Below, piece by piece: positions 1 through 39,270 of a DNA stretch of 39,270 nt. Below the pieces are notes generated by a model. That model did no database searches, was not told where the DNA came from, and saw only the letters and a program-made list of their open reading frames with translations. Source of the DNA: Escherichia phage 285P. The position numbers were made by a program, and so were the translations under genes. The stretch lies in the sequence record NC_015249.1. The stretch is one strand, 5' to 3'. Within the stretch, counting starts at the first letter, position 1; every line of letters starts with the position of its first letter.

Positions 1-145
1 TGCTTATGTTTTCAGTGACAATAGGCTTCGTCCAAAGGGGAATCACTATCTTACTCTCTTTATCAGTCTCTGAGTAATGAGAGAGACAAGTAGAATCGAC
101 TGAGTGCCTATAGTGCCTTAAAGGTGGCTGATAGTCAATAGCCTT

Positions 146-168
146 TAATGCGACTCACTATTGAGAGA
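146..168 (+). promoter_or_regulatory. T7-type phage promoter, left-most (phiOL-like); TAATGCGACTCACTATTGAGAGA
   Basis: Seen in sequence: 17/23 core match to T7 consensus TAATACGACTCACTATAGGGAGA, located upstream of the host early promoters as phiOL is in T7. Confidence 0.55.
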
Positions 169-200
169 AATACTGCTAATGGTCATTCTCTCTTTATGTC

Positions 201-251
201 TACTATAAGAGACTATAAGACCACTTAAAGAGACTTTGAGATTCTTTAAGA
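201..251. repeat. left-end array of ~10-bp direct repeats (ACTATAAGAG x2, ACTTAAAGAG, ACTTTGAGAT, TCTTTAAGAT)
   Basis: Seen in sequence: five tandem decamer-like repeats just upstream of the first TTGACA promoter; analogous to the short repeats near T7 genome ends. Confidence 0.5.
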
Positions 252-258
252 TTGAGGG

Positions 259-288
259 TTGACATTGATAATAGCTTATGAGACTATA
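259..288 (+). promoter_or_regulatory. candidate host sigma70 early promoter (TTGACA, 17-bp spacer, GACTAT)
   Basis: Seen: consensus -35 TTGACA with a non-canonical -10; position matches the T7 A1/A2/A3 cluster to the right of phiOL. Confidence 0.4.
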
Positions 289-393
289 GCAACCGTTGAG
301 AGACACAACGCTACCAACTACTAGACAAGACCACGAGTTATCTAGTAAAGCTGAAGGGTCTCAAGTAGTCATCAACCAGACATACGAAAGTAG

Positions 394-422
394 TTGACTC
401 AACGAAAGCAATAACGTAGTAT
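394..422 (+). promoter_or_regulatory. candidate host sigma70 early promoter (TTGACT, 17 bp, TAGTAT)
   Basis: Seen: -35 TTGACT and -10 TAGTAT with 17-bp spacer. Confidence 0.5.
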
Positions 423-488
423 AGCAGTCGTCAACAACTGGTCGCCCTCTGAAACAACATGAGGTGTCACGGTGAGAAACAAAAGTAG

Positions 489-518
489 TTGACAAGTAGC
501 AACAACAAGATGTAAGAT
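489..518 (+). promoter_or_regulatory. candidate host sigma70 early promoter (TTGACA, 18 bp, TAAGAT), A2-like
   Basis: Seen: -35 TTGACA and -10 TAAGAT; TAAGAT is the -10 I recall for T7 A2. Confidence 0.5.
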
Positions 519-636
519 GTACGACATGCAGTAAGGGTGTAGGGATAGGAACCGAGAAACCTGCCCGTGACCCGCCAAGGATAAGGCACTAGCCGTGAGT
601 CGAATTCGGTCACTCATCGCATAAAAGAATAACAGG

Positions 637-665
637 TTGACAGTCTCCTTTAAAAACTGTAAGCT
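637..665 (+). promoter_or_regulatory. candidate host sigma70 early promoter (TTGACA, 17 bp, TAAGCT)
   Basis: Seen: consensus -35 with weak -10. Confidence 0.35.
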
Positions 666-741
666 GTACCGGAAACATACATAACGTTCTTGTGAAGTCC
701 CACACTGAAAGGGACTCGGTGCTAACAAACCTGCACTTAAA

Positions 742-859
742 GCTCTTTAACAATTTGGACAATAGCACTCTTGAGATGGCGGCACTAGCGATTAACTCAA
801 GGTGACTCGAAAGAGAAGCCTTTATGATAATCACTGTAACCAACATCGAGGCAATCATC
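742..859 (+). other. gene 0.3 leader region, T7 R0.3-like (CTCTTTAACAAT...AACTCAAGG...CCTTTATGATA)
   Basis: Mixed: strongly resembles my recollection of the T7 gene 0.3 leader/RNase III R0.3 region; not verified. Confidence 0.4.
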
Positions 860-1318
860 ATGATTCACACTAAAGAGCAAGCTAACGTTTTCTATGTACT
901 GGTAAGCGCATTCCGTTCTAACCTCGACGATGAGGTCAACATGAGTCGCCACCGCCACATGGTTAACAACCTGCGCAACGCACCGGGTCTTTATGGTAGC
1001 GTTGAGTCTACCGATTTAACTGGCTGTTACCGCGAAGCCATCTCAAGTGCACCAACTGAAGAGAAAACAATCCGTGTACGTTGTAAAGACAAGGCACAGG
1101 TTCTCAATGTCGCACGTCTGGCATGTAATGAGTGGGAACAAGATTGCGTACTGGTCTATAAGTCACAGACTCACACGGCTGGATTAGTGTACGCTAAAGG
1201 CATCGACGGGTACAAAGCTGAACGTCTGCACGGTAGCTTCCAGCGCATCCCTAAAGGTGCACCAATCCAAGGCTGCTTCACGGTTGACGAGTTCGGCAAA
1301 TACTGGCAGGTAGCATAA
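860..1318 (+). CDS. 0.3: S-adenosylmethionine lyase (T3 gene 0.3-type SAMase), anti-restriction
   Basis: 152 aa from internal Met of ORF 824-1318 (MIHTKEQANVFYVLVSAFRSNL...CFTVDEFGKYWQVA); length and sequence match my recollection of T3 SAMase; not acidic like T7 Ocr. GAGG RBS upstream. Confidence 0.75.
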   Translation: MIHTKEQANVFYVLVSAFRSNLDDEVNMSRHRHMVNNLRNAPGLYGSVESTDLTGCYREAISSAPTEEKTIRVRCKDKAQVLNVARLACNEWEQDCVLVYKSQTHTAGLVYAKGIDGYKAERLHGSFQRIPKGAPIQGCFTVDEFGKYWQVA

Positions 1319-1319
1319 C

Positions 1320-1517
1320 ATGGTCGCACTCTTTGTAATCACAATGTACGCTCTGATTGGGGCGTACTTCCTGAGAGACTTCAAGCGTGGTCTGGTTATA
1401 CACAAAGCTAACTTCTCGCACCTGAAGTATGGCTTTCTACCACGATTCACAGTCCGTGAACGCAACGGGCGCTTTAAGGCTAACAAGGTTGGTATCTTCT
1501 ATGTTGCAACACATTAA
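1320..1517 (+). CDS. small early protein with N-terminal hydrophobic helix (gene 0.4-0.6 region)
   Basis: 65-aa ORF starting 1 nt after the SAMase stop; N-terminal VALFVITMYALIGAYFL segment; no recognised homolog. Confidence 0.35.
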   Translation: MVALFVITMYALIGAYFLRDFKRGLVIHKANFSHLKYGFLPRFTVRERNGRFKANKVGIFYVATH

Positions 1518-1621
1518 ACGCAATGTCGGCTTCTACATGGTCTTCGTTGTGTGGCCTACGCTCTGTATTATCTTCATGAAATAACACTCTCACAATCTTC
1601 TCTCTTAAAGGACACAATCTA

Positions 1622-2719
1622 ATGAACTACACCGACATTCAGGCACGTCTGGCAATCATCAAGTCTCTCCCGATTAGCGAACTGGACGAGCGCCAGCCTC
1701 TTCTGGTTGCACTGGCTGCTGACATCGTGAACGGTGAAACGTGTGATGGTAACGACACCGATGGCTCGAACGGCTTGGAGTATCAGGACTGGTGGCACAC
1801 CTTGGGCGCACTCATGCGTGATGCAGGTTTCCACATGTTAGGCAATGGTCACTTCAGTGCGGCCTACTCGCACGAAATGTTACCGGGTCGAGTTATCAAG
1901 GTTGGCTTTAAGAAAGAGGATTCAGGCGCTGCATACACTGCATTCTGTAGGATGCACCAAGGTAGAGCGGGTATCCCTAACGTCTATCACGTAGCACGTC
2001 ATGCAGGTTGTTATACGGTTGTTCTTGACAAGCTGGTAGCATGTGACCGCGATAATTATGACCATGAGGTATACGCTGACCTCGCACGTTACTTTGTGGA
2101 GTCGGATTGCCATGACGCAAGCGACTTTGCACCGGGTGACTACGAGTTCATCGAGACCTGCAAAATGATTCGTGAGTTCTTCAAAGGGATTGCATCTTTC
2201 GACATGCACAGTGGGAACATTATGTTCTCTGAAGAGGGCACACCATACATCACTGACCCGGTTAGTTTCTCACATGACCGTGAACGTGAGGACGGTTTCC
2301 CTCTGGACCCTGAAGCACTGCTGGCTGAGGTCGAGGCTGTAGCGCAAGAACGCATGATTGAACGTTGCCGCAACCGCAAGGCCAAGTGTGACCCTAACGG
2401 CTCCTTTCAGGTTAACCGCAAGGCCGCAATGAAACGCCGCAAGCGTAACCGTAAGTTACGTGCTAAACATGCAGCGGAAGGAATGCACCAGTTTGTCAAA
2501 GGGCGGCTTGAGCGTAGAGCTATTGACCGAAATGAACGCCGTGCTGAGATGTTCATGGGGTCTGCATGGCATTACGCATGGTTGCATAATGGTAACGCAA
2601 CGTTCCGCAAGGTTGAACAAGTGAACGGCCTCAAGTGGCAACTAGGGGACCGCCTAGCAATCCAAGCGGGTCTGCCTCTGAACATTGACAAGTTACTTGA
2701 CGCACAACTGCAAGGCTGA
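1622..2719 (+). CDS. 0.7: gene 0.7 serine/threonine protein kinase / host transcription shut-off protein
   Basis: 365 aa; conserved blocks vs T7 gp0.7 (LGNGHFSAAYSH, VIKVGFKKEDSGAAYTAFCRM, DMHSGNIMFS, YITDPVSFS). Confidence 0.9.
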   Translation: MNYTDIQARLAIIKSLPISELDERQPLLVALAADIVNGETCDGNDTDGSNGLEYQDWWHTLGALMRDAGFHMLGNGHFSAAYSHEMLPGRVIKVGFKKEDSGAAYTAFCRMHQGRAGIPNVYHVARHAGCYTVVLDKLVACDRDNYDHEVYADLARYFVESDCHDASDFAPGDYEFIETCKMIREFFKGIASFDMHSGNIMFSEEGTPYITDPVSFSHDREREDGFPLDPEALLAEVEAVAQERMIERCRNRKAKCDPNGSFQVNRKAAMKRRKRNRKLRAKHAAEGMHQFVKGRLERRAIDRNERRAEMFMGSAWHYAWLHNGNATFRKVEQVNGLKWQLGDRLAIQAGLPLNIDKLLDAQLQG

Positions 2720-2733
2720 TAAGGTGTATCTTC

Positions 2734-2758
2734 AAGGTCGGCACTGACTGCTGGCCTT
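2734..2758 (+). promoter_or_regulatory. RNase III-type hairpin between 0.7 and gene 1 (R1-like)
   Basis: Seen: AAGGTCGGCAC/loop/TGCTGGCCTT forms a ~10-bp stem with G-U pairs; same position as T7 R1. Confidence 0.4.
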
Positions 2759-2792
2759 TATAGATAAACTTTCTTAACAACGTGAGGCAACA

Positions 2793-5444
2793 ATGACTAA
2801 CGTAATCAACGCACCAAAGAACGACTTCTCTGACATCGCTAACGCAATCATGCCATACAACATTCTGGCTGACCATTACGGCGCACAGCTTGCAGCTACG
2901 CAGTTACAGCTTGAGCACGAAGCGCACACTGAGGGTGAGAAGCGTTTTCTTAAGGCAATGGAACGTCAAATCAAAGCGGGTGAGTTCGGTGATAACGCAG
3001 TGGCTAAACCGCTCCTGTCATCTCTCGCACCGAAGTTTATCGAAGCGTGGAACACTTGGTTCACCGAGGTGGAAGCGAAGCGTGGCAAGCGTCCAGTAGC
3101 CTACAATCTGGTACAGAAGGTTGCACCTGAAGCGGCAGCTTTCATCACACTGAAGGTCACACTCGCTTGCTTGACGAAAGAAGAGTTCACCAACCTGCAA
3201 TCGGTCGCCACTAAGATTGGTCGCAGTATTGAGGATGAACTGCGTTTTGGTCGCATCCGTGACGAAGAAGCGAAGCACTTTAAGAACCACGTACAGGAGG
3301 CACTGAACAAGCGCGTTGGTATCGTCTACAAGAAAGCATTCATGCAAGCCGTAGAGGGCAAGATGCTTGATGCTGGTCAACTGCAAACCAAGTGGACTAC
3401 ATGGACACCTGAAGAATCAATTCACGTTGGTGTGCGCATGTTGGAACTGCTCATCGGGTCTACTGGTCTCGTTGAGTTACACCGCCCGTTCGCTGGTAAC
3501 GTTGAGAAGGATGGCGAGTACATCCAACTGACCGAACAATATGTAGACCTGCTGTCTAAACGTGCTGGTGCACTGGCTGCAATCGCTCCGATGTATCAGC
3601 CTTGCGTGGTCCCTCCGAAGCCTTGGACTTCTCCGGTTGGTGGTGGCTATTGGGCTGCTGGTCGCAAGCCTCTCTCTCTGGTTCGTACTGGTTCCAAGAA
3701 GGGACTTGAGCGTTACAACGATGTGTACATGCCTGAAGTTTACAAGGCCGTGAACATCGCACAGAATACTCCTTGGAAGATTAACAAGAAGGTTCTGGCA
3801 GTGGTCAACGAGATTGTGAACTGGAAGCATTGCCCGGTTGAAGATGTTCCTGCTCTGGAACGTGGTGAACTGCCTGTCAAACCTGAAGACATCGACACGA
3901 ACGAGGCATCTCTCAAAGCGTGGAAGAAAGCGGCCTCCGCAATCTACCGCAAAGAGAAGGCACGAGTGTCACGCCGCATGAGCATGGAGTTCATGTTAGG
4001 TCAGGCCAATAAGTTCGCACAGTTCAAAGCTATCTGGTTCCCAATGAACATGGACTGGCGCGGTCGTGTGTATGCTGTGCCGATGTTTAACCCGCAAGGC
4101 AACGACATGACCAAAGGCTTGCTGACGCTCGCTAAAGGTAAACCAATCGGTGTCGATGGGTACTACTGGCTGAAGATTCACGGTGCTAACACTGCTGGCG
4201 TGGACAAGGTGGACTTTGCAGAACGCATCAAGTTCATTGATGACAACCATGAGAACATCATGAGCGTAGCTGCTGACCCGATTGCTAACACTTGGTGGGC
4301 CGAGCAAGACTCTCCGTTCTGCTTCCTCGCGTTCTGCTTCGAGTATGCAGGTGTGCAACACCACGGGATGAACTACAACTGCTCTCTTCCGCTGGCGTTC
4401 GATGGTAGCTGCTCCGGTATTCAGCACTTCTCCGCGATGCTCCGTGATGAGATTGGTGGTCGTGCGGTTAACCTGCTGCCGAGCAAGGAAGTACAGGACA
4501 TCTACCGCATCGTTGCGGAACGTGTGAACGAAATACTGAACCAAGATGTTATCAACGGGACCGACAACGAAGTAGAGACCGTGACCAATAAGGACACCGG
4601 AGAAATCACTGAGAAGCTCAAGCTGGGAACTAAGGAACTGGCTGGTCAATGGTTAGCATACGGTGTTACTCGTAAGGTGACTAAGCGTTCCGTTATGACC
4701 TTGGCGTATGGTTCCAAAGAGTACGGCTTCCGTGACCAAGTGCTAGAGGATACCATTCAGCCAGCTATCGACGATGGCAAGGGCTTGATGTTCACTCAAC
4801 CGAACCAAGCGGCTGGCTACATGGCTAAACTGATTTGGAACGCGGTAACGGTGACAGTGGTCGCAGCGGTTGAAGCAATGAACTGGCTGAAGTCTGCGGC
4901 TAAACTTCTAGCTGCTGAAGTCAAGGACAAGAAGACCAAAGAGGTTCTCCGTAAGCGCTGTGCGGTACATTGGGTTACTCCTGATGGCTTCCCGGTCTGG
5001 CAGGAATACAAGAAGCCAGTACAGACCCGCTTGAACCTGATGTTCTTAGGCCAGATTCGTCTACAGCCTACCGTGAACACCAACAAGGATAGCGGGATTG
5101 ATGCTCGTAAACAGGAGTCAGGTATCGCACCTAACTTTGTTCACTCAATGGATGGTAGCCACCTGCGCATGACCGTGGTTCGCTCCAACGAGGTCTACGG
5201 TGTGGAATCGTTCGCACTGATTCACGACTCCTTTGGTACTATCCCTGCTGATGCTGGCAACCTGTTTAAAGCAGTGCGTGAAACGATGGTGAACACCTAT
5301 GAAGAGAACGATGTACTAGCAGACTTCTATGAGCAATTTGCTGACCAGTTGCACGAATCACAGCTTGACAAGATGCCTGAGATGCCAGCTAAAGGTTCTC
5401 TGGACCTGCAAGAAATCCTTAAGTCAGACTTTGCGTTTGCCTAA
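2793..5444 (+). CDS. 1: T7-type single-subunit DNA-dependent RNA polymerase
   Basis: 883 aa (same as T7 RNAP); long identical stretches to T7 gp1 as recalled (PMFQPCVVPPKPWT, DGSCSGIQHFSAMLRDE, HDSFGTIPADA, C-terminal FAFA). Confidence 0.97.
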   Translation: MTNVINAPKNDFSDIANAIMPYNILADHYGAQLAATQLQLEHEAHTEGEKRFLKAMERQIKAGEFGDNAVAKPLLSSLAPKFIEAWNTWFTEVEAKRGKRPVAYNLVQKVAPEAAAFITLKVTLACLTKEEFTNLQSVATKIGRSIEDELRFGRIRDEEAKHFKNHVQEALNKRVGIVYKKAFMQAVEGKMLDAGQLQTKWTTWTPEESIHVGVRMLELLIGSTGLVELHRPFAGNVEKDGEYIQLTEQYVDLLSKRAGALAAIAPMYQPCVVPPKPWTSPVGGGYWAAGRKPLSLVRTGSKKGLERYNDVYMPEVYKAVNIAQNTPWKINKKVLAVVNEIVNWKHCPVEDVPALERGELPVKPEDIDTNEASLKAWKKAASAIYRKEKARVSRRMSMEFMLGQANKFAQFKAIWFPMNMDWRGRVYAVPMFNPQGNDMTKGLLTLAKGKPIGVDGYYWLKIHGANTAGVDKVDFAERIKFIDDNHENIMSVAADPIANTWWAEQDSPFCFLAFCFEYAGVQHHGMNYNCSLPLAFDGSCSGIQHFSAMLRDEIGGRAVNLLPSKEVQDIYRIVAERVNEILNQDVINGTDNEVETVTNKDTGEITEKLKLGTKELAGQWLAYGVTRKVTKRSVMTLAYGSKEYGFRDQVLEDTIQPAIDDGKGLMFTQPNQAAGYMAKLIWNAVTVTVVAAVEAMNWLKSAAKLLAAEVKDKKTKEVLRKRCAVHWVTPDGFPVWQEYKKPVQTRLNLMFLGQIRLQPTVNTNKDSGIDARKQESGIAPNFVHSMDGSHLRMTVVRSNEVYGVESFALIHDSFGTIPADAGNLFKAVRETMVNTYEENDVLADFYEQFADQLHESQLDKMPEMPAKGSLDLQEILKSDFAFA

Positions 5445-5451
5445 CGGAATC

Positions 5452-5474
5452 TAATACGACTCACTATTGGGAGC
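5452..5474 (+). promoter_or_regulatory. T7-type promoter (phi1.1A-like) TAATACGACTCACTATTGGGAGC
   Basis: Seen: perfect -17..-2 match, T at -1; begins 8 nt after the RNAP stop. Confidence 0.8.
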
Positions 5475-5486
5475 CTTCGGGCTTCC

Positions 5487-5533
5487 TAAACTTTAAGATA
5501 CTTTAAGTTCTAACTTTAAGAGGAAACACAATC
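5487..5533. other. AT-rich segment with 3x CTTTAAG repeats; candidate primary replication origin region
   Basis: Seen: repeats at 5491, 5501, 5514. Inference from T7, where the primary origin is the AT-rich region just downstream of phi1.1A/B. Confidence 0.3.
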
Positions 5534-6091
5534 ATGTTTACTTTAATCACTTCAGTAGGCGCTCTCGTATCAACCATTCTTGCAGCAACATACTATAATC
5601 GTTCAAAGGTATTTCTCACTAAGCTAATCAAAGAAGAGAAGAACTCTCATGCACTCAAAGAGAGACTTGAAGATGGATGGCGAGATAAGCAGGAACTAGC
5701 TGGTCGAATCCGTACCTTAGAGTTCGAACAACAATATGACATGTCGAACCAACGAGAACTCATTGAGCGTCTACGCGCTGAGGCAGTGGAGTACCGCAAG
5801 GAACTTAAAGAGGCAAAGAGTACCATCCGTGAGTACACTCACAGTGACATCACGTCTATCAAGTTTACTGCTCACATCCCGGATGCTGGATGGAAGCGCA
5901 CTGAGTTCAAGCTAGGCATAGGGTCTTGTGGCAAAGAGGTTACGTGTTTACACTGGAAAGAACAGTCGGACCGCTATCTGCTGACACAGACGTGCACTGA
6001 TGGTGAGCGCAAAGAGTTCACCTATTATAAGAAAGACGTAGCTGGTCGCATTGAGATTGCACGTAAGGTCGCAGACAATACGACTCACTAA
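5534..6091 (+). CDS. hypothetical membrane-anchored coiled-coil protein (inserted between gene 1 and 1.1; possibly T3 gene 1.05-position)
   Basis: 185-aa ORF with AAGAGGA RBS; N-terminal TM-like helix (FTLITSVGALVSTILAATYY), charged heptad-like helical region, Cys-containing C-terminal domain. T7 has no gene here. Confidence 0.6.
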   Translation: MFTLITSVGALVSTILAATYYNRSKVFLTKLIKEEKNSHALKERLEDGWRDKQELAGRIRTLEFEQQYDMSNQRELIERLRAEAVEYRKELKEAKSTIREYTHSDITSIKFTAHIPDAGWKRTEFKLGIGSCGKEVTCLHWKEQSDRYLLTQTCTDGERKEFTYYKKDVAGRIEIARKVADNTTH

Positions 6092-6098
6092 TGGGAAA
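6076..6098 (+). promoter_or_regulatory. T7-type promoter (phi1.1B-like) CAATACGACTCACTAATGGGAAA
   Basis: Seen: overlaps the last codons of ORF 5534-6091; -2/-1 are AT. Confidence 0.7.
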
Positions 6099-6105
6099 CA
6101 CTGAA

Positions 6106-6149
6106 AGTTAAACTCAAGGTCATCTACATGGTGGCCTTCATGATTAACT
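6106..6149 (+). promoter_or_regulatory. conserved RNase III-type hairpin element, copy 1 (R1.1-like)
   Basis: Seen: AGTTAAACT-CAAGGTCATC-loop-GGTGGCCTT-CATGATTAACT; inner 9-bp stem, outer AGTTAA/TTAACT stem; near-identical copies at 6623 and 13599. Confidence 0.55.
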
Positions 6150-6179
6150 GTCATTAACTACACAGAAGGAAATAACATT

Positions 6180-6329
6180 ATGCGTACCAACTTTGAACCA
6201 ACCACTAAGCGCAACAACGTAATCAATGAACACGGTGCTGAATGGCAGGAACGTAAAGACCGCATGAAGAAACGCCACAAGACACAACGTGGCAACGCTG
6301 AGAAACGTAATTGGAAGGAGGCACTCTAA
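6180..6329 (+). CDS. 1.1: gene 1.1 small basic protein
   Basis: 49 aa (MRTNFEPTTKRNNVINEHGAEWQERKDRMKKRHKTQRGNAEKRNWKEAL); basic, resembles T7 gp1.1; stop overlaps the gene 1.2 ATG. Confidence 0.6.
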   Translation: MRTNFEPTTKRNNVINEHGAEWQERKDRMKKRHKTQRGNAEKRNWKEAL

Positions 6330-6601
6330 TGGGTCGCTTATACAGTGGTAACTTAATAGCATTCAAGGATGCCATCGCTAGACTTAAAGAAGACCACGAT
6401 GCAAATGTGGTCGTTGAGACTTATCGCTATGAGGACTTCGCACAGCGTCGGGTGGTAGCCGGAGAGACACTTCGAGTGACCTTGCGGAATGGCTTAATGC
6501 TGACCGCTAAGTGTTTCGAACAGTCAGACGAAGACGTTCGCTGTAATGCACAGACTGAATGGCTCCGTAAGGTTCACAGTGACCTGAAGCACTGGAAGTA
6601 A
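6329..6601 (+). CDS. 1.2: gene 1.2 protein (host dGTPase inhibitor homolog)
   Basis: 90 aa from MGRLYSGNLIAFK...; N- and C-terminal blocks (MGRLYSGNL, DEDV, HSDLKHWK) match T7 gp1.2 as recalled. Confidence 0.8.
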   Translation: MGRLYSGNLIAFKDAIARLKEDHDANVVVETYRYEDFAQRRVVAGETLRVTLRNGLMLTAKCFEQSDEDVRCNAQTEWLRKVHSDLKHWK

Positions 6602-6621
6602 TACGACTCACTATTGCGAAA
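6599..6621 (+). promoter_or_regulatory. T7-type promoter (phi1.3-like) TAATACGACTCACTATTGCGAAA
   Basis: Seen: overlaps the gene 1.2 stop; +2 is C (weaker initiation region). Confidence 0.65.
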
Positions 6622-6622
6622 G

Positions 6623-6666
6623 AGTTAAACTAAAGGTCATCTTAATGGTGGCCTTTGTGATTAACT
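6623..6666 (+). promoter_or_regulatory. conserved RNase III-type hairpin element, copy 2 (R1.3-like)
   Basis: Seen: AGTTAAACTAAAGGTCATCTTAATGGTGGCCTTTGTGATTAACT. Confidence 0.55.
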
Positions 6667-6702
6667 TTTGATTACTTAATAACCAACAATAGGAGTTCCA
6701 TC

Positions 6703-7734
6703 ATGGAAATCACATTCAAGACTAACCCTTTTAAAGCTGTATCCTACGTTGAGTCTGCCATTAAGAAAGCACTCGACAAAGCTGGCTACCTGATTGCTGA
6801 CACTAAGCATGATGGTGTGCGTGGTAACATCGTGGTTGATAATACGGCTGACTGCCTGTGGCTGTCCCGTGTCTCTAAGACCATCCCCGCGCTTGAGCAC
6901 CTTAATGGGTTCGACCAACGCTGGGCTAATGTTCTCAAAGATGACCGCTGGATTTTCCCTGATGGCTTCATGCTGGATGGTGAACTGATGGTCAAAGGCG
7001 TAGACTTCAACACAGGGTCTGGCCTACTGAGAACCAAGTGGCTCAAGAAGACAAACTGTGGATTTGATATTGGTGGAGTAGAGCCTCTCAAGGGGAGTAA
7101 AGTAGACTTCTGCTTAGACCCTAAGAAACTTAAGGTTGTCCTGTATGCCGCTATGCCGTATCACGATATGGTAGAAGGCAAAGAGTACGGCGTTATGTCC
7201 CTCCTGATGCAAGAGCATGTGCGTTCCCTCATTCCGGTTCTTAGCGAACACTTCCCGGAAATCACTTGGGAACTATCTGAGGCCAAAGAAGTCTACGATA
7301 TGGTAGAACTTCAGGAACTCTACGAGAAAGCCCGTGCCGATGGTCATGAAGGTCTGGTCGTCAAAGACCCGCTGGAAGTCTACAAGCGCGGGAAGAAGTC
7401 TGGCTGGTGGAAGATGAAGCCTGAGAATGAAGCTGATGGTGTCATCGTTGGACTCAATTGGGGTACTCCGGGTCTGGCTAATGAAGGTAAAGTGATTGGC
7501 TTTGAGGTTCTCTTGGAGTCCGGTCGTGTAGTCTCTGCCAACAACATTAGCCAAGCGTTGATGGATGAGTTTACTGCTGCCGTCAAACATGCTGAGTCTG
7601 TGGGTATGGGTATGCCTTACACTGGCTTCGCCTGTCAGGTTGCCTACATGGAGGAAACTCCTGATGGTTCTCTGCGTCACCCTTCGTTCGTTATGTTCCG
7701 TGGTACTGAAGATAACCCAACGGAGAAGATGTAA
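6703..7734 (+). CDS. 1.3: ATP-dependent DNA ligase
   Basis: 343 aa; KxDGxR adenylation motif (DTKHDGVRGN) and extensive identity to T7 ligase as recalled (GLVVKDP, KSGWWKMKPENEADG, EGKVIGFEVLLESGR, RHPSFVMFRGTEDNP). Confidence 0.95.
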   Translation: MEITFKTNPFKAVSYVESAIKKALDKAGYLIADTKHDGVRGNIVVDNTADCLWLSRVSKTIPALEHLNGFDQRWANVLKDDRWIFPDGFMLDGELMVKGVDFNTGSGLLRTKWLKKTNCGFDIGGVEPLKGSKVDFCLDPKKLKVVLYAAMPYHDMVEGKEYGVMSLLMQEHVRSLIPVLSEHFPEITWELSEAKEVYDMVELQELYEKARADGHEGLVVKDPLEVYKRGKKSGWWKMKPENEADGVIVGLNWGTPGLANEGKVIGFEVLLESGRVVSANNISQALMDEFTAAVKHAESVGMGMPYTGFACQVAYMEETPDGSLRHPSFVMFRGTEDNPTEKM

Positions 7735-7916
7735 TGATAATCTTTGACCAAGGCATTTGGAAGGTATGGCAACACCCACACTTACAGGTATTCCACATCC
7801 TGAAGTGGTCTGAGGGAGACGACCCAGCCTCTTATGGGCGCAAGTGGGATTACTTCACACAGAAAGAGTGTAGAAGCATATCCGAGGTAAAGGCATATCT
7901 TCACGCCAACATGTAG
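7734..7916 (+). CDS. hypothetical protein (gene 1.4/1.5 position)
   Basis: 60-aa ORF overlapping the ligase stop (TAATG); no recognised homolog. Confidence 0.4.
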   Translation: MIIFDQGIWKVWQHPHLQVFHILKWSEGDDPASYGRKWDYFTQKECRSISEVKAYLHANM

Positions 7917-7923
7917 TAACACT

Positions 7924-7958
7924 GGTCAGACTTTCGGGTCTGGCCTTTTCGTGTTTCT
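7924..7958 (+). terminator. intrinsic terminator, candidate early terminator TE for host RNAP
   Basis: Seen: GGTCAGAC-TTTCGG-GTCTGGCC 8-bp stem followed by TTTTCGTGTTTCT; T7 TE lies just after the ligase region. Confidence 0.6.
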
Positions 7959-7978
7959 ATTAGACTCACTATGGAGGA
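7957..7978 (+). promoter_or_regulatory. degenerate T7-type promoter-like element (CTATTAGACTCACTATGGAGGA)
   Basis: Seen: GACTCACTAT core but 1-nt short before GG and altered -17..-12; near-duplicate of the element at 8065. Confidence 0.35.
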
Positions 7979-7986
7979 ACAACCTC

Positions 7987-8067
7987 ATGCTATTTCTAAT
8001 TGCTGCTGCTGTCTTTGCCACGTTTGCCTTCGTTATCATTGACGACAACTGCTGGCCTGATTGCTAA
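7987..8067 (+). CDS. tiny hydrophobic peptide (26 aa, MLFLIAAAVFATFAFVIIDDNCWPDC)
   Basis: ATG 9 nt after a GGAGG; too short for the ORF track; hydrophobic. Confidence 0.25.
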   Translation: MLFLIAAAVFATFAFVIIDDNCWPDC

Positions 8068-8087
8068 TACGACTCACCTATGGAGGA
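8065..8087 (+). promoter_or_regulatory. T7-type promoter variant with 1-nt insertion (TAATACGACTCACCTATGGAGGA)
   Basis: Seen: perfect -17..-5 then CTATGG; GGAGG doubles as the RBS for the 8095 ATG. Confidence 0.45.
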
Positions 8088-8094
8088 AACACTT

Positions 8095-8358
8095 ATGTTA
8101 CGACTACACTTCAACAAATCAAACGGTATCTTTTCGGCTCGTGGTTCCGACCGCTCGACGGTTCTTGCCTCTGAGAAACATGCAGTCATTCCTAAAGTGC
8201 TTGGCTCGACCATTGAGTTAGCACCTCGTGTTCACGCTGTAATCACCACTGGCTTATATAAAGAAGCGACCACTGGCTCCCGGCCTTTCATTCCGGTTCT
8301 TGTCACCCGTTTCCCTAAAGTCCGTCTGGTCATTGCGCGTATCAAGGAGGTGTTCTAA
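8095..8358 (+). CDS. gene 1.6-like hypothetical protein
   Basis: 87 aa from the second Met of ORF 8080-8358 (the first Met lies inside the promoter); position after the ligase block matches T7 gene 1.6. Confidence 0.55.
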   Translation: MLRLHFNKSNGIFSARGSDRSTVLASEKHAVIPKVLGSTIELAPRVHAVITTGLYKEATTGSRPFIPVLVTRFPKVRLVIARIKEVF

Positions 8359-8669
8359 TGGTCTGTATGGCATGTTTAGAGAGTGATGACCGCTACCCAC
8401 ATACCTGTGAACCTGTAGCTAAACCACAAGATATAGAGGGTGTTCGGACTCCTAGCCACTATATGTTGTTTGACGACATTGAGGCTATCGAAGTGATTGC
8501 CCGGTCGATGACCCGTGAACAGTTCAAGGGGTACTGCTTAGGGAACATCCTTAAGTATCGCCTACGTGCTGGTAAGAAATCTGAACTAGCATTCTTAGAG
8601 AAGGACATGGCGAAAGCTGGGTTCTATGGTGAACTGTACGAGAAACACAAAGGTAAGTGCTATGCTTAA
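8358..8669 (+). CDS. 1.7: gene 1.7-like protein (short form of T7 nucleotide kinase gp1.7)
   Basis: 103 aa; CxxC...YPHTC and C-terminal SHYMLFDDIEAIEVIARSMT..FKGYC.GNILKYRLRAGKKSELA.LEKD match T7 gp1.7 as recalled, but ~90 internal residues of the T7 protein are absent. Confidence 0.7.
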   Translation: MVCMACLESDDRYPHTCEPVAKPQDIEGVRTPSHYMLFDDIEAIEVIARSMTREQFKGYCLGNILKYRLRAGKKSELAFLEKDMAKAGFYGELYEKHKGKCYA

Positions 8670-8763
8670 TGACATCTTATATTTCCTGCTAATTTGTGTT
8701 GGAATGGGTGCTTGCCTGTTCCTCATGTTTTGGGCTATAGAGGTGGAATATGGAAAAGCCTAG
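8662..8763 (+). CDS. tiny hydrophobic peptide (33 aa, [33 protein letters not shown])
   Basis: Overlaps the 1.7 stop in another frame; hydrophobic; weak RBS. Confidence 0.25.
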   Translation: MLNDILYFLLICVGMGACLFLMFWAIEVEYGKA

Positions 8764-8848
8764 CGAATGGTGTGAGCGTATGTTTGAAAAGACAGGCAAC
8801 ACCGATTACCTTGAATTATATAATCACTGGAAGGAGAGAGGACAATGA
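8750..8848 (+). CDS. small protein, gene 1.8 position (32 aa)
   Basis: GAGGTGG RBS 6 nt upstream; stop overlaps the gene 2 ATG (ATGA), suggesting coupling. Confidence 0.35.
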
Positions 8849-9036
8849 GCACTCTGAATAAAGGGTCACTGGTAAACGGTGACAAGAAGTTCTTCGCTAC
8901 GGTAGAAGGCCAAGGCCAATCGTTCGAAGTACCTGTGTTCGCTACGTCTCTTGAAGAGGCCAATGAGTTAGCTGAGTGGCAATACGTCCCTGCTGGCTTC
9001 GCTGTAACACGCATCCGTCCAGACCGTAAGGTTTAA
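8845..9036 (+). CDS. 2: gene 2 protein, host RNA polymerase inhibitor
   Basis: 63 aa; near-identical in pattern to T7 gp2 (KKF.ATVE....SFEVP......[21 protein letters not shown]). Confidence 0.85.
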
Positions 9037-9056
9037 TAGGACTCACTAATGGGAGA
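9034..9056 (+). promoter_or_regulatory. T7-type promoter (phi2.5-like) TAATAGGACTCACTAATGGGAGA
   Basis: Seen: overlaps the gene 2 stop; followed by a 5' stem-loop GGGAGA..TTTCCC. Confidence 0.7.
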
Positions 9057-9104
9057 CACTAACGTTTCCCACTTTTAACTTTCAGAAACTAAAGGAGAAT
9101 CATT

Positions 9105-9803
9105 ATGGCATTCGCAAAACGTAAAGTATTCACTTCCGCTCGTGGTGTTGCTGAACCTTACTGCTATCTGGCAAAGCCGGACTTCGGTAGTGGTGACTTC
9201 AAGAACGAACGTGGTGTCTACAAAGTATCACTGACTGTATCCAACGACGACCCTCGCTGTCAGAAGATGATTGACGAGATTGTCGAAGCCCATGAGACGG
9301 ACTACGCTGCTCGACTCGAAGAGTACGAAGCTAACCCGCCGAAAGTTGTCAAGGGTAAGAAACCGCTGAAGCCATATGTTGGCGACATGCCTTTCATGGA
9401 TAACGAAGATGGAACCACTACGTTCAACTTCAAGTGCTACGGCTCGTTCACTGACAAGAAGACTGGTGAGAACAAACCAATCGACTTGGCTATCGTGGAC
9501 TCCAAAGGTAAGCGCATCCGTGGTGAGCGTCCAGCTATCTCTGGTGGCTCTGAACTGAAGATTAAATACACTCTGTTCCCTTACGGTTGGTCTGCTGTAG
9601 CAGGTGCTTCCGTTAAGCTGCAACTGGATTCCGTGATGCTGATTAAGCTGGTCGAGTTCGGTGGTGGTGATGACGATTGGGGTGATGAAATCGAAGAAGA
9701 TGGGTACGAAGCCGATGAAGCACAGACCCGCAAGCCGCAAAACGACTCTGGCTGGAATGAAGAACCAGAAGAGGACGGTGAAGACGAAGACGGTGACTTC
9801 TAA
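9105..9803 (+). CDS. 2.5: single-stranded DNA-binding protein gp2.5
   Basis: 232 aa (T7 is 232); acidic C-terminal tail ending DGDF as in T7 gp2.5; many identical blocks. Confidence 0.95.
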   Translation: MAFAKRKVFTSARGVAEPYCYLAKPDFGSGDFKNERGVYKVSLTVSNDDPRCQKMIDEIVEAHETDYAARLEEYEANPPKVVKGKKPLKPYVGDMPFMDNEDGTTTFNFKCYGSFTDKKTGENKPIDLAIVDSKGKRIRGERPAISGGSELKIKYTLFPYGWSAVAGASVKLQLDSVMLIKLVEFGGGDDDWGDEIEEDGYEADEAQTRKPQNDSGWNEEPEEDGEDEDGDF

Positions 9804-10249
9804 TGGCTAAGGGTTATGCAGGTCGAGGCACTCGTGTGGGTGCCTTTCGCTCTGGCTTGGAGGATAAGGTAAGTAAGCAACTCGAAGGGAAGAACATTAA
9901 GTTCGACTACGAGCGCTGGCGTGTGCCATATGTTGTTCCTGCAAGCAACCATACCTATTGCCCGGACTTCCTGTTACCTAATGGCATCTTTGTGGAAACC
10001 AAAGGTCTGTGGGATAGTGACGACCGCAAGAAACACTTACTGATTCGTGAACAGTATCCTGAACTTGATGTGCGCATCGTGTTCTCTTCAAGCCGCTCCA
10101 AGCTGTACAAAGGGTCTCCTACCAGCTACGGTGAGTGGTGCGAGAAGCATGGCATTCTGTTTGCTGATAAATTAATTCCAGTTGATTGGCTGAAAGAGCC
10201 TTCTAAGGATGTTCCATTCGATAAATTTAAAGAGGTGAAGAAGAAATGA
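9803..10249 (+). CDS. 3: endonuclease I (Holliday junction resolvase)
   Basis: 148 aa; VGAFRSGLEDKVSKQLE, PASNHTY.PDFLLPNGIFVETKGLW, KGSPTSYGE match T7 gp3. Confidence 0.95.
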   Translation: MAKGYAGRGTRVGAFRSGLEDKVSKQLEGKNIKFDYERWRVPYVVPASNHTYCPDFLLPNGIFVETKGLWDSDDRKKHLLIREQYPELDVRIVFSSSRSKLYKGSPTSYGEWCEKHGILFADKLIPVDWLKEPSKDVPFDKFKEVKKK

Positions 10250-10701
10250 GTAAGGTACAATTCAAACCACGCGCTATGACAGAAGCAATCTTTGTCCACT
10301 GTAGCGCAACCAAGGCGTCCATGAATGTTGGACTGCGTGAAATCCGTCAGTGGCATAAAGAACAGGGCTGGCTTGATGTAGGCTACCACTTCATTATTCG
10401 CCGTGATGGTACAATCGAAGAAGGCCGTCCGGTCGATGTCGTTGGGTCTCACGTTAAGGACTGGAATAGTAAGTCGGTCGGTGTGTGCCTCGTTGGTGGT
10501 ATCGACGATAAGGGCAAACACGAAGCTAACTTTACGCCAGCACAGATGCACTCTCTTAAAGAGAAACTCGCAGACCTGCTGGACATGTATCCAGATGCAG
10601 AAGTAAAAGCGCACCACGATGTGGCACCTAAAGCGTGTCCGTCATTCAACTTGAGCCGCTGGCTGAAGACTGGTGAATTAGTAACTAGTGATTGGGGTTA
10701 A
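10246..10701 (+). CDS. 3.5: N-acetylmuramoyl-L-alanine amidase (T7 lysozyme; RNAP inhibitor)
   Basis: 151 aa; AIFVHCSATK, IRQWHKEQGWLDVGYHFII, GVCLVGGIDDKGK, AHH.VAPKACPSF match T7 gp3.5. Confidence 0.95.
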   Translation: MSKVQFKPRAMTEAIFVHCSATKASMNVGLREIRQWHKEQGWLDVGYHFIIRRDGTIEEGRPVDVVGSHVKDWNSKSVGVCLVGGIDDKGKHEANFTPAQMHSLKEKLADLLDMYPDAEVKAHHDVAPKACPSFNLSRWLKTGELVTSDWG

Positions 10702-10705
10702 TATT

Positions 10706-10798
10706 ATGATGATTATCCACGAGATGGGTCTGTACGATTTGATTTATCGCCTCGCGTTCATGCTGGCAATGGTCTACATTCTGACCCGCAAGGATTAA
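10706..10798 (+). CDS. tiny hydrophobic peptide (30 aa, MMIIHEMGLYDLIYRLAFMLAMVYILTRKD)
   Basis: Hand-translated; immediately after the amidase gene; end overlaps the next promoter. Confidence 0.25.
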   Translation: MMIIHEMGLYDLIYRLAFMLAMVYILTRKD

Positions 10799-10817
10799 TA
10801 GAACTCACTATGGGAGA
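10795..10817 (+). promoter_or_regulatory. T7-type promoter variant (phi3.8/phi4-like) TTAATAGAACTCACTATGGGAGA
   Basis: Seen: ACTCACTAT-GGGAGA with one base fewer than consensus; followed by 5' hairpin GGGAGA-GCCGAAAGGTT-TCTCCC. Confidence 0.55.
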
Positions 10818-10868
10818 GCCGAAAGGTTTCTCCCTTTGTTCGCTAAAATTGTATAAGGAGTAATCACT

Positions 10869-12820
<1,952 letters not shown>

Positions 12821-12822
12821 AT

Positions 12823-12845
12823 CAATACAACTCACTAATGGGACA
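12823..12845 (+). promoter_or_regulatory. T7-type promoter (phi4.3-like) CAATACAACTCACTAATGGGACA
   Basis: Seen: followed by 5' hairpin GGGACA..TGTTCCC. Confidence 0.65.
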
Positions 12846-12888
12846 GACACTCTGTTCCCACTTATCAATCCACTTAAGGAGAATCACA

Positions 12889-13101
12889 ATGTTTAAATTC
12901 ATCAACACTCTTGGTAAGCTGGTAGTTAAAATGTACTTCCGTGAAGCTAAACGTCTGAACGACAAGGCACGTAAGGATGCAGAACAGGCTCAACGCTTGG
13001 CGAAACGGGCACGTCTACTGTCTGAAGATGCAAGTGCTGGCGTTACGTCTGCTGCTAAGATTGCAGCGAAAGCAACCGACCTGAACAAGTTCTTCCTGTA
13101 A
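12889..13101 (+). CDS. 4.3: gene 4.3 protein
   Basis: 70 aa (MFKFINTLGKLVVKMYFREAKRLNDKARKDA...LNKFFL), resembles T7 gp4.3 as recalled (same length). Confidence 0.7.
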   Translation: MFKFINTLGKLVVKMYFREAKRLNDKARKDAEQAQRLAKRARLLSEDASAGVTSAAKIAAKATDLNKFFL

Positions 13102-13280
13102 TGGTTACGATAACCCTTGTGCTCACTCTGATAACTGTGAGCGGACAAACAATAAGTCAAGTCCCTATCACGGCACCAAAGGCTGAGGCATACGAGATAT
13201 GCGAACAGCAAGGGCGCTCGTGGTCTAAGGACTTGATGAAGAACGGCAGGGTTTTCACTGCCAACTACAACTGTATCTAA
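13101..13280 (+). CDS. small ORF with N-terminal hydrophobic segment and two Cys (59 aa)
   Basis: Hand-translated (MVTITLVLTLITVSGQTISQ...CEQQGRS...NYNCI); start overlaps the 4.3 stop (TAATG); no obvious SD. Confidence 0.3.
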   Translation: MVTITLVLTLITVSGQTISQVPITAPKAEAYEICEQQGRSWSKDLMKNGRVFTANYNCI

Positions 13281-13294
13281 TAGGAGTACATAAC

Positions 13295-13597
13295 ATGGCT
13301 ATTAAATTCCCCGGCAACACAATCCGTCTGTCTGACACCATCGACCAGTATGCTCGTCGAGTGCACATCAACGTTCGCAATGGCAAGGTAACTCTGGTCT
13401 ACCGTTGGAAAGACCACAAGTCCACCAAGGCTCACACACAGCGTGTGACTCTGGATGATACACAGGCAGGTCGTCTGCTGGCTTCCGTTGCTGTAGCTGC
13501 TACCGTGGCTGTAGGTGAAGACAATGTTCGTCAGGTTCTGCTGGGTAAGACCGTGGAGTCTGAGGGAAACATGCTTGCGGACAAGTGTGAAGAGTAA
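13295..13597 (+). CDS. hypothetical protein (gene 4.5 position)
   Basis: 100-aa ORF with AGGAG RBS; no firm homolog recalled. Confidence 0.6.
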   Translation: MAIKFPGNTIRLSDTIDQYARRVHINVRNGKVTLVYRWKDHKSTKAHTQRVTLDDTQAGRLLASVAVAATVAVGEDNVRQVLLGKTVESEGNMLADKCEE

Positions 13598-13598
13598 G

Positions 13599-13643
13599 AG
13601 TTAAACTAAAGGTCATCTTAACGGGTGGCCTTCGTGATTAACT
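13599..13643 (+). promoter_or_regulatory. conserved RNase III-type hairpin element, copy 3 (R4.7-like)
   Basis: Seen: AGTTAAACTAAAGGTCATCTTAACGGGTGGCCTTCGTGATTAACT. Confidence 0.55.
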
Positions 13644-13655
13644 TTTGTATGAAAT

Positions 13656-13678
13656 CTATTCAACTCACTAATGGGAGA
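13656..13678 (+). promoter_or_regulatory. T7-type promoter (phi4.7-like) CTATTCAACTCACTAATGGGAGA
   Basis: Seen: good -10..+6, weaker upstream half. Confidence 0.55.
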
Positions 13679-13686
13679 ACAACACT

Positions 13687-14088
13687 ATGCGTAATCGTAA
13701 TGTAATCGAAGCTGAAATCGCTAAACTGGAAGCTGAACTGGCAGACATCAAGGAATACGAATGTGCTCGTGACTCCGCTGTCCACATCCTGAAGAACTTA
13801 GGGTGGACTCGTGTTCGCGGTAAGTGGGTGCAACCAGTGAATCGTCCTGACCTGAAGGTATTCGATAAGGACACCATGACCCACATTAAGGCTGGTGACT
13901 TCTGCACATCAACTGAGACATCCTCTCTATGGTACGTGCGCACGGTCGCTGGCAACATCTGCTGGTGCTCACGAGTGTCCCGCATTGCTCCTAATGGAAC
14001 CTTAGTGACCAGCAACAACGTTGGAATCAAAGCTGAGAACCTGAAGGTAATCAACGTGAAAGACTATATGGGATACACCCATCGTTAA
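13687..14088 (+). CDS. hypothetical protein (gene 4.7 position)
   Basis: 133-aa ORF directly after the R4.7-like element and promoter; T7 gp4.7 is of similar size. Confidence 0.65.
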   Translation: MRNRNVIEAEIAKLEAELADIKEYECARDSAVHILKNLGWTRVRGKWVQPVNRPDLKVFDKDTMTHIKAGDFCTSTETSSLWYVRTVAGNICWCSRVSRIAPNGTLVTSNNVGIKAENLKVINVKDYMGYTHR

Positions 14089-14107
14089 ACTTTAAGGAGT
14101 AAACACA

Positions 14108-16222
14108 ATGTTACTATCCGACATCGAAACAAACGGGTTGCTGCACAACGTTAGTCAATTTCACTGTGCGGTGACTTACGACTACACAACTGACCAGTAC
14201 ATCCGTTATCGACCTGATGACTTTGGGGCATACATTGATGCTCTCGAAGCCGAGGTTGCTCGTGGTGGTCTCATTGTGTTCCATAACGGTCACAAGTATG
14301 ACATCCCGGTAATCGAGCTGCTCGCCAAGAAACTGTTAGGCCGCGACGTTAAGTTCCCGAAAGAGAACGTACTGGATACCCTCGTGATGTCCCGCTTGAT
14401 TTACTCTAACATCAAAGACACCGATGCTGGTCTGCTACGTTCTGGCAAGCTGCCGGGTAAACGTTTTGGTTCCCACGCTCTGGAGGCTTGGGGTTATCGC
14501 TTAGGCGAAATGAAGGGTGAGTACAAGGACGACTTCAAGGCTTCACTGGCTGAGTCTGGTGAAGAATATGTTGATGGTATGGAATGGCTCCTGTTCAACG
14601 AAGACATGATGGAATATAACGTTCAAGACGTTGTAGTCACCAAGGCTCTCTTCGAGAAACTTTGTAGCAACACATTCTATTTCCCTAACGAGACACCTGC
14701 TGGAAGCACAGAAGCAGACCGTTTCTGGAATGGTAGCCTTGAGGCTGTTAAACTGGAACATGATGCTGCATGGTTGTTAGCTAAGATGGAACGTAATGGT
14801 TTCCCGATTGACATTAAGTCTCTTGAGAACCTGTACGCAGAACTCGCTGGTAGACGTGGTGAGCTACTCGTAGAGTTAACCAATACGTTTGGCTCATGGT
14901 ACTCCGCTAAGGGCGGTACTGAAGCATTCAGACACCCTCGTACCGGAAAGCCGCTCACTAAGTATCCTCGTGTTAAGTACCCGAAACAGGGTGGCATCTT
15001 TAAGAAGCCTAAGAACAAGAAGCAACGTGAGGGATTAGAGCCGTGCGAGTTGGATACCCGCGATTACGTTGAGGGTGCTCCGTATACTCCGGTTGAGCAC
15101 GTTGTGTTTAACCCTGCTAGTCGTGACCACATCACTCGTGTGCTTACCAAAGCTGGCTGGGTGCCCGTTGAGTTCACTCCTAGTGGTGCACCAAAGGTAG
15201 ACGATGAGGTATTGGAACACGTTAAGGTAGACGACCCGGATGCACAGCGTTGCATTGAGTTGATTAAAGAATACCTTATGATTCAGAAACGTATCGGTCA
15301 GGTTGCTGAAGGTGATAACGGCTGGCTCCGTATGATTGGAGATGATGGTCGTATTCACGGAAGCGTTAACCCGAACGGTGCGGTAACTGGTCGTGCAACT
15401 CATAGTTTCCCTAACGTGGCACAGGTGCCTTCCATCCGTGCTGCATATGGTGAACCTTGCCGTGCTGCTTTCGGTGCCGAGCACAACATGAAAGACGGTA
15501 AGCCAGACCCTTGGATTCAAGTTGGTGTGGATGCGTCCGGCCTTGAGCTACGATGCTTGGGCCACTTCATGTATCGTTATGATGAGGGTGAGTACGTTGA
15601 GACTATCCTCACTGGTGACATCCATACGAAGAACCAATTGGCTGCGGGTCTACCAACTCGTGACAACGCTAAGACGTTTATCTATGGGTTCCTCTATGGT
15701 GCTGGCGCTGCGAAGATAGGACAGATTGTTGGTGGTACTGCCGAAGACGGTAAGCGACTCATAAAGAACTTCCTTGAGCAAACTCCGGCTATCGCTGCGT
15801 TACGTGAAGCAATCACAGGCACACTCGTCAAGGACTCTAAGTGGGTTGGCGGTGAACAGAAAGTAACTTGGAAACGCCGTTGGGTTCGAGGCTTGGATGG
15901 TCGTAAAGTCCACGTCCGTAGTCCTCACGCTGCGTTGAACACCTTGTTGCAGTCTGCTGGTGCACTTATTTGTAAACTGTGGATTGTCGAGACTGAACGT
16001 CTGTTACTGGAAGCTGGCCTTAAGCATGGCTGGGATGGTGACTTTGCGTACATGGCTTGGGTCCACGACGAGATTCAGGTAGCTGCGCGTACACAAGAGA
16101 TTGCCGATAAGATTGTCGAGTTGGCACAGCAAGCGATGCGCAATGTGGGAGACCACTTTAACTTTAGATGTCAGTTAGATACCGAAGGTAAGACTGGCGC
16201 AAACTGGAAAGATTGTCACTAA
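14108..16222 (+). CDS. 5: DNA polymerase (family A, with 3'-5' exonuclease domain)
   Basis: 704 aa (T7 gp5 is 704); long identical stretches to T7 gp5 as recalled (LIVFHNGHKYD, GSVNPNGAVTGRATH, DASGLELRC, RDNAKTFIYGFLYGAG, HDEIQV). Confidence 0.97.
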   Translation: MLLSDIETNGLLHNVSQFHCAVTYDYTTDQYIRYRPDDFGAYIDALEAEVARGGLIVFHNGHKYDIPVIELLAKKLLGRDVKFPKENVLDTLVMSRLIYSNIKDTDAGLLRSGKLPGKRFGSHALEAWGYRLGEMKGEYKDDFKASLAESGEEYVDGMEWLLFNEDMMEYNVQDVVVTKALFEKLCSNTFYFPNETPAGSTEADRFWNGSLEAVKLEHDAAWLLAKMERNGFPIDIKSLENLYAELAGRRGELLVELTNTFGSWYSAKGGTEAFRHPRTGKPLTKYPRVKYPKQGGIFKKPKNKKQREGLEPCELDTRDYVEGAPYTPVEHVVFNPASRDHITRVLTKAGWVPVEFTPSGAPKVDDEVLEHVKVDDPDAQRCIELIKEYLMIQKRIGQVAEGDNGWLRMIGDDGRIHGSVNPNGAVTGRATHSFPNVAQVPSIRAAYGEPCRAAFGAEHNMKDGKPDPWIQVGVDASGLELRCLGHFMYRYDEGEYVETILTGDIHTKNQLAAGLPTRDNAKTFIYGFLYGAGAAKIGQIVGGTAEDGKRLIKNFLEQTPAIAALREAITGTLVKDSKWVGGEQKVTWKRRWVRGLDGRKVHVRSPHAALNTLLQSAGALICKLWIVETERLLLEAGLKHGWDGDFAYMAWVHDEIQVAARTQEIADKIVELAQQAMRNVGDHFNFRCQLDTEGKTGANWKDCH

Positions 16223-16239
16223 TACAGGAGACACATATC

Positions 16240-16524
16240 ATGGCTATTACTAAACGTTTTAAAGTATCATTTGAAGTTACCGCTGTAATCAACTCTGAGA
16301 TGGAGAAAGGCTTCACCGAGGAACTGGTTCATTTGGCTAAGAAGGCTGCGGCAGGTGAGAAGATTAGTCCTCGTGACCGTGAACTTCTGGTACAAGCGCT
16401 GACCCATGGTGTCGAGGGTGCTATCTCCTTTGCCGCCAAACAGGGTATGCGAGAGTTCATTCGTACCGAGTTACCAGAAGATGGTCTGAAGGTTTCTCCA
16501 GCAACTATCCGTGAGGTGAAGTAA
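16240..16524 (+). CDS. 5.5: gene 5.5 protein (H-NS-binding protein homolog)
   Basis: 94 aa from MAITKRFKVSFEVTA...SPATIREVK; matches the T7 gp5.5 pattern. Confidence 0.75.
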   Translation: MAITKRFKVSFEVTAVINSEMEKGFTEELVHLAKKAAAGEKISPRDRELLVQALTHGVEGAISFAAKQGMREFIRTELPEDGLKVSPATIREVK

Positions 16525-16733
16525 TGGGTGAATATCTTCGTGTACTGGCGGCTATCAAAAGCTGCCCTAAGACCTTTCAGTCGAACTATGTGCGCAACAA
16601 TGCGTCACTGGTGGCTGAGGCTGCGAGTCGAGGTCATATCTCTTGCCTATCAGTCGATGGGCGTAATGCTGGCGCTTGGGAAGTAACGGGCGCTGGTGTC
16701 CGATTCCTGAAGAAGATGGGAGGTTGCGTATGA
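16524..16733 (+). CDS. 5.7: gene 5.7 protein
   Basis: 69 aa; near-identical to T7 gp5.7 as recalled (LRVLAAIKSCPKTFQSNYVRNNASLVAEAASRGHISCL). Confidence 0.85.
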   Translation: MGEYLRVLAAIKSCPKTFQSNYVRNNASLVAEAASRGHISCLSVDGRNAGAWEVTGAGVRFLKKMGGCV

Positions 16734-17644
16734 GCGCAATTACACTGAAGGAGTTCTATGAGTTACGCCAAGGTAAATCCGATAAGGGTGTCTTGGTCAT
16801 GGATGGTGACTGGCTGGTATTCCAAGCGATGGCAGCAAGTGAAGTCGAGACCGATTGGGGCGATGATTGCTGGACATTAGAGTGCGACCACGGGAAAGCG
16901 TGGAACATTCTGGTTGACTCCATTAAGTCCTATGCGAGCCGCAAGAAGGCTTGGCGTGATGCACCTATCGTATTGGCCTTCACCGACTCTGTGAACTGGC
17001 GTAAGGAATTAGTCGACCCAACCTATAAGGAGAACCGTAAGGCATCCCGTAAGCCTGTAGGCTACCGTGCGTTTGTCGAGCGTGTTCAAGCCTGTGAGGA
17101 CTGGACGTCTATCCTTGAGGACCGACTTGAGGGTGATGACGTAATGGGAATCATTGGGTCTGGTGCTAAACATTTTGGTTTCAAGAAGGCTGTACTGGTC
17201 TCCTGTGATAAGGACTTTAAGACCATCCCTGATTGTGACTTCTTGTGGTGCACGACTGGTAACATCTTGACTCAAGACCAGACGACTGCCGACTACTGGC
17301 ACATCTATCAGACCATCAAAGGTGACTTGACAGATGGCTATGGTGGCATTCCGGGCTGGGGAGAGACTACCGCTGAGTGGCTGGAGAACCCGTATGCCTT
17401 TGAACAGGTTGAGAAAACTTTCAAGTCTGGTGCTCGTAAGGGACAGACAGTTCTCGAATGGAAAAAGGTTGACATGGGTGAGCGAACCCTATGGGAAGCC
17501 ATTGTGACACTTGGTGCAAAAGCTGGGATGACCGAAGAGGAAATCATTAAGCAAGGCCAGATGGCTCGCATACTTCGATTCGAAGAGTACAACTTTATCG
17601 ACAAGGAGATTTACCTATGGTCGCCGGAACAGTTGCGTTCGTAA
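16730..17644 (+). CDS. 6: 5'-3' exonuclease gp6
   Basis: 304 aa from MSAITLKEFYELRQ; GVLVMDGDWLVFQAM, PIVLAFTDSVNWRKELVDP, DFLWCTTGNILTQ, KQGQMARILRF match T7 gp6; ATGA overlap with 5.7. Confidence 0.95.
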   Translation: MSAITLKEFYELRQGKSDKGVLVMDGDWLVFQAMAASEVETDWGDDCWTLECDHGKAWNILVDSIKSYASRKKAWRDAPIVLAFTDSVNWRKELVDPTYKENRKASRKPVGYRAFVERVQACEDWTSILEDRLEGDDVMGIIGSGAKHFGFKKAVLVSCDKDFKTIPDCDFLWCTTGNILTQDQTTADYWHIYQTIKGDLTDGYGGIPGWGETTAEWLENPYAFEQVEKTFKSGARKGQTVLEWKKVDMGERTLWEAIVTLGAKAGMTEEEIIKQGQMARILRFEEYNFIDKEIYLWSPEQLRS

Positions 17645-17703
17645 TGTTCGCAATCGTAGCCTTCGCTATGGTGTGGGCTGCATTTATAGCTAAGAGTGTG
17701 TAA
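17644..17703 (+). CDS. tiny hydrophobic peptide (19 aa; gene 6.3 position)
   Basis: MFAIVAFAMVWAAFIAKSV; TAATG overlap with the gene 6 stop. Confidence 0.25.
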   Translation: MFAIVAFAMVWAAFIAKSV

Positions 17704-17731
17704 CTCTAGGCATTCTTCTCGACAGTGAAAT

Positions 17732-17754
17732 CAATACGACTCACTATTGAGAGG
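17732..17754 (+). promoter_or_regulatory. T7-type promoter (phi6.5-like) CAATACGACTCACTATTGAGAGG
   Basis: Seen in sequence. Confidence 0.7.
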
Positions 17755-17805
17755 GGTGCCTATATGATACCTACTTTAAGTTTAACTTTAAGGAGAACAT
17801 TAATT

Positions 17806-18051
17806 ATGTTAACCCCTATCAAGAAGTATATGGAGAACCCACAAGATATTCCTAACGTTCCTCGTGCAACTATGGAGTACCTACAGGTTCAATACAATGC
17901 TGGATATGCTATTCAGTCAGGACTAATCAACCGATTGAAACAGGCTGGATGGTCTGAAAGCTACATCGCTGGGTTCCTCGCGGGTCTCAACTATGCGTCT
18001 CAAACTCTGGACGACATGGAGGCAATCCGTAAGGAACAGGCTGAGTCCTAA
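17806..18051 (+). CDS. 6.5: gene 6.5 protein
   Basis: 81 aa from MLTPIKKYMENPQDIPNVPRATMEYLQV; matches T7 gp6.5 N-terminus as recalled. Confidence 0.75.
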   Translation: MLTPIKKYMENPQDIPNVPRATMEYLQVQYNAGYAIQSGLINRLKQAGWSESYIAGFLAGLNYASQTLDDMEAIRKEQAES

Positions 18052-18066
18052 TCGTATGGAGGTCTT

Positions 18067-18342
18067 ATGTGCTTTTCACCAAAGATTAAGACACCTAAAG
18101 TAAAGACTGAATCCATCCGAGCTATCGACCCTGCTCCACTGACTGAGGAACCGAAAGGTATTCTCTTTGGTGGCGAAGAGGACAACGATAGCGGAACCTC
18201 TTCTGAGGTGCCAACGGGTGGCAAGAAGTCCCTGAAGGTGAAACTGGATGACTCCGTTGAGAAGTCCAAGAAGGCAGACTCCGATGCTGCCAAGAAGAAG
18301 TCCAAATCTGGTATCCGTACCAGTGTCTTTAAGAAGAAATAA
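18067..18342 (+). CDS. 6.7: gene 6.7 virion protein
   Basis: 91 aa starting MCFSPKIKTPK as in T7 gp6.7. Confidence 0.85.
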   Translation: MCFSPKIKTPKVKTESIRAIDPAPLTEEPKGILFGGEEDNDSGTSSEVPTGGKKSLKVKLDDSVEKSKKADSDAAKKKSKSGIRTSVFKKK

Positions 18343-18356
18343 TTAGGAGGTGTATC

Positions 18357-18725
18357 ATGGGTTGGGGTAAAAAGATTCGCAAATCAGTTAAGAAGACTAT
18401 CAAGAAAGTAACTAAGCCAGTCGAGAAGATTGTCAAGGAAACTGGTAAGGCAGTCGAGAAGGTCGGGAAGGAAGCTGGCAAAGTCGTTGGTGGCGTTGCT
18501 GGTGCACTTGCTGGTGGTGGTAAGCCCGATGTACAGGTAGTTGAACAAGCTGCTCCTGTAGCTGCTCCGGCTCCTGCTGCTGCACAGATTATCGAGCCAC
18601 CGAGTAAAGACGATGTGGACACCGATGATGATGCACAGACCGAATCTGGTAAGAAGAAAGCTCGTGCTGGTGGTAAGAAATCACTGAGTGTCGCTCGTAG
18701 TTCTGGCGGTGGTCTTAATATCTAA
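18357..18725 (+). CDS. 7.3: gene 7.3 virion/tail-associated protein
   Basis: 122 aa; Lys-rich N-terminus and C-terminal ESGKKKARAGGKKSLSVARSSGGGLNI match T7 gp7.3. Confidence 0.85.
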   Translation: MGWGKKIRKSVKKTIKKVTKPVEKIVKETGKAVEKVGKEAGKVVGGVAGALAGGGKPDVQVVEQAAPVAAPAPAAAQIIEPPSKDDVDTDDDAQTESGKKKARAGGKKSLSVARSSGGGLNI

Positions 18726-18739
18726 CAAGGAGGCGCTAA

Positions 18740-20347
18740 ATGGCAAGCTCACAGAAACGTGAAGGCTTCGCTGAGAATGGTGCCAAGGCGGTGTATGACG
18801 CATTGAAGAACGACCGGAACTCCTATGAGACCCGGGCGGAAAACTGTGCGAAGTACACCATCCCTTCGTTGTTCCCTAAAGACTCCGACAACGCCTCTAC
18901 TGATTATACCACTCCGTGGCAAGCAGTTGGCGCTCGTGGCTTGAACAACTTGGCCTCTAAGCTCATGCTCGCTCTGTTCCCTATGCAGACGTGGATGAAG
19001 CTGACCATCTCTGAGTTCGAAGCGAAACAATTGGTTGCACAGCCAGCCGAACTAGCGAAGGTCGAAGAGGGTCTCTCAATGGTCGAGCGTATCTTGATGA
19101 ACTACATCGAGTCAAACTCCTACCGTGTGACTCTCTTTGAGACCCTCAAGCAGTTGGTCGTTGCAGGTAACGCTCTGCTCTACATTCCTGAACCGGAAGG
19201 TACTTACAATCCCATGAAGTTATACCGCCTGTCTTCTTATGTTGTCCAACGAGACGCATTCGGCACGGTACTACAGATTGTGACCTTGGATAAGACTGCC
19301 TATGCAGCACTACCAGAAGACGTAAGAAACTCTATGGACTCCGGTCAGGAACATAAAGGCGACGAAATGATTGATGTGTACACGCACATTTATCTTGACG
19401 AAGAATCTGGTGAGTACCTGAAGTACGAAGAGATTGATGGTGTTGAAGTCGATGGTACAGATGCTTCTTATCCGGTGGACGCTTGTCCTTATATCCCGGT
19501 TCGCATGGTACGCATTGATGGAGAATCATATGGTCGTTCTTACTGTGAGGAATACTTAGGTGACTTACGGTCCCTTGAGAACCTCCAAGAAGCTATCGTT
19601 AAGATGTCAATGATTAGTGCTAAAGTTATTGGCTTGGTTAACCCGGCTGGTATCACACAGGTTCGTCGTTTGACCAAAGCACAGACTGGTGACTTCGTGT
19701 CTGGTCGTCCAGAAGACATCTCGTTCCTTCAGCTTGAAAAGGCCGCAGACTTCTCTGTAGCGAAAGCTGTGAGTGAACAGATTGAGGGCCGACTGTCCTA
19801 TGCCTTTATGTTGAACTCCGCTGTGCAACGCACTGGTGAGCGTGTGACTGCCGAAGAGATTCGATATGTTGCATCTGAACTCGAAGATACCCTTGGTGGT
19901 GTCTATTCGATTCTCTCACAGGAACTTCAGTTGCCAATGGTTCGTGTCCTGCTGAAGCAACTTCAAGCGACCAATCAGATTCCTGAGCTACCGAAAGAGG
20001 CCGTTGAGCCTACTATCAGTACCGGGATGGAAGCATTGGGTCGTGGTCAAGACCTCGATAAGCTGGAGCGTTGTATTGCTGCTTGGTCTGCTCTTGCTCC
20101 TATGCAGAATGACCCGGACATCAACATTGCGACCATTAAGTTGCGCATTGCGAACGCTATCGGCATCGACACTTCTGGTATCCTCAAGACACCTGAAGAG
20201 AAACAACAGGAGATGGCTGAGGCTGCTCAAGGCACTGCACTGGAGAACGCTGCTGCATCTGCTGGTGCTGGTGCTGGTGCACTTGCCACTGCAAGCCCTG
20301 AGAACATGCAAGCGGCTGCTGAACAGGCTGGAATGGTTCCAAATTAA
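18740..20347 (+). CDS. 8: portal (head-to-tail connector) protein
   Basis: 535 aa (T7 gp8 is 536); position and size. Confidence 0.95.
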   Translation: MASSQKREGFAENGAKAVYDALKNDRNSYETRAENCAKYTIPSLFPKDSDNASTDYTTPWQAVGARGLNNLASKLMLALFPMQTWMKLTISEFEAKQLVAQPAELAKVEEGLSMVERILMNYIESNSYRVTLFETLKQLVVAGNALLYIPEPEGTYNPMKLYRLSSYVVQRDAFGTVLQIVTLDKTAYAALPEDVRNSMDSGQEHKGDEMIDVYTHIYLDEESGEYLKYEEIDGVEVDGTDASYPVDACPYIPVRMVRIDGESYGRSYCEEYLGDLRSLENLQEAIVKMSMISAKVIGLVNPAGITQVRRLTKAQTGDFVSGRPEDISFLQLEKAADFSVAKAVSEQIEGRLSYAFMLNSAVQRTGERVTAEEIRYVASELEDTLGGVYSILSQELQLPMVRVLLKQLQATNQIPELPKEAVEPTISTGMEALGRGQDLDKLERCIAAWSALAPMQNDPDINIATIKLRIANAIGIDTSGILKTPEEKQQEMAEAAQGTALENAAASAGAGAGALATASPENMQAAAEQAGMVPN

Positions 20348-20367
20348 TACGACTCACTAATGGGAGA
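20345..20367 (+). promoter_or_regulatory. T7-type promoter (phi9-like) TAATACGACTCACTAATGGGAGA
   Basis: Seen: overlaps the portal stop; followed by 5' hairpin GGGAG..CTCCC. Confidence 0.8.
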
Positions 20368-20423
20368 GACAATACGTCCTCCCTTTGAGTTCAACTTTAT
20401 GAAATCTAAAGGAGATAACAATT

Positions 20424-21335
20424 ATGGCTGGTGAATCTAACGCTGACGTATACGCATCTTTTGGTGTGAACTCTGCGGTTGTCGGTGGGTCTACTCCTAC
20501 TGACCACGAACAGGCTATGCTTGAACTCGACGTTGCTGCCCGTGATGGTGATGACGCAATCGAGTTAGTAAGTAACGATGACCCGTATGGTAATCCAGAC
20601 CCGTTCGGTGAAGAAGACGAAGACCGCACTGAGATTCGTATCTCCACTGATGGTGAACCTGAAGTAACCGAAGAAGGTGAAATCGACTATGAAGGAACCG
20701 AAGATGAAGGCTCCGAAGAGTTTGAACCAGTTGGTGACGTTCCAGATGAACTGAACGAAGCCTCAAGTCAACTCGAAGAGCACGAAGCTGGTTTCGAAGA
20801 GATGGTCAATCAGGCTGCTGAACGTGGTCTGTCTGAAGAAACCATCGTGCGTATCCAACAGGAATACGGAGAGGACGGTCTGTCTGAAGAGTCTTACGAA
20901 GAGTTAGCCAAAGCTGGTTACTCCAAGTCGTTTGTTGACTCCTACATCCGTGGTCAGGAAGCACTGGTAGAACAGTATGTTCAGTCCGTTATGGAGTACG
21001 CTGGCGGTGAAGCACAGTTCCAAGCAATCTACAATCACCTCGAAGTGTCCAACCCGGATGCTGCCGAGTCTCTGATTAGTGCCTTGGAGAATCGTGACCT
21101 CGCAACAGTTAAGGCTATCGTTAATCTCGCTGGTGCAAGCCGTGCGAAGACTTTCGGTAAACCTGCTGCCCGTAGTATCTCTAAACGTGCCGTCCCTGCT
21201 GCACCTGTACGCACCAAACAGTCTGGCTTTGAGTCACAGGCTGAGATGATTGCTGCAATGTCCGACCCTCGCTATCGTCACGACAGTAAGTTCCGTGCGG
21301 AAGTTGAGCGCAAGATGATGTACAGTCAGTTCTAA
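20424..21335 (+). CDS. 9: capsid assembly scaffolding protein
   Basis: 303 aa, highly acidic, between portal and major capsid genes. Confidence 0.9.
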   Translation: MAGESNADVYASFGVNSAVVGGSTPTDHEQAMLELDVAARDGDDAIELVSNDDPYGNPDPFGEEDEDRTEIRISTDGEPEVTEEGEIDYEGTEDEGSEEFEPVGDVPDELNEASSQLEEHEAGFEEMVNQAAERGLSEETIVRIQQEYGEDGLSEESYEELAKAGYSKSFVDSYIRGQEALVEQYVQSVMEYAGGEAQFQAIYNHLEVSNPDAAESLISALENRDLATVKAIVNLAGASRAKTFGKPAARSISKRAVPAAPVRTKQSGFESQAEMIAAMSDPRYRHDSKFRAEVERKMMYSQF

Positions 21336-21338
21336 AAT

Positions 21339-21361
21339 TAATACGACTCACTATTGGGAGA
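21339..21361 (+). promoter_or_regulatory. T7-type promoter (phi10-like) TAATACGACTCACTATTGGGAGA
   Basis: Seen: only the -1 A to T difference from T7 consensus; 5' hairpin GGGAGAGACATTACGTTCTCCC follows. Confidence 0.85.
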
Positions 21362-21463
21362 GACATTACGTTCTCCCACTTTGAGTGATACACAATGAGA
21401 ACCAACTCGTTTCAAGTAGTACCTCACACATTTAAACTTTAAATTAACAGAAGGAGATTCAAC

Positions 21464-22507
21464 ATGGCTAAGATGAATGGTGGTCAGCAAATTGGTAAAG
21501 ACCAAGGTAAAGGTATGTCTGCTGGTGATAAACTGGCTCTGTTCCTGAAAGTGTTCGGTGGTGAAGTTCTGACCGCGTTTACTCGTACCTCTGTTACCAT
21601 GAACAAACACCTCGTGCGTTCCATTCAGTCCGGTAAGTCCGCGCAGTTCCCTGTGCTGGGTCGTACCAAAGCTGCTTACCTGCAACCGGGTGAGAACCTC
21701 GATGACAAACGTAAAGACATGAAGCACACTGAGCGTACCATTAACATTGATGGTCTGCTGACTGCTGACGTTCTGATTTACGACATCGAAGACGCAATGA
21801 ACCACTATGACGTGCGCTCCGAGTATACCGCACAGTTGGGTGAATCTCTTGCGATGGCTGCTGATGGCGCGGTTCTGGCTGAAATGGCTAAACTGTGTAA
21901 CCTGCCGTCTGCGTCTGATGAGAACATCGCTGGTCTCGGTAAGGCTCATGTACTGGAAGTTGGCAAGCAGTCTGAGCTTCGGGGAGACCAAGTTAAGCTG
22001 GGTCAGGCTATTATCGCACAGTTAACTCTGGCTCGTGCCAAGCTGACTGGCAACTATGTTCCGTCTGCTGACCGTGTGTTCTACACCACTCCAGACAACT
22101 ACTCTGCTATTCTGGCTGCTCTGATGCCTAACGCTGCAAACTATCAGGCTCTGATTGACCCGTCTACTGGCTCTATCCGCAACGTTATGGGCTTCGAAGT
22201 TATTGAGGTTCCGCATCTGACTGCTGGTGGTGCTGGCGAAGACCGTCCAGAAGAGGGTGCAAATCCGACTGGTCAGAAACATGCGTTCCCTGAGACTTCC
22301 TCTGGTGACACCCGTGTTGCTCTGGACAACGTTGTCGGTCTGTTCAATCACCGCTCTGCCGTTGGTACTGTTAAGCTGAAAGATATGGCACTGGAACGTG
22401 CTCGTCGAGCTAACTTCCAAGCAGACCAGATTATCGCTAAGTACGCTATGGGTCACGGTGGTCTGCGCCCTGAAGCATGTGGTGCGCTGGTTTTCAACAA
22501 GGCTTAA
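21464..22507 (+). CDS. 10A: major capsid protein 10A
   Basis: 347 aa; N-terminus MAKMNGGQQIGKDQGKG parallels the T7 gp10 N-terminus; extensive identity. Confidence 0.97.
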   Translation: MAKMNGGQQIGKDQGKGMSAGDKLALFLKVFGGEVLTAFTRTSVTMNKHLVRSIQSGKSAQFPVLGRTKAAYLQPGENLDDKRKDMKHTERTINIDGLLTADVLIYDIEDAMNHYDVRSEYTAQLGESLAMAADGAVLAEMAKLCNLPSASDENIAGLGKAHVLEVGKQSELRGDQVKLGQAIIAQLTLARAKLTGNYVPSADRVFYTTPDNYSAILAALMPNAANYQALIDPSTGSIRNVMGFEVIEVPHLTAGGAGEDRPEEGANPTGQKHAFPETSSGDTRVALDNVVGLFNHRSAVGTVKLKDMALERARRANFQADQIIAKYAMGHGGLRPEACGALVFNKA

Positions 22508-22641
22508 CTTCTCGCAAACTCGTAGGGGACACTGAGTCCCTTACTGAAGTTGAGCAAGAGCTAACGCCACAACAGAAAGCTGCCCGTACCCGTGCGGCAA
22601 ACAAGGCTCGAAAGGAAGCTGAGTTAGCTGCTACTGAATGA
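21464..22641 (+). CDS. 10B: minor capsid protein 10B via programmed -1 frameshift at GGTTTTC (22489-22495)
   Basis: Seen: slippery heptamer 4 codons before the 10A stop; -1 frame stays open for ~49 codons (…TEVEQELTPQQKAARTRAANKARKEAELAATE) to TGA at 22639-22641. Confidence 0.55.
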
Positions 22642-22651
22642 TAACTATATG

Positions 22652-22696
22652 AAACCCCTTGGGTGCCTTCACGGGTGCTTGAGGGGTTTTTTCGCT
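22652..22696 (+). terminator. T-phi-like terminator for phage RNAP (AACCCCTTGGG...GAGGGGTTTTTTCG)
   Basis: Seen: GC stem followed by T6; same position (after gene 10) and near-identical ends to T7 T-phi. Confidence 0.8.
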
Positions 22697-22712
22697 ACAA
22701 GGAGACACACTT

Positions 22713-23303
22713 ATGCGTTCCTATGAAACAACCCTAGAGACAGGTGAAGAGTTGGCTGCTGTCAATGACATCTTGGCCTCTATCGGTGAACCACCAGTAT
22801 CTACTCTGGAGGGTGACTCTAACGCCGATGTTGCCAACGCCCGTCGAGTTCTCAATAAGATTAACCGACAGATTCAGTCTAAGGGCTGGACGTTCAACAT
22901 TGAGGAAGGTCAACAGTTGGTCCCCGATGTGTTCAACGGATTGATTCCCTATATGTCTGACTACCTGTCCGTACTGTCTGAAGGAGGCGCGACCGCTTAC
23001 GTTAACCGTGGTGGTTACGTCTATGACCGGACTACAGGAACCGATGTGTTCCAGAACCCTATCACTGTGACCATCATTAAACTGAGAGAGTTCTACGAGA
23101 TGCCTGAATGCTTCCGCTTCTGGATTGTAACTAAAGCTGCCCGTCAGTTTAACAACAGGTTCTTCGGTGCACCTGAGATTGACGCTGTGTTGGCTGAAGA
23201 AGAACAGGAAGCGAAGATGCAGTGTCACGAGTATGAACTGGACTTCGGTAACTTCAACATGCTTGATGGTGATGCCTTCACTGGTGGTCTGCTGTCTCGT
23301 TAA
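22713..23303 (+). CDS. 11: tail tubular protein A
   Basis: 196 aa (T7 gp11 is 196); position. Confidence 0.9.
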
Positions 23304-23322
23304 TAACTTAAGGAGGTCTCTA

Positions 23323-25710
23323 ATGGCTCTTATTTCACAATCCGTCAAGAACCTGAAGGGCGGTATCAGTCAACAGCCGAACATCTTAAGGTTCCCCGAA
23401 CAGGGTTCCGAACAGATTAACGGTTGGTCTTCGGAGACTGAGGGTCTTCAGAAGCGTCCACCTTTTGTCTTCACTAAGACCATTGGAGACCAGAATGCCC
23501 TTGGTGCCAAACCTCTCGTTCACCTAATCAACCGCGATAGTGTCGAACAGTATTACGTAGTGTTTACCGGACAGGGTATTCGTGTGTTCGACCTCAATGG
23601 TAAAGAGTATGCTGTGAAGGGTGACTTGTCCTACGTGAAGGTAGGGAACCCACGAGATGACTTAAGGATGGTCACTGTGGCTGACTATACGTTTATCGTA
23701 AACCGTAACATGGTGGTACGCGCTGACACTGCCCCTCTGTATGACCTTAAGGAGAATGGGGACTGCTTGATTAACGTCCGTGGCGGTCAGTATGGTCGTA
23801 CATTGGCATTCACTATCAACGGTGTACGTATCGCATACAAGATTCACAACGGTGTTGGTGATGGTGCTGAACAGGCTGTACAGGAGACAGACGCACAGTG
23901 GCTAGTTAAGAAACTTGCTGGCCTCGCCCGTGCTCATGGTTCCTTTAAGGACTGGAAGTTCAACGAAGGGCCGGGGTTCATCCATGTGATTGCTCCGGGT
24001 AACAGCCAGATTAACTCACTGTCCACTGAAGATGGCTACGCCAACCAGTTGATGAACGCAGTGATGCACACCAGCCAGTCATTCAGTAAGTTGCCTCTTG
24101 AGGCTCCTAATGGGTACACAGTGAAGATTGTAGGTGACACCTCTAAGACTTCCGACCAGTTCTACGTTCAGTACGACAACGTGAAGAAGGTATGGAAAGA
24201 GGTGGCTGGTTGGGGCGTACAGAAGGGACTCAATGGTGGCACGATGCCTCATGCTCTTGTGCGTCAGTCTGATGGTTCATTCCAGATGCAAGCCCTTCCG
24301 TGGTCACAGCGTACCTGTGGCGACATGGACACTAACCCTACTCCGTCTATTGTTGACCAGTCGATTAACGATGTGTTCTTCTTTCGTAACCGCTTAGGGT
24401 TCCTCGCTGGTGAGAACATTGTAATGTCCCGTACATCAAAGTATTTCTCACTGTTCCCTGCGTCCGTGGCTAACCTGTCCGACGATGACCCAATTGACGT
24501 GGCTGTGTCCCATAACCGAATCTCTATCCTGAAGTACGCTGTACCGTTCTCCGAAGAGTTGCTCCTATGGTCAGACCAAGCACAGTTCGTGTTGTCTGCT
24601 CAAGGTATCCTCTCACCGAAGTCAGTAGAGTTGAACCTCACGACCGAGTTCGATGTGTCAGACCGAGCGAGACCTTTTGGCGTTGGGCGTGGTGTGTACT
24701 TTGCGTCACCTCGTGCTTCCTATACGTCACTTAACCGTTACTATGCGGTACAGGATGTTAGCTCCGTGAAGTCTGCTGAGGATATGAGTGCTCACGTTCC
24801 AAGTTACATTCCGAACGGTGTGTTCTCCATTCGTGGCTCCGGTACTGAGAACTTTATCTCCGTGCTCTCTGCGAACGCTCCGAGTAAAATCTTCCTGTAC
24901 AAATTCCTGTACCTCAACGAAGAGATTGCTCAACAGTCGTGGTCACATTGGGAACTTGGAAGTAACGTAACGGTTCTGGCTTGTGACTCTATCGGCTCAA
25001 CGATGTACCTTGTGTTGCGCAACCAGTCCCACACTTGGATGTGCCGAGCACACTTTACGAAGAACTCCATTGACTTCAACGATGAACCATATCGGCTGTA
25101 CATCGACAACAAGATAAAGTATGTGATTCCTAAAGGTGCCTACAACGATGACACTTACACTACCACTGTGAAGCCTGTAGACATCTATGGGATGAAATAT
25201 TGGACTGGTAGGTTCTACATTGTGGCCTCTGATGGTCTGGTCTCGTGGTTCGACCCTCCGCGTGGTGGTTGGCCTAATGGTGTCCCTGTGCTGTCAATGA
25301 GTGGGGACCGTGAGGGTGAGACAATCTACGTTGGCTTGGCTATAAACTTCCGTTATGTGTTCTCTAAGTTCCTCATTAAGAAGACTGCTGATGATGGCTC
25401 GACAGCTACCGAGGACATTGGGCGCTTGCAATTACGCCGAGCGTGGGTGAACTATGAGGACTCTGGTGCATTCACTGTAGAAGTGGAGAACACCTCTCGA
25501 CTGTTCAGCTATGACATGGCGGGTGCTCGCTTGGGTTCCAATGCGTTACGCTCTGGTGGGCTTAATGTTGGTACTGGTCAGTTCCGCTTCCCGGTCGCTG
25601 GCAACGCACAGTTGAATGAAGTACGTATTATCTCTGACCATACTACGCCACTGAACGTTATTGGTTGTGGCTGGGAGGGTAACTACCTGCGTCGTTCTTC
25701 TGGTATCTAA
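23323..25710 (+). CDS. 12: tail tubular protein B
   Basis: 795 aa from MALISQSVKNLKGGISQQP (the ORF track start at 23167 is an upstream extension overlapping gene 11); AGGAGG RBS; strong identity to T7 gp12. Confidence 0.95.
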   Translation: MALISQSVKNLKGGISQQPNILRFPEQGSEQINGWSSETEGLQKRPPFVFTKTIGDQNALGAKPLVHLINRDSVEQYYVVFTGQGIRVFDLNGKEYAVKGDLSYVKVGNPRDDLRMVTVADYTFIVNRNMVVRADTAPLYDLKENGDCLINVRGGQYGRTLAFTINGVRIAYKIHNGVGDGAEQAVQETDAQWLVKKLAGLARAHGSFKDWKFNEGPGFIHVIAPGNSQINSLSTEDGYANQLMNAVMHTSQSFSKLPLEAPNGYTVKIVGDTSKTSDQFYVQYDNVKKVWKEVAGWGVQKGLNGGTMPHALVRQSDGSFQMQALPWSQRTCGDMDTNPTPSIVDQSINDVFFFRNRLGFLAGENIVMSRTSKYFSLFPASVANLSDDDPIDVAVSHNRISILKYAVPFSEELLLWSDQAQFVLSAQGILSPKSVELNLTTEFDVSDRARPFGVGRGVYFASPRASYTSLNRYYAVQDVSSVKSAEDMSAHVPSYIPNGVFSIRGSGTENFISVLSANAPSKIFLYKFLYLNEEIAQQSWSHWELGSNVTVLACDSIGSTMYLVLRNQSHTWMCRAHFTKNSIDFNDEPYRLYIDNKIKYVIPKGAYNDDTYTTTVKPVDIYGMKYWTGRFYIVASDGLVSWFDPPRGGWPNGVPVLSMSGDREGETIYVGLAINFRYVFSKFLIKKTADDGSTATEDIGRLQLRRAWVNYEDSGAFTVEVENTSRLFSYDMAGARLGSNALRSGGLNVGTGQFRFPVAGNAQLNEVRIISDHTTPLNVIGCGWEGNYLRRSSGI

Positions 25711-25738
25711 CCGTAAACACCCCGACTCATTTAGTGAA

Positions 25739-25761
25739 CAATACGACTCACTATTGGGAAG
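25739..25761 (+). promoter_or_regulatory. T7-type promoter (phi13-like) CAATACGACTCACTATTGGGAAG
   Basis: Seen in sequence. Confidence 0.8.
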
Positions 25762-25789
25762 GGGTTTTATACTATAGGAGAGAAACTCT

Positions 25790-26203
25790 ATGTTAATAAT
25801 CAGACCTACCAAAGAATCAGACTTCGAGAGATTCACACCGTCACCTGAAGACATAGCTGAGGCAAAAGCCTATGGCATTGAACCTTCATTTCCACCAGCC
25901 TCTGAGTGTGTCACTATGTCTCTTCATGGGATGCCTGTGGCTATTGGTGGTAACTGTGGAGACCAAGTGTGGTTCGTAACGTCTGCCCGTGTGTGGAAAC
26001 TGAGCATGAAGACACGAAGAGAGTTCCGCAAGCTCATTCTAGAGTACCGCGATACGATGCTAAAACAGTATCCAATAATCTGGAACTATGTCTGGATAGG
26101 CAATAAGTCCCACATTAGGTTCTTGAAGTCTATCGGCGCAGTATTCCACAATGAGTTTACTGGTGACAGTAATCAATTCCAACTATTCACAATAGGAGGT
26201 TAA
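25790..26203 (+). CDS. 13: internal virion protein A (gene 13 position)
   Basis: 137 aa between tail tube B and gp14; T7 gp13 is 138 aa. Confidence 0.8.
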   Translation: MLIIRPTKESDFERFTPSPEDIAEAKAYGIEPSFPPASECVTMSLHGMPVAIGGNCGDQVWFVTSARVWKLSMKTRREFRKLILEYRDTMLKQYPIIWNYVWIGNKSHIRFLKSIGAVFHNEFTGDSNQFQLFTIGG

Positions 26204-26205
26204 CT

Positions 26206-26811
26206 ATGTGCTGGATGGCTGCAATCCCTATCGCTATGCAAGGCGCTTCCATGATTATGGGAGGTATGCAGGGTGAACAGGCAAAGGCCGCACAGATTGA
26301 CCAAGGTCGTCGTCAAAGTATGCAGATGCTGAAGGAGATGAACTACAACGAAGCTAACCTTAAGTTAGAATCTCGTGACCTCATTGACTCCACCGTGCAA
26401 GAGATGACCCAATCGAATATGAACCGTGTGAGAAACATGGGGACTATCCGCGCGGCAATCGGTGAAGGGATGCTTGAAGGTAACTCTATGGAACGTGTAA
26501 CCCGCGTTACCGAGGGTGACTTCCTTCGAGAGTCTCAAGGTCTCACTGAGAACTACCAACGTGACTATAGTGTCATCTTAGGGAAGCGTTTAGCTAACCA
26601 CGAGAACACAGTGAGTCAGATTAAAGAAATCAACAACTCTGAGCCACGGCTTAAAGGCAAGCTGGAACAAATTATCGACCCATTAGGCTTAGGCTTAACG
26701 AAGCTGGTTGATGTTGCAACTGCTGGTAGTCCTCTAACCAATAAGTTAGGTAAGAAGGCTGCTGCTAAGGTCAAGGCTTCAGATGCCAAGTCAACAGGCC
26801 AAGGTAAATAA
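26206..26811 (+). CDS. 14: internal virion (ejection) protein B
   Basis: 201 aa; N-terminus MCWMAAIPIA and R.AIGE.MLEG.SM.R..RVTEG match T7 gp14. Confidence 0.9.
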   Translation: MCWMAAIPIAMQGASMIMGGMQGEQAKAAQIDQGRRQSMQMLKEMNYNEANLKLESRDLIDSTVQEMTQSNMNRVRNMGTIRAAIGEGMLEGNSMERVTRVTEGDFLRESQGLTENYQRDYSVILGKRLANHENTVSQIKEINNSEPRLKGKLEQIIDPLGLGLTKLVDVATAGSPLTNKLGKKAAAKVKASDAKSTGQGK

Positions 26812-26825
26812 AGGAGGTACAGTTT

Positions 26826-29105
26826 ATGAGTAAGTTAGCTCAAGCATTGGGTAGCATGAACGCTCCGACTACCAGTCGTCTGCGTGGCACTGGTCGTATG
26901 GAAGTTAAGGCCGCAACAGTATATGAAGACCCTAAGTATGCCGAGAAGTCAAAGCTGATTGGCACTGTGGGTAAACTTGCTGAGATGGGCGCAGATGCTT
27001 ACATGAAGTATGACCAGTATCAGAAGGATAAAGCAGACGAACGCTCAAACGAGATTATTCGTAAGCTGACTCCTGAACAACGCCGAGAGGCCATTAAGAA
27101 TGGAACCCTGTTATATCAGGACGACCCATACGCAATGGAAGCACTTAAGGTGAAGACTGGTCGTAACGCCGCGTATCTCGTTGATGACGAGGTGGCGCAG
27201 AAGGTCAAGAACGGTGAGTTCCGTACTCGTCAAGAGATGGAAGAGTTTCGTCATAGCCGACTACAGGAAGCCGCTAAGAACTATGCGGAACAGTTTGGTA
27301 TCGACGAGACCGATGAGCATTACCAGAAGGGATTCAACTCTGACATCACCGAGCGTAACATTGCTCTCTATGGTGCTCATGATAACTTCCTGAGTGACCA
27401 AGCTAAGAAGGGTGCTGTCATCAACAGCCGCGTAGAGTTGAACTCTGTGTTGAACGACCCGGACACTCTGCGTTCTCCTTATGCTGGTGAGTTCTTTGAG
27501 AACTACTTCAGTGCCGGATTGACTACAGGAAGTATCCCTAGTGATGACCAAGCGTTCACCATGATTAGCCAAGGTCTCTCTGACGTGGTTAACCGTGAGG
27601 GCGGTGGTCAGTTCCTGCAACAGATTGAGAACCGAAAGGTAAAACTGCATGGCAAGGAGACTACCTTCAAGGAACTGATGGGTGCCGAACAGTGGAATAA
27701 CTTGATGGTCAAGGCTCAACACAATGAGTTCCAGTTGAATGCCAAGAAGACCGAGGCATTCCAACTCAATGTGAACTCTGCGTTGAACCAAGAGAACGTG
27801 AACACTGGATGGGAACAGCTACAATCCATCAAGGCAGAACTGGATACACTGCAACCGGGCGAAGAGATGACACCTGAACGTCAGGCTCTAATCAACGCAC
27901 AGACGCAGATGCAGGACCGCATGAAGCGAGAGACTGCCGAGTTAGCCAAGCAGATGGATAAGCAACAGAAGTCAATGAACAAGATGAACGTCATTGATGC
28001 ACAGTTCCAGAAGCGACTCAACGGTGAATATGTGTCTACTGCGTATGGCGATATGCCAACCAATGAGAACACTGGCGAGTTCACCCATAGTGACATGGTT
28101 AACTATGCGAACAAGAAGTTAGCCGACATTGACGCTATGGACATCCCTGCTGAACAGAAGGACCGAATGAAGCTGGACTACCTCAAGGCTGACTCTGAGA
28201 AGGGTGCTTTCCGTACTGCGGTTGGTGAACTTATTGGGGACGCTGAGAAGGAGTGGACGTCCGCTGTGATTAACGGGAAGATGCCAGAAGATGGTGGAGT
28301 GGCACTTAATGCTCTTCGTCGTGTTCGTAATGCTGACCCTGAGTTATTCGCTGCACTCTATCCTGATAAAGCCGAGATGTTCCTCACGATGGACATGATG
28401 GACAACCAAGGGATTGACCCACAAATCCTGCTGGATGCAGATAAGGCTCGACAGTCTCTTACCAAAGAGATGCAGTACGAGGATGACAAGGCTTGGGCTT
28501 CGCTGAAGAACAACTCCGAGTCTCCCGAACTGTCCCGTATGCCAGCCACCTTGGACGCTGGTGCTCGTAAGATTTATGACTCTGTGAAGTACCGTACTGG
28601 CAATGCTGATATGGCAATGCAACAGGTCGATAAGTATCTCAAAGAGAACACAACGACTCTCACTGGTGATGGTGTTGATGGTGATACCATCGGTGTCTTA
28701 ACGAGAAACTCCCTGCGTGTGACCGATGACCCGAACTCTTGGAAACAAGGTAAGGACATCATCGACCAAGCCGCTAAGAAACTCGCTGAGACGAACCCTT
28801 GGGTTACTAACAAGCAACTCACTGTGTTCGAGCGTGGTGACTCTATCTACCTGATGGACACTACCGGACAGGTTAACGTAAGGTACGACAAGCAGTTGCT
28901 CTCTAAGATGTACCAAGAGAATCAGGCCAAGTTGGATGCGGAAGCACGAGACAAGGCACTCAAAGATGCCAACAAGCGAACCCTGCATACACGAGCTATG
29001 AACCGTAAGCGCGAACGTGAAGCCAAGAAACCTAAGCGTTCTGGTAGCATGTACGACTCGGTGAGTGGTAAAGGTATTCTGGACACGCTGACTGGTAAAG
29101 ACTAA
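26826..29105 (+). CDS. 15: internal virion (ejection/core) protein C
   Basis: 759 aa (T7 gp15 is 747); position. Confidence 0.9.
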   Translation: MSKLAQALGSMNAPTTSRLRGTGRMEVKAATVYEDPKYAEKSKLIGTVGKLAEMGADAYMKYDQYQKDKADERSNEIIRKLTPEQRREAIKNGTLLYQDDPYAMEALKVKTGRNAAYLVDDEVAQKVKNGEFRTRQEMEEFRHSRLQEAAKNYAEQFGIDETDEHYQKGFNSDITERNIALYGAHDNFLSDQAKKGAVINSRVELNSVLNDPDTLRSPYAGEFFENYFSAGLTTGSIPSDDQAFTMISQGLSDVVNREGGGQFLQQIENRKVKLHGKETTFKELMGAEQWNNLMVKAQHNEFQLNAKKTEAFQLNVNSALNQENVNTGWEQLQSIKAELDTLQPGEEMTPERQALINAQTQMQDRMKRETAELAKQMDKQQKSMNKMNVIDAQFQKRLNGEYVSTAYGDMPTNENTGEFTHSDMVNYANKKLADIDAMDIPAEQKDRMKLDYLKADSEKGAFRTAVGELIGDAEKEWTSAVINGKMPEDGGVALNALRRVRNADPELFAALYPDKAEMFLTMDMMDNQGIDPQILLDADKARQSLTKEMQYEDDKAWASLKNNSESPELSRMPATLDAGARKIYDSVKYRTGNADMAMQQVDKYLKENTTTLTGDGVDGDTIGVLTRNSLRVTDDPNSWKQGKDIIDQAAKKLAETNPWVTNKQLTVFERGDSIYLMDTTGQVNVRYDKQLLSKMYQENQAKLDAEARDKALKDANKRTLHTRAMNRKREREAKKPKRSGSMYDSVSGKGILDTLTGKD

Positions 29106-29128
29106 CAGACCACGATAGGAGGTTTCAA

Positions 29129-32100
29129 GTGGATAAGTATAACCCGAACGAACCGCATGAATATGATGCGTTATTTCAACAAGCCGCTGACACACATGGA
29201 GTCTCCTATGGCCTTCTTCGGAAGGTCGGTTGGGTAGAGTCCCGCTTTAAACCTACGGCTCAATCACCAACAGGGCCGAGAGGTGTCATGCAGTTCACTA
29301 AGGCAACTGGTCAGGCTTATGGTCTCCAGAACGATGAGGACTTCACTGACCCGGCTAAGTCCATTGATGCAGGTGCTCGTTACCTTGCAGACCTCGTTAA
29401 GAAGTACAATGGTGACGAACTGAAAGCTGCCCTAGCGTACAACCAAGGTGAAGGCCGTAATGGTAAGCCTCAACTGGAAGCCTACGATTCTGGTAACTTT
29501 GCCAGCATTGGGGATGAAGGCCGTAACTATCTGCGTTCACTTCTGGATGTCGCTAAGTCACCTAAGAGTGGGGACATCGAGTCATTCGGTGGTATCACCC
29601 CAAAGGGTAAAGGGATTCCGTTTGATGCTGCGATGAGTGGTATCGGGAAGAAAGGAAAGGTAACAACTGAACTCCCTGAGTCTCACTCAATGTCCTTTCA
29701 AGGTAAAGAACAGGCCACTCCCAATCAGCCGTTCGGTAAAGACTATTGGGAAGCCAAAGGAACTACACTCGACGAAGCTAATGAGCGTTCAACCTTCTTC
29801 GGATTTGGAAATGCTGCTGAAGCAGAACTCTCCAACTCAACATTGGGTGTGGCCTTCCGTGCTGGTAAGCGTGATAATGGTTTCGATGTTGTTACTGACG
29901 TATTACAACCGACACGGTTCAACAGCCACATTTGGTCGCCTGAAGAACTCGAAAGGATTCGCAACGAAGTGAAGAACCCTGCGTATATGAACGTAGTGCT
30001 TGGAGGTTCCTCTGAGAATCTGGATGAACTCATCAAGTTAGCCAATGAGAACTTCGAGTTGGACTCTAAGGCTGCTGATGCTGGTCTTGGTGCCAAACTG
30101 TCTGCTGGCCTTATTGGTGCTGGTGTGGACCCTCTGACCTACGTTCCAATCGCTGGGACTGCGGCTAAGGGATTCAAACTGGTAAACAAGGCGCTGATTG
30201 TAGGTGCACAGGCAGGTGCTCTCAACGTTGCCTCTGAAGGTCTGCGTACATCGGTTGCTGGTGGTGATGCTCACTATGCCGAAGCTGCCCTTGCTGGTAT
30301 GCTGTTCGCAGGTGGACTGACTGCTATTGCTGACGGTGTTGCCGCAGGTCTCCGTAAGTCCGGTGCTGAACAGATTGAGAACCCATTCGCTGCTGCACAG
30401 ATGCGCTTTGAGGCTCGTGAGACTGCACGTAACACTGGCGGTTATGACGCAAGCCGTATGCCTCCAAGTGAAGACCGAGTGTTCTCACAGCACAATGGCG
30501 TTGAGTATGCACCTCTTGAAACTGAACCGGGTGCTGTAGTGTTGCGTGATGGTTCCATTATCAGTGACACAAACTTGGCTAACCCGATGACAGCCAAAGA
30601 GTTCGCAGAAGTAGACCCTGAACGTGCTGCGTGGGGCTTGCCTATGCGTGGATTGAGTGAAATCGGCTTGAGGACTTTACGTTCTGAACATGCTGAAATC
30701 CGTGGTCTCGCTAAGGACTTAGTGCGTTCACCTACAGGGATGGAGTCTGGCTCACATGGTAAGTTCGGTGCTACCGCATCTGACATCAAAGAGCGACTGC
30801 ACAGTACCAACCAGCGAACCTACAATGACCTCTACGCTGCAATGAAGAAAGCAATGGCTGACCCTGAGTGGTCCGTGGGTATGTTCAAGCGTGGTGCTCA
30901 AGGTGCCCGTCAGGAAATCTATCGTCGTGCTGCTATCGCTATTGAGCGTCCAGAACTTCAAGCCAACTTAACGAAGGCTGAGCGTAAGGTGATGGACATC
31001 ATGAAGGAACACTTCGACCTCAAGCGTGAGATGATGGAGAACCCTGCGATGTTTGGTAACAAGGCAACTTCAATCTTCCCTAACAGTCGTCACAAGGGTA
31101 CTTACGTTCCTCATGTGTACTCACGGGAAGCCAAGCAGTTGTACTCACAGGCTCTTGGTGGCTCTGACGGTTTACAGGAAGCTATCGCTGCAAGCTGGAT
31201 GACATCTTATCGTGCACGTACAGAAGTTAAGGCTCGTGTTGATGAGCACTTAGCGGAGACCTTGGGTATCGACCCTAAAGCTGTTACCGAAGAGATGGTG
31301 ATGAAACATGCCAGCGACAAGGCCTATGGTATTGCGAAGACTGATGAGTTCAACTCTTCAAGTGTCATTGACGACAACATTGAGGGTCTCGTAGGGATTG
31401 AGAACAACTCGTTCCTTGAAGCCCGTAACCTGTTCGACTCTGACATGCCAGTCACTTTACCGAATGGACAACAGTTCTCCGTGAATGACCTCCGAGACTT
31501 CGATATGAAGCATGTGATGCCAGCATATGACCGCCGTGTTGATGGTGATATTGCTATCATGGGTGGTACAGGAAAGACGACTGCTGAACTCAAGGATTCC
31601 ATTATGGCTCTCGATAAGAAGTCTGAAGGTAAAGGCACAATGAAAGGTGAAGTGGAAGCACTCAAGGATACCGTTAAGATTCTCACAGGCCGTGCTCGAC
31701 GCAATCAGGATACTATGGGTGACACTATGGTCCGCGCTATGTCCGATATGTCCTTCTTTACGAAGAACGCATATATGGGCTTGCAGAACCTAACTGAAAT
31801 CTCTGGTCTCTTGGCGAAAGGTAACACCCGTGCGATGCTTCATGGCATTCCAGCTCTGCGTGACCTAGCATTCAGCAACAAGCCAGTGTCCGGTAAGGAA
31901 CTTAAGGAACTACACTCTATGGTGTTCGGTAAAGAGTTTGATGACTTAATCAGACCGACACGTCAGGACATCATTCAGCGACTCCGTGAATCTACGGATA
32001 CACCTGATGTTGCCGCTAAGGTTGTTGGTACGGTTAAGCACACCACTCAAGAGTTGGCTGCTCGCTCTCCGTTCACTAAGTTCCTCAATGGTACTTCCAA

Positions 32101-33076
32101 CTACATTCTGGACATGGCCCGTCAAGGTGTCATGGGGGATGTGGTAACTCACGCCATTACTGGTAAGGGTGCCAACAAGTGGATTAAAGGTGACATGCTG
32201 AAATCTGCGAGTATCTCTAAGGAACAATGGGAAGGCATTCAGAACCTCATCCGCGAGAACGTCACTCAAGGCGCTGACGGCAAGTACACCTTCAAGGACA
32301 AGCGCAAGCTGGCTAATGACCCACGAGCTATGGACCTGTGGCGACTGGCTGATAAGGTAGCTGATGAAACCATGCTGAGACCACACAAGGTGTCCTTACA
32401 GGATTCCCATGCGTTCGGGGCAACCGCTAAGTTGGTCCTTCAGTTTAAGTCATTCGTAATCAAGTCGATGAACTCTAAGTTTATCAGAAGTAGACACGAG
32501 ATGGCACACAACCACCGCGCTATGGACATGGCACTAACCTATGCTATCTCTGGTGGTATCGCTGGCTCCTACTATGTGGCACAGGCCCACTTGAAGGCCG
32601 CTGGTCTTCCTAAAGAGCAACAGAAGGATTACCTGAAGAAAGCTCTTGACCCTAAGATGATTGCCTACGCTGCTGCGTCCCGAAGTTCACACCTTGGGTC
32701 GCCTCTGAGTATCGCAAACTTCGCTATGGGTGCTGCTGGTTATGACCAAGGTCTCATGGTCCGCTCTACGATTCTCCCGAAAGGTGAGGACAAGCGGGAA
32801 CGGAACAAGGCGGTAACTTCTCGTGACATGAGTGACTCCATTATGGGTGCATTGGGTGAACAGATTCCTGCTCTTGGGTTAGCTGGGGCAACCTTTGCTG
32901 CTGGTCGAAATGCTTATGGTGTCCTTACGGCTCCTAATAAAGTGACCGAGCGTGAGATGATGACTGGCCTAATGAATGCTCATCGTGAGATGGTTCCGAA
33001 TGACCCTATCACTCAACAGATGCTCATTAAGTTCTATGAGGCCAACGGTGTTCACCTGAAGTCCGACAAGAAGTAA
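29129..33076 (+). CDS. 16: internal virion protein D with N-terminal lytic transglycosylase domain
   Basis: 1315 aa (T7 gp16 is 1318); N-terminus MDKYNPNEP...GVSYGLLRKVGWVESRF.PTA.S.TGP.G.MQFTKAT matches T7 gp16; GTG start 6 nt after AGGAGG. Confidence 0.95.
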   Translation: MDKYNPNEPHEYDALFQQAADTHGVSYGLLRKVGWVESRFKPTAQSPTGPRGVMQFTKATGQAYGLQNDEDFTDPAKSIDAGARYLADLVKKYNGDELKAALAYNQGEGRNGKPQLEAYDSGNFASIGDEGRNYLRSLLDVAKSPKSGDIESFGGITPKGKGIPFDAAMSGIGKKGKVTTELPESHSMSFQGKEQATPNQPFGKDYWEAKGTTLDEANERSTFFGFGNAAEAELSNSTLGVAFRAGKRDNGFDVVTDVLQPTRFNSHIWSPEELERIRNEVKNPAYMNVVLGGSSENLDELIKLANENFELDSKAADAGLGAKLSAGLIGAGVDPLTYVPIAGTAAKGFKLVNKALIVGAQAGALNVASEGLRTSVAGGDAHYAEAALAGMLFAGGLTAIADGVAAGLRKSGAEQIENPFAAAQMRFEARETARNTGGYDASRMPPSEDRVFSQHNGVEYAPLETEPGAVVLRDGSIISDTNLANPMTAKEFAEVDPERAAWGLPMRGLSEIGLRTLRSEHAEIRGLAKDLVRSPTGMESGSHGKFGATASDIKERLHSTNQRTYNDLYAAMKKAMADPEWSVGMFKRGAQGARQEIYRRAAIAIERPELQANLTKAERKVMDIMKEHFDLKREMMENPAMFGNKATSIFPNSRHKGTYVPHVYSREAKQLYSQALGGSDGLQEAIAASWMTSYRARTEVKARVDEHLAETLGIDPKAVTEEMVMKHASDKAYGIAKTDEFNSSSVIDDNIEGLVGIENNSFLEARNLFDSDMPVTLPNGQQFSVNDLRDFDMKHVMPAYDRRVDGDIAIMGGTGKTTAELKDSIMALDKKSEGKGTMKGEVEALKDTVKILTGRARRNQDTMGDTMVRAMSDMSFFTKNAYMGLQNLTEISGLLAKGNTRAMLHGIPALRDLAFSNKPVSGKELKELHSMVFGKEFDDLIRPTRQDIIQRLRESTDTPDVAAKVVGTVKHTTQELAARSPFTKFLNGTSNYILDMARQGVMGDVVTHAITGKGANKWIKGDMLKSASISKEQWEGIQNLIRENVTQGADGKYTFKDKRKLANDPRAMDLWRLADKVADETMLRPHKVSLQDSHAFGATAKLVLQFKSFVIKSMNSKFIRSRHEMAHNHRAMDMALTYAISGGIAGSYYVAQAHLKAAGLPKEQQKDYLKKALDPKMIAYAAASRSSHLGSPLSIANFAMGAAGYDQGLMVRSTILPKGEDKRERNKAVTSRDMSDSIMGALGEQIPALGLAGATFAAGRNAYGVLTAPNKVTEREMMTGLMNAHREMVPNDPITQQMLIKFYEANGVHLKSDKK

Positions 33077-33077
33077 T

Positions 33078-33100
33078 CAATACGACTCACTATTGGGAAG
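33078..33100 (+). promoter_or_regulatory. T7-type promoter (phi17-like) CAATACGACTCACTATTGGGAAG
   Basis: Seen: overlaps the gene 16 stop; 5' hairpin GGGAAGG..CTTCCC follows. Confidence 0.8.
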
Positions 33101-33147
33101 GCTAACACAGCTTCCCTTTATTATACCTAACCGAAAGGAGGCTACAG

Positions 33148-35079
33148 ATGGCTAACAAAATTTCCACTGTGCGTACTTACCCACTTAATGGTGCCGTGAA
33201 CTTTACAATCACCTTTGAGTATCTGGCCCGTAAGTTCGTGCAAGTAACCCTAATTGGTAAAGACCGTAAGGAACTGGTTCTCAATCAGGACTACCGATTT
33301 ACCTCTAAGACGCAAATCACAACCTCTCGTACTTGGACTGCCGCAGATGGCTACCAGATGATTGAGATTCGTCGATTCACTTCAGCTACTGACCGTCTGG
33401 TTGACTTTGCTGATGGCTCTATCCTTCGTGCATATGACCTGAACATCTCACAGATTCAGACTCTGCACGTTGCTGAGGAAGCACGAGACCTCACTGCTGA
33501 TACTATTGGTGTCAACAACGATGGTCACTTAGATGCCCGTGGTCGTAAGATTGTGAACCTTGCGTTCGCTACCAATGACTATGATGCTGTTCCTCTGAAG
33601 CAGGTTAAGGAGCGTGAGTCCTCCGCGTGGAATGCTGTTACTAAGGCAAACGAACACGCCGACCGTTCTAATCGAGAGGCTAATCGTTCTCGTGATGAGG
33701 CTAACCGTGCTCAACGTGAAGCTGACCGTGCAACTCAACAAGCAGGTATCTCTACGGCACAAGCGGTTGAGTCCAAGAAGCAAGCTGACCGTTCCAACTC
33801 TGAGGCCAACCGTGCTAAAGGATATGCTGATAGTATGACCGCAAGTGTCGCTGAGGCCAAGAAGCAAGCTGACCGTTCTAACTCTGAGGCCAATCGTGCT
33901 CGTGATGAGGCCAATCGTGCTGCCGGAGAAGTGACTAAAGCTGCTGCTGAGGTTGCCAAGGCTGCTGCACATGTTGAGACCGCTAAGGGACATGCTGACC
34001 GAGCCAACACTGAGGCAAACCGCTCTAAGAGTGAGGCTGACCGTGCTAAGTCTGAGGCCGACAAGTTGGGTAATATGAATGACCTAGCGGGAACCATTGA
34101 GAGCATTGGGAGTAACGGCAAGGATATTAACTTCAAGGGTGGCGTGAATGGGAATACAATGCTTGCTAAGGATTCTATCCATGCTGGGGTACAACCAAAC
34201 ACAGCGTTCCTAAATGATAACACGCTACGCCTTCGCAACAGAGACCACAAAGAGCGCGCTTGGGACATCTTTGTTTGGGGCAACAATACAGGACGTGGGA
34301 ATGTGTTGGAGTTTGGGTCTAATTATGGTAAAGGGTATGGGATGTACTTGCAGTTTGGTGGGGCTGATTCTCAAGACGCACACCTGCAAATTAATGGCTC
34401 GCTTACCACGAAGACTAACTTTAATGCAGACGGTTCAATCGACGCAAGGGGTGTTTTACAGACTCGCTCACAGAACCTGCTGATGATTAACTCTGCTCGT
34501 CGGCATATTCAAATGAAAACAAGCGATTCCTACACTGACGGTTATCTCTACAAAGACCCCGGTGCTGGGGCTTGGCGATTCAACTTTGGTCAGGCAGCTA
34601 ACAGGGAATATTCTTTTGACTCGAATGGTACTCTATCATCTAGCTCCGGGTGGAACATCCCGCCAGATGGGAACCTGTACATCAAAAAGTACAACCTGTA
34701 TATTGATGCGTGGGTGAACAAACGACTAGTGGAACATGCCTACAATAAGACTGAGACTAACAACCTAGTCAATGGACGATTAACTCAAGCGCAAGCTGAC
34801 GGTCGATACATTCGTAAGAATGCTGGCTGGGCTGAGGTGTGGAAAGGTTCCGCTGGTGGTGGGGTATCCGTAGGTCTCTCTCAAGATGTCCGCTGGAGAA
34901 CCATCTGGATTCAAACACGAGGTCGTTGGAACCCGGTTGAGATTGGGGACAACGGGGCTTACTACATCTCATCACATGGTGGGTGGTTGACCTTCACAAT
35001 CTCCAACAATGGGCGTACATTCCGTAACGATGGAGACAGGGCTTCTGTTCCTACTCGTATCCTTGTACGTAACGACTAA
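33148..35079 (+). CDS. 17: tail fiber protein
   Basis: 643 aa; N-terminal ~150 aa and C-terminal ~80 aa match T7 gp17 (553 aa) as recalled; central region expanded with AxRSNxEANRA-type repeats. Confidence 0.95.
   Translation: MANKISTVRTYPLNGAVNFTITFEYLARKFVQVTLIGKDRKELVLNQDYRFTSKTQITTSRTWTAADGYQMIEIRRFTSATDRLVDFADGSILRAYDLNISQIQTLHVAEEARDLTADTIGVNNDGHLDARGRKIVNLAFATNDYDAVPLKQVKERESSAWNAVTKANEHADRSNREANRSRDEANRAQREADRATQQAGISTAQAVESKKQADRSNSEANRAKGYADSMTASVAEAKKQADRSNSEANRARDEANRAAGEVTKAAAEVAKAAAHVETAKGHADRANTEANRSKSEADRAKSEADKLGNMNDLAGTIESIGSNGKDINFKGGVNGNTMLAKDSIHAGVQPNTAFLNDNTLRLRNRDHKERAWDIFVWGNNTGRGNVLEFGSNYGKGYGMYLQFGGADSQDAHLQINGSLTTKTNFNADGSIDARGVLQTRSQNLLMINSARRHIQMKTSDSYTDGYLYKDPGAGAWRFNFGQAANREYSFDSNGTLSSSSGWNIPPDGNLYIKKYNLYIDAWVNKRLVEHAYNKTETNNLVNGRLTQAQADGRYIRKNAGWAEVWKGSAGGGVSVGLSQDVRWRTIWIQTRGRWNPVEIGDNGAYYISSHGGWLTFTISNNGRTFRNDGDRASVPTRILVRND
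33650..34070 (+). repeat. imperfect tandem repeats inside the tail-fiber shaft (84-nt period; 42-bp near-identical units at 33775-33816 and 33859-33900)
   Basis: Seen: AAGAAGCAAGCTGACCGTTC(C/T)AACTCTGAGGCCAA(C/T)CGTGCT twice plus degenerate copies; encodes (KKQ)ADRSNSEANRA repeats. Confidence 0.75.
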
Positions 35080-35126
35080 TGGACAACATATAGACCACGG
35101 ATGGTCTCAACAATAAGGAGGACACA

Positions 35127-35333
35127 ATGTTGTCTTTAGATTTTAACAACGAGGTAGTGAAGGCTGCTCCGATTGTAGGGACAGGTGTAGCCGATGGCGC
35201 TGCCCGTCTGTTCTTCGGACTGTCCCTTAACGAGTGGTTCTATGTAGCCGCAATTGCCTACACAGTGGCTCAAATTGGTGCCAAGGTAGTCGATGTGATT
35301 ATCAAATGGAAGAAGGAGGGCAAAGATGTCTAA
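35127..35333 (+). CDS. 17.5: holin (class II)
   Basis: 68 aa; near-identical to T7 gp17.5 as recalled (MLSLDFNNE..KAAPIVGTGVAD..ARLFFGLSLNEWFYVAAIAYTV.QIGAKVVD). Confidence 0.9.
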   Translation: MLSLDFNNEVVKAAPIVGTGVADGAARLFFGLSLNEWFYVAAIAYTVAQIGAKVVDVIIKWKKEGKDV

Positions 35334-35595
35334 CGATAAATCATTAATCCAATTCCTTGAGATGCTGGATACTGAGATGGCTCAACGTATGCTGAAAGAC
35401 CTTCAGGATGACGAGAAGCGCACACCTCAACTTTATAACGCTATCGGGAAACTGCTTGAACGCCATAAGTTCCAAGTCTCCAAGTTACAGCCAGACCGTA
35501 ACATCCTTGGTGGACTGGCAGATGGACTCGAAGAGTACCAGAACATGGTAGGTGCCGATGGTCTCACTGAGGATGAGAAGTACACGCTTAACTGA
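35326..35595 (+). CDS. 18: terminase small subunit
   Basis: 89 aa; KSLI.FLEMLDT.MAQRML.DL.D.E.R.PQLYNAI.KLLERHKFQ match T7 gp18. Confidence 0.9.
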   Translation: MSNDKSLIQFLEMLDTEMAQRMLKDLQDDEKRTPQLYNAIGKLLERHKFQVSKLQPDRNILGGLADGLEEYQNMVGADGLTEDEKYTLN

Positions 35596-35606
35596 TGGTA
35601 ATACTC

Positions 35607-35633
35607 AAGGCCCACTACATCTAGTGGTCTTTA
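35607..35633 (+). promoter_or_regulatory. hairpin AAGGCCCACTA-CATC-TAGTGGTCTTT (possible RNase III/processing site, R18.5 position)
   Basis: Seen: 6-bp perfect stem with AAGG...CTTT flanks reminiscent of the conserved element. Confidence 0.3.
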
Positions 35634-35694
35634 TGAATTATCAACACAACTCACGGTGACGCTACGTGAAATCTGAAAATACAGGAGGGTAGTT

Positions 35695-36138
35695 ATGCTC
35701 AAGAATTTAAAGAGCTACGCCATCGCTGCGGCTTTTGTCTTGGGGATGACCCTTGCGTACAACCACGGCTATGACAAGGCTAACACTAAATGGGAACAGG
35801 AGGTGCACAATGAGTACGTCAAGCAAACTGAGGCGACTGCGAATAAACAGGCTGCTATCAACGAAATCTCACGACAATACCAAGAAGACCTTGCGGCGCT
35901 GGAAGGCAGCACTGATAGGGTCATTAATGATTTGCGTAACGATGGTAAGCGCTTGCGCGTCAAACTATCAGCCACCTCACGAGAACTCCAAGCTAACGGT
36001 GGATGCCTCGCTGATGGTCGAGCCGAACTTGACGAAGAGTTTAGTAAGCGTCTTATCGGAGTAACTCAAAGAGGGGATGCGTGGATTAAGGCGCTCCAAA
36101 ATACAATAACTGAAATGCAATCTAAGAAGGAGAAATAA
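35695..36138 (+). CDS. 18.5: Rz-like i-spanin
   Basis: 147 aa; N-terminal TM then coiled-coil; contains embedded +1 lipoprotein ORF. Confidence 0.9.
   Translation: MLKNLKSYAIAAAFVLGMTLAYNHGYDKANTKWEQEVHNEYVKQTEATANKQAAINEISRQYQEDLAALEGSTDRVINDLRNDGKRLRVKLSATSRELQANGGCLADGRAELDEEFSKRLIGVTQRGDAWIKALQNTITEMQSKKEK
35810..36064 (+). CDS. 18.7: Rz1-like o-spanin (lipoprotein), embedded in Rz in +1 frame
   Basis: 84 aa from Met preceded by GGAGG; lipobox-like MVSAC; C-terminal SLMVEPNLT matches T7 gp18.7. Confidence 0.8.
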   Translation: MSTSSKLRRLRINRLLSTKSHDNTKKTLRRWKAALIGSLMICVTMVSACASNYQPPHENSKLTVDASLMVEPNLTKSLVSVLSE

Positions 36139-36139
36139 T

Positions 36140-36697
36140 ATGGCTACTACAAACTCAAGAACCCGCACACTCTGGACCATCAATGGTCGCTCGCCAGACA
36201 GTCGTGATGTGTATGACCTAAACAATATTGGTATTCGTGTTGGGCGTATCGACATCCCAGCTTCGGAGATGGTTAAGGTTGAGGGCTACTCTAAGGTTGA
36301 ATACGTTATCCAACTGAGTGATGGCACCACTGAGCAACATGCTACGTTCGAGACCCTTATGTCCACTTGGGGTGGCTCCGTCGAGTCTAAACCGGGTAGC
36401 GGGTTCATGACGGTGTTCCTGAATGAGCAAAGCACTGAGCGACTCGGTATGGTTCGAATCGACGTATACAAAGAGTGGACTGGTGCTGACCCTGAACCTG
36501 AAGGTGGTATGGCTTCCTTAGTTAGTGCAACGCTTTCTGCGTCTGATAGTGAATTTGGCACACAGTTCGTGGATAGCGAAGGGAAGAGCGCTTCCGTTAT
36601 GTTCCAACCTAGTAACATCGACGGGGCTGTATCCAAGACCGACACTATCAAGGCTCTTGAGAAGCGCATCGCTGCCTTAGAGAAACCTGCCGAGTAA
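36140..36697 (+). CDS. hypothetical protein inserted between Rz/Rz1 and large terminase
   Basis: 185-aa ORF with AAGGAG RBS 9 nt upstream; no TM; C-terminal amphipathic helix (TIKALEKRIAALEKPAE). T7 has gene 19 directly after 18.5. Confidence 0.6.
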   Translation: MATTNSRTRTLWTINGRSPDSRDVYDLNNIGIRVGRIDIPASEMVKVEGYSKVEYVIQLSDGTTEQHATFETLMSTWGGSVESKPGSGFMTVFLNEQSTERLGMVRIDVYKEWTGADPEPEGGMASLVSATLSASDSEFGTQFVDSEGKSASVMFQPSNIDGAVSKTDTIKALEKRIAALEKPAE

Positions 36698-36712
36698 CAA
36701 TAGGAGGCCACA

Positions 36713-38470
36713 ATGTCTACTCAAGCAAACAAGAATGCGCTCATCGTGGCGCAACTTAAGGGTGACTTCGTGGCCTTCCTGTTCGTCTTATGGAAGGCTC
36801 TGAACTTACCTAAACCAACCAAGTGTCAGATTGATATGGCACGTACACTCGCTAATGGCGACCACAAGAAGTTTATCCTTCAGGCGTTCCGTGGTATCGG
36901 CAAGTCCTTTATCACCTGTGCGTTCGTCGTGTGGGTCTTATGGCGTGACCCTCAACTCAAGGTGCTCATCGTGTCTGCCTCTAAGGAACGTGCTGATGCT
37001 AACTCCATCTTCATCAAGAACATCATCGACCTGCTGCCATTCCTCTCTGAGTTGAAACCTCGACCGGGACAGCGTGACTCTGTGATTAGCTTCGACGTTG
37101 GCTTGGCGAAACCCGACCACTCACCTTCTGTGAAGTCTGTGGGTATCACTGGTCAGTTGACTGGTAGTCGTGCTGACATCATTATCGCAGATGACGTTGA
37201 GGTTCCCGGCAACAGTTCTACAAGCTCTGCTCGTGAGAAGCTCTGGACGTTGGTAACTGAGTTCGCTGCATTACTTAAGCCGCTGCCTACCTCTCGTGTT
37301 ATCTACCTTGGCACACCTCAAACTGAGATGACGCTCTACAAGGAACTTGAGGATAACAAAGGGTACAGCACAGTAATCTGGCCAGCACAGTATCCTCGCA
37401 ATGATGCTGAGGCTCTCTACTATGGGGACCGCTTGGCTCCGATGCTTAAGACTGAATACGATGAAGGCTTCGAGTTACTTCGTGGTCAACCTACTGACCC
37501 TGTTCGATTCGACATGGATGACCTCCGTGAACGTGAACTCGAATATGGTAAAGCTGGCTACACTCTTCAGTTCATGCTCAACCCGAACCTTAGTGATGCC
37601 GAGAAGTACCCGCTACGACTCCGTGACGCTATCGTGTGCGCTGTGGACCCTGAACGTGCCCCATTGTCTTACCAGTGGTTGCCGAACCGTCAGAACCGCA
37701 ATGAGGAACTCCCTAACGTTGGTCTGAAGGGTGATGACATCCATGCGTTCCATACGTGCTCTTCTCGTACCGCTGAGTATCAGTCTAAGATTCTGGTCAT
37801 TGACCCAAGTGGTCGCGGTAAGGATGAGACCGGGTATGCAGTCCTCTACTCACTGAACGGTTACATCTACCTGATGGAAGTCGGAGGGTTCCGTGGTGGC
37901 TACGATGATGCTACCTTAGAGAAGCTCGCTAAGAAGGCCAAGCAGTGGAAGGTACAGACAGTCGTCCATGAGTCCAACTTCGGTGACGGTATGTTCGGTA
38001 AGATTTTCTCTCCGATTCTCCTGAAGCACCATAAGTGTGCCTTAGAGGAAATCCGTGCTAAGGGCATGAAGGAGATGAGAATCTGCGATACTATCGAACC
38101 GTTGATGGGTGCGCACAAGCTGGTCATTCGTGATGAGGTTATCCGTGAGGACTACCAGACTGCTCGTGACCTTGATGGGAAACATGATGTTCGATATAGT
38201 GCGTTCTATCAGATGACCCGTATGACTCGTGAGCGCGGCGCTGTGGCACATGATGACCGCATTGATGCTATCGCATTGGGTATCGAGTTCCTTCGTGAAG
38301 GGATGCTTGTGGACAGCCGTGTAGGTGAAGAAGAGATGACTCTTGAGTTCCTTGAACACCACATGGAGAAACAGACCATTGGTGGTGATGCTATCCATAG
38401 CTACGATGTTGGTGGCGTGGACATCTACTATGAGGACGATGGAGACTCTAGCTGCTTCATTGAGTGGTAA
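36713..38470 (+). CDS. 19: terminase large subunit (DNA maturase B)
   Basis: 585 aa (T7 gp19 is 586); near-identity over long stretches as recalled ([56 protein letters not shown]). Confidence 0.97.
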
Positions 38471-38559
38471 TATAGATAAGTATGCGGGAAAGGTGCATAG
38501 GTAAGCACTTAGTACCGCTACGTTACCATTAAGTAACTTACTGATATACATGAAGAAAT

Positions 38560-38582
38560 TAATACGACTCACTATTGGGAAG
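38560..38582 (+). promoter_or_regulatory. T7-type promoter (phiOR-like) TAATACGACTCACTATTGGGAAG
   Basis: Seen in sequence; rightmost promoter. Confidence 0.8.
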
Positions 38583-38738
38583 GGCACCCTAAGACAACTT
38601 AAAGACACTTATAGACTGCATATGCAAAGTGCATACTTAGTGACTACTCTTAGAGACCCTTACAGTGAGGGATGATAGTAATAGTAATTACATCCCCACT
38701 ATCAGTGTAACCATCAAGTATAACAAGGAGGACGCTCT

Positions 38739-38834
38739 ATGCGCTTACTATCCGTGCTCAAGACACTGGCAACGCATCGAGTGACCTACAAATTTTCTCG
38801 CTGTACTTGCTGCTTCCATTGGTCTCGCATCTAG
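38739..38834 (+). CDS. small Cys-rich ORF (31 aa; gene 19.5 position)
   Basis: AAGGAGG RBS 7 nt upstream; MRLLSVLKTLATHRVTYKFSRCTCCFHWSRI. Confidence 0.3.
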   Translation: MRLLSVLKTLATHRVTYKFSRCTCCFHWSRI

Positions 38835-38984
38835 TGCTGAACACATCGGTGAACTGGAGACTCTGCTTTGTTCTCTACTCACTTGTGTTCCATAGACTGC
38901 TCATTGGCGCTTAGTGCGCTCTTAGTGATTATGGTCGATATACATCTTCCCTATAATCACTGTAAGAAGTCAACTGTAAGAGTA

Positions 38985-39225
38985 ACCCTTATGTACCCTC
39001 TATGGTCTACAGGGTCTCTTATGGTCTCACCTTATGATAGAGCCTCTGTGGTTAACCTTATGAGACTTGATGTACCCCCTTTAAGAATCCTACAGAAAAA
39101 TCTGAGAGGGTATCTCATAGTTCATACAAAGTGTTTCCCCCCTATGGCCTCCTTCAGTTCACCCAAAGAGTCGGCCCCTTATGGTAACTTATGGTTTACG
39201 TGAAGTCAATCCTTATGTGAGACAT
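38985..39225. repeat. right-end array of dispersed short direct repeats (C)CTTATG(G/A), at least 7 copies
   Basis: Seen: CTTATG at ~38988, 39018, 39030, 39056, 39177, 39188, 39213; typical of T7-family regions adjacent to the terminal repeat. Confidence 0.5.
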
Positions 39226-39270
39226 TGGGTTAACTCTAGGTGTTACCACTAGATATGGTGCTTAGTGATA

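Follow-up and report, generated by a model that had tools for sequence, protein, structure and literature searches.

Sixteen sites in the genome of Escherichia phage 285P (NC_015249.1; hereafter the window, the whole 39,270-nucleotide stretch analyzed) are best explained as cognate promoters of a T7-type single-subunit RNA polymerase (RNAP), with T at position -1 being a selected polymerase-promoter co-adaptation, a reading to which we assign a probability of about 0.8. According to this model, a -17..-5 binding element that is the same as in T7 would be read by a near-identical specificity loop together with an AT-rich loop that resembles the T7 one, and the polymerase would melt positions -4..+2 and start, as T7 RNAP does, at the G located 4 bp downstream of CTCAC. 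The melting element is TA(T/A)T, not TA(T/A)A, so that the template-strand base adjoining the start is A instead of T. Throughout the Berlinvirus/fPS-59/Ninurta clade the T at -1 is inherited and fixed, and it is most likely kept by selection because the clade polymerase initiates best with T.

Promoter sites and start-site register

Judged by its sequence, the window belongs to the genus Berlinvirus, in the group of BA14, Berlin, Kvp1, and PP74. Its nucleotide identity to the Berlinvirus genomes PZJ0206, BSP161, BA14, and Kvp1 is 92-96.5% over ~95% of 25 kb, and its RNAP is 97.5-99.8% identical to those of Berlin, BA14, and vB_STy-RN5i1. The search for TAATACGACTCACTA with no more than three mismatches resulted in 16 matches, compared with 1.01 +/- 1.08 in shuffled sequences. 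Reading the sites in register with CTCAC at -9..-5, we obtained 16 phage-RNAP promoters, all on the plus strand, and 13 of them have TA(T/A)T|G at the start site (the bar precedes +1). Such a motif of ~23 bp (-17..+6), repeated ~15-17 times on the coding strand, is the arrangement of the T7 group (Studiervirinae).

The TATT|G class has eight members: phiOL (146..168, TAATGCGACTCAC TATT|GAGAGA, the ortholog of BA14 phiOL), phi1.05 (5452..5474, TAATACGACTCAC TATT|GGGAGC), phi1.3 (6599..6621, TAATACGACTCAC TATT|GCGAAA), phi6.5 (17732..17754, CAATACGACTCAC TATT|GAGAGG), phi10 (21339..21361, TAATACGACTCAC TATT|GGGAGA, which equals the clade consensus), phi13 (25739..25761, CAATACGACTCAC TATT|GGGAAG), phi17 (33078..33100, CAATACGACTCAC TATT|GGGAAG), and phiOR (38560..38582, TAATACGACTCAC TATT|GGGAAG). 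The TAAT|G class includes phi1.1 (6076..6098, CAATACGACTCAC TAAT|GGGAAA), phi2.5 (9034..9056, TAATAGGACTCAC TAAT|GGGAGA), phi4.3 (12823..12845, CAATACAACTCAC TAAT|GGGACA), phi4.7 (13656..13678, CTATTCAACTCAC TAAT|GGGAGA), and phi9 (20345..20367, TAATACGACTCAC TAAT|GGGAGA). The remaining three promoters are weaker and deviant: phi1.6 (8065..8087, TAATACGACTCAC CTAT|GGAGGA) deviates at -4 and has T at -1, phi1.5 (7957..7979, CTATTAGACTCAC TATG|GAGGAA) either has G at -1 or is one base short, and the phi3.8-equivalent (10796..10818, TAATAGAACTCAC TATG|GGAGAG) also reads TATG|G. The BA14 annotators placed the latter promoter with a one-base shift. Two of the sites overlap stop codons: the TAA at -4..-2 of phi1.1 ends the upstream ORF 5534..6091, and gene 8 terminates at the first TAA of phi9.

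The TATA|G of T7 occurs in none of the 16 window promoters. Promoters of the types CACTATAG and CACTAAAG, corresponding to the T7 (Teseptimavirus) consensus with TATA (class III) or TAAA (class II), are absent from the plus strand of the window, and the two minus-strand matches to CACTATAG are at chance level. We discarded a match at 6840, located inside the ligase gene, and a minus-strand match at 26609; both have three mismatches and a broken CTCAC core and are probably due to chance. The sequence-only reading had proposed that the good promoter copies retain a T7-like -17..-5 element, lack the T7 TATA, and carry T at -1. The aligned sites uphold the first point, and all coordinates and classes given for the others match ours, with phiOL as an addition.

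The order of promoters from phiOL to phiOR is syntenic with those of T7, T3, and BA14, and the correspondence between the window and BA14 is one-to-one. The GenBank record of BA14 contains 16 annotated promoters (-17..+6) in the same order and with the same TATT/TAAT plus GGGAGA pattern. The consensus TAATACGACTCACTA(T/A)T|GGGAGA of Berlinvirus promoters, where -1 is T and never A, is also that of the window. Coliphage BA14, Yersinia phage Berlin, and Kluyvera phage Kvp1 share with the window this consensus, the promoter number and order, and the deviant phi1.5, phi1.6, and phi3.8 sites, and their RNAPs are 97-99% identical to the window RNAP. The promoters differ from those of the window solely by single bases at individual orthologs, such as phi1.3 (TATT in the window, TAAT in BA14) and phi2.5 (TAAT in the window, TATT in Berlin). 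Promoter logos were published for Kvp1, with Berlin as the closest relative (PMC2579914). Thus, the comparison with catalogued promoter families that had been suggested confirms a difference from T7 but not a new trait: T at -1 is already known from the BA14 annotation (2008), the Kvp1 and Berlin logos, and the experimental use of PP74.

Since the CTCAC-to-GGGAGA spacing in the window equals that of T7, and the BA14 record places +1 of its 23-mers at the same G as our reading, position -1 was not miscounted, and the register used initially was right. A register error, with transcription starting at the T or at another displaced position and the T at -1 being a counting artefact, is thus very improbable. 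The only point in its favour is that two promoters with CACTATG|G make the spacing look ambiguous; against it stand, besides the spacing and the +1 chosen by the BA14 annotators, the functioning of the PP74 promoter, defined in the same register, and the purine starts typical of T7-family enzymes, for which a purine is the initiating base. For the predicted initiation at the +1 G in the window promoters, the working PP74 pair is the one experimental support.

Position -1 within the clade and in other T7-like phages

Pooling the promoters of 15 clade genomes or loci, we counted 122 T and 32 G at position -1, and neither A nor C. The respective classes are TA[AT]T|G (108), [CA]TAT|G (13), TAGT|G (1), TATG|G (29), and TAAG|G (3), while TATA and TAAA do not appear among these pooled promoters. 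Position -2 is polymorphic (A/T) in about 8 of 16 orthologous promoter sets, a count that is approximate because orthologs were assigned by flank k-mers and a few were mis-paired (phi1.1/1.3, phi4.7, phi13); individual sets were read by eye. Among correctly matched orthologs, position -1 changes only to G and never to A or C, as in TAAG at phi4.3 and in phi1.6, where CTAT is replaced by TATG in one genome. The combination of a fixed T at -1 with A/T flips at -2 argues for selection at -1. We therefore consider T at -1 to be a real lineage trait that is probably under selection, although its fixation could partly reflect shared ancestry.

T7 differs from the window in having A at -1 in 16 of its 17 promoters. 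The -17..-5 element, the G start, and the initially transcribed GGGAGA of its class III and class II promoters are identical to those of the window, and the promoters of both phages have a two-domain architecture, alternate between T and A at -2, and lie at syntenic positions. The single T7 exception is phi2.5 (TAATACGACTCACTATT|AGGGAA), whose -17..-1 17-mer is of the window type, including the T at -1, but which starts with A rather than G. Other T7-like phages have either other binding elements or other or mixed -1 bases. T3 has A in eight and C in six promoters (class II promoters being TAAC|G/A), Erwinia phage EamP-L1 has C (TAAC|GGG), Dickeya phages JA10/Ninurta have TATT|G, and Jarilo has TATT|A, 10 of its 14 promoters carrying T at -1. 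In Stenotrophomonas phage IME15 the base is mixed (A7/T5/C1), as it is in PPWS4 (A3/T3) and 5OI88 (A5/T2). Each of the lineages T3, IME15, PPWS4, and 5OI88 has one RNAP despite its mixed -1 bases. Across T7-like phages, the initiation element is thus evolutionarily labile at -1, and, as A/T or A/C mixtures are used there by several related RNAPs, this position does not in general determine specificity strictly. The scope of this survey excludes the distant RNAP loci L021-L036, L041, L096, and K1F, where de novo k-mer finding yielded no motif.

This lability, together with the natural -1 T of T7 phi2.5, agrees with a neutral lineage variant, where -1 is weakly constrained, A would be used equally well, and drift fixed T in the ancestor of the clade; unchanged start-site and catalytic residues of the polymerase (see below) point the same way. 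We regard this scenario as unlikely, since A is missing from ~150 promoter instances of the clade, whereas half of the ortholog sets show A/T exchanges at the adjacent -2, at least 13 independent loci differ from T7 in the same direction, and a one-nucleotide change reportedly costs PP74 RNAP its activity (PMC11475235).

The RNA polymerase and its intercalating hairpin

Gene 1 (2793..5444, plus strand) encodes a single-subunit RNAP of 883 aa with the Pfam domains RNA_pol and RPOL_N, and T7 RNAP (1cez/1qln) is its top PDB match. The identity is 76% to T7 RNAP, 99% to BA14, and 94% to PP74. The window thus encodes a cognate polymerase with a specificity loop matching -12..-7 (GACTCAC). In the segment with recognition residues (5007..5102, plus strand), R746, N748, R756, and Q758 are the same as in T7, and the only changes within 739-770 are I743V, F755I, I761V, and E768G, in agreement with the T7-like loop noted earlier. 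W422, R425, Y639, and H784, involved in template handling and catalysis, are also unchanged, which speaks against the altered template-handling residues proposed by the sequence-only reading. W422, invariant here, may stack on the template base at -1. Our literature search on W422 and Val237 returned general element definitions only.

In contrast to the recognition residues, the intercalating hairpin (T7 residues 230-245; codons at 3480..3527, plus strand; boundaries as in PMC4176174) has diverged, being HRPFAGNVEKDGEYIQ in the window and HRQNAGVVGQDSETIE in T7, with V237 kept. Eight of the 883 RNAP columns are diagnostic for the clade with fixed T, and two of these are Q232P and N233F/Y. Both columns fall within the 16-residue hairpin. 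All T-fixed lineages carry the hairpin pattern R-P-[F/Y] ... E-Y, and all of them belong to one clade of the RNAP tree. The association between the hairpin and -1 is thus a single co-inherited event, and for this reason we set aside a covariation statistic for RNAP columns versus -1.

These data are compatible with a mechanism in which Q232P, N233F/Y, and T243Y switch the -1 preference and create one-nucleotide orthogonality with T7, which we view as possible but doubtful. The location of two diagnostic columns in the hairpin and the pattern common to all T-fixed lineages favour it, but the association comes from one clade and one evolutionary event, and the hairpin varies in every lineage, whatever the -1 base. 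Moreover, T7-type hairpins are compatible with T at -1, as in T7 phi2.5, in IME15 (5/13), which uses the exact TAATACGACTCACTATT|GGGAGA, and in Jarilo (10/14; hairpin RVNAGVIG). Of the co-variation that had been suspected between hairpin and promoter, the hairpin difference holds, while its link to the -1 T comes down to that single event. The hairpin substitutions Q232P/N233F plus T243Y, possibly with E222G, may be considered candidates for mediating the preference of the polymerase.

Activity of related polymerases and implications

The closest experimental evidence comes from a 2024 study of Pectobacterium phage PP74, whose RNAP (‘R6’; L013 in our set) is active on its cognate promoter TAATACGACTCACTATTGGGAA. 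Non-cognate promoters, including those with ‘even a single nucleotide change’, reportedly supported no quantifiable expression by this enzyme in a coupled reticulocyte system, as distinct from a purified-enzyme titration (PMC11475235). The single-nucleotide variant, unnamed in the text, appears by elimination from Table 1 to be the T7 promoter. The PP74 promoter consensus is identical to that of the window, the specificity loop is the same, and the hairpin differs only by V237I; the PP74 pair has been tested by experiment, whereas the window pair is predicted from sequence. The conservation pattern and this one cell-free experiment suggest that the cognate polymerase of the window prefers T at -1. 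The silence of PP74 RNAP on non-cognate promoters also bears out the proposed relevance to orthogonal expression systems.

The reciprocal combination is less restrictive. In the part of Komura 2018 S2 covered, T7 RNAP on a -1T (TATT) promoter showed ~43% of wild-type activity (one barcode), TATT being present among the variants of that part and TAAT, TATC, and TATG absent from it. Equal activity of T7 RNAP had been named as a sign of neutrality; the value in this part of the source is reduced yet retained, and its retention is the remaining point in favour of a neutral variant. With T7 RNAP still using TATT at this level, the use of the two systems as a truly orthogonal pair would be limited without further engineering. 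A stronger version, where the Berlin-clade polymerase strictly needs template A at -1 and is orthogonal to the T7 promoter by a single bp despite the identical binding element, with Q232P, N233F, T243Y, and perhaps E222G as the determinant, seems to us rather improbable.

The impact on annotation is small, as these promoters are expected for Berlinvirus. The two polymerases, which share the upstream element and face a different base beside the start site, represent a modest natural experiment. If the PP74 hint that one nucleotide abolishes activity holds, they would constitute a minimal setting in which to ask how the template base at -1 is sensed by T7-type enzymes, and near-identical yet insulated promoter/polymerase pairs could be built. 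If the strict need for template A were true, the residues that read the start-flanking base in de novo initiation would be identified.

Berlinvirus-type promoters in the window

A search with TAATACGACTCACTA, allowing up to three mismatches, returned 16 matches in the window (15 on the + strand), compared with about one in shuffled sequence. Sites were read in register with T7, which places CTCAC at -9 to -5 and +1 four bases 3'. Eight promoters carry TATT before a +1 G (146, 5452, 6599, 17732, 21339, 25739, 33078 and 38560) and five carry TAAT before G (6076, 9034, 12823, 13656 and 20345), while CACTATAG was not found on the + strand of the window. These coordinates and classes agree exactly with the sequence-only reading, to which phiOL at 146 is an addition. 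A miscount of the -1 position, considered in that reading, is excluded since the spacing between CTCAC and GGGAGA equals that of T7. The TATT promoters are mostly late, the TAAT promoters mostly class II. Three weaker sites deviate, namely 8065 (CTAT before GGAGGA) and phi1.5 and the phi3.8 equivalent (7957-7979 and 10796-10818), which read CACTATG before G, meaning a G at -1 or else an initiation element that lacks one base. This last type is kept across the clade with T fixed at -1 (29 instances), and the annotation of phage BA14 is inconsistent for its two such promoters, one being moved by a base. In phi1.1, the TAA at -4 to -2 (6089-6091) is the stop of ORF 5534..6091, and the TAA at -17 to -15 is a stop codon in both phi1.3 (6599-6601, upstream ORF) and phi9 (20345-20347, gene 8); a dual constraint thus acts on some promoter positions.

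The first 25 kb of the window are 92-96.5% identical over about 95% of their length to Berlinvirus genomes, including Enterobacter phage PZJ0206, Salmonella BSP161, coliphage BA14, Kluyvera Kvp1 and Yersinia PYPS50. The GenBank record of BA14 (EU734171) has 16 annotated phage promoters, each a 23-mer spanning -17 to +6; once extracted, these show the TATT/TAAT plus GGGAGA pattern, with the order and the three odd promoters as in the window. Phage Berlin has the same consensus, and the genome paper of Kvp1 presents WebLogos in which the promoters of Kvp1 are closest to those of Berlin (PMC2579914). Thus T at -1 is a real trait, already annotated and published, and the confirmed observation is the known Berlinvirus promoter type. 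In the window phiOL lies at 146; in BA14, which has a 194-bp terminal repeat, it lies at 353. The window therefore seems to be of genome length and either to begin directly after the left terminal repeat or to lack it. Related genomes (L020, L037 and L038) have left-end short-repeat arrays (TTATGTCACC x8, TAGGTAAGAC x10 and TGAGTATCAT x11), and no comparable array was found in the window. A 33-bp imperfect tandem repeat of about two copies occupies 18391-18478, within ORF 18357..18725 (gene 7.3 region).

Variation of the -1 base

The clade pool of 15 genomes or loci contains TA[AT]T (108), [CA]TAT (13), TAGT (1), TATG (29) and TAAG (3), all before G, and no TATA or TAAA. Across orthologous promoter sets, whose pairing contains a few errors, positions -10 to -5 are invariant, and -2 is A/T polymorphic in 8 of 16 sets. 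Among correctly matched orthologs, -1 changes to G only (phi4.3 TAAG in two genomes, phi1.6 TATG in one). An A/T transversion thus occurs freely at -2 but was never seen at -1, and at least 13 loci all depart in one direction from the corresponding T7 loci, which argues for constraint on T at -1 rather than drift.

A survey of about 100 loci around RNAP genes of T7-like phages showed that T at -1 is not very unusual. The base is A in 16 of 17 T7 promoters (the exception, phi2.5, being TAATACGACTCACTATT followed by AGGGAA) and in the K11/KP32 types; C in Erwinia EamP-L1; and T in Dickeya JA10/Ninurta, Yersinia fPS-59, the metagenomic relative L037 and 10 of 14 promoters of Jarilo (where the start base is A). 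Mixtures occur in Pectobacterium PPWS4/PP81 (A3/T3), Klebsiella 5OI88 (A5/T2) and Stenotrophomonas phage IME15 (A7/T5/C1). With 90% identity to that of T7, the RNAP of IME15 has a hairpin of the T7 type, but exactly TAATACGACTCACTATT followed by GGGAGA occurs among the IME15 promoters; hence -1 is the labile position within the initiation element. IME15 is a Teseptimavirus whose first 16 kb contain TATA, TAAA, TATT, TATC, TACT and TAAT promoters, so that its initiation element is exceptionally relaxed for an enzyme of the T7 kind. T3 itself has A in 8 and C in 6 of 14 promoters (class II, TAAC), and T3-type phages (T3, L049, L093 and L105) combine late TAAA before GGG with early/middle TAAC before G or A. 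Within each lineage, the -4 to -1 element seems to be a promoter-class marker (TATT/TAAT in the window, TAAA/TAAC in the T3 type).

The polymerase

The RNAP (gene 1, 2793-5444, 883 aa) is 99.8% identical to that of Salmonella phage vB_STy-RN5i1, 99% to BA14, 97.5% to Berlin and 76% to T7; its top PDB matches are T7 RNAP structures, and its Pfam domains are RNA_pol and RPOL_N. As the sequence-only reading proposed, the specificity loop is T7-like, with R746, N748, R756 and Q758 all identical, which fits the GACTCAC common to both promoter types. The suggested change in template-handling residues was not borne out, W422, R425, Y639 and H784 being invariant. Another suggestion, co-variation of the intercalating hairpin, stood in part. 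In the hairpin, which spans T7 residues 230-245 (boundaries from PMC4176174), the window has HRPFAGNVEKDGEYIQ where T7 has HRQNAGVVGQDSETIE, and two of the eight RNAP columns diagnostic for the T-fixed clade, Q232P and N233F/Y, lie there. However, every T-fixed lineage falls in one clade of a neighbor-joining tree, so the association represents one co-inherited event rather than replicated covariation, and Jarilo and IME15 use T despite T7-like hairpins. The hairpin is therefore a reasonable candidate cause, not a demonstrated link. At residue 222 (codon 3456-3458), Berlinvirus proper has G and L037 has A, while every other lineage sampled has E. In T7 RNAP the E222K change widens the range of promoters accepted, and residue 222 might therefore bear on tolerance within the initiation region.

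Published activities and interpretation

In the S2 file of Komura et al. (2018), T7 RNAP on TAATACGACTCACTATTGG gave 73.3 RNA/DNA reads, against 169 +/- 19 for the wild type, or about 43% activity from a single barcode (PMC5937735). As the non-template strand is dispensable 3' of -5 (reviewed in PMC11617373), the relevant -1 base is probably the template A. In a screen from 2024, TAATACGACTCACTATTGGGAA was paired with the RNAP of PP74, a Berlinvirus identical to locus L013 whose enzyme is 94% identical to that of the window. As described there, this RNAP had the highest activity among 26 tested enzymes, and promoters of the other functional enzymes gave no quantifiable expression with it, 'even a single nucleotide change' sufficing (PMC11475235). 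Table 1 of that paper lists no promoter one nucleotide from that of PP74, and by elimination we infer that the variant was the T7 promoter.

The T at -1 is best explained by a co-adaptation, shared by the whole clade, of the polymerase with its promoters at the position adjoining the start site. Discrimination at -1 appears asymmetric, in that T7 RNAP tolerates T and the Berlin-type enzyme may be intolerant of A. The promoter type itself is known biology; its mechanism poses a modest but testable question.

Follow-up and report, generated by a model that had tools for sequence, protein, structure and literature searches.

The early anti-restriction region of Escherichia phage 285P: a predicted T3-type SAM lyase gene behind a leader conserved among T7-group phages

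Gene 0.3 and the early promoters

The window analysed here is the whole 39,270-nucleotide sequence of Escherichia phage 285P (NC_015249.1), numbered from its first letter. No convincing gene was found between positions 1 and 860, and gene 0.3 (860-1318, + strand, its stop codon ending at 1318) comes first downstream of the early host promoters. Its 152-aa product matches the Pfam family PF23780 (S-AdoMet_lyase) over profile positions 1-132 of 133 (E 7.8e-44, 149.3 bits, where the cut-off is 28 bits) and aligns without gaps and over its full length to the S-adenosylmethionine lyase (SAMase) of phage T3, 136/151 residues being identical (90%). The solved T3 SAMase chains PDB 7OCK/8BB1 match at E 5e-92, and gp0.3 of phage BA14 has the same amino-acid sequence (100% identity). 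No similarity was seen between 285P gp0.3 and T7 Ocr (BLASTP E = 39), nor was an Ocr found by tblastn in positions 1-3000. The two proteins also differ in charge, as 285P gp0.3 is basic (pI 8.27, D+E 17, K+R 19) whereas T7 Ocr is acidic (pI 4.05, D+E 34, K+R 6). Judged from its sequence, gene 0.3 of 285P encodes a T3-type SAM lyase and not Ocr. An earlier note on this DNA had described the product as a 152-aa non-acidic protein matching T3 SAMase rather than Ocr and had proposed its alignment with the T3 gene 0.3 product as a check; both the description and the alignment hold. The feature is in itself already known, the protein being BA14 gp0.3 and the division between Ocr and SAMase by genus having been published: at the gp0.3 locus Ocr is found in Teseptimavirus and SAM hydrolase in all other Studiervirinae genera tested (BASEL paper, PMC8594841). 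In RefSeq (NC_003298, NC_011040 and others) the SAM lyase is misnamed 'SAM-dependent methyltransferase', and the T7-type RNA polymerase 'N4-like RNA polymerase'.

The residues known to be important in T3 SAMase are retained. Both catalytic residues, E68 and Q94, are present in 285P gp0.3, and an E68Q/Q94A mutant of the T3 enzyme is inactive (bioRxiv 10.1101/2023.02.27.530186). The MetK-contact residues T4, E6, N9, Q103, T104, H105, and T106 are all kept; T4, N9, Q103, T104, and H105 lie at the MetK interface and are strictly conserved in T3-like SAMases (bioRxiv 10.1101/2023.02.27.530186). A single change, F3 to H, separates the N-terminal tail from that of T3. There is also an internal in-frame start at Met28 (ATG 941-943, + strand) preceded by GAGG at 932-935. 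It is equivalent to the start of T3 gene 0.3B, the T3 record containing an 'in-frame internal initiation' CDS (982-1359) that begins at codon 28, and Met28 and its Shine-Dalgarno sequence are kept in 285P.

Gene 0.3 is followed by gene 0.6 (1320-1517). T3 has the RNase III site R0.5 immediately behind gene 0.3; no site of this type was found at that place in 285P. A 51-aa ORF (1429-1584) in a different frame overlaps gene 0.6 at its end. It is reminiscent of T7 0.6B and T3 0.65 but showed no homology.

Four early host (sigma-70) promoters driving gene 0.3 are placed at 254-668 on the + strand by positional homology to the 'host RNAP promoter' annotations of BA14 (460-496, 595-631, 685-722, and 834-870). 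Their -35 hexamers, TTGACA or TTGACT, begin at 259, 394, 489, and 636, and a sigma-70 consensus scan recovers 394-422 and 489-518. BA14 shares 98% identity over the stretch 501-700, where the extra sigma-70-like promoter (TTGACA at 636) is found; the stretch is essentially missing from CECAV_058, S523, FE44, and PZJ0206, where only about 20% of it aligns. A phiOL-type phage promoter is found at 146. The right end of 285P (39232-39269) matches sequence at the left end of PZJ0206 (95-132) and CECAV_058 (119-166), ahead of their early promoters; it seems that the 285P record starts slightly inward of the left end and carries the terminal-repeat region at the right end.

Fifteen phage promoters were found, all on the + strand and of T7 type (consensus TAATACGACTCACTATTGGGAGA), and none of the 15 is closer to the T3 consensus. 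The statement in the earlier note that T7-type promoters occur elsewhere in the genome is therefore correct. The annotated phage promoters of BA14 are the same set. The RNA polymerase of 285P is 99% identical to that of BA14, 76.5% to that of T7 and 75.0% to that of T3, and its specificity residues (R746, N748, R756, and Q758) are T7-like and common to BA14. T7-type promoters together with an N748-type specificity loop are a trait of the genus Berlinvirus, and their combination with a SAMase is the normal state of that genus.

The leader, the start codon and proposed expression

Three elements precede gene 0.3. The most upstream is a boxA-consensus element, GCTCTTTAACA (742-752, + strand), a putative NusB/NusE site in the early transcript. 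The gamma-proteobacterial boxA consensus is GYTCTTTAANA (PMC5725501). The element at 742-752 is the only match to this consensus in the 39 kb of 285P, where 0.15 matches would be expected by chance, and it is located downstream of the host promoters on the transcribed strand. The early regions of T7, T3, and Berlinvirus phages that were compared (14/14) each have exactly one match, whatever gene comes next, and the distance from it to the first RNase III site downstream is 50-116 nt in every case. A boxA has probably been noted before for T7; no paper describing such an element in T7-group leaders was found in the literature library searched.

The second element is a hairpin of the RNase III type, R0.3 (787-835, + strand). 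It has a lower stem (787-793/829-835), an upper stem (799-808/813-822) with a GAAA loop (809-812), and two invariant internal-loop motifs, AACTCAAGG at 794-802 and CCTTTATGAT at 819-828. Three lines of evidence place it. The hairpin aligns with the stem_loop at 822-875 of T3, which is annotated as 'RNase III recognition site R0.3'; the minimum free energy (MFE) fold of the 285P leader itself holds the same helices; and the structure is supported by covariation. Over 16 sites from six phages 93.4% of cells were paired, compared with 29-48% in slid controls, compensatory changes were present in 6 of 17 pairs, and none of 500 shuffles reached the score. The closure of the upper stem in 285P is GGT..GCC as in T3, whereas T7 has GGG..CCC. 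No Rfam family matched positions 1-3000 at E <= 1, and none exists for the R0.3 site.

In T7 the motif CCTTTATGA begins at 884 and at 1462. T7 R0.3 and R0.5 are reportedly cleaved at 890 and 1468, on the 3' side of the final U in CCUUUAU (Dunn & Studier 1983), and these positions are consistent with the two motif starts. By homology, RNase III would cut the 285P transcript between 825 and 826. The same motifs mark additional RNase III-type sites in 285P at 6111-6144, 6628-6661, 13604-13638, and 35590-35637, corresponding to motif matches in BA14 at 6305, 6825, 13575, and 36106. On the T7 map these four would presumably be R1.1, R1.3, R4.7, and R18.5.

The third element is a Shine-Dalgarno sequence, GAGG (848-851, + strand), located 8 nt upstream of the ATG at 860 and aligning with the Shine-Dalgarno sequences of T7 and T3 gene 0.3. 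In all 14 relatives boxA, R0.3, and the Shine-Dalgarno sequence form a conserved leader unit, whatever gene comes after it.

The leader motif GCTCTTTAACAATNTGG was also used to scan IMG/VR. Among the matches listed, 125 occurrences were examined, with those in 285P, T7, T3, and BA14 counted among them, and the R0.3 motif was present in 13. The other 112 listed occurrences had no R0.3 motifs nearby; the contigs carrying them do not look T7-like and were not used for the survey of payload genes described below. None of the 112 adjoins rRNA landmarks. Occurrences lacking R0.3 have recurring contexts, e.g., GACGCTTAGCTCTTTAACAATCTGGTCCCC; they are probably boxA in another setting, perhaps the boxA or nut sites of phages from other groups.

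An upstream ATG at 824-826 (+ strand) is in frame with gene 0.3 and gives an ORF of 164 aa in the ORF list. It is conceivable that the true product is this N-terminally extended SAMase with altered MetK binding, and the GenBank record of S523 does annotate the equivalent long ORF (162 aa). We consider this very unlikely, and the 164-aa ORF was rejected as the true product. ATG 824 has no good Shine-Dalgarno sequence and lies within CCTTTATGAT, the invariant RNase III loop motif of R0.3, so that processing would probably cut it off. Its frame is not conserved either: in BA14 the equivalent ATG is not in frame with the gene, and in T3 and CECAV_058 reading from it meets a stop codon. From ATG 860 onward, on the other hand, the MetK-contacting residues are conserved; in T3 SAMase these are the N-terminal residues M1-N9 (bioRxiv 10.1101/2023.02.27.530186). 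The long form of the S523 type probably reflects annotation that was extended too far upstream and not an isoform.

Taken together with what is known of T7 and T3, these features suggest how the region may be expressed. Host RNA polymerase would initiate at the promoters at 254-668, which lie on the DNA that enters the cell first. The boxA at 742-752 in the transcript probably recruits Nus factors and would in this way favour fast, termination-resistant elongation. The R0.3 hairpin (787-835), for which there is covariation support, is probably cut by RNase III in the CCUUUAU|GAU loop, and the cut would strip away AUG 824, giving the transcript a defined 5' end and leaving 860 as the start. Translation would then proceed from AUG 860 behind GAGG, and probably also from Met28. 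The predicted product is a 152-aa SAM lyase with intact catalytic and MetK-binding residues. By homology it would cleave SAM to methylthioadenosine and homoserine lactone, the SAM lyase chemistry being conversion of SAM to methylthioadenosine (MTA) and homoserine lactone (PMC7877911), and it would also bind and inhibit the host SAM synthase MetK. Both MetK inhibition and anti-BREX activity have been described for T3-type SAMase (bioRxiv 10.1101/2023.02.27.530186; PMC8406200). Cleavage of SAM and inhibition of MetK would together starve type I restriction and BREX systems that depend on SAM.

Origin of the leader and gene in 285P

285P is, on sequence comparison, a Berlinvirus (BA14-like Studiervirinae). 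Over its core (2800-27000) it shares 97.5% identity with Enterobacter phage PZJ0206 at 100% coverage and 94.3% with BA14 at 96% coverage, and the taxonomy lines of both phages place them in Berlinvirus.

The leader of 285P does resemble that of T7 gene 0.3, as the earlier note had stated for the ~120 bp upstream of the gene. Over 120 nt the two share 81.8% of aligned columns (z = 15.5 relative to shuffles) and over 160 nt 85.1%. The resemblance is real; it is not specific to T7. The corresponding values for T3 are 86.5% (z = 20.5) over 120 nt and 83.2% over 160 nt, the shuffle z-scores over the 120-160 nt leader range from 15-21 for T7 and 20-24 for T3, and BA14 is identical at 98-99%. Register shifts cause global MAFFT alignment of 3-kb regions to understate how closely the leader matches T7 and T3, and local alignments were used instead. 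Blastn, which the earlier note had proposed as a check of the leader, aligns it to both phages: 285P 696-835 pairs with T7 764-900, and homology to T3 is unbroken over 285P 702-1296, i.e., from the leader through the gene.

From the T7-like leader, the SAMase, and the T7-type promoters it had been concluded that a module was exchanged at the first-injected gene, in other words that a phage of the T7 lineage replaced Ocr with a SAMase derived from T3 at the junction between leader and gene. Some observations are in line with this. The leader aligns to T7 at 82-85% and the promoters are of T7 type; T7 homology is interrupted from about 835 to 1606, where it returns shortly ahead of gene 0.7; and gp0.3 is 90% identical to T3 SAMase, yet the RNA polymerase is only 75% identical to that of T3. 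The comparison with relatives, however, speaks strongly against it. The leader is as near or nearer to T3 as to T7, T3 homology continues through leader and gene, and the annotated R0.3 of T3 lies immediately upstream of T3's own SAMase. The nearest relatives of the leader and of the gene are moreover the same, namely BA14, CECAV_058, S523, and FE44 (92-99%). At the junction a poor match (43-71% identity to these four relatives) is confined to 14 nt located between R0.3 and the ATG, an indel-rich stretch that contains the Shine-Dalgarno sequence. Because boxA, R0.3, and the Shine-Dalgarno sequence are conserved across the whole T7/T3 group, likeness of the leader to T7 is uninformative about chimerism. 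Nor is 285P of the T7 lineage, since its RNA polymerase is about as far from that of T7 (76.5% identity) as from that of T3 (75.0%) and is 99% identical to that of BA14.

The substitution pattern in the gene argues in the same direction. Between 285P and T3 the synonymous divergence is dS 1.10 at gene 0.3 and 1.74 at gene 1, both values being near saturation, and a dS of this size at gene 0.3 rules against a recent transfer from T3. At gene 0.3 dN is 0.09, dN/dS about 0.08, and nucleotide identity 80%; the 90% protein identity to T3 SAMase therefore reflects purifying selection and not recent transfer. With no change of nearest relative at the junction, a dS of 1.10, and a promoter and polymerase type that belongs to the genus, the proposed module exchange does not stand, and replacement of Ocr by a T3-derived SAMase in a T7-lineage phage is hardly credible. 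We find instead that the early region of 285P is the standard anti-restriction unit of a BA14-like Berlinvirus, inherited whole and without any recent swap, to which we give a probability of about 0.9.

This reading of a unit inherited whole is compatible with exchange inside the genus. PZJ0206, the closest relative of the core, has a different allele of gene 0.3 (77% nt, 82% aa), and it is rather likely that the entire early module of 285P (~500-1600) came from a BA14-like Berlinvirus into a PZJ0206-like backbone. The exchanged module would consist of the extra host promoter, boxA, R0.3, the SAMase, and gene 0.6, the SAMase allele being swapped like-for-like. In agreement with this, 501-700 is nearly that of BA14 and scarcely alignable to PZJ0206 (98% identity and ~20% aligned, respectively), while the order is reversed in the core (97.5% to PZJ0206, 94.3% to BA14). 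Gene 0.3 is 98% identical to BA14 and 77% to PZJ0206, gene 0.6 93% and 47%, and from 1601 onward identity to PZJ0206 is back to 86-100%. The dS at gene 0.3 is 0.07 to BA14 and 0.92 to PZJ0206. The case rests on a handful of genomes, and gp0.7 is itself a finer mosaic; nor is such an exchange a true rival to inheritance of the leader and gene as one unit. It points to the two having moved together, which is ordinary mosaicism and not a change from Ocr to SAMase.

Mosaicism on a fine scale is seen in the early region more generally, genes 0.3 and 0.6 being BA14-like and the core PZJ0206-like. The gp0.7 stretch 2401-2700 of 285P is S523-like (95-99%) and only 54-78% identical to BA14.

The useful outcome is thus a negative one, in that a T7-like leader is no evidence for chimerism. 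From the gene that occupies the 0.3 slot one can predict whether type I restriction and BREX are evaded by a T7-group phage. The answer in 285P would be depletion of SAM and inhibition of MetK, as in T3, and this is what is expected for a Berlinvirus. The richer biology lies in other genomes, i.e., in Berlinviruses that have both SAMase and Ocr, or neither.

The payload slot in other Berlinviruses and comparison with known systems

The genes carried in the slot behind the leader were surveyed from GenBank records, as a search for related loci with gp0.7 gave 7 loci only. Among the best 40 matching records, which represent 27 distinct phages after merging of duplicates, a SAMase is annotated in 25. 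SAMase is the only payload in 285P, BA14, CECAV_058, S523, FE44, P483, PYPS50, and PZJ0206. In Escherichia phages P151 (1092-1995) and P694 (1266-2321) the SAMase is followed by a T7-like Ocr and gene 0.4, and in Shigella phage A7 (1075-1946) the order is Ocr and then SAMase. The Ocr proteins of these three dual-payload phages are 92-97% identical to T7 Ocr at the amino-acid level, and copies of the RNase III site lie on both sides of each payload gene. The SAMase of P151 (1092-1547) is missing from its GenBank annotation. Neither SAMase nor Ocr is present in the Yep-phi-type Yersinia phage vB_YpP_T3 (1146-1448; Berlinvirus Yepf), which represents a third state of the payload slot. Its leader is kept, with boxA and R0.3 (87.5% identical to 285P), and is followed by a hypothetical ORF of 76 aa.

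It is tempting to speculate that the repeated RNase III sites around early genes, AACTCAAGG...CCTTTATGAT, also serve as transferable homology arms for anti-defence cassettes, and that 285P represents the minimal state with one cassette, its module of boxA, R0.3, SAMase, and gene 0.6 having been exchanged with a BA14-like phage. We hold this as a tentative idea that is rather doubtful at present. If it were true, T7-group phages could acquire, lose, and rearrange SAMase, Ocr with gene 0.4, and small ORFs as cassettes.

The closest known system is BA14 (EU734171, Berlinvirus). It has the identical 152-aa gp0.3, a gene 0.3 with 98.5% nucleotide identity, and a leader with 98-99% identity, and it shares with 285P the four host promoters, boxA, R0.3, gene 0.6 as the next gene, T7-type promoters, and an RNA polymerase that is 99% identical. 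It differs by small indels between R0.3 and the ATG, including the Shine-Dalgarno sequence, and the first ~216 nt of 285P and parts of gp0.7 (2401-2700) are not BA14-like.

T3 resembles 285P in its SAMase (90% aa), in the E68/Q94 pair and MetK contacts, in the position of boxA, R0.3, and the Shine-Dalgarno sequence, and in the internal start at Met28. It differs in that gene 0.3 is only 80% identical at the nucleotide level (dS ~1.1) and in that its promoters are of the T3 type. In T3 gene 0.3 is directly followed by the RNase III site R0.5, whereas 285P continues straight into gene 0.6. T7 has a homologous leader of boxA, R0.3, and Shine-Dalgarno sequence (82-85% over 120-160 nt), gene 0.3 is likewise the anti-restriction gene that is expressed first, and the promoter consensus and polymerase N748 are alike. 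The payload of T7 is however unrelated, an acidic 117-aa DNA mimic as opposed to a basic 152-aa enzyme, and T7 genes 0.4 and 0.5 are missing from 285P. The dual-payload phages A7, P151, and P694 are, like 285P, Berlinviruses with boxA and an R0.3-type leader, and their SAMase is 88% identical to that of T3; they are set apart by the additional T7-like Ocr before or after the SAMase and by the bracketing RNase III sites, neither of which occurs in 285P.

Follow-up and report, generated by a model that had tools for sequence, protein, structure and literature searches.

The question raised by this locus is whether a short open reading frame in the early region of Escherichia phage 285P is a gene and, if so, what its product may do. 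The window (the whole stretch of DNA analysed, 39,270 nt of sequence record NC_015249.1) covers nearly the whole genome of a T7-like phage of Berlinvirus type, and its first 12 kb shared 92-96% identity with PhiV-1, PZJ0206, BA14 and Kvp1. In the first-pass annotation, the frame was described as a 65-aa ORF directly downstream of a SAM lyase gene, in the slot occupied in T7 by genes 0.4-0.6. The ORF was present as described, and the elements of the locus relevant to its setting were the following.

860 to 1318, plus strand: SAM lyase gene (gene 0.3), the upstream neighbour; Pfam S-AdoMet_lyase, E=9e-44.
1307 to 1311, plus strand: Shine-Dalgarno-like CAGGT, read from the sequence, 8 nt 5' of the gene 0.6 ATG.
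1320 to 1517, plus strand: gene 0.6 of T3 type (0.6A in the nomenclature of BA14 and phiYeO3-12), 65 aa and a stop codon, starting with ATG.
1622 to 2719, plus strand: gene 0.7 serine/threonine kinase, the downstream neighbour; PHROG 2828, E=1e-180.
2793 to 5444: RNA polymerase gene, downstream of the 0.7 kinase gene.

The SAM lyase gene was 100% identical to that of BA14 (tblastn), in which gp0.3 is encoded by 459 nt and ends in the same junction as in the window. The lyase stop codon TAA (1316-1318) was followed by a single base and then by the gene 0.6 ATG (1320-1322; TAAcATG), and the CAGGT site was located within the end of the lyase gene. This junction, AATACTGGCAGGTAGCATAACATG, was unchanged across all Berlinvirus loci; outside Berlinvirus, AAGGT was found 6-8 nt 5' of the gene 0.6 ATG in other genera. 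An interval of 104 nt separated gene 0.6 from the 0.7 kinase gene. Two sigma-70-like promoters were present 5' of gene 0.6 (394-422 and 489-518). A scan of positions 1-3000, a range that includes the start of the RNA polymerase gene, gave no terminator-like site. The gene order 0.3 - 0.6 - 0.7 - 1 agreed with that of T3, T7 and BA14. Nearly all related loci had the class I arrangement of gene 0.3 (encoding SAM lyase or Ocr, as gene 0.6 was found behind either one), then gene 0.6, then the 0.7 kinase. The kinase gene was found 3' of gene 0.6 in all loci bearing the C-terminal motif described below except three (L020, L061 and L069), and the stored DNA of L061 ends early. From this synteny we infer that gene 0.6 belongs to the class I, host-transcribed early region. 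Gene 0.6 thus does lie, flanked by gene 0.3 and the 0.7 kinase gene, where T7 has its genes 0.4-0.6.

The homology search that had been proposed as a check showed that the ORF is no orphan, but a well-conserved gene already annotated in T3, phiYeO3-12, BA14, Kvp1 and FE44. The window protein matched PHROG 2385 (E=2e-27), its residues 1-65 aligning to profile positions 7-66 of 70. It was identical (100%) to the protein labelled 0.6 in Erwinia phage FE44, approximately 94% identical to BA14 gp0.6A and Kvp1 0.6, and 66-71% identical to the products of T3 gene 0.6 and phiYeO3-12 gene 0.6A. By these matches the ORF is the Berlinvirus copy of T3-type gene 0.6, a family with a long history of annotation; because the family carries annotations (T3 0.6, phiYeO3-12 0.6A) and an identical protein has been deposited, the gene itself was already known. 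It was detected by tblastn in 573 phage records, in 568 of them at a coverage of at least 80%. The hosts were mostly those of Klebsiella phages, and phages of Escherichia, Salmonella, Pectobacterium, Yersinia, Erwinia, Serratia and Citrobacter were also represented. A large protein collection held 174 homologous clusters at 90% identity, and the copy in phage LL2 carries the label "putative transmembrane protein". A profile search run exhaustively against 1.84 billion representative proteins returned 11 matches, all of which belonged to the T3-type gp0.6 family or were fragments of its members; neither a remote relative nor a host protein that could be mimicked was found among them. The most distant member of the family, P0166, had no informative neighbours on its 1.9-kb contig. 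In the searchable literature, no experimental work on T3-type gp0.6 was found, the relevant entries being statements on T7 gp0.6 and MreB and genome-annotation tables.

The substitution analysis comprised 52 distinct 65-codon orthologues, taken from 55 loci. Variation was concentrated in third codon positions, 61 of which were variable out of 65, compared with 33 first and 25 second positions. The median dN/dS was 0.098 for the whole gene 0.6 frame, and 1.5 and 3.3 for the other two frames. By region, dN/dS was 0.33 in the hydrophobic segment, 0.11 in residues 20-40 and 0.017 in residues 41-65, and in codons 41-59 the entropy was 1.04 at third positions and 0.11 at first and second positions. 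The length of the protein stayed at 65-68 aa in nearly all of approximately 70 loci, and upstream of the ATG the frame remained open for just one to three codons in most loci. Judged by its substitutions, gene 0.6 was shown to be a genuine protein-coding gene under strong purifying selection. Lack of conservation of the frame in relatives, which the first-pass annotation had named as grounds for doubt, was not what was found. A reading of the region as an RNA element was also considered and was rejected, there being no Rfam match at E up to 1 and an unremarkable RNA fold for gene 0.6 (z=-1.36).

Constraint on the sequence did not mean that the gene was universal. Gene 0.6 was a frameshifted remnant in one phage (L071), was reduced to its last 24 codons in another (L072) and had its N-terminus replaced in a third (L062), and T7 itself has no T3-type gene 0.6. 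The loss or truncation in a few phages, together with the absence from T7, means that the gene is dispensable in at least some settings. Where it was present, it diverged little: the identity between the window and Klebsiella phages was 70-78% for gp0.6, 35-37% for the SAM lyase, 68-71% for the kinase domain and 50-63%, in partial alignments, for the N-terminus of the RNA polymerase.

Two parts of the coding sequence account for the anatomy of the protein.

1323 to 1373, plus strand: codons 2-18, hydrophobic segment at the N-terminus, for which a signal-anchor or transmembrane helix is predicted (from composition, alignment and AlphaFold2).
1440 to 1514, plus strand: codons 41-65, near-invariant C-terminal motif PRFTVRxxNGRFKANKVGxFYxATH (from alignment, and dN/dS of 0.017).

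The hydrophobic N-terminus and basic C-terminal part noted at first pass were both evident in the composition. Residues 1-18 had a GRAVY of 2.22 and not a single charged residue, and were followed directly by RDFKRG; residues 19-65 had a pI of 11.4, with 11 K/R against 2 D/E. The Kyte-Doolittle profile (17-residue window) peaked at 2.12-2.24 at positions 1-2, after which came R19, K22 and R23. A hydrophobic stretch of at least 17 residues with a positive cluster on its C-terminal side, the pattern by which bitopic proteins are predicted, was therefore present. The alignment of homologues fell into three parts. In the first, the N-terminal segment, the sequence varied and yet was hydrophobic in 39 of 39 aligned homologues; the second was the positive cluster, in which D20 and G24 were invariant; the third was almost invariant and read P41 R42. 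T44. R46.. N49 G50 R51 F52 K53 A54 N55 K56 V57 G58. F60... T64. Seventeen of the 19 invariant alignment columns were within codons 41-65, and the window protein had all 19 of these as well as the 13 near-invariant columns. The alignment thus showed a protein with 18 N-terminal residues that vary but are always hydrophobic, and 45 C-terminal residues that are very basic and hardly change. The uncharged 18-residue N-terminus followed by RDFKRG corresponds to the reverse signal-anchor pattern, and by the positive-inside rule the protein is predicted to be N-out/C-in. A TMHMM transmembrane domain has been reported for the gene 0.6 homologue of phage AP5 (PMC4283147), and the suggestion that the product is a small early membrane protein gained in plausibility, the anchor being a predicted one.

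The N-terminal helix was conserved on one side. The near-invariant positions Y10, I13, F17, D20/F21, G24/L25 and H28 share one helical face, and conservation along the helix had a period of 90-100 degrees (permutation p=0.012). Conservation of one face of a long helix suggests a specific helix-packing surface. The best AlphaFold2 model built from the family alignment (pLDDT 89.7) had a helix at residues 2-27, strands at 31-36 and 40-44 and a second helix at 59-64; the remaining four of the five models had a pLDDT of 63-76. A Foldseek search of the model against the PDB gave no analogue (best E 1.1), and the search against BFVD returned only the phiYeO3-12 0.6B entry, which is of the same family. 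A sequence-profile search of the PDB found nothing at E up to 10, the Pfam matches of gp0.6 (SAF, DUF3149) were noise below the threshold, and no family was found in NCBIfam or PADLOC at E up to 1. No target was indicated by either the fold or the sequence.

Taken as a composite, these features point to an accessory protein that is made early, is anchored in the membrane and binds a conserved partner, a reading that we consider reasonably probable. Gene 0.6 would be expressed early, as a class I gene, through transcription by the host RNA polymerase from the leftward promoters and translation directly after that of the SAM lyase. The N-terminal helix would insert in the inner membrane as a signal-anchor, with a one-residue N-terminus outside and, according to the positive-inside rule, the basic domain in the cytoplasm. 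This cytoplasmic mini-domain, predicted to comprise an extension of the helix, a beta-hairpin, the NGRFKANKVG loop and a short helix, would bind the partner at the membrane. On this reading the partner has to be one that is conserved throughout Enterobacterales, given how little the motif differs among phages of Escherichia, Klebsiella, Yersinia, Erwinia, Salmonella and Pectobacterium. The tight constraint wherever the gene is present argues for a very conserved partner, either a core host membrane component or a conserved phage protein, and binding of such a partner would in turn give gp0.6 a role in taking over the host or some other accessory role. A phage protein such as the 0.7 kinase, the gene of which is downstream in nearly all loci, could be the partner instead of a host protein.

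As had been claimed at first pass, the window protein had no match in BLASTP to T7 gp0.4 (E=20) or gp0.5 (E=52). For T7 gp0.6A the claim was upheld for the family as a whole but not for the end of the protein, where the last 13-20 residues were aligned by BLASTP (KANKVGIFYVATH in the window against KINKIGSGYDRTH in T7, 7 of 13 identical). Homology to gp0.6A, as raised by this tail match, was examined and rejected. A profile-profile comparison (hhalign) of 39 T3-type with 30 T7-type sequences gave a probability of 0.3% (E=0.21). The T7-type family corresponds to Pfam PF26851, with the core YVMPIHTxNGATVCTPDGFAMKQRIERLKRELRxN, which is unrelated to the T3-type protein; a precomputed Pfam match was present in 0 of 120 of the T3-type homologues listed, and PF26851 was present in 36 of 36 T7-type homologues. 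Most PF26851 members end soon after the core and are without the shared tail, and for this reason the tail in T7 looks like a leftover of recombination. In the DNA alignment, homology between T7 and Kvp1 set in at approximately AACAAG (the N55-K56 codons), included the stop codon and continued within the following gene. This alignment is most simply read as an exchange of one gene body for the other within the slot, the joint lying immediately 5' of the point in the overlap at which the following gene starts; the exchange would have been made in place, since the final ~13 codons and the downstream start that overlaps them are still present in T7 gp0.6A. T7 gp0.6A therefore resembles gp0.6 in its slot, in its similar size (53 aa) and, at the DNA level, in its tail and overlapping +1-frame ATG, and differs from it in having no hydrophobic segment.

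A passage in a preprint, which cites its own reference 22, reports that T7 Gp0.6 binds MreB (bioRxiv 10.64898/2026.09.14.751387). As the names 0.6 and 0.6A are given to two unrelated proteins, the MreB-inhibitor activity cannot be transferred to the T3-type protein by homology. It could still be that gp0.6 is a stand-in for gp0.6A by non-orthologous replacement, that is, a membrane-tethered inhibitor of elongation or division acting on MreB/MreCD/RodZ or on the divisome. In addition to the shared genomic slot with its in-place swap of the gene body and the reported MreB binding, this alternative is favoured by the gp0.4-like (FtsZ inhibitor) domain encoded in the adjacent slot of PP47, and an Enterobacterales-wide target would fit the invariance of the motif. 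Against it are the dissimilarity from the gp0.6A core in sequence and profile and the lack of a hydrophobic segment in gp0.6A. Moreover, the sharing of a slot is weak evidence, as the neighbouring slot holds unrelated genes, including those for Endonuclease_7 and Bro-N proteins. We regard this alternative as unlikely. Doubtful, too, is a bolder version in which gp0.6 would be a membrane-anchored inhibitor of an Enterobacterales-wide envelope or cytoskeletal machine, a counterpart of T7 gp0.6A with a different fold, and in which the 3' end of the gene (Shine-Dalgarno-like site, ATG and first five codons) would form a fixed "launch pad" for a hypervariable host-takeover slot.

A second specific function, to which we likewise assign a low probability, is superinfection exclusion or anti-defence, in which gp0.6 would block the entry of a second phage's DNA or neutralise an abortive-infection effector at the membrane. 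A function of this kind is carried out by small, early membrane proteins, among them T4 Imm. The protein is early, small and predicted to be membrane-anchored, and its gene adjoins those for SAM lyase or Ocr and for the 0.7 kinase, which are known anti-defence genes. However, gp0.6 had no PADLOC match and no similarity to characterised exclusion proteins, and its extreme conservation, with a single allele over many host genera, is unlike what is typical of anti-defence genes, which tend to be as variable as the adjacent cassette slot.

The evidence on the N-terminal helix can also be read without a membrane. AlphaFold2 showed a single continuous helix from residue 2 to 27, and the conserved positions Y10, I13 and F17 might just as well form a stripe for self-association, in which case gp0.6 would be a soluble oligomer with the N-terminal helix as the core of a small helical bundle. 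The 18 uncharged residues with a GRAVY of 2.2 and the positive cluster that follows are nonetheless a classic signal-anchor pattern, and the TMHMM call in the AP5 homologue (PMC4283147) stands against a soluble protein as well. This arrangement is decidedly improbable.

The 3' end of gene 0.6 carries a second set of signals, which bear on the start of the next gene. Two further features of the window are needed here.

1485 to 1489, plus strand: Shine-Dalgarno-like AAGGT in the N55-K56-V57 codons, read from the sequence, 11 nt 5' of a +1-frame ATG.
1501 to 1584, plus strand: +1-frame 27-aa hydrophobic ORF, MLQHIKRNVGFYMVFVVWPTLCIIFMK, filling the variable slot between genes 0.6 and 0.7.

The +1-frame ATG at 1501 lies inside the Y61-V62 codons (TAT GTT), 17 nt before the end of the stop codon. 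In related loci, the AAGGT site reads AAGGT(G/A/T)GG. The ATG was present in 44 of 44 loci with at least 100 nt between gene 0.6 and the kinase gene, and was absent from 14 of 14 loci in which fewer than 100 nt separated genes 0.6 and 0.7. In these short-gap loci the codons were TAC ATC or similar, and the protein read FYIATH. In four T3-type loci, TTG was found at the next +1-frame codon, which is the start of gene 0.65 according to the T3 record. The genes started at the +1-frame ATG were mutually unrelated. They comprised a 27-31-aa hydrophobic peptide, the T3 0.65 type, the Kvp1 0.62 / T7 '0.6B' type, unclassified proteins of 59 aa and 77 aa, one protein of the Endonuclease_7 and one of the Bro-N type (E=1.6e-25 and E=3e-10, respectively) and PP47 orf03, which has a T7 gp0.4-like domain (43% identity over 46 aa, E=4e-10). 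The match of PP47 orf03 to gp0.4 served as the positive control for the gp0.4 comparison described above. The cassette proteins share their first five residues, M-[LS]-Q-[RH]-[TI], because the codons for these lie inside gene 0.6. The last 20 nt of gene 0.6 thus carry a Shine-Dalgarno-like site and a +1-frame ATG whose presence tracks that of a downstream gene, and their role in starting whatever gene fills the slot is better supported than the role proposed for the protein.

The same overlap has been annotated differently, as a '+1 frameshift' (phiYeO3-12 0.6B; "possible" in T7). If this were correct, the 65-aa protein would be only the N-terminal part ('0.6A') of a fusion, '0.6B', with the +1-frame ORF. 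The records of phiYeO3-12 and T7 ('possible gene 0.6B') do contain joined 0.6B CDS features, and the +1 frame of the window is open across the last 30 codons of gene 0.6. In 23 loci, however, the +1 frame is open for merely 8 codons before the gene 0.6 stop, and no obvious slippery site was seen at the overlap when the sequence was read by eye. In addition, the ATG and the Shine-Dalgarno-like site track the downstream gene exactly (44/44 against 0/14), T3 annotates a UUG start for gene 0.65, and the downstream genes are unrelated cassettes. The association of the ATG with the cassette favours independent, coupled initiation, and the fusion is very unlikely. As for a frame that encodes no functional protein and is kept only for the ribosome-binding and start signals of its neighbours, the 3' end does carry those of the next gene, but the probability is negligible, this reading being already refuted by a substitution pattern that places the constraint on amino acids (61 of 65 third positions vary, with dN/dS of 0.017-0.33 along the ORF). 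The steady length of 65-68 aa in nearly all of the ~70 loci also speaks against it.

In the window, the slot is filled by the 27-aa ORF. The ORF had 31 codons in L015 and 27 in the remaining six phages compared, and the hydrophobic core and a [VI]WP motif were kept in all seven. In pEa_SNUABM_57 both were kept though 15 of the 21 non-overlapping codons differed. The ORF has no CDS annotation in the records of BA14, SWJM-03, PcCB251 and pEa_SNUABM_57. Its conservation suggests that it is probably a real gene for a micro-membrane-protein. Together with the trap in the naming of gene 0.6 and the conserved start signal for a variable slot, this unannotated ORF is what is modestly new in the analysis.

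These results matter in several respects. The label '0.6A' invites a wrong transfer of the MreB-inhibitor function between families that are unrelated apart from a 13-residue tail. Although gene 0.6 is an ordinary gene, annotated in all well-curated relatives, few early proteins are as conserved as gp0.6 in T3-, Berlin- and KP32-like phages, which include hundreds of Klebsiella therapy candidates. As its near-invariant cytoplasmic motif implies a very conserved target, gp0.6 would be a reasonable candidate for screens of phage proteins for antibacterial targets. The junction at the end of gene 0.6 is a conserved entry to a variable slot, and may be useful for accessory-gene mining and for engineered insertions.

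Among known systems, the lysis protein E of phiX174 has an N-terminal transmembrane helix with an important face and a basic cytoplasmic tail, and binds the host protein MraY. It resembles the predicted gp0.6 in architecture only: protein E is encoded by a late microvirus lysis gene and has no known sequence relationship to gp0.6, whereas gene 0.6 is early and the window phage has late lysis genes of its own. T7 gp0.5 is, like gp0.6, a small hydrophobic early protein from the same genome region, but it has 47 aa, is hydrophobic almost throughout and is without a basic domain. The relatives within PHROG 2385 are those of T3 (NP_523298), phiYeO3-12 (gp0.6A, NP_052068), BA14 (gp0.6A) and FE44 and Kvp1 ('0.6'). 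The T3-type relatives and the window protein have in common a length of 65-67 aa, the hydrophobic N-terminus, the PRFTVRxxNGRFKANKVGxFYxATH tail and a +1-frame start of the next gene that overlaps the 3' end of gene 0.6. They differ at the flanks. In the window and in other Berlinvirus the ATG abuts the SAM lyase stop codon, whereas T3 has a 73-nt spacer with an annotated RNase III site and E. coli B promoter, and in phiYeO3-12 the gap before gene 0.6 is 267 nt long and contains the additional gene 0.45 as well as an RNase III site. On the other side, the cassette downstream of gene 0.6 encodes a 27-aa peptide in the window and is a 0.65-type gene in T3.

The hypervariable slot before the 0.7 kinase gene draws its start signals from its upstream neighbour: the Shine-Dalgarno-like site, the ATG and the first five codons of the variable gene, or cassette, all come from the 3' end of gene 0.6. 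The features concerned are as follows.

Window 1485-1517: junction with the Shine-Dalgarno-like site, the ATG and the first five cassette codons; the equivalent was located in loci L001-L076, the compared phage loci.
Window 1501-1584, + strand: unannotated hydrophobic 27-aa ORF, read in the +1 frame; its start lies within the last codons of gene 0.6.
Window 824-1318, + strand: SAM lyase gene, as the mechanical ORF.
Pectobacterium phage PP47 (L076) 1213-1663: distant gene 0.6 homologue and cassette.

The junction ATG was present in all 44 loci with a cassette and in none of the 14 without one. At the next +1-frame codon, four T3-type loci carry a TTG, and it is at this TTG that the T3 record places the start of gene 0.65. 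The overlapping +1-frame ATG was retained even in the distant PP47 homologue of gene 0.6 (59 aa, 41% identity), where the cassette encodes a T7 gp0.4-like domain (E=4e-10, 43% identity over 46 aa) placed after the common MSQRI N-terminus. Elsewhere the cassettes included an Endonuclease_7 protein (L016 and L029), a Bro-N protein (L041), proteins of the 0.65 and 0.62 types, and 59-aa and 77-aa proteins of no known kind.

The 27-aa ORF is 27 codons long in all but one of seven phages, the exception being L015 with 31. Its hydrophobic core and a [VI]WP motif were conserved in all seven, even with 15 of 21 codons changed. It was not among the CDS features of the BA14, SWJM-03, PcCB251 and pEa_SNUABM_57 records. 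For the SAM lyase gene, the 459-nt gene annotated in relatives corresponds to the ATG at window 860, the mechanical ORF starting at 824; the T3 record annotates a further in-frame start, internal to the gene.

The T7 locus (L004, NC_001604; 737-1073) was compared with that of Kvp1 (L003; 1252-1470). The free-standing gene 0.62 of Kvp1 is a homologue of the portion of the T7 'possible gene 0.6B' that lies past 0.6A, and this portion has an in-frame ATG of T7's own (MTERTDGLKKGY...). The reference T7 sequence and Kvp1 are set apart by an indel of 1 nt (T7 nt 1895/1896), which alters the C-terminus; the intact form may be the longer, Kvp1-like ORF.

Natural decay of gene 0.6 was observed in three loci. 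The gene is a frameshifted remnant in Erwinia phage vB_EamP-L1 (L071), and its N-terminus has been replaced in L062. In Klebsiella phage SH-Kp 152410 (L072) it is reduced to the last 24 codons and the downstream start, an arrangement much like that in T7.

Follow-up and report, generated by a model that had tools for sequence, protein, structure and literature searches.

The segment at positions 5452–5533 of the Escherichia phage 285P genome, in which the phi1.05 promoter runs into the leader of gene 1.05, appears to be the orthologue of the primary replication origin of phages T3 and phiYeO3-12 and of the AT-rich origin at promoter phi1.1B of phage T7. It probably acts as both a replication origin and an expression leader, with initiation proposed by homology to T7, which would place the start of DNA synthesis in 285P near 5.5 kb. 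The element is of an already known kind, namely a textbook T7-group promoter with an AT-rich origin in the T3-type (phi1.05) layout. It combines the attributes of T7-group origins (an upstream promoter, easily melted A+T-rich DNA, and homology to annotated or described origins) with those of T7-group mRNA leaders (a stable, conserved hairpin at +1 and a fusion of the AACTTTAAG motif, Shine-Dalgarno sequence, and start codon). The whole stretch of DNA that was analysed, 39,270 nucleotides of record NC_015249.1, is termed the window below.

The 1.1 kb around the element share 98.5% identity with Enterobacter phage PZJ0206 and 93–96% identity with phages BA14, PhiV-1, and Kvp1, all of which belong to the genus Berlinvirus (Studiervirinae, T7 group). 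The 101 bp at 5440–5540 are 100% identical to deposited phage genomes. Judged by these sequence similarities, the window is a BA14/Kvp1-like Berlinvirus. A fuzzy promoter scan of the whole window found 14 T7-type promoters on the + strand, which match the annotation of BA14 one-to-one: phiOL, phi1.05, phi1.1, phi1.3, phi1.6, phi2.5, phi4.3, phi4.7, phi6.5, phi9, phi10, phi13, phi17, and phiOR. At the ends of the window (1–150 and 39070–39270) there is no terminal direct repeat, and phiOL lies at 146 compared to 353 in BA14. A terminal repeat of roughly 190 bp is therefore probably missing from the assembly, whose first base would lie some 200 bp inward of the true left end.

The element starts 8 nt past the stop codon of gene 1 (Table 1). 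Its promoter, which has two mismatches to the T7 consensus, is directed rightward and lies directly upstream of the AT-rich block. The +1 position falls at 13.9% of the window, right after gene 1, and the corresponding elements of T3, phiYeO3-12, and T7 are placed likewise. In full, the element reads TAATACGACTCACTATT, followed from +1 by GGGAGCC-TTCG-GGCTTCC-TAAACTTTAAGATACTTTAAGTTCTAACTTTAAGAGGAAACACAATC-ATG. No open reading frame in the window's list occupies it, and scans for sigma-70 promoters and intrinsic terminators found nothing within it. An Rfam search of 5300–6400 at a permissive threshold returned no match. GC skew is positive throughout the window with no inflection near 5.5 kb, and is uninformative on the origin.

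Table 1. Features of the phi1.05 element and its neighbourhood, in window coordinates
Feature	Position	Strand	Basis
Gene 1, T7-type single-subunit RNA polymerase, 883 aa	2793–5444	+	ORF list; gene 1 / RNA polymerase in BA14 and Kvp1
phi1.05 promoter TAATACGACTCACTATTGGGAGC, +1 at 5469	5452–5474	+	Fuzzy promoter scan; homologous 23-mers annotated phi1.05 in BA14, Kvp1, and K11
5′-terminal hairpin, stem 5469–5475 / 5480–5486, loop UUCG 5476–5479	5469–5486	+	RNAfold
AT-rich leader, 74.5% A+T, three ACTTTAAG octamers (5490–5497, 5500–5507, 5513–5520)	5487–5533	+	Sequence, duplex stability, conservation
Shine-Dalgarno-like AGAGGA for gene 1.05, fused to third repeat (AACTTTAAGAGGA)	5519–5524	+	Sequence; comparison with T7 phi10 leader
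Gene 1.05, 185 aa	5534–6091	+	ORF list; protein alignments to T3 and K11 gp1.05
Nearest top-strand gp4 primase pentamer TGGTC, possible leftward priming site (weak)	5701–5705	+	Primase-site scan
phi1.1 promoter, +1 at 6093	6076–6098	+	Promoter scan; annotated phi1.1 in BA14 and Kvp1
R1.1-type RNase III processing hairpin in phi1.1 leader	6102–6153	+	Fold of -17.8 kcal/mol; leader alignment of T7, T3, and K11

The origin assignment derives from comparison with phages in which origins have been annotated or described. In the T3 reference record, a rep_origin feature at 5682–5758, named “primary origin of DNA replication”, directly follows phi1.05, and the phiYeO3-12 record carries a rep_origin from the phi1.05 start site. 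The Berlinvirus records of BA14 and Kvp1 annotate promoters and no origin. In T7, replication initiates at phi1.1A/phi1.1B and depends on T7 RNA polymerase (PMC8373140). A preliminary description of this DNA had proposed a candidate origin here and suggested alignment to the T7 and T3 origin regions as a check. The phi1.05 leader of the window aligns with both, namely with the T3 origin stretch and with T7 phi1.1B plus its AT-rich region, while the phi1.1 leader aligns with T7 phi1.1A plus R1.1. The candidacy is thus strengthened by homology to the annotated origins of T3 and phiYeO3-12 and to that of T7, but the T7-centred framing in which it was first put does not hold.

In that framing, the first promoter was taken for phi1.1A and the second for phi1.1B, with an ORF inserted between them. 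The first promoter is phi1.05 in BA14, Kvp1, K11, and T3, and its leader matches that of T7 phi1.1B; the second is phi1.1 in the relatives, and its leader matches T7 phi1.1A/R1.1. From these leader homologies it follows that the phi1.1A and phi1.1B labels had been swapped, and that the order of the two units in T7 is opposite to that in T3, K11, and BA14. The supposed inserted ORF is gene 1.05, which is conserved and homologous to T3 and K11 gp1.05. Insertion of an ORF into a T7-like origin was rejected, as the two promoters are separated by a gene in T3, K11, BA14, Kvp1, and fPS-26 alike. By leader homology, T7 differs by permutation and not by simple insertion.

The element resembles its T3 and phiYeO3-12 counterparts in being the first promoter after gene 1 and in lying upstream of gene 1.05, and the order of promoter, +1 hairpin, ACTTTAAG-type repeats, gene 1.05, phi1.1, R1.1, and gene 1.1 is shared by all three. 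The T3 element is built as GGGAGAC-TACTTAAG-GTCTCCC, then ACTTTAAGACACTTTAGG, and runs on into gene 1.05. The promoter is of T7-type specificity in the window but T3-type in T3 and phiYeO3-12, and the hairpin loop is the 4-nt UUCG compared to 6–8 nt in the other two phages. The three exact repeats of the window lie upstream of the ATG, while the T3 repeats extend into coding sequence. Gene 1.05 has a long “fusion” form in the window, and its product is only 90 aa in T3.

The gene 1.05 product shares 47% identity with T3 gp1.05 over its C-terminal 70 aa, and 45% identity with K11 gp1.05 (“gp1.05 fusion protein”) over 124 of its 185 aa. It matches PHROG 8103 and 6440, which are families without an assigned function. 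Its N-terminal segment is hydrophobic (MFTLITSVGALVSTILAATYY), its middle is charged and probably coiled-coil, and its C-terminal domain of roughly 70 aa is the part in common with the short T3 gp1.05.

The likeness to the T7 primary origin lies in a phage RNA polymerase promoter followed, after gene 1, by an AT-rich block with AACTTTAAG and CCTTAAG motifs, and the mechanism is presumed to be identical, with initiation primed by transcription. T7 differs in that R1.1 lies between two promoters spaced by 75 bp and that gene 1.05 is absent. The window has a single promoter at the AT-rich block, and its R1.1-bearing promoter, phi1.1, is past gene 1.05, with 624 nt between the phi1.05 +1 and its own. 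The T7-specific layout of two tandem promoters on either side of R1.1, which is not defining for T3, is thus not found in the window. The +1 hairpin is also weak in T7, at -3.6 kcal/mol compared to -12.4 kcal/mol in the window.

The phi1.1 promoter overlaps the final codons and stop of gene 1.05. The hairpin homologous to the one in its leader is labeled RNase III site R1.1 in the T3 record, and in the leader alignment the core AAACTCAAGGTCAT...GGTGGCCTT.ATGATT is invariant in the window, T7, T3, and K11. The phi1.3 leader (GAGTTAAACTAAAGGTCATCTTAATGGTGGCCTTTGTGATTAAC, 6616–6680) contains a near-duplicate of the R1.1 hairpin sequence, which is presumably the counterpart of R1.3, an RNase III site in the T3 annotation.

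The phi1.05 transcript begins with a hairpin that RNAfold predicts to have 7 bp, including one G-U pair, a cUUCGg loop, and a free energy of -12.4 kcal/mol, just as the preliminary description had read it: GGGAGCC-UUCG-GGCUUCC, with a 7-bp stem at +1. Only 0.3% of random 28-mers from the window reach -12 kcal/mol or below. The 71-nt stretch overall is not unusually structured (z = -0.68), and it is the hairpin alone that stands out. Among relatives, all 21 distinct hairpin variants fold at +1 or +2, with energies of -3 to -17 kcal/mol. Stem positions change on both sides of the pair at +5 (G-C, G-U, A-U, C-G), +6 (C-G, A-U, G-C), and +8 (C-G, U-A, U-G), and the hairpin is kept through such compensatory changes across several genera with differing promoter specificities. 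Since many of these pairs are G-U, which would be A-C mismatches on the other strand, they point to selection of the structure in the + strand RNA and not as a DNA cruciform. These comparisons were made by folding each sequence separately and tabulating by position from +1; RNAalifold found no structure in a MAFFT alignment of 15 hairpin variants, in which MAFFT had misaligned stems of unequal length.

Selection acts on the stem and not on the loop. Loops in the relatives may be UACG, UUAG, UUG, CAAG, AAGG, UUUG, AUG, or 6–8 nt long. The C(UNCG)G signature of UNCG tetraloops is not conserved, and cUUCGg occurs in the window and a few relatives. Furthermore, hairpins of -8 kcal/mol or below are found at the transcript start of 6 of the 14 window promoters (phi1.05, phi2.5, phi4.3, phi9, phi10, and phi17), compared to 3.4% of background 28-mers. 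The hairpin is therefore a generic feature of T7-group transcripts and is not specific to origins, contrary to its earlier inclusion in the origin element. As the scan found no intrinsic terminator in the element, it is not a host-type terminator either. Its most likely role is protection of the mRNA 5′ end. In addition, it may strip the first 18 nt of the transcript from the template, and so confine any hybrid to the AT-rich block.

Downstream of the hairpin, the AT-rich block with its triple CTTTAAG repeat is also as first described. Its copies lie at 5490, 5500, and 5513, and its A+T content is well above the 51.3% of the window overall. The ACTTTAAG copies are spaced by 10 and 13 nt, and a fourth, partial or degenerate copy, TACTTTAA, lies at 5539–5546 within the first codons of gene 1.05. 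At window sizes of 40–80 bp, 5487–5533 ranks second to fourth among the least stable duplexes of the 39 kb. The A+T fraction at +21 to +80 after phi1.05 is 0.75, the highest for the 14 promoters, and of the five duplex segments with the lowest stability, one is at phiOR and the others follow phi6.5, phi1.05, phiOL, and phi13.

The heptamer CTTTAAG occurs 25 times across the window compared to 4.2 expected, frequently as a single copy at ribosome-binding sites and inside genes. Three exact copies together are found only in the phi1.05 block, and the only other cluster of at least three degenerate copies in the window follows phiOL. Three degenerate motifs fall within 45 bp in 32% of random placements, and non-randomness is therefore argued from the exact copies and from conservation. 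Two or more ACTTWAAG copies spaced by 10–13 nt occur only after phiOL (5), phi1.05 (3 and one partial), phi6.5 (2), and phiOR (2). It has been established that the secondary origins of T7 include phiOR and phi6.5 (PMC8373140, citing Rabkin and Richardson 1988), and because arrays follow these two promoters, the origin reading is supported. The distribution of the arrays fits an origin-associated role on top of the ribosome-binding role of the last copy.

The arrays differ in their details. The one after phiOL (146) occupies 202–253 and consists of five ACTNTAAG-type repeats with exact 10–11 bp spacing and no gene start after it. The phi6.5 leader (17749–17810) is the least stable duplex in the window and contains two ACTTTAAG copies 12 nt apart, and the phiOR leader (38577–38620) contains about 2.5 copies of AAGACAACTTA with a period of 10. 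Tandem Repeats Finder detected the phiOL (period 10) and phiOR arrays and missed 5490–5520, where spacing is irregular (10 and 13 nt). The T7 secondary origins phi6.5 and phiOR, along with phiOL, resemble the element in having a promoter, DNA of low stability, and ACTT(T/A)AAG repeats; the T7 phi6.5 leader contains an almost identical block, ACTTTAAGATTTAACTCTAAGAGG. They differ from it in genome position; phi6.5 and phiOR also have fewer repeats, and the phiOL array is not followed by a gene start.

Conservation was examined in 80 IMG/VR loci encoding related polymerases and in GenBank records. The preliminary description had held that a repeat block not conserved in relatives would count against an origin. 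The block is invariant in 13 distinct relatives, while the hairpin sequence and the spacers drift. The common order after gene 1 is promoter, +1 hairpin, 2–6 heptamers at 10–13 nt spacing, AGAGG, and ATG. Promoter, hairpin, and repeats are conserved in Berlinvirus, Helsettvirus, Teetrevirus, and K11-like phages, with the heptamer in the form CTTTAAG in Berlinvirus, Helsettvirus, and T3 and as its reverse complement CTTAAAG in K11-like phages. Teseptimavirus (T7 and relatives) has up to eight near-copies of the heptamer (at most 1 mismatch) after phi1.1B. Repeat number varies among close relatives, with 3 copies in the window, 4 in FE44, 5 in Berlin, and 6 in Yepe2.

The layout is kept either before gene 1.05, as in BA14, Kvp1, and K11-like phages, or directly before gene 1.1. 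The latter is the case in Berlin, Yepe2, FE44, A7, and ETEP21B, in which gene 1.1 comes next and gene 1.05, phi1.1, and R1.1 are absent. Three K11-like genomes (L048, L061, L073) have instead lost the promoter, hairpin, repeats, and gene 1.05 and keep phi1.1, R1.1, and gene 1.1. Because these three genomes do without it, the element can be dispensed with in nature. Deletion mutants of T7 without the primary origin likewise survive by means of secondary origins.

Deletion variants thus occur in two directions among the loci: in some, the promoter, hairpin, and repeats are fused to gene 1.1, and in others phi1.1, R1.1, and gene 1.1 stand alone (L009, L007, L012, L013, L085, L086, and L088 versus L048, L061, and L073 together with L053 and L074). 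Their break points lie in ribosome-binding-site sequences that resemble each other, a pattern suggestive of recombination between the leaders. In one further locus (L029, IMGVR_UViG_3300009034_000458), T7 gene 1 runs into a truncated phi1.1A, to which CCGGATCC and unrelated sequence are attached. This contig has the appearance of a clone made for T7 polymerase expression (e.g., a DE3-type insert) and not of a phage.

In the proposed mechanism, phage RNA polymerase would start at 5469 and transcribe into the unstable ACTTTAAG block, where 5487–5533 is the candidate zone for unwinding and for the transition from RNA to DNA. A short transcript or R-loop would then be passed to the phage DNA polymerase, with the gp4 helicase-primase assisting, and DNA synthesis would proceed rightward. 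Takeover of the transcript by the phage DNA polymerase with the help of the helicase has been described (PMC5997990; bioRxiv 10.1101/2024.07.25.605042). Leftward synthesis would be primed later by gp4 loaded on the displaced top strand. The nearest TGGTC pentamer is 232 nt from the +1, at a background density of 4.7 per kb across the window, and the scan of the window for primase sites found no enrichment beside the element. The final ACTTTAAG copy forms part of the gene 1.05 ribosome-binding site.

Transcription-initiated replication of this kind has been discussed for T7, ColE1, and mitochondrial DNA together (PMC5997990). ColE1 RNA II and the mitochondrial light-strand promoter likewise supply an RNA polymerase transcript as the primer for DNA polymerase. 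However, these origins have no sequence or structural kinship with the element, and they need processing by RNase H or a G-quadruplex, while a T7-type origin works by direct hand-off in the AT-rich zone.

An alternative, which seems unlikely, is that the element is an expression leader only. The hairpin would stabilize the 5′ end of the phi1.05 mRNA, ACTTTAAG would be a translation-enhancer or ribosome-binding sequence, and replication would be independent of the element. Each part of the element has a plausible role of this kind. The +1 hairpins at other promoters agree with it, as does the lack of the element in three K11-like phages. All relatives have AGAGG and ATG fused to the last repeat; in the window the fusion of AACTTTAAG, Shine-Dalgarno sequence, and start codon reads AACTTTAAGAGGAAACACAATCATG at 5512–5536, and AACTTTAAG also stands directly against the Shine-Dalgarno sequence at the genes at 14090 and 17786. 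The T7 phi10/gene 10 (pET) leader is built in the same way, in that a +1 hairpin (GGGAGACC-ACAAC-GGTTTCCC) and an AT-rich spacer precede a fusion of AACTTTAAG, Shine-Dalgarno sequence, and ATG, and its AACTTTAAGAAGGAG is the same fusion of repeat and Shine-Dalgarno sequence as that of gene 1.05. It differs in having one copy of the motif, and its established use is in gene overexpression and not as an origin. The sequence UUAACUUUA is the “epsilon” enhancer of Olins and Rangwala.

Several observations stand against a role in expression alone. The homologous stretches of T3, phiYeO3-12, and T7 are annotated or described as origins, and the 2–6 copies in close relatives, with up to eight near-copies in Teseptimavirus, exceed what a ribosome-binding site needs. 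The phased five-copy array after phiOL has no gene start to serve, and the T3 copies continue within coding sequence, inside the annotated origin.

It is quite improbable that the repeats are iteron-like, that is, that a phage or host protein specifically binds to, or is loaded at, the near-palindromic CTT(T/A)AAG, which recurs roughly every helical turn, and that the repeats are more than easily melted DNA. The invariant heptamers among drifting spacers and hairpin sequences, the 10–13 bp spacing in all lineages, the reverse-complement CTTAAAG at the same place in K11-like phages, and the confinement of arrays to four promoters speak for it. However, the T7 group is not known to have an initiator protein, the copy number is free to vary among close relatives, and single copies of the motif are also frequent within genes and at ribosome-binding sites. 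The remaining alternative, a functionless tandem duplication made by slippage near a ribosome-binding site together with a chance palindrome, would account for the differing copy numbers of close relatives and for the unremarkable structure of the 71-nt region, but it is hardly credible and has already been largely refuted by conservation: with a block invariant in 13 relatives and a hairpin kept through compensatory changes in 21 variants from several genera, the element is therefore not a product of chance.

For annotation, a rep_origin feature could be carried over from T3 to Berlinvirus records, which mark promoters only. For the biology of the T7 group, the choice of origins is usually explained by A+T-richness alone. 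Phased ACTTWAAG arrays coincide with promoters known or suspected as T7 origins, and conservation of the heptamer extends over Studiervirinae genera with polymerases that recognize different promoters. Given these arrays and the deletion variants, in which one of the two units (origin or R1.1) is retained, one may ask if it is the heptamer sequence itself or only the A+T content that matters. The CTT(T/A)AAG repeats after phiOL, phi1.05, phi6.5, and phiOR might conceivably be a sequence-specific origin determinant, such as a signal for the phage RNA polymerase to pause or release, or a site where the helicase-primase is loaded, although this is a long shot. If true, such a determinant would account for the use of only some T7-group promoters as origins.

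Follow-up and report, generated by a model that had tools for sequence, protein, structure and literature searches.

Gene 1.05 of Escherichia phage 285P joins a conserved T3 1.05 domain to an exchangeable N-terminal module with a predicted membrane anchor

The open reading frame that lies between the RNA polymerase gene (gene 1) and gene 1.1 in Escherichia phage 285P, a BA14-like Berlinvirus, is gene 1.05, an accessory gene that genuinely encodes a protein. The gene had already been cataloged: it belongs to a Pfam family, has been annotated since 2008, and has no assigned function. Our best explanation of its product, to which we give a probability of about 0.5, is that an anchored stalk holds a conserved partner-binding domain in the cytoplasm early in infection and that the protein is dispensable on some hosts. 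To the existing record, our analysis of the complete 39,270-nucleotide sequence (NC_015249.1; referred to here as the window) adds a predicted cytoplasmic topology, an N-terminal half that behaves as a cassette, the breadth of a family that has no solved relatives, a clean deletion of the gene in phage Berlin, and a lead toward DNA ligase.

Gene 1.05 occupies positions 5534 to 6091 on the plus strand, starts with ATG, and encodes a protein of 185 amino acids (21.6 kDa, pI 8.9), with a ribosome-binding site (AAGAGG, 5518 to 5523) ~10 nt before the start codon. An earlier reading made from the letters of the DNA (the sequence-only reading) had described a 185-codon frame with a good ribosome-binding site in the slot between gene 1 and gene 1.1, flanked by two promoters ~620 bp apart in place of the tight T7 spacing, and all of this was correct; the two promoters are ~624 bp apart in 285P, compared with 75 bp between phi1.1A and phi1.1B in T7, where the gap between gene 1 and gene 1.1 is 184 bp. 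The upstream promoter for the phage RNA polymerase, phi1.05 (TAATACGACTCACTATTGGGAGC; 5452 to 5474, plus strand), was recognized by its match to the T7 consensus (2 mismatches, with 0 chance matches expected) and by the annotation of BA14 and Kvp1, and transcription from it would start at position 5469. The resulting leader (5469 to 5533, plus strand), which we characterized by alignment with nine Berlinviruses, T3, and T7, by composition, and by the T3 rep_origin annotation, is 34% GC and contains a 5′ hairpin (5469 to 5486; fold z = −3.3) and three ACTTTAAG boxes (5490 to 5497, 5500 to 5507, and 5513 to 5520). By alignment and annotation, it corresponds both to the T3 stretch annotated as a replication origin and to the T7 phi1.1B leader, which lies within the primary-origin region of T7.

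The downstream promoter, phi1.1 (CAATACGACTCACTAATGGGAAA; 6076 to 6098, plus strand), was identified from its sequence and from the homologous site annotated in BA14 and Kvp1. It overlaps the final five codons and the stop codon of gene 1.05, and the residues encoded by the overlap (181 to 185) have an AlphaFold pLDDT of <50. Beyond it lies an irregular hairpin (6102 to 6153, plus strand) homologous to the T7 phi1.1A leader (33/40 identities), which is also indicated by folding and by a stem-loop annotated at the same place in T3; the T7 leader after phi1.1A is the RNase III site R1.1. The 1.05 cassette, which is missing from phage Berlin, ends at gene 1.1 (6180 to 6329, plus strand; Pfam PF08200). 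No Rfam family was matched within positions 5300 to 6800, and no paralogue of gene 1.05 was found elsewhere in the window or in T7 positions 3000 to 8500.

This arrangement suggests that gene 1.05 is transcribed from its own phage promoter, phi1.05. A TE-like terminator was found only at 7924 to 7945, after the ligase gene, and because gene 1.05 lies upstream of this early terminator, the host polymerase, reading this region as it does in T7, probably also transcribes it together with gene 1. Since the R1.1-like hairpin is placed after gene 1.05 rather than before it, genes 1 and 1.05 would be carried on one processed early mRNA.

The identity of the gene rests on several lines of evidence. 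The Pfam profile PF25755 ("Enterobacteria phage T3 gene 1.05 protein") scores 102.5 bits (E = 1.2e-29) over residues 106 to 176, compared with a gathering score of 27 bits, and the match covers profile positions 2 to 72 of 73; the whole protein matches PHROG 8103 and PHROG 6440, both of unknown function. The family motif F-x-L-G-x-G-x-C-G ... Q ... F-x-Y ... G-R is present, and the residues that are invariant across 62 diverse members (G128, C132, G133, Q152, F162, G171, and R172) are all found in 285P. The DNA of the region is 98.9% identical to that of Enterobacter phage PZJ0206, whose protein is 100% identical to that of 285P, and 93 to 96% identical to that of PhiV-1, BA14, and other Berlinviruses. 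In BA14 (EU734171), gene 1.05 is annotated as "fusion protein with gene 1.05" between phi1.05 and phi1.1, and the annotation of Kvp1 agrees in placing gene 1.05 between these promoters. The 285P gene lies in this same slot of the Studiervirinae, with phi1.05 and phi1.1 on either side. The sequence-only reading had foreseen that a homologue of T3 1.05 would be conserved and uncharacterized, and this proved to be the right branch; its alternative, a new cargo gene, fails because the gene is known and named in BA14, Kvp1, and T3, its product is identical to that of PZJ0206, and the PF25755 domain was detected in 557 phage records. In the literature searched, including a screen of accessory genes for counter-defense, we found no study of the function of gp1.05 or PF25755. 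Gene 1.05 had already been singled out in the Kvp1 genome paper as a place where the sequences are dissimilar (PMC2579914).

We compared gene 1.05 of 285P with that of nine Berlinviruses. In the C-terminal domain, dN/dS was 0 to 0.13 with a dS of 0.15 to 1.3 across the nine relatives, and in the N-terminal half, where only phages with the same allele were compared, it was 0.10 to 0.28. Gene 1.05 is under purifying selection and is truly coding. The combination of high dS and low dN in the C-terminal half means that the protein is conserved rather than the DNA, and the values for both halves imply that the frame is not open merely as a result of its overlap with a promoter at the 3′ end or with the origin-like region in the 5′ leader. 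The sequence-only reading had named the reading frame in close relatives as a check on whether the gene is coding, and that check came out in its favor, with dN/dS well below 1 in both halves.

The protein has three parts. The first 22 residues contain no charged residue and reach a Kyte-Doolittle 19-residue mean of 1.79; on hydropathy and the placement of Lys and Arg, residues 2 to 22 (5537 to 5599, plus strand) are predicted to form an uncharged hydrophobic helix that anchors the protein in the membrane with its N terminus outside. This anchor is moderately hydrophobic and includes Ser, Thr, and Gly; the equivalent means are 2.82 in KP32i195 and 2.47 in SH1. Residues 23 to 104 are 44% charged, and within them, reading from the sequence, hydrophobic residues recur at a regular 3-4 spacing from 70 to 101. 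AlphaFold, supplied with 26 homologues, modeled residues 2 to 102 as one helix, with a pLDDT of ~90 or higher over most of it. The full-length model (mean pLDDT of 88) has six beta strands in residues 106 to 177, and the same strands were obtained when the C-terminal domain was modeled alone (pLDDT of 84). Pfam, AlphaFold, and dN/dS support a conserved "T3 1.05" domain at residues 105 to 177 (5846 to 6064, plus strand), six stranded, all beta, and predicted to be cytoplasmic. By hydropathy, charge, and AlphaFold model, the plan given in the sequence-only reading, in which a transmembrane-like helix at the N terminus leads into a charged coiled coil and then a C-terminal domain, is correct.

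The same reading had drawn attention to three cysteines in the C-terminal domain. They are present (C132, C138, and C154), but C132 is the only invariant cysteine family-wide, and because C138 and C154 vary, the three do not constitute a conserved motif; with a single conserved cysteine, we rejected a Cys-rich, zinc, or disulfide motif. A Walker-A interpretation of the sequence G-x-x-x-x-G-K was rejected because the KP32 and SH1 lineages have Leu in place of the Lys and because these residues lie in a beta-hairpin of an all-beta domain. We also rejected an origin from PKD/Big (Ig-like) domains: a single-domain phmmer search had matched repeats in three large surface proteins, but these repeats score ≤3.9 bits each against the family profile, and no Ig-like fold appears among the structure matches listed, none of which is significant. 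Neither the single sequence nor a 62-member profile found a sequence relative in the PDB, and the best Foldseek match of the domain model to the PDB had an E value of 0.13. The best structural matches, all of weak similarity, were to small beta-barrels (Sm/Hfq, WYL, SspB, and ribosomal protein bL19), and a likeness of this kind would give nothing firm on the type of ligand. Among predicted viral structures, the significant matches were all to uncharacterized Autographiviridae proteins from enteric, Pseudomonas, Ralstonia, Aeromonas, and Delftia phages. The PADLOC models of anti-phage defense gave no match at E ≤ 1, and NCBIfam gave no useful match.

The orientation of the protein in the membrane is predicted from its charges. 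No Lys or Arg precedes the helix in 285P, and R23, K25, K30, and K33 stand behind it. The same bias is found in 83/83 anchor-bearing members, which have a mean of 3.0 Lys and Arg in the 15 residues after the helix, compared with 0.02 before it. By the positive-inside rule, from which the topology is drawn in its entirety, the N terminus would be outside and the C-terminal domain in the cytoplasm. A cytoplasmic domain fits both the single conserved cysteine and the existence of short members without an N-terminal hydrophobic segment, which was absent in all 47 screened representatives of ≤100 amino acids.

Sliding-window comparison revealed that the first part of the gene has a history different from that of its surroundings. 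Codons ~6 to 105, comprising most of the anchor and the charged coiled-coil stalk, form an allelic cassette (5550 to 5849, plus strand) defined by a drop in identity, with sharp breakpoints near 5550 and 5850. Its nucleotide identity to Carena, BP12A, LPST144, and PP74 is 46 to 72%, compared with 80 to 100% in the flanks, and at the protein level Carena, BP12A, JSS2, PP74, and LPST144 are 96 to 99% identical to 285P in RNA polymerase and 86 to 100% identical in the C-terminal domain but only 27 to 40% identical in the N-terminal half. In BA14, the pattern is reversed, such that the N-half DNA is 98 to 100% identical and part of the C-terminal half is 74 to 86% identical. For BA14, PhiV-1, and Kvp1, dS in the N-terminal half (0.03 to 0.09) is far below that in the flanks, which points to recent exchange of this half between phages. 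The 285P N-module was found in only 22 phage records, always in the same slot, and since this one allele occurs across five host genera (the hosts are E. coli, Kluyvera, Enterobacter, Salmonella, and Yersinia), it has no simple link to host genus. The product of a neighboring gene, gp1.2, is also allelic. Taken together, these comparisons indicate that the N-module is swapped between phages as a cassette and that the C-terminal domain is highly conserved.

The same division runs through the family. An exhaustive phmmer search yielded 129 cluster representatives, and a profile search yielded 198 proteins, with PF25755 the sole recorded Pfam domain in every match listed; no copies were found in plasmids or E. 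coli genomes. We sorted 240 domain-bearing representatives by the number of residues that precede the domain: fewer than 20 in 127, 20 to 59 in 30, and at least 60 in 83. The 127 with fewer than 20 are stand-alone proteins of ~75 to 100 amino acids. For the 83 with a long N-terminal extension, every pair of C-terminal domains is matched by BLAST, whereas only 8% of the pairs of N-modules are, and the N-modules fall into 35 clusters. Among the first 154 representatives, a hydrophobic helix is present at the N terminus of 83, another 17 are long and unanchored with a coiled coil only, and 47 are stand-alone proteins of ≤100 amino acids. The KP32-type and SH1 proteins repeat the 285P plan of transmembrane helix, coiled coil, and domain, with stronger anchors. 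That the C-terminal domains all align, the N-modules are diverse, and the cassette boundaries are sharp argues that function resides in the domain and that one tether can be exchanged for another.

Gene 1.05 follows the RNA polymerase gene in Teetrevirus, Berlinvirus, Przondovirus, and Kayfunavirus, precedes it in a Pijolavirus, lies upstream of the primase gene in an Ahphunavirus, and adjoins the DNA polymerase gene, just before it, in Scottvirus. Further contigs have it between PolA and the 5′-3′ exonuclease, in one of them as a stand-alone form two genes after a gp5.9-like gene, and it is found in 78-kb and 45-kb phage contigs that carry T5-type genes. Gene 1.05 never leaves the early or DNA-metabolism block but has no fixed neighbor.

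Neither T7 nor Berlin, a Yersinia phage and the type species of the genus, has gene 1.05. In Berlin, the ATG of gene 1.1 comes directly after the phi1.05 promoter with its hairpin, its ACTTTAAG boxes, and the ribosome-binding site. Similar stretches stand ahead of the two start codons in 285P (AAGAGGAAACACAATCATG and AGAAGGAAATAACATTATG), and because they are alike, recombination between them would delete exactly the 1.05 cassette. The sequence-only reading had the gene inserted between phi1.1A and phi1.1B, and the leaders contradict this. By homology, the leader of phi1.05 in 285P corresponds to that of T7 phi1.1B and the leader of phi1.1 to that of T7 phi1.1A, so that the units are permuted and not pushed apart. 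Given how widely the domain has spread, loss in the T7 and Berlin lineages is at least as likely as gain here.

The only experimental evidence that we found on the gene comes from a published evolution experiment. Of the T3 lines evolved after deletion of the ligase gene, line A acquired a deletion plus insertion (nt 5659 to 6041) covering phi1.05, gene 1.05, and phi1.1, and in line B gp1.05 gained the substitution F22S. The authors classed each of these changes as compensating for the missing ligase, and the line in which phi1.05, gene 1.05, and phi1.1 are deleted was viable (PMC2696425). F22 of T3 (the Phe of "SIKF") corresponds to F111 in 285P and is nearly invariant among close homologues. 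As a link to the gp1.05 protein, however, the result is ambiguous. Both changes lie inside the annotated T3 origin (in the numbering of the T3 segment compared here, rep_origin is at 1094 to 1235, codon 22 is at 1216 to 1218, and F22S is at 1217), and gene 1.05 is ~600 bp from the ligase deletion, so that linkage confounds the recombination test by which the changes were called compensatory. The viability of the T3 deletion line, together with the absence of the gene from Berlin and T7, shows that gene 1.05 is dispensable on at least some hosts.

In the explanation that we favor, the hydrophobic helix would anchor gp1.05 in the inner membrane with its N terminus outside, and the coiled coil would pair or bundle copies of the protein and hold the domain in the cytoplasm a few nanometers below the membrane. 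The conserved C-terminal domain would be the working part, binding one conserved cytoplasmic partner in the early DNA-metabolism phase, and the tether would set only its location and copy number. The partner would most likely come from the host, and gp1.05 would block or sequester it much as the small early proteins gp1.2, gp2, and gp5.9 act on their targets. The early position of the gene, its patchy presence, its stand-alone soluble relatives, and the T3 ligase link led us to suggest, tentatively and at somewhat less than even odds, that gp1.05 acts in DNA metabolism or host takeover by binding or sequestering. A phage protein or a nucleic acid would be an equally plausible ligand for the conserved domain.

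Other roles can be proposed for the same protein. Its domain might be a replication factor that binds the primary origin, an R-loop, or a replisome protein, with tethered forms fixing DNA to the membrane, or the 5′ DNA of the gene might itself be a part of the origin under selection. We consider this unlikely: the gene keeps no constant position relative to the origin or the polymerase (it lies before RNA polymerase in one case and is also carried by a 78-kb phage), the domain has only a weak basic charge (net +2), replication proceeds without it in T7 and Berlin, and, as described above, selection in the C-terminal half acts on protein rather than DNA. A little less likely still is superinfection exclusion or control of DNA entry, in which anchored gp1.05 would block a second T7-like genome and the N-module would set which competitors are excluded. 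A membrane anchor and early expression would suit such a role, as would an N-module that is allelic within one genus, a pattern known for specificity determinants, and T3 and T7 are said to exclude one another (PMC3276506). Superinfection-exclusion proteins as a class share no single sequence family. The conserved part, however, is the predicted cytoplasmic domain, and at most a few residues of the N terminus would be exposed outside. Moreover, about half of the family consists of soluble stand-alone proteins and T3 gp1.05 itself lacks an anchor, which argues that the core activity is independent of the membrane.

In a more specific form of the favored explanation, the target that gp1.05 inhibits or sequesters would be the NAD-dependent DNA ligase of the host, or else a different host nick-repair enzyme, and the ATP-dependent ligase encoded by the phage in the same operon would be the bypass. 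Genes 1.05 and 1.3 do lie in one transcription unit, and 5/7 distant 1.05-positive phages or contigs have a ligase, although a gene found in most Autographiviridae gives such a co-occurrence test little power. One 1.05-positive contig type has no ligase within ±6 to 10 kb and a 1.05-positive locus of 12.5 kb also has none (both are partial contigs), and the T3 result carries the origin and linkage caveats. We regard this idea as doubtful, at odds of roughly one in ten, and would put no higher the broader version in which the 1.05 domain inhibits or sequesters a host repair or replication enzyme, with LigA the most concrete candidate, and the BA14- and KP32-type cassettes pull that target to the membrane. 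An effector of cell division or the envelope, for example, an FtsZ-directed block that replaces T7 gp0.4, is very improbable. Its appeal lies in a layout like that of ZipA and EzrA and in an early region that shows a T3 SAMase-like open reading frame and a 65-amino-acid membrane open reading frame and in which, by eye, we recognized no counterpart of T7 gene 0.4; against it, no ZipA or EzrA family occurs among the Pfam matches at E ≤ 1, many members are soluble and unanchored, and T3 gp1.05 has no stalk. Lowest of all, with next to no probability, we place a second spanin or lysis protein and a nonfunctional frame held open by overlapping DNA signals. The former is prompted by a superficial transmembrane and coiled-coil likeness to i-spanins that the sequence-only reading had also seen, and the latter by the promoter at the 3′ end and the origin-like region in the 5′ leader. 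The charge bias predicts the topology opposite to that of an i-spanin, gp1.05 has no PF03245 match at E ≤ 1, the overlapping open reading frames contain no lipobox, no lipoprotein frame is embedded in the gene, and 285P already has a complete spanin pair at 35695 to 36138 (gp18.5, which matches PF03245, with an embedded lipoprotein frame at 35753 to 36064). A dN/dS of 0 to 0.28 with substantial dS rules out a noncoding frame. We therefore excluded both.

Gene 1.05 is among the last genes of the T3/T7-type early region without a function, and its domain occurs in more than 550 sequenced phages, including most of the KP32-type Klebsiella phages considered for therapy. It is now easier to test, with a small working domain that is predicted to be cytoplasmic, an exchangeable stalk, natural nulls at hand in Berlin and T7, and one evolution experiment that ties the locus to ligase dependence. 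If it is true that the domain blocks a host DNA-repair enzyme or defense protein, it would be a new type of inhibitor.

Among known systems, the closest is the T3 1.05 family itself (BA14, Kvp1, phiSG-JL2 Gp1.05, and the KP32 "fusion protein"), with which 285P shares the conserved domain, the slot, and the flanking promoter pair, the downstream promoter overlapping the stop codon. T3 gp1.05 (90 amino acids, in the same slot) has nothing beyond the domain, with CTTTAAG leader-type repeats encoding its first ~15 residues, whereas 285P has the long "fusion" version, whose N-module is of the BA14 type. The i-spanins (lambda Rz and T7 gp18.5; PF03245) are of similar size and likewise pass from a transmembrane helix at the N terminus into a charged coiled coil, but they face the periplasm and carry Lys or Arg before the helix (285P gp18.5 begins MLKNLK), whereas gp1.05 carries them after it, is encoded in the early region rather than among the lysis genes, and includes a globular beta domain that i-spanins lack. 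ZipA and EzrA, which consist of an N-out anchor, a charged stalk, and a cytoplasmic head, share with the predicted layout of gp1.05 an uncharged anchor from residue ~2, a charged stalk, and a cytoplasmic head; they are not homologous to it and their heads have a different fold, so the likeness is in layout alone. The dGTPase inhibitor gp1.2, the RNA polymerase inhibitor gp2, and the RecBCD inhibitor gp5.9 are, like gp1.05, products of small accessory genes of the early or DNA-metabolism block that vary between lineages. They have no sequence or fold relation to gp1.05 and are soluble proteins with known targets, whereas gp1.05 of 285P has a predicted tether.

Yersinia phage Berlin, which is the type species of the genus to which this phage belongs, is a natural null for gene 1.05 (window 5534-6091, + strand): the gene is precisely absent from its locus (L021 632-746), and the ATG of gene 1.1 is joined to the phi1.05 leader and ribosome-binding site. 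In the window, the stretches running from ribosome-binding site to ATG are similar in genes 1.05 and 1.1, and similarity of this kind could have mediated a deletion of the Berlin type. A separate observation concerns P0032, a 110-aa family homologue from a metagenome, which is a natural in-frame deletion variant; a related anchor survives in it along with some of the stalk, but the conserved domain is almost wholly gone, only the last ~20 residues remaining.

Exactly at the inferred phi1.05 transcript start lies a 5' hairpin, GGGAGCC-UUCG-GGCUUCC (window 5469-5486), and a hairpin at this position is also found in BA14, PP74, T3, and T7, with differing stem sequences. Three copies of the ACTTTAAG box are present in the window leader (window 5490-5520), and the Berlin leader carries five (L021 680-745). 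At the T3 locus (L002 1115-1200), the CTTTAAG boxes of the leader run on into the 1.05 ORF itself, such that codons 7 to 14 (FFKNIFKL) read TTC TTT AAG AAC ATC TTT AAG TTA. Because these boxes fall within 1.05 codons, the short N-terminus of the T3 protein looks, from its coding sequence, as if repeats of the leader or origin were being translated, and T3 may carry a version of 1.05 derived by deletion from a longer gene.

The 1.05 domain also occurs on its own in two contigs that are not T7-like, where a stand-alone gene lies between those for PolA and a 5'-3' exonuclease (L027 9039-10255; L018 6001-6258). On L027, it sits two genes after a T7 gp5.9-like gene of the RecBCD-inhibitor family. 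No ligase was found within ±6 to 10 kb of the 1.05-domain gene on either contig.

Several other small genes of the window were noted. The ORF at 824-1318 resembles the T3 SAM hydrolase, gp0.3. It is followed by a 65-aa ORF (1320-1517) that begins with an uncharged, hydrophobic N-terminal helix and continues with RDFKRG, the same charge pattern as that of gp1.05; this ORF may encode another small membrane protein of the early region. Gene 1.2 (dGTPase inhibitor, 6329-6601), a neighbor of the 1.05 region, is likewise allelic, being only 81 to 83% identical in phages with 98 to 99% identical RNA polymerases and 38 to 42% identical in PP74 and LPST144. A 60-aa ORF (7734-7916), for which no Pfam match was found, overlaps the ligase stop codon; downstream of it come a TE-like terminator hairpin and its T-run (7924-7945). 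The canonical spanin pair lies at 35695-36138, encoding an Rz-family i-spanin (PF03245), and at 35753-36064, an ORF embedded in the i-spanin gene in the +1 frame with a lipobox-like MVSAC.

At its 3' end, gene 1.05 shares sequence with phi1.1 (6076-6098), which overlaps the stop codon and the last five codons (D-N-T-T-H). The C-terminal residues beneath the promoter are disordered in the structure model, and the terminal NTTH is retained in nearly all Berlinvirus homologues. Lying 3' of phi1.1 is an irregular hairpin (6102-6153) resembling R1.1, the T7 RNase III site, with which it was compared at about 2855-2895 of the T7 locus (L017). The promoter-leader units stand in opposite orders in the two phages: phi1.1A, R1.1, phi1.1B, and AT-rich leader in T7 but phi1.05, AT-rich leader, gene 1.05, phi1.1, and R1.1-like hairpin in the window.

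Follow-up and report, generated by a model that had tools for sequence, protein, structure and literature searches.

The window, by which we mean the whole 39,270-nt stretch of DNA analysed here, carries 16 T7-type promoter sites, all on the + strand, with the consensus TAATACGACTCACTATTGGGAGA. The region studied matches 263 phage records in nucleotide comparison, the closest relatives (97-98%) being Enterobacter phage PZJ0206, Salmonella phage BSP161 and Escherichia phage S523, with BA14, Kvp1, Yepe2 and Berlin slightly more distant than these three. Judged from these matches, the window is a Berlinvirus genome of the subfamily Studiervirinae, like the relatives just named. The features needed for the discussion are the following:

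2793..5444, + strand: gene 1, single-subunit phage RNA polymerase (trans-acting; 883-aa ORF)
7924..7949, + strand: TE, early terminator for host RNA polymerase (9-bp stem, 4-nt loop, TTTT tail; from the terminator scan)
7957..7979, + strand: promoter phi1.5 (-17..+6), CTATTAGACTCACTATGGAGGAA, predicted start G7974 (or G7973)
7973..7977, + strand: Shine-Dalgarno (SD) sequence GGAGG of gene 1.5, within the phi1.5 initially transcribed region, 9-nt spacer to ATG 7987
7987..8067, + strand: gene 1.5, 26-aa hydrophobic peptide MLFLIAAAVFATFAFVIIDDNCWPDC (ORF listing)
8065..8087, + strand: promoter phi1.6 (-17..+6), TAATACGACTCACCTATGGAGGA, predicted start G8082
8082..8086, + strand: SD sequence GGAGG of gene 1.6, equal to +1..+5 of phi1.6, 8-nt spacer to ATG 8095
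8095..8358, + strand: gene 1.6, 87 aa, BC10 family (ORF listing)

The gene 1 polymerase has 76% identity to T7 RNA polymerase (BLASTP) and keeps the specificity-loop residues R746, N748, R756 and Q758 (QTRLNLMFLGQIRLQ), with F755 replaced by I in the same loop; as far as its sequence tells, it would read both phi1.5 and phi1.6.

For the region before phi1.5, the TE hairpin folds at -19.1 kcal/mol (z = -4.9), combines a G+C-rich stem with a T-run, lies past the last early gene, and is the same hairpin that is annotated as TE in BA14. It was obtained from the terminator scan and the fold; a repeat search, with the seed chosen, did not report any inverted repeat. A scan for host sigma-70 promoters found none within 7600-8400, and three phage promoters (at 5452, 6076 and 6599) lie upstream of TE. 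A reading made earlier from the sequence alone (hereafter the sequence-only reading) had placed the two elements just past an early terminator, and the 11-nt gap between the TE hairpin and the phi1.5 element agrees with this. The further suggestion that they may set the boundary between class I and class II transcription appears overstated, as TE ends transcription by the host polymerase and the promoters at 5452, 6076 and 6599 are already upstream. A 60-aa ORF (7734-7916, + strand; phrog_6957, E 8e-22), whose start overlaps the ligase stop codon (TAATG, 7732-7736), lies between the ligase gene and TE in the window, whereas in BA14, Yepe2 and Kvp1 TE follows directly after ligase, and this gene is thus an insertion/deletion difference among close relatives.

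The two segments are 7957-7989, CTATTAGACTCACTATGGAGGAACAACCTCATG, and 8065-8097, TAATACGACTCACCTATGGAGGAAACACTTATG. The sequence-only reading had given both strings correctly and had described each as a phage RNA polymerase promoter fused to an SD sequence and an ATG, a description borne out by the matrix scores and by identity with promoters of BA14; the hydrophobic 26-aa ORF and the gene 1.6-like ORF that it placed downstream are likewise both found in the ORF listing. Because the GACTCAC cores of phi1.5 and phi1.6 are 108 nt apart and an exact 11-mer, CTATGGAGGAA, recurs at a distance of 109 nt, the stretch from core to GGAGG differs in length by one base between the copies. The gene 1.5 product matches phrog_10145 (E 4.6e-17, 26/26 residues aligned) and is annotated in BA14, Yepe2 and Kvp1, and the gene 1.6 product matches phrog_1777 (E 2.5e-38) and is annotated in BA14 and Yepe2. 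The stop codon TAA of gene 1.5 (8065-8067) forms positions -17..-15 of phi1.6. Another ATG (8080-8082, + strand) lies inside phi1.6 at -2..+1, in frame with gene 1.6, and would give a 92-aa ORF; the ETEP21B annotation starts gene 1.6 at the equivalent codon, which is without an SD sequence of its own and would be missing in transcripts initiated at phi1.6.

The 23-mers 7957-7979 and 8065-8087 are 100% identical to the annotated phi1.5 and phi1.6 of BA14 (EU734171), and the latter is also 100% identical to a promoter of ETEP21B. Both promoters are annotated in Yepe2 (EU734170) and ETEP21B (OR979722), while the Kvp1 record has phi1.5 annotated and contains the phi1.6 sequence without a promoter annotation. 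All of these annotations in Berlinvirus relatives are similarity-based; the Kvp1 paper describes its promoters only as located with PHIRE and similar to those of phage Berlin. The order ligase-TE-phi1.5-1.5-phi1.6-1.6 is common to the window, BA14, Yepe2, ETEP21B and T7, and in the window ligase, TE, phi1.5, gene 1.5, phi1.6, gene 1.6 and gene 1.7 follow one another on the same strand. From the matrix scores, the conservation, the gene order shared with T7 and the identity to promoters annotated elsewhere, we conclude, with a probability of roughly 0.85, that the two elements are phi1.5 and phi1.6, the class II (middle) promoters of a T7-like Berlinvirus phage.

For the strength of the match, a matrix was made from the window's 14 other phage promoters and scored at ~78,000 positions on both strands. 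Genome-wide, phi1.6 (20.2 bits) and phi1.5 (17.4 bits) rank 15 and 16, and the best non-promoter site on either strand reaches 5.9 bits. The elements are thereby the two weakest consensus matches among the promoters of the genome, in line with the earlier description of them as off-consensus. Shifted registers were tried for both and rejected at -22 to -52 bits, the ungapped register alone giving a fit. The recognition core GACTCAC (-11..-5) is intact in both, and the deviations are found elsewhere. In phi1.5, positions -17..-12 (CTATTA) score -2.5 bits and -4..-1 (TATG) 3.6 bits; in phi1.6, -17..-5 is a perfect consensus match (23.3 bits, 10.2 + 13.1) and -4..-1 (CTAT) scores -5.5 bits, the T (-4) and A (-3) that are invariant in the other 15 promoters being replaced by C and T. 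The canonical -4..-1 sequence in this phage is TATT or TAAT. Both elements have G at +1, the initiation region reading TATG then GA in phi1.5 (with G at -1) and CTAT then GG in phi1.6. The proposal that each element carries a 1-nt deletion or insertion in this region holds for phi1.5, where a net deletion leaves a gap of 3 nt from CAC to GGAG; in phi1.6 this gap is the normal 4 nt, as in both T7 promoters, and the deviation lies instead in base identity at -4/-3. A G at -1 is also present in this phage's phi3.8 (10796), and GA starts are also present in OL and phi6.5. The promoter at the phi3.8 position (TAATAGAACTCACTATGGGAGAG, 10796-10818, + strand) has the same 3-nt CAC-TAT-G spacing as phi1.5, and T7 phi1.5, 1.6, 3.8, 4c and 4.3 have TAAA at -4..-1 in common; a subset of class II promoters thus has a lineage-specific deviation of the melting segment in common.

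Conservation was compared across 16 distinct Berlinvirus sequences. In each promoter a single column of the 17 at -11..+6 is variable, as against 31 of the 46 neighbouring third-codon columns and 43-57% in the SD-ATG spacers (Fisher p = 1e-5). So few variable promoter columns beside freely varying neighbours indicate that both promoters are under purifying selection, their deviant parts included. Positions -4..+6 of phi1.5 are invariant across the 16 relatives, and its upstream half is variable (CTATTA, CTATAC, CTATTC, CTATAT, TAATTA) in a register that is always ungapped. The one variable column of phi1.6 is the extra base, mostly C, A in the Yepe2/Berlin type and missing in one metagenomic contig. 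Two natural variants of phi1.6 were seen: L016 (1170-1192) is without the extra base (TAATACGACTCACTATGGAGG) and has an SD-ATG spacer 2 nt longer, and L015 (1169-1193) has one base missing at -14 (TAAACGACTCAC). Pattern scans of IMG/VR gave no Berlinvirus variants beyond the set already compared, and each 50-nt promoter region occurs in ~80 deposited phage genomes (at least 80% identity, full length).

These data bear on the idea that one or both elements are decayed relics without initiation, genes 1.5 and 1.6 being expressed by read-through from phi1.1A, phi1.1B and phi1.3 and the remaining bases being kept for SD and coding functions. Such an account would fit the scores, as phi1.5 and phi1.6 are the two lowest-scoring promoters, the former being poor at -17..-12 (-2.5 bits) with G at -1 and the latter breaking the two otherwise invariant positions -4 and -3. 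It would also fit the further damage or change in L015 and L016, the missing phi1.6 annotation in the Kvp1 record, and the several genera without any phi1.6. A dead promoter, however, should drift at exactly the positions that are kept here, as do the flanking spacers and third-codon positions, which vary freely. The 13-nt binding region of phi1.6, TAATACGACTCAC, which serves neither a coding nor an SD function apart from its TAA stop, is unchanged in 15 of the 16 relatives, and the non-coding GACTCAC of phi1.5 is variable in only one of its 7 columns. The promoter decay that the sequence-only reading had considered likewise disagrees with the deviant -4..+6 stretches being among the most conserved columns in the 16 relatives, and we regard loss of initiation at either element as improbable.

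The similarity of the two segments had also suggested a local duplication. The 33-nt gapped similarity, including the exact 11-mer, would be compatible with a recent tandem duplication of the promoter-RBS-ATG unit in this phage lineage. This similarity, however, ends at the ATG: over the 75 nt that follow, the alignment score is -14 versus -8.3 +/- 4.3 for shuffles, 1878 of 2000 shuffles being equal or better, so that nothing points to a local tandem event. From -4 onward, moreover, the pair is only 11th in similarity among 120 promoter pairs, and throughout the relatives the two elements keep SD-ATG spacers that are unlike each other. T7 has both promoters in the same places, with the TAA stop codon of gene 1.5 again forming -17..-15 of phi1.6, and the arrangement is therefore old and shared. 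No homology was found beyond the functional motifs, and a recent event of this kind seems very improbable indeed. An older copying of the cassette, in which phi1.6 was made from phi1.5, or a gene conversion that keeps the pair alike, is a tentative and on the whole unlikely alternative. It would explain why the initiation region is common to the two promoters of a lineage and specific to that lineage (TAAAGGAG in T7, TATGGAGGA here), with -4..+5 more alike within each genome's pair than between orthologues of different genera. Copying would also be compatible with the identity of T7 phi1.6 and phi4.3 over the 23-mer and into the first downstream bases, and with the comparison to T3-type genomes, against which phi1.6 looks like 14 nt inserted after the TAA stop and before GGAG. 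The shared bases are nevertheless the functionally constrained ones, namely the lineage's own preference at -4..-1 and the SD sequence, and since TAAA is also found in T7 phi3.8 and phi4c, and TATG in this phage's phi3.8, convergence would be sufficient; with phi1.6 in only two genera, there are too few cases to give a direction of copying.

The most likely explanation, on the comparisons above, is that both elements are weak class II promoters constrained by an initially transcribed sequence that doubles as the SD sequence. In T7-type promoters, -17..-5 is the binding region and -4..+6 the initiation region (PMC5937735). The host RNA polymerase coming from the early region would stop at TE, and the phage polymerase would pass TE from the promoters at 5452, 6076 and 6599, with further initiation at phi1.5 and phi1.6. 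Each element would then work as a compact cassette, in which the core GACTCAC is followed by GGAGG, at once initially transcribed and serving as the SD sequence, and by a start codon 8-9 nt on. The predicted 5' ends, G7974 (or G7973) and G8082, would be set by the distance from the binding region, and the transcripts would thus begin within the SD sequence. Weak promoters would be expected here, because +1..+6 must spell an SD sequence and not the optimal GGGAGA, and -4..-1 are off-consensus. The class II promoters of T7, including phi1.5 and phi1.6, have been modelled at ~1% of phi10 strength, and T7 lysozyme moves transcription from class II to class III promoters (PMC6938266). The sequence-only reading had offered deliberate weakening as an option, which agrees with the established picture of class II promoters in T7. 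No transcription start-site data for any Berlinvirus were found in the searchable literature, and we infer both initiation in vivo at phi1.5 and phi1.6 and their functional weakness from the comparisons above.

A more speculative proposal, which we consider rather improbable, is that the one-base shifts of register within the initiation region are a tuned feature and not noise, and that phi1.6 is also ancient, with decayed remnants elsewhere. The distance between CAC and GGAG in phi1.5 differs by lineage, from 3 nt in the window to 4 nt in T7 and 5 nt in T3, and such variation could place the 5' end of the transcript inside or at the edge of the SD sequence. If true, the register would set the translation of the small genes from their own transcript relative to read-through transcripts.

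As phi1.5 and phi1.6 are, by sequence match, already known, being annotated in close relatives and in T7, the identity with the promoters annotated in BA14 makes the finding an ordinary one, of little importance beyond correct annotation. It confirms a standard middle-gene control region of the T7 group, in which two odd-looking promoters are conserved and not decaying. The conserved phi1.6, which breaks T(-4)/A(-3), and phi1.5 with its 3-nt melting segment may serve to test, on naturally occurring sequences, how T7-type polymerases select their start sites.

Among known systems, BA14 is the same as the window in both 23-mers, the TE hairpin, the gene order and the overlap of stop codon and promoter, the elements being without any difference. 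More widely, phi1.5 with gene 1.5 is present in most sampled Studiervirinae; a gene 1.5 before gene 1.6 was not seen in the representatives of Kayfunavirus (ST31) and Caroctavirus (CR8). The distribution of phi1.6 is narrower, being limited among the sampled relatives to Teseptimavirus and Berlinvirus, with none in T3-like phages, Helsettvirus, Pektosvirus, fPS-50, PP81, Klebsiella phages and L018, and it is thus dispensable in principle. The T3-type genomes (T3, SH2, phiSG-JL2) share TE, phi1.5, gene 1.5 (ending in ...DDNIWPDC) and gene 1.6 with the window but are without phi1.6, the TAA stop of gene 1.5 lying directly before GGAGA and the ATG of gene 1.6. In L018, a more distant relative whose gp1.6 is 79% identical, 10 nt are duplicated in tandem (CTATACGACT) within the upstream half of phi1.5 (1053-1085), the spacer is a normal 4-nt TAAT, and the place of phi1.6 is taken by ATGACTTCATAAGGAGG (1169-1194), which resembles a decayed promoter. 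In Yersinia phage fPS-50, TAATAACTAAAGGAGA upstream of gene 1.6 (L081:279-294) resembles T7 phi1.6 minus CGACTC, and in the Klebsiella phages (contig L020:1177-1197) GAGCCACCTAAAGGAG inside gene 1.5 resembles GACTCACCTATGGAG; these segments of fPS-50 and the Klebsiella phages may be what is left of an ancestral phi1.6, or the likeness may be due to chance.

In T7 (NC_001604), where phi1.5 and phi1.6 are annotated and accepted promoters, their starts at 7778 and 7895 come after ligase and TE, as in the window. The T7 cassettes also have the same build (TAATACGACTCAC, 4 nt, GGAG as the SD sequence, then ATG), the TAA stop of gene 1.5 again supplies -17..-15 of phi1.6 with exactly 14 nt to GGAG, and the genes downstream are likewise a small hydrophobic gp1.5 and then gp1.6. 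The two phages differ in that both T7 promoters have TAAA at -4..-1 and the upstream half of T7 phi1.5 is consensus, whereas the window has TAT (one base shorter) and CTATTA upstream in phi1.5, and CTAT in phi1.6; gene 1.4 between TE and phi1.5 is found in T7 only. T7 phi4.3 and phi4.7 resemble the window's pair in having the SD sequence in the initially transcribed region and an ATG 11-13 nt from +1, and the upstream half of T7 phi4.7 is of the CTATTC type, as in phi1.5 and phi4.7 of the window, although these two T7 promoters are located elsewhere in the genome and serve other genes. There are thus four promoter-SD-ATG cassettes in T7 (phi1.5, 1.6, 4.3 and 4.7), and those of the window are phi1.5, 1.6, 4.7 (13656) and 6.5 (17732). 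The cassette at 13656-13688 (+ strand) is CTATTCAACTCACTAATGGGAGAACAACACTATG, with an upstream half that resembles T7 phi4.7 and the window's own phi1.5, and the one at 17732-17767 (+ strand) is CAATACGACTCACTATTGAGAGGGGTGCCTATATG. On these comparisons, the promoter-SD-ATG cassette is a general and recurrent design of the T7 group.

Follow-up and report, generated by a model that had tools for sequence, protein, structure and literature searches.

Five tiny ORFs in the class II region of Escherichia phage 285P as candidate genes for single-helix membrane peptides

The window, by which we mean the whole 39,270-nt stretch of Escherichia phage 285P that was analyzed (NC_015249.1), comes from a member of the T7-like genus Berlinvirus that shares 96-99% identity with E. 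coli phage S523 and has BA14 and Kvp1 as further close relatives. Five tiny ORFs had been predicted between its larger genes, and all five are present in the sequence on the + strand: 7987-8067 (26 aa, MLFLIAAAVFATFAFVIIDDNCWPDC), which is gene 1.5; 8662-8763 (33 aa), in the slot between genes 1.7 and 1.8; 10706-10798 (30 aa, MMIIHEMGLYDLIYRLAFMLAMVYILTRKD) and 10869-10955 (28 aa), both accessory; and 17617-17703 (28 aa, MVAGTVAFVMFAIVAFAMVWAAFIAKSV), gene 6.3 by position, of which the predicted 17644-17703 (19 aa) is the 3' part. All five are already known, as each carries an annotation in at least one close GenBank relative. PHROG profiles matched four of the five (E from 1e-17 to 1e-22). 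A Pfam search with all of the peptides returned no significant family, its sole match being to DUF6358 at E=0.048, below that family's cutoff, and an Rfam search of 7700-18200 at E up to 1 returned no RNA family; a literature search for T7 gp1.5 or gp6.3 in Ribo-seq or proteomic data found nothing usable. The original prediction had treated the ORFs as a single set of micro-proteins, a view that did not survive the comparison: they are five unrelated families that differ in evolutionary behavior, with gene 6.3 near-neutral and lost in phage Berlin.

Gene 1.5 (7987-8067, +) sits after the ligase gene and the early terminator TE and between promoters phi1.5 and phi1.6, as it does in BA14, Kvp1, T3, and T7. 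TE was recognized by a terminator scan as a hairpin and T-run at 7924-7945 (+), upstream of the gene 1.5 unit and at the same place as in BA14 and Kvp1, while phi1.5 (CTATTAGACTCACTATGGAGGAA, 7957-7979, +) was placed by alignment and agrees in position with phi1.5 of BA14. The +1 region of phi1.5, ~13 nt before the ATG, provides the Shine-Dalgarno (SD) sequence of gene 1.5 (duplex energy of -9.3 kcal/mol), and the leader spacing is the same in T7, where the promoter is at 7778 and the ATG at 7791. At its other end, the stop codon TAA makes up the first three bases of phi1.6 (8065-8087, +), which was assigned from the BA14 annotation and the sequence. The product, annotated as gp1.5 in BA14, Kvp1, and PhiV-1, has a hydrophobic helix at its N terminus followed by the acidic tail DDNCWPDC and matches phrog_10145 over its full length (E=4.6e-17), the family to which T3 gp1.5 also belongs (E=2.8e-16). 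In T7 gp1.5 (29 aa) and T3 gp1.5 (25 aa), a helix of ~17 residues is likewise followed by an acidic DDxxPD motif, although T7 gp1.5 falls into another PHROG (12128), is ~28% identical, and resembles the window protein in architecture only. Across the Berlinvirus, T3, T7, and Klebsiella-phage versions, M1, D20, and P24 are near-invariant; the frame is intact in 22 of 22 unique homologues, with dN/dS of 0.26 compared to 1.2-1.3 in the other frames.

Expression of T7 gp1.5 inhibits the growth of E. coli in minimal medium, and this inhibition is suppressed by stringent-like RNA polymerase alleles (PMC13483052). Gene 1.5 knock-outs have arisen in parallel in a T7 deleted for ligase as well as in two lines of T3, all of them phages other than the one studied here (PMC2696425). 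These knock-outs could stem from local expression effects beside the deleted ligase gene.

The accessory hydrophobic ORF at 8662-8763 (+) overlaps the stop codon of gene 1.7 by 8 nt (ATGCTTAA) and the start of gene 1.8 by 14 nt. It matches phrog_29660 (E=1.4e-18) and has homologues annotated at the same position in CarlSpitteler (bas68_0019) and in phage 13a, whose AS5_0012 ("unknown product") is a direct counterpart. By tblastn, the family was found in 71 T7-like phage records covering several genera (Berlinvirus, Teseptimavirus, and Kayfunavirus). The ORF behaves as an 88-nt cassette flanked by TATG, and the cassette is absent from BA14 and Kvp1. We considered gp1.75 of phage K1F as its counterpart and rejected it, since the coordinates show gp1.75 to be a different, upstream 75-aa gene; the actual K1F homologue is unannotated. 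The next gene, gene 1.8 (8750-8848, +), encodes a hydrophilic protein of 32 aa that is gp1.8 in BA14 and matches phrog_1312 (E=3e-14). It is homologous to T7 and T3 gp1.8 across 76 loci, with dN/dS of 0.11, and its stop overlaps the start of gene 2 (ATGA). Gene 1.8 is a sixth coupled mini-gene, one that the original prediction had overlooked.

Two further ORFs share the gap between genes 3.5 and 4A. The first (10706-10798, +) starts 4 nt past the stop of the amidase gene (gp3.5), ends in a C-terminal hydrophobic helix, and matches phrog_25602 (E=5.4e-21). Its family is present in 39 phage records. The homologues compared fall into two allelic types, all intact; AS7_0017 of BA14 ("unknown product") is the direct homologue at the same position, and the window carries the non-BA14 allele. 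This ORF is also a cassette, flanked by TTAATA and absent in P483, JSS2, Berlin, and ETEP21B. T3 gene 3.7 (35 aa) occupies the same slot, after amidase gene 3.5 and before phi3.8, but an identity with T3 gp3.7 was rejected because the two are unrelated: they belong to phrog_25602 and phrog_17413, respectively, and the T3 protein is hydrophilic and rich in Cys (MRMICIRCDKPLKS...). One GenBank record calls the 30-aa ORF an "ABC transporter permease". The ORF's stop lies inside a phage promoter (phi3.8/phi4; 10795-10817, +), which was assigned from the BA14 and Kvp1 annotations and the sequence. By RNA folding, the transcript from this promoter has a small hairpin at its 5' end, GGAGAGCC-GAAA-GGUUUCUCC, at 10813-10833 (+), where T3 has its RNase III site R3.8. 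A 17-aa ORF, MGEPKGFSLCSLKLYKE, starts at the promoter's ATG and spans this hairpin without an SD.

The second ORF in the gap (10869-10955, +) encodes a hydrophobic peptide behind a strong SD and matches phrog_25193 (E=2.6e-22). Its direct homologue at the same position in BA14 is AS7_0018 ("unknown product"), and we found it in 50 Berlinvirus records, in most of which it is unannotated. The frame is intact in 17 of 17 unique homologues, one of which has an in-frame 12-nt duplication. A diverged allele in phage Berlin, MYNLKEHVFVILICVLIIGGACLRPFL, has kept the helix and the LRPFL end despite heavy nucleotide change.

The last ORF, gene 6.3 (17617-17703, +), is gp6.3 in BA14 and a hypothetical protein in CarlSpitteler. 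It shares a 28-nt overlap with the 3' end of gene 6 and has an AAGGAG SD 8 nt upstream. Although the predicted frame is present, its start is probably at 17617 rather than at 17644, because the ATG and SD at 17617 are invariant in relatives, two of which have Val or Ala in place of Met 17644; the 17644 start has a TAATG overlap and no SD. A tblastn search of phage genomes with the peptide gave no matches, probably owing to the low-complexity filter. In nucleotide alignments of relatives, synonymous changes in gene 6.3 were not in excess (P=0.22), and the sequence evolves near-neutrally apart from its kept hydrophobicity. A 5-nt indel rewrites the tail, and in phages Berlin and L094 the gene is destroyed by truncation to MVS*. 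Gene 6.3 could be a barely constrained ORF.

In T7 and T3, gene 6.3 has the same place: it is the final ORF of class II, overlaps the 3' end of gene 6, and precedes R6.5/phi6.5. It likewise encodes a single hydrophobic helix. On the other hand, T7/T3 gp6.3 (37 aa) has a basic C-terminal tail and no detectable homology to the 28-aa peptide of the window, in which a helix with a best 15-aa hydropathy of 2.67 is followed by just KSV or TL, compared to ARIIKSLHDTK in T7. The window peptide did not match Pfam PF17637 (DUF5516) at E up to 10, while the positive controls, T7 gp6.3 (E=2e-15, 56.5 bits) and T3 gp6.3 (E=1.4e-17, 63.4 bits), were detected against a cutoff of 25, and a PHROG search gave no convincing match for it (best E=0.23). 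A transmembrane mini-ORF nevertheless occupies the gene 6.3 place in T7, T3, and two other lineages. A substitution in T7 gene 6.3, whose protein is not detectably homologous to that of the window, affects lysis time (PMC2680503). Just past the gene 6.3 stop begins a long hairpin across the phi6.5 promoter, a promoter also found in BA14 (17707-17762, +; RNA fold z=-5.8, with 0 of 200 shuffles as stable). We considered this RNA structure as an alternative to the gene 6.3 ORF and rejected it, as the hairpin lies downstream of the ORF and is an analogue of R6.5, which T3 has at the same place.

The predicted hydrophobicity was borne out in five of five ORFs, each of which contains a hydrophobic stretch of transmembrane length. 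When 184 ATG ORFs of 19-40 aa from all six frames of the window were ranked by their best 15-residue Kyte-Doolittle window, the 10869, 7987, 17617, and 8662 ORFs made up four of the top five, and the 10706 ORF was at the 93rd percentile. The proposal that most of the ORFs are coupled to an upstream stop or follow an SD stood in part: 7987 (GGAGGA) and 10869 (AAGGAG) do have strong SDs ~8 nt before the ATG, as does 17617 (AAGGAG), but literal TAATG/ATGA junctions are rare. Duplex energies at these three sites are -8.5 to -9.3 kcal/mol, stronger than at all but 2.5-4% of the + strand ATGs and in the same range as at the SDs of neighboring genes.

ORFs this short might be non-coding, arising incidentally from promoter, terminator, and RNase III spacer sequence and kept open by nothing more than the shortness of the spacers and the closeness of the relatives. 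Consistent with this, dinucleotide shuffles of each gap (2000 for the 3.5-4A gap) yielded an equally long ATG ORF in 13-48% of cases per gap, so that length alone is unremarkable. A hydrophobic ORF of that length, on the other hand, arose in just 0.6-4% of the shuffled sequences for each gap, and none of the 2000 shuffles of the 3.5-4A gap contained two. Nearly all relatives also keep open an alternative-frame ORF, 7971-8042, and openness alone therefore proves little; we used this frame as a negative control for the selection test, where its dN/dS of ~1.3 led us to reject it as a gene.

The original prediction had proposed frame conservation among relatives as its own test, and it passed for the 7987, 8662, 10706, and 10869 ORFs. 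All of the homologues found of these four are intact, with any indels in frame. From events inferred codon by codon from related sequences, without a tree, in-frame dN/dS was 0.26, 0.16, 0.20, and 0.45, respectively, compared to 0.6-1.9 in the other two frames of the same alignments, and the excess of synonymous events was significant for each (P=6e-7, 2e-8, 1.5e-5, and 0.01, respectively). This excess and the third-codon-position bias of variation were seen in the proposed frames only. Amino acid replacements conserved hydropathy in gene 1.5 (P=0.005), the 10706 ORF (P=0.03), and gene 6.3 (P=0.02). The 7987, 8662, 10706, and 10869 ORFs, four of the five, are clearly coding and under purifying selection at the protein level. 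The gene 6.3 region, which adjoins the strong R6.5 hairpin and is deleted in Berlin, speaks for a chance origin, but the strong SD sites, the confinement of hydrophobic mini-ORFs to the transcribed strand over 80+ loci, and the lack of any Rfam family in the region also argue against it, and we regard chance as a very improbable explanation for the five.

A different possibility is that the ORFs are translated only to hand ribosomes on or open the mRNA (for genes 1.8 and 2 and for 4A) or to protect the mRNA, in which case the peptide sequence would be irrelevant. The layout is suggestive, with stop/start overlaps or very short gaps at 8662, 8750, 8845, and 10706, with 10 nt separating the 10869 ORF from the start of gene 4A (10966), and with the 4A SD beginning directly after that ORF's TAG stop; the near-neutral evolution of gene 6.3 points in the same direction. 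However, dN/dS is well under 1 in the other four ORFs, the end motifs DDNCWPDC, LRPFL, and EVEYGK are conserved, and the Berlin allele of the 10869 ORF retains the peptide design. Relatives that lack the 8662 and 10706 cassettes simply have gene 1.8 or the promoter directly abutting the upstream gene, the stretch from R3.8 to gene 4A is free of ORFs in T3, and the RNA of 10813-10995 (the ORF and the 4A leader region) folds no more stably than shuffles (z=-0.66). A role limited to coupling is accordingly improbable. The suggestion that the ORFs act as conserved spacing elements is contradicted, since the clean absence of the 8662 and 10706 cassettes from close relatives with intact flanking genes rules it out.

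Hydrophobic mini-ORFs recur in these slots among T7-like phages. Counting distinct gap sequences, a hydrophobic ATG ORF of 20-45 aa is present on the + strand in 62 of 88 gaps from gene 1.3 to 1.6, 35 of 87 from 3.5 to 4, and 17 of 25 from 6 to 6.5, and none occurs on the - strand of the same slots. The three slots hold 39, 21, and 10 distinct peptides, respectively, many of them unrelated and from different genera. Such turnover is what one would expect if slots behind strong promoters and SDs repeatedly yielded or exchanged young proto-genes that are expressed and weakly or transiently useful, and the cassette-type presence and absence described above agrees with this. The proto-gene account is most plausible for gene 6.3, which is near-neutral, losable, and not homologous to the DUF5516 proteins of T7 and T3. 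For the ORFs as a whole, we consider it unlikely, as one gene 1.5 design ("hydrophobic helix + DDxxPD") is kept across T7, T3, Berlinvirus, and Klebsiella phages, the 8662 family extends over several genera, and four ORFs are under purifying selection within Berlinvirus.

We therefore favor, with good though not full confidence, the view that all five represent true, non-essential Berlinvirus genes of the middle period (class II), each encoding a peptide of ~26-33 aa that is essentially one membrane-spanning helix and would act as a membrane modulator of the host. Single-helix membrane peptides are the most likely products judging by sequence, and the membrane activity that we propose for them is predicted from hydropathy. 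Gene 1.5 and gene 6.3 occupy canonical T7-group slots, and the other three are flexible accessory mini-genes, of which 8662-8763 and 10706-10798 come and go as exact cassettes through micro-homologies at stop/start sites or promoters. Once made, the peptides may insert into the host inner membrane and there bind larger membrane proteins or perturb the bilayer, thereby modulating host membrane physiology; possible effects include the tuning of lysis timing or of the host growth state.

Bacteria make single-helix small membrane proteins such as AcrZ, MgrB, PmrR, and KdpF, as well as the type I toxins Ibs, Ldr, and TisB. Among phages, the single-gene lysis proteins of ssRNA phages are also small (PMC7693330). 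AcrZ/MgrB-type proteins, type I toxins, holins, antiholins, and ssRNA-phage lysis proteins are similar to the five peptides in size (~20-50 aa) and in having one helix, but have no sequence relationship to them. By analogy, the peptides likely act as those proteins do, by binding to a larger protein in the membrane or by disturbing the membrane itself. T7 and T3 genetics already ties genes 1.5 and 6.3 to fitness, host growth state, and lysis timing, and single-helix peptides made in mid-infection are, from their predicted structure, plausible regulators of host membrane processes. Our findings leave the current understanding of T7-like phages unchanged. They do indicate that much of the coding capacity of a well-studied phage family sits below the usual ORF cutoffs, and the comparative evidence justifies annotating these ORFs consistently; the mini-genes are also cheap and tractable experimental targets.

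A more tentative idea, which we think rather doubtful, is that the class II gaps (1.3 to 1.6, 1.7 to 2, 3.5 to 4, and 6 to 6.5) are dedicated nurseries or exchange points for micro-genes, where unrelated single-helix genes would be born or swapped as cassettes through micro-homologies such as TTAATA and TATG and would serve as host-specific membrane effectors rather than as inert leftovers. If this were true, the peptides could be, for example, tuners of lysis timing or inhibitors of membrane-associated defense or stress pathways. The T7 lysis cassette itself comprises genes 17.5, 18.5, and 18.7, and the five mini-genes are located outside it.

The class II genes of the window follow the T7 order (1.3 ligase, the early terminator TE, 1.5, 1.6, 1.7, 1.8, 2, 2.5, 3, 3.5, 4A ... 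5, 5.5, 5.7, 6, 6.3, 6.5). Positions 7900-11000 are 96% identical over their full length to E. coli phage vB_EcoP_S523 and 92-97% identical to about 40 further Berlinvirus members, which are T7-like podophages (BA14, Kvp1, PYPS50, BP12A, and others), and positions 17300-18100 are 99.6% identical to S523. Five tiny hydrophobic ORFs had been predicted in gaps between these genes, and we found all of them in the sequence, at 7987-8067 (gene 1.5), 8662-8763, 10706-10798, 10869-10955, and 17644-17703. When 184 ATG-initiated ORFs of 19-40 aa from the six frames of the window were ranked by their most hydrophobic 15 residues, the ORFs starting at 10869, 7987, 17617 (the extended form of the fifth ORF), and 8662 took four of the top five places, and the 10706 ORF lay at the 93rd percentile. 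ORF length alone was not significant, with 13-48% of dinucleotide shuffles per gap yielding an equally long ORF; a hydrophobic ORF of equal length arose in only 0.6-4% of gap shuffles, and none of 2000 shuffles of the 3.5-4A gap contained two.

The original prediction gave most of these ORFs either coupling to an upstream stop codon or a Shine-Dalgarno (SD) site. The SDs of the 7987, 10869, and 17617 ORFs (-8.5 to -9.3 kcal/mol) rank in the top 2.5-4% of all ATGs and match the strength of those of neighboring genes, while the 8662 and 10706 ORFs have weak SDs but start at an overlap with, or very close to, the stop of the preceding gene. The frame at 17644 exists but its ATG lacks an SD. Since the BA14 annotation starts at 17617, where ATG and SD are invariant in relatives, and since the Met at 17644 is replaced by Val in D226 and by Ala in P694, we read the fifth ORF as 17617-17703. 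On the transcribed strand of the class II unit, the five ORFs are coding sequences that have translation signals, and each encodes essentially one hydrophobic helix. Gene 1.8 (8750-8848), which is hydrophilic and was missing from the predicted set, is coupled to both of its neighbors and has homologues in T7 and T3 gp1.8.

Conservation of the frames was assessed in 80 gp3.5 and 15 gp6 neighborhoods from IMG/VR and about a dozen GenBank genomes, with each ORF aligned together with 45-nt flanks. The frame was intact in all unique homologues of four ORFs. For gene 1.5 (22/22), dN/dS was 0.26 in frame and 1.20 and 1.28 in the other frames, with a synonymous excess at P=6e-7; the corresponding values were 0.16, 0.58, and 1.36 (P=2e-8) for the 8662 ORF (9/9), 0.20, 0.99, and 1.92 (P=1.5e-5) for the 10706 ORF (13/13), and 0.45, 0.72, and 1.70 (P=0.01) for the 10869 ORF (17/17). 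Among the 10869 homologues are a Berlin allele that has diverged strongly but retains the helix and the LRPFL at its C-terminus, and a locus of Salmonella phage BP12A (L005, 4124-4219) in which a 12-nt in-frame tandem duplication near the 5' end leaves the frame intact. A 23-aa Cys-rich ORF in an alternative frame overlapping gene 1.5 (7971-8042; MEEQPHAISNCCCCLCHVCLRYH) is open in almost all relatives yet has a dN/dS of about 1.3, which indicates that the dN/dS test discriminates and provides a useful example of a conserved open ORF without coding. As for RNA-based alternatives, the leader at 10813-10995 showed no unusual RNA structure (z=-0.66), and an Rfam search of 7700-18200 at E up to 1 found nothing. 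For four of the five, the question of gene or artefact is well settled.

Gene 6.3 (17617-17703) was the one ORF for which the expected frame conservation was incomplete, with 17 of 19 unique homologues intact, a dN/dS of 0.68 in frame and 0.34 and 1.89 in the other frames, and no significant synonymous excess (P=0.22). Codons 1-9 overlap gene 6, which is read in the +1 frame (dN/dS 0.34). Variable sites number 18, 7, and 11 at codon positions 1, 2, and 3, so that the second position is spared, and hydropathy is kept across replacements (P=0.02). A 5-nt indel changes the tail from KSV to TL, and in phage Berlin and one further locus (L094) the gene is cut to MVS*, with a 30-nt deletion. Past its stop begins a very stable, long hairpin (17707-17762; z=-5.8) that encloses the phi6.5 promoter and is the counterpart of RNase III site R6.5 in T3; the outer stem may extend into the 3' tail of gene 6.3, the part in which relatives differ by the 5-nt indel, and may constrain it.

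Both gene 1.5 and gene 6.3 belong to the canonical T7-group set and reportedly go back to the 1983 T7 annotation. The carefully annotated relative BA14 has four of the five ORFs at exact positions, as gp1.5, gp6.3, and two ORFs of "unknown product" between genes 3.5 and 4A, while the 8662 ORF is annotated in phages 13a and CarlSpitteler. Four of the five also match PHROG profiles (E 1e-17 to 1e-22) of families of unknown function, and a Pfam search with the five peptides gave no match. The ORFs are real but already known. T3 gp1.5 belongs to the same PHROG as gene 1.5 of the window, and T7 and Klebsiella-phage gp1.5 have its design in common, in which a hydrophobic helix (about 17 residues) precedes a DDxxPD tail. 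On the other hand, T7 and T3 gp6.3 are recognized by Pfam DUF5516 whereas the window peptide is not, and the latter is "gene 6.3" by position only. Similarly, the 10706 ORF occupies the same slot as T3 gene 3.7, but the sequences are unrelated. In GenBank, a 30-aa homologue of the 10706 ORF in Shigella phage A7 (MK685668 / NC_048180, 29156-29245) is clearly misannotated, under the name "carbohydrate ABC transporter permease", and the 10869 homologue lacks annotation in 16 of 20 records among the matches listed (best 20 of 50).

The alternative that these ORFs are conserved spacing elements is contradicted by the pattern of the 8662 and 10706 ORFs, which are exact insertions missing in some relatives and present in other genera. 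Compared to BA14 and Kvp1, the 8662 ORF corresponds to 88 inserted nt bounded by TATG; gene 1.7 now shares its original ATGCTTAA overlap with this ORF, which also supplies a new gene 1.8 start. For the 10706 ORF, the inserted segment measures about 97 nt, with TTAATA at its bounds, and the stop codon of the ORF re-forms the promoter's 5' edge; P483, JSS2, Berlin, and ETEP21B lack the segment, and there the gp3.5 stop itself serves as that edge. Homologues of these cassettes occur in other T7-like genera, with phages such as 13a, K1F, and 64795_ec1, in 71 records for 8662 and 39 for 10706, including an unannotated 8662 homologue between the annotated gp1.75 and gp1.8 of K1F (L110, 401-499). The short direct repeats that bound the two cassettes (TATG for the cassette within 8655-8765; TTAATA, the gp3.5 stop and the promoter 5' edge, for that within 10695-10800) suggest exchange through micro-homology at promoters and gene ends.

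Judging from their hydropathy, the peptides would insert into the inner membrane, where they may modulate host membrane physiology. For the T7 and T3 counterparts, the literature gives phenotypes, not mechanism (PMC2696425, PMC13483052, PMC9825161). Ligase-deleted T7 and both T3 lines acquired destructive gene 1.5 mutations in parallel (PMC2696425); T7 gp1.5 expression inhibits E. coli growth in minimal medium, with stringent-like RNA polymerase alleles as suppressors (PMC13483052); and gene 6.3 was not among the removable genes recovered in a T7 genome-reduction screen (PMC9825161). Based on these phenotypes, we favor the view that the five ORFs encode non-essential single-helix membrane modulators with effects on, e.g., lysis timing or host growth state, though any mechanism we propose for them is tentative.

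Across distinct gap sequences of T7-like phages, hydrophobic ATG ORFs of 20-45 aa were present on the transcribed strand in 62/88 gaps between 1.3 and 1.6, 35/87 between 3.5 and 4, and 17/25 between 6 and 6.5, and the opposite strand of the same three sets (88, 87, and 25) contained zero. It is conceivable, but rather doubtful, that host-specific membrane micro-effectors arise in these slots or are exchanged there. Klebsiella-type loci (L037-L083) carry one to four different single-helix ORFs of 30-40 aa in the 3.5-4 gap, e.g., MSNLKDFDIIPLLAYGVLGLWGVTFLIAFFMSCVDGTAL and MNKVFDVFFMFVLTVAVITIAVLVGTIAIGVLHEVGLI, which are unrelated to the ORFs of the window. Where T7 has gene 1.4, the window carries a hydrophilic 60-aa ORF (7734-7916; phrog_6957) that abuts the ligase stop upstream of TE and has no relationship to T7 gp1.4, which is hydrophobic; only some relatives have this ORF (S523, BSP161, SPLA4, and pO103), and BA14 and Kvp1 lack it. 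Just below a 60-aa cutoff, a 59-aa ORF at 13101-13280, whose N-terminus is hydrophobic (MVTITLVLTLITVSG...) and which contains two Cys, matches phrog_6794 (E=1.9e-25), is annotated in PhiV-1 and Carena, and probably adds a further small membrane or secreted protein to the class II region.

What the first reader, a model, noticed from the sequence alone, without database searches (positions are those of the whole stretch)
8358..8669. Gene 1.7 homolog is a minimal form lacking ~90 internal residues of T7 gp1.7
The 103-aa product keeps the N-terminal CxxC...YPHTC segment and the conserved C-terminal ~70 residues of T7 gp1.7 (nucleotide kinase, 196 aa as I recall), but the long intervening segment is absent. 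This either defines the minimal catalytic core or indicates loss of kinase function with retention of another role.
Basis: partly seen in the sequence, partly recalled or inferred. Interest (0 to 1): 0.3.

Follow-up and report, generated by a model that had tools for sequence, protein, structure and literature searches.

The report
Short-form T7-type gp1.7 nucleotide kinase
This is an ordinary, already annotated phage gene (gp1.7 of Escherichia phage 285P): a short version of the T7 nucleotide kinase that keeps the one conserved domain of the family, as many related phages do.

Summary
ORF 8358-8669 encodes 103 aa that align with T7 gp1.7 (196 aa) at the CxxC...DDRYPHTC motif (13/16 identical) and over the last 78 residues (68/78 identical). 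The numbers need correcting: 18 of the 93 missing residues are N-terminal, and the net internal loss is 75.

No start codon was missed. In-frame stops lie upstream, and the ATG overlaps the gp1.6 stop behind an AAGGAGG site.

The protein is not unusual:
- The exact sequence is gp1.7 of Escherichia phage 285P, annotated as nucleotide kinase, on a contig as long as the window.
- The 101-105 aa form is the commonest architecture among the 120 closest protein clusters.
- Shorter forms exist, down to 84 aa with the domain alone, so this is not the minimal form.

The family has a constant C-terminal DUF3310 domain of 72-74 aa, here under strong purifying selection (dN/dS 0-0.17). In front of it sits a mosaic of optional N-terminal modules. 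The segment absent here models as a separate small Cys-rich domain on a disordered linker.

The most likely reading is a functional dTMP/dGMP kinase whose activity lies in the retained domain. That activity is inferred, not tested. Novelty: already known. Interest is low.

The parts
8344..8350 (+). Ribosome-binding site AAGGAGG, 7 nt upstream of the gene 1.7 ATG
   Evidence: Read directly from the sequence. It is invariant in the DNA alignment of six Berlinvirus relatives.
8358..8669 (+). Gene 1.7 coding sequence, 103 aa plus stop. The ATG overlaps the gp1.6 stop (TAATG).
   Evidence: ORF list. In-frame stops lie upstream. The exact product is gp1.7 / nucleotide kinase of Escherichia phage 285P. 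PHROG 2585 at E = 5.7e-58.
8364..8408 (+). Module B, residues C3-C17: C-x2-C-x8-H-x-C (CMACLESDDRYPHTC). It matches T7 C21-C35. It is a possible zinc knuckle; that is an inference.
   Evidence: Alignments. AF2 confidence is low here, block mean pLDDT 59-60. The module is optional in the family: A+D, C+D and D-only forms lack it.
8409..8432 (+). 8-residue linker EPVAKPQD, standing in place of T7 residues 36-118
   Evidence: Pairwise alignment. In S523, BA14 and FE44 a clean in-frame 60-nt (20-aa) Cys-rich insert sits at this position.
8433..8666 (+). Module D, residues I26-A103: the DUF3310 domain (Pfam match at residues 29-90) with the invariant motifs PxHY and GN..KYRLRAGKK. It is the constant core of the family.
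   Evidence: Pfam 78.7 bits. 68/78 identical to T7. 30-32 invariant columns in 60-62 homologues. dN/dS 0-0.17. AF2 helices 43-50, 53-73 and 77-100, block mean pLDDT 81-92.
8080..8358 (+). Upstream neighbour gene 1.6 (92 aa, BC10 family), translationally coupled to gene 1.7
   Evidence: Pfam BC10 at E = 4e-19. Same gene order as in T7, T3 and Berlinvirus relatives.
8662..8763 (+). Downstream neighbour gene 1.8 (33 aa from the ATG at 8662), overlapping the gene 1.7 stop
   Evidence: ORF list. Homologous CDS are annotated in S523, BA14 and T7. No Pfam match.

Best explanation
This is the intact, functional gene 1.7 of a Berlinvirus (Escherichia phage 285P). It belongs to the T7 gp1.7 / DUF3310 family of phage nucleotide kinases, in its common short 'B+D' architecture.

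The family consists of a constant C-terminal DUF3310 helical domain of 72-74 aa (D). In front of it is a freely exchangeable N-terminal region built from optional modules:
- A: MGLLDG...
- B: the CxxC...HxC knuckle
- C: a small Cys-cluster domain followed by a Pro-rich disordered linker
- other Cys-rich modules

The window protein has B, an 8-residue linker and D.

Inferred mechanism. D carries the activity described for T7 gp1.7: metal-independent transfer of a phosphate from dTTP, dGTP or GTP to dTMP or dGMP. This helps recycle dNMPs released from host DNA by the phage nucleases. Endonuclease I and a 5'-3' exonuclease are both encoded in the window. The invariant basic patch K66-Y-R68-L-R70-A-G-K73-K74 and the P32-x-H34-Y35 motif are the likely substrate and phosphate contacts. 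The lost module C is an accessory domain, not part of the catalytic core.

What is shown: gene integrity, homology, architecture, selection and modularity. What is inferred: kinase activity of the short form, the active-site residues, and zinc binding by B.
For: Gene integrity: RBS, overlap with the gp1.6 stop, and no upstream extension possible.

Identity: the exact protein is annotated gp1.7 / nucleotide kinase in phage 285P. Near-identical 103-104 aa proteins occur in PYps49T, YepMm and PZJ0206.

D is the only recognised domain of T7 gp1.7 and is fully retained. It is 68/78 identical to T7.

Selection: dN/dS on D is 0-0.17 against eight relatives, with dS up to 2.

Architecture census of the 120 closest 90%-identity clusters:
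- B+D: 34 clusters, the largest class
- B+C+D: 27
- C+D: 25
- A+D: 5
- D only: 2
- The tail from PxHY to the C-terminus is always 72-74 aa.

Across 2234 distant representatives, D lies at the C-terminus in nearly all of the 148 top-150 proteins that could be scored (6 carry more than 15 extra C-terminal residues). The N-terminal extension ranges from 1 to 266 aa.

Within Berlinvirus, four architectures differ only by clean in-frame indels in otherwise very similar DNA, most aligned columns being invariant.

AF2 of a long form shows module C as a separately folded unit (block mean pLDDT 77-88). It is joined to D by a roughly 30-residue low-confidence linker.

T7 has an AAGGAG site before M42, giving a C+D product of 17.7 kDa. 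This is consistent with the reported second active form.

Literature: T7 gp1.7 phosphorylates dTMP and dGMP independently of divalent cations (PMC7693777; PMC11897194). From memory, not readable here: both T7 size forms are active (Tran 2010, 2012), and a 74-residue peptide confers ddT sensitivity (Tran 2014).

Genomic context: endonuclease I and a 5'-3' exonuclease are present.
Against: - No enzymatic data exist for any natural short form.
- The location of the active site in gp1.7 is not known from anything I could read.
- Both experimentally characterised T7 forms contain module C, so a requirement for C is not formally excluded by the readable evidence.
- The fold of D matches no solved structure (best Foldseek E = 3.9; no PDB sequence match). 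Structure therefore gives no independent support for a kinase mechanism.
- Other DUF3310 proteins are known for toxicity or interactions with abortive-infection systems rather than kinase activity: SaV and mycobacteriophage proteins.
- The AF2 model has low confidence for residues 1-37.
Confidence: 0.72

Rival explanations
1. Kinase activity needs module C, which is absent here. On this view the short form has lost kinase activity and keeps only another DUF3310 function, for example a host-takeover or toxic interaction like lactococcal SaV, or oligomer scaffolding.
For: - Both characterised T7 forms contain module C (literature from memory).
- Module C is a conserved folded unit with four Cys, nearly invariant T71, R76 and D79, and block mean pLDDT 77-88.
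- DUF3310 proteins such as SaV and mycobacteriophage gp47, gp51 and gp54 are toxic and have no demonstrated kinase activity.
Against: - C is absent from at least half of the close clusters and from most distant DUF3310 proteins, while D stays under strong constraint.
- C has no Pfam family or structural match suggesting catalysis.
- C is tethered by a disordered linker.
- From memory, a 74-residue T7 peptide suffices for ddT sensitivity (Tran 2014). The conserved block of T7 gp1.7 is the 78-residue C-terminal D region.
Confidence: 0.2
2. The short gene is a decaying remnant or pseudogene produced by a recent deletion in this phage.
For: It is 93 aa shorter than T7 gp1.7, and T7 gene 1.7 is non-essential in the laboratory (PMC9712115).
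Against: - The reading frame is intact, with an RBS and translational coupling.
- The same architecture occurs in many independent phages and 34 clusters.
- dN/dS is 0-0.17 with substantial dS.
- All invariant family residues are kept.
Confidence: 0.02
3. Annotation artefact: a missed upstream start, a frameshift or a split gene hides a full-length T7-like protein.
For: Related records do contain mis-called starts. The S523 RefSeq CDS is 68 aa where the ORF is 123 aa.
Against: - In-frame stops lie upstream and gp1.6 ends exactly at the ATG.
- No ORF in the region encodes module C.
- The DNA alignment with relatives shows a clean, in-frame absence.
Confidence: 0.01

Closest known systems
Escherichia phage 285P gp1.7 (ACV32458.1 / YP_004300545.1), and the 103-104 aa gp1.7 of Berlinvirus phages PYps49T, Yep-phi/YepMm, PZJ0206 and PhiV-1
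   Same: Identical sequence for 285P, whose contig length of 39,270 equals the window length. The others are 94-99% identical with the same B+D architecture and the same position between genes 1.6 and 1.8.
   Different: Nothing of substance. These proteins are annotated 'nucleotide kinase' by homology only.
Bacteriophage T7 gp1.7 (196 aa), dTMP/dGMP kinase
   Same: The Cys motif matches (13/16 identical) and the DUF3310 C-terminal 78 residues match (68/78 identical). The genomic position is the same.
   Different: The window protein lacks T7 residues 1-18 (module A). It also lacks residues 36-118 (module C plus most of the Pro-rich linker), replaced by 8 residues. Activity, oligomeric state and ddT phenotype have been measured only for T7.
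K1F-type gp1.7 (155 aa, C+D) and the T7 internal-start product from M42
   Same: Same D domain.
   Different: The module content is complementary: they have C but not B, while the window protein has B but not C. Together they show that neither B nor C is universally required.
T3 gp1.7 (163 aa)
   Same: The D domain is about 63% identical overall to the window protein, in the same locus.
   Different: Its N-terminal 85 residues are unrelated: no Cys motif, and neither module A nor C.
SaV of lactococcal phages (sk1/p2) and other stand-alone DUF3310 proteins
   Same: They share the DUF3310 domain and a similar small size of about 100-130 aa. They are early genes. BFVD structural matches are labelled 'SaV-like'.
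   Different: The sequences are distant (Foldseek E about 1e-2). SaV's known phenotype is toxicity and sensitivity to AbiV, and no kinase activity has been reported.

Membership tests
Pfam PF11753 (DUF3310) | HMM score above the gathering threshold of 24 bits | tested here: met
   78.7 bits, E = 3.4e-22, residues 29-90 covering profile positions 1-58 of 60. T7 gp1.7 scores 81.5 bits.
T7 gp1.7-type nucleotide kinase (PHROG 2585) | Close sequence homology to the conserved domain of T7 gp1.7 | tested here: met
   PHROG 2585 at E = 5.7e-58. 68/78 identical to T7 residues 119-196.
T7 gp1.7-type nucleotide kinase (PHROG 2585) | Conserved position in the class II gene block, between gene 1.6 (BC10) and genes 1.8 and 2 | tested here: met
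   gp1.6 BC10 lies upstream. Genes 1.8, 2, 2.5 and 3 lie downstream. The order is the same as in T7, T3 and BA14.
T7 gp1.7-type nucleotide kinase (PHROG 2585) | Full T7 domain architecture (A+B+C+D, 196 aa) | tested here: not met
   Only B+D is present: 18 N-terminal and a net 75 internal residues are absent. This architecture is not shared by most family members either, so it is not a good family criterion.
T7 gp1.7-type nucleotide kinase (PHROG 2585) | Metal-independent dTMP/dGMP kinase activity and conferral of ddT sensitivity | not testable with these tools
   Needs an enzyme assay or genetics. The activity is known only for T7 (PMC7693777; PMC11897194).
T7 gp1.7-type nucleotide kinase (PHROG 2585) | Higher-order oligomer, about a 12-mer as I recall from Tran et al. 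2012 | not testable with these tools
   Only single-chain prediction is available.
Classical P-loop (d)NMP kinases (Tmk, Gmk, T4 gp1) | P-loop NTPase fold, Walker A motif, and a match to kinase families or structures | tested here: not met
   No Pfam family other than DUF3310. No NCBIfam hit. No PDB sequence match. The all-helical AF2 model has no significant PDB fold match.
SaV-like proteins (AbiV sensitivity determinant) | DUF3310 domain plus interaction with AbiV and toxicity | tested here: inconclusive
   The domain is shared, and there are weak BFVD matches to 'SaV-like' models at E about 1e-2. The phenotype cannot be tested here.

The most novel reading that the evidence does not exclude
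The 72-74-aa DUF3310 domain alone may be a self-sufficient, metal-independent dNMP kinase with a fold unlike any solved structure. The rapid swapping of N-terminal modules (A, B, C, alternative Cys knuckles, partial duplications) may be driven by host immune sensors that recognise gp1.7/DUF3310 proteins, such as Avs5 for T7 gp1.7 and AbiV for SaV. On that reading, the short B+D form would be an evasion or regulatory variant rather than a neutral deletion.
Probability: 0.15. Interest if true: 0.45.

Novelty: already known. Interest (0 to 1): 0.1.

Why it matters
For this window it matters little. The gene is a known, annotated member of a known family in its commonest architecture.

The wider point concerns how the phage gp1.7 family is built. 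It has a constant DUF3310 core behind a highly mosaic N-terminus. Nature has therefore already made the deletion series needed to map the catalytic core of an unusual metal-independent kinase that has no structural relatives.

T7 gp1.7 has been reported to activate the Avs5 defence protein (PMC11897194). Natural module variants could therefore also be used to map what that sensor recognises.

Tried and rejected
- **Missed upstream start or split gene.** Rejected: in-frame stops lie upstream and gp1.6 abuts the ATG.
- **Pseudogene.** Rejected on dN/dS and on the breadth of the same architecture.
- **Solved relatives.** phmmer and a profile search against PDB found nothing; the only match was Tektin-2 at E = 0.62, which is noise.
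- **Fold matches.** Foldseek of the AF2 model against PDB gave only generic helical hairpins, best E = 3.9. A MazG-like PRA-PH hit at E = 8 and probability 0.16 is not evidence. The long-form model also gave nothing. BFVD returned only family members.
- **NCBIfam.** No model exists for this family.
- **Primary T7 gp1.7 papers.** I tried to read PMC2453740, PMC3436134, PMC4135679, PMID 20497505 and a guessed PMC id. None is held. A search for the '74-residue peptide' statement found nothing relevant. Those facts are therefore marked as recollection.
- **Recalled mass of the T7 internal-start form.** I recalled 17,782 Da. The computed mass from M42 is 17,711 Da, a 71-Da mismatch, so the exact start or my recalled figure is uncertain.
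- **Zinc binding by module B.** It remains an inference, because AF2 confidence there is low.

Full report
**What is there**

The window is a complete T7-like (Berlinvirus) phage genome. It is about 96.5% identical to Enterobacter phage PZJ0206 over 25 kb.

The exact 103-aa product of ORF 8358-8669 is on record as gp1.7 / 'nucleotide kinase' of Escherichia phage 285P (ACV32458.1, YP_004300545.1). That record sits on a contig of 39,270 bp, the length of the window.

The ORF is well defined:
- Its ATG overlaps the stop of gene 1.6 (TAATG).
- AAGGAGG lies 7 nt upstream.
- The frame is closed by stop codons upstream, so no longer protein can be made from this frame.
- The neighbours are gene 1.6 (BC10 family), gene 1.8, gene 2, gene 2.5 and endonuclease I. 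This is the order found in T7, T3 and BA14.

**Check of the observation**

- Window C3-C17 corresponds to T7 C21-C35.
- Window I26-A103 corresponds to T7 I119-A196, with 68/78 residues identical.
- T7 residues 36-118 are replaced by the 8-residue linker EPVAKPQD.
- T7's first 18 residues are also absent.

The 93-residue difference is therefore 18 N-terminal residues plus a net 75 internal residues, not about 90 internal.

Pfam finds one domain, DUF3310, at residues 29-90 (78.7 bits). T7 gp1.7 itself has that same single domain at residues 122-184 (81.5 bits). PHROG 2585 'nucleotide kinase' matches at E = 5.7e-58.

**How the family is built**

The 120 closest 90%-identity clusters range from 84 to 181 aa. 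All end in the same block of 72-74 residues counted from the PxHY motif.

The N-terminal part is a mosaic of modules:
- A: MGLLDGxAWEKENPP
- B: CxxCLExDDRYPHTC
- C: MTEREQ...Cys cluster...ITLGEIRAMDPRK, followed by a Pro/Thr/Asp-rich linker
- a 20-aa Cys-rich insert
- at least three unrelated Cys/His-rich N-termini

The architecture census is as follows:

| Architecture | Clusters |
|---|---|
| B+D (the window's form) | 34 |
| B+C+D | 27 |
| C+D | 25 |
| other Cys-rich module + D | 13 |
| A+B+D | 7 |
| A+D | 5 |
| D only (84 aa) | 2 |

The remaining six clusters fall into smaller classes such as A+C+D (2) and insert-bearing forms.

Within the single genus Berlinvirus, four architectures differ by clean in-frame indels in otherwise very similar DNA:
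- window, PYps49T and PZJ0206: B+D
- S523 and BA14: B+insert+D, 123 aa
- Kvp1: A+B+D, 121 aa
- FE44: A+B+insert+D, 140 aa

An exhaustive search of 1.8 billion representatives found 2234 relatives at E of 0.001 or better. In the top 150, D lies at the C-terminus in nearly all (6 of the 148 scored carry more than 15 extra C-terminal residues). The N-terminal extension ranges from 1 to 266 residues, with a median of 77. Thirteen of the 148 proteins scored have fewer than 20 residues before D.

The window protein is therefore a common architecture. It is not a peculiarity of this phage, and it is not the minimal form.

**Is it functional?**

Nei-Gojobori dN/dS over 75 codons of D is 0-0.17 against eight relatives. 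dS reaches 1.4 against T7 and 2.1 against T3. All 30-32 invariant columns of the family alignments are kept. The gene is under strong purifying selection, which excludes a decaying remnant.

**Structure**

AF2 gives a confident three-helix domain for residues 43-100 (block mean pLDDT 81-92). The N-terminal 37 residues are low-confidence.

The domain has no significant match in the PDB by fold (best E = 3.9) or by sequence or profile. BFVD returns only gp1.7, DUF3310 and SaV-like models.

A T7-like long form (P0042, B+C+D) models module C as a separate small folded unit (block mean pLDDT 77-88). It is joined to D by a linker of about 30 residues with pLDDT below 50. Module C has no PDB match and no Pfam family. 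This fits a beads-on-a-string protein in which C can be lost or gained without disturbing D.

**Mechanism (inference)**

T7 gp1.7 phosphorylates dTMP and dGMP without needing divalent cations (PMC7693777; PMC11897194). It is non-essential in the laboratory (PMC9712115).

T7 has an AAGGAG site 7 nt before Met42, which would give a C+D product of 17.7 kDa. From memory, Tran et al. (2010, 2012) found two size forms, both active, in an assembly of about 12 subunits. Also from memory, Tran et al. (2014) found that a 74-residue peptide confers ddT sensitivity as well as the full-length protein. None of these papers could be read here.

Natural C+D forms lack B, natural B+D forms lack C, and D-only forms exist. 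Given this, the most economical reading is that D carries the activity.

The invariant basic patch KYRLRAGKK and the PxHY motif are candidate phosphate and nucleotide contacts. Module B (C-x2-C-x8-H-x-C) and its Cys/His-rich substitutes look like small zinc knuckles, but this is untested.

The window also encodes endonuclease I and a 5'-3' exonuclease. The T7 logic of recycling host-DNA-derived dNMPs therefore applies.

**Rivals**

- Kinase activity needs module C and the short form keeps only another DUF3310 role. I give this about 0.2. It is supported mainly by the absence of direct assays and by the toxicity and abortive-infection phenotypes of other DUF3310 proteins.
- Pseudogene, or a mis-called start. 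Both are effectively excluded.

**Comparison, novelty and score**

The protein is a member of Pfam DUF3310 and of the T7 gp1.7 family by sequence and synteny. It is not a P-loop NMP kinase. It does not have the full T7 architecture, but neither do most family members.

It is already in the databases under the expected name. The architecture has been in public records since the Yersinia phage Berlin and Kvp1 annotations. The Kvp1 note reads 'similar at C-terminus to ... gene 1.7 protein [Yersinia phage Berlin]'.

Novelty: already known. Interest: 0.1.

The only mildly interesting by-product is the mosaic N-terminus of a protein recently reported to trigger Avs5. That link to immune sensing is speculative.

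Noticed in passing
whole window (1-39270): The exact gp1.7 protein is recorded for Escherichia phage 285P on a contig of 39,270 bp, the same length as the window. The window is therefore very probably the published 285P genome. It is about 96.5% identical to Enterobacter phage PZJ0206.
   Followed up: partly
L005:959-1330 (Escherichia phage vB_EcoP_S523, NC_047984): RefSeq calls the S523 'nucleotide kinase' as a 68-aa CDS (L005:1124-1330). The ORF that starts at the gp1.6 stop is 123 aa and includes the Cys motif and a 20-aa Cys-rich insert. This is probably a truncated annotation.
   Followed up: yes
proteins P0001 and P0002 (metagenomic contigs, 158 and 162 aa): These gp1.7 variants look like partial tandem duplications. 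A first Cys module, linker and 'PQDKEGV' (the start of the DUF3310 domain) is fused directly to a complete A+B+linker+D copy. This points to recombination inside gene 1.7.
   Followed up: no
window 7734-7916 (+): A 60-aa ORF follows the ligase gene directly (ATGA overlap). It is shared with S523 and BSP161. Most other relatives' DNA similarity only begins around 7907-7956, so this is a variable insert between ligase and the early terminator.
   Followed up: no
window ~7918-7950, ~7958-7980 and ~8064-8086 (+): There is a GC-rich hairpin followed by a T-run (ggtcagactttcgggtctggccttttcgtg), like the T7 early terminator TE. Two T7-type promoter-like sequences follow (attagactcactatggagga and taatacgactcacctatggagga), placed like phi1.5 and phi1.6 (compare the annotations).
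   Followed up: no
window 8626-8763 / 8662-8763 (+): Gene 1.8 has two possible starts. The ORF list gives 45 aa from the ATG at 8626. Annotated homologues use the ATG at 8662 (33 aa, hydrophobic), which overlaps the gene 1.7 stop. There is no Pfam match.
   Followed up: partly
cluster of the window protein in the protein collection: The 90%-identity cluster holding gp1.7 also contains two gp1.6 (BC10) sequences, P0274 and P0275. This is presumably a clustering artefact from fused or mis-called ORFs spanning genes 1.6 and 1.7.
   Followed up: no
window 16676-17644 (+): The putative gp6 5'-3' exonuclease scores below the Pfam gathering threshold (30.3 against 34.3 bits for 5_3_exonuc_N). The listed TTG start probably lies upstream of the real start.
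   Followed up: no
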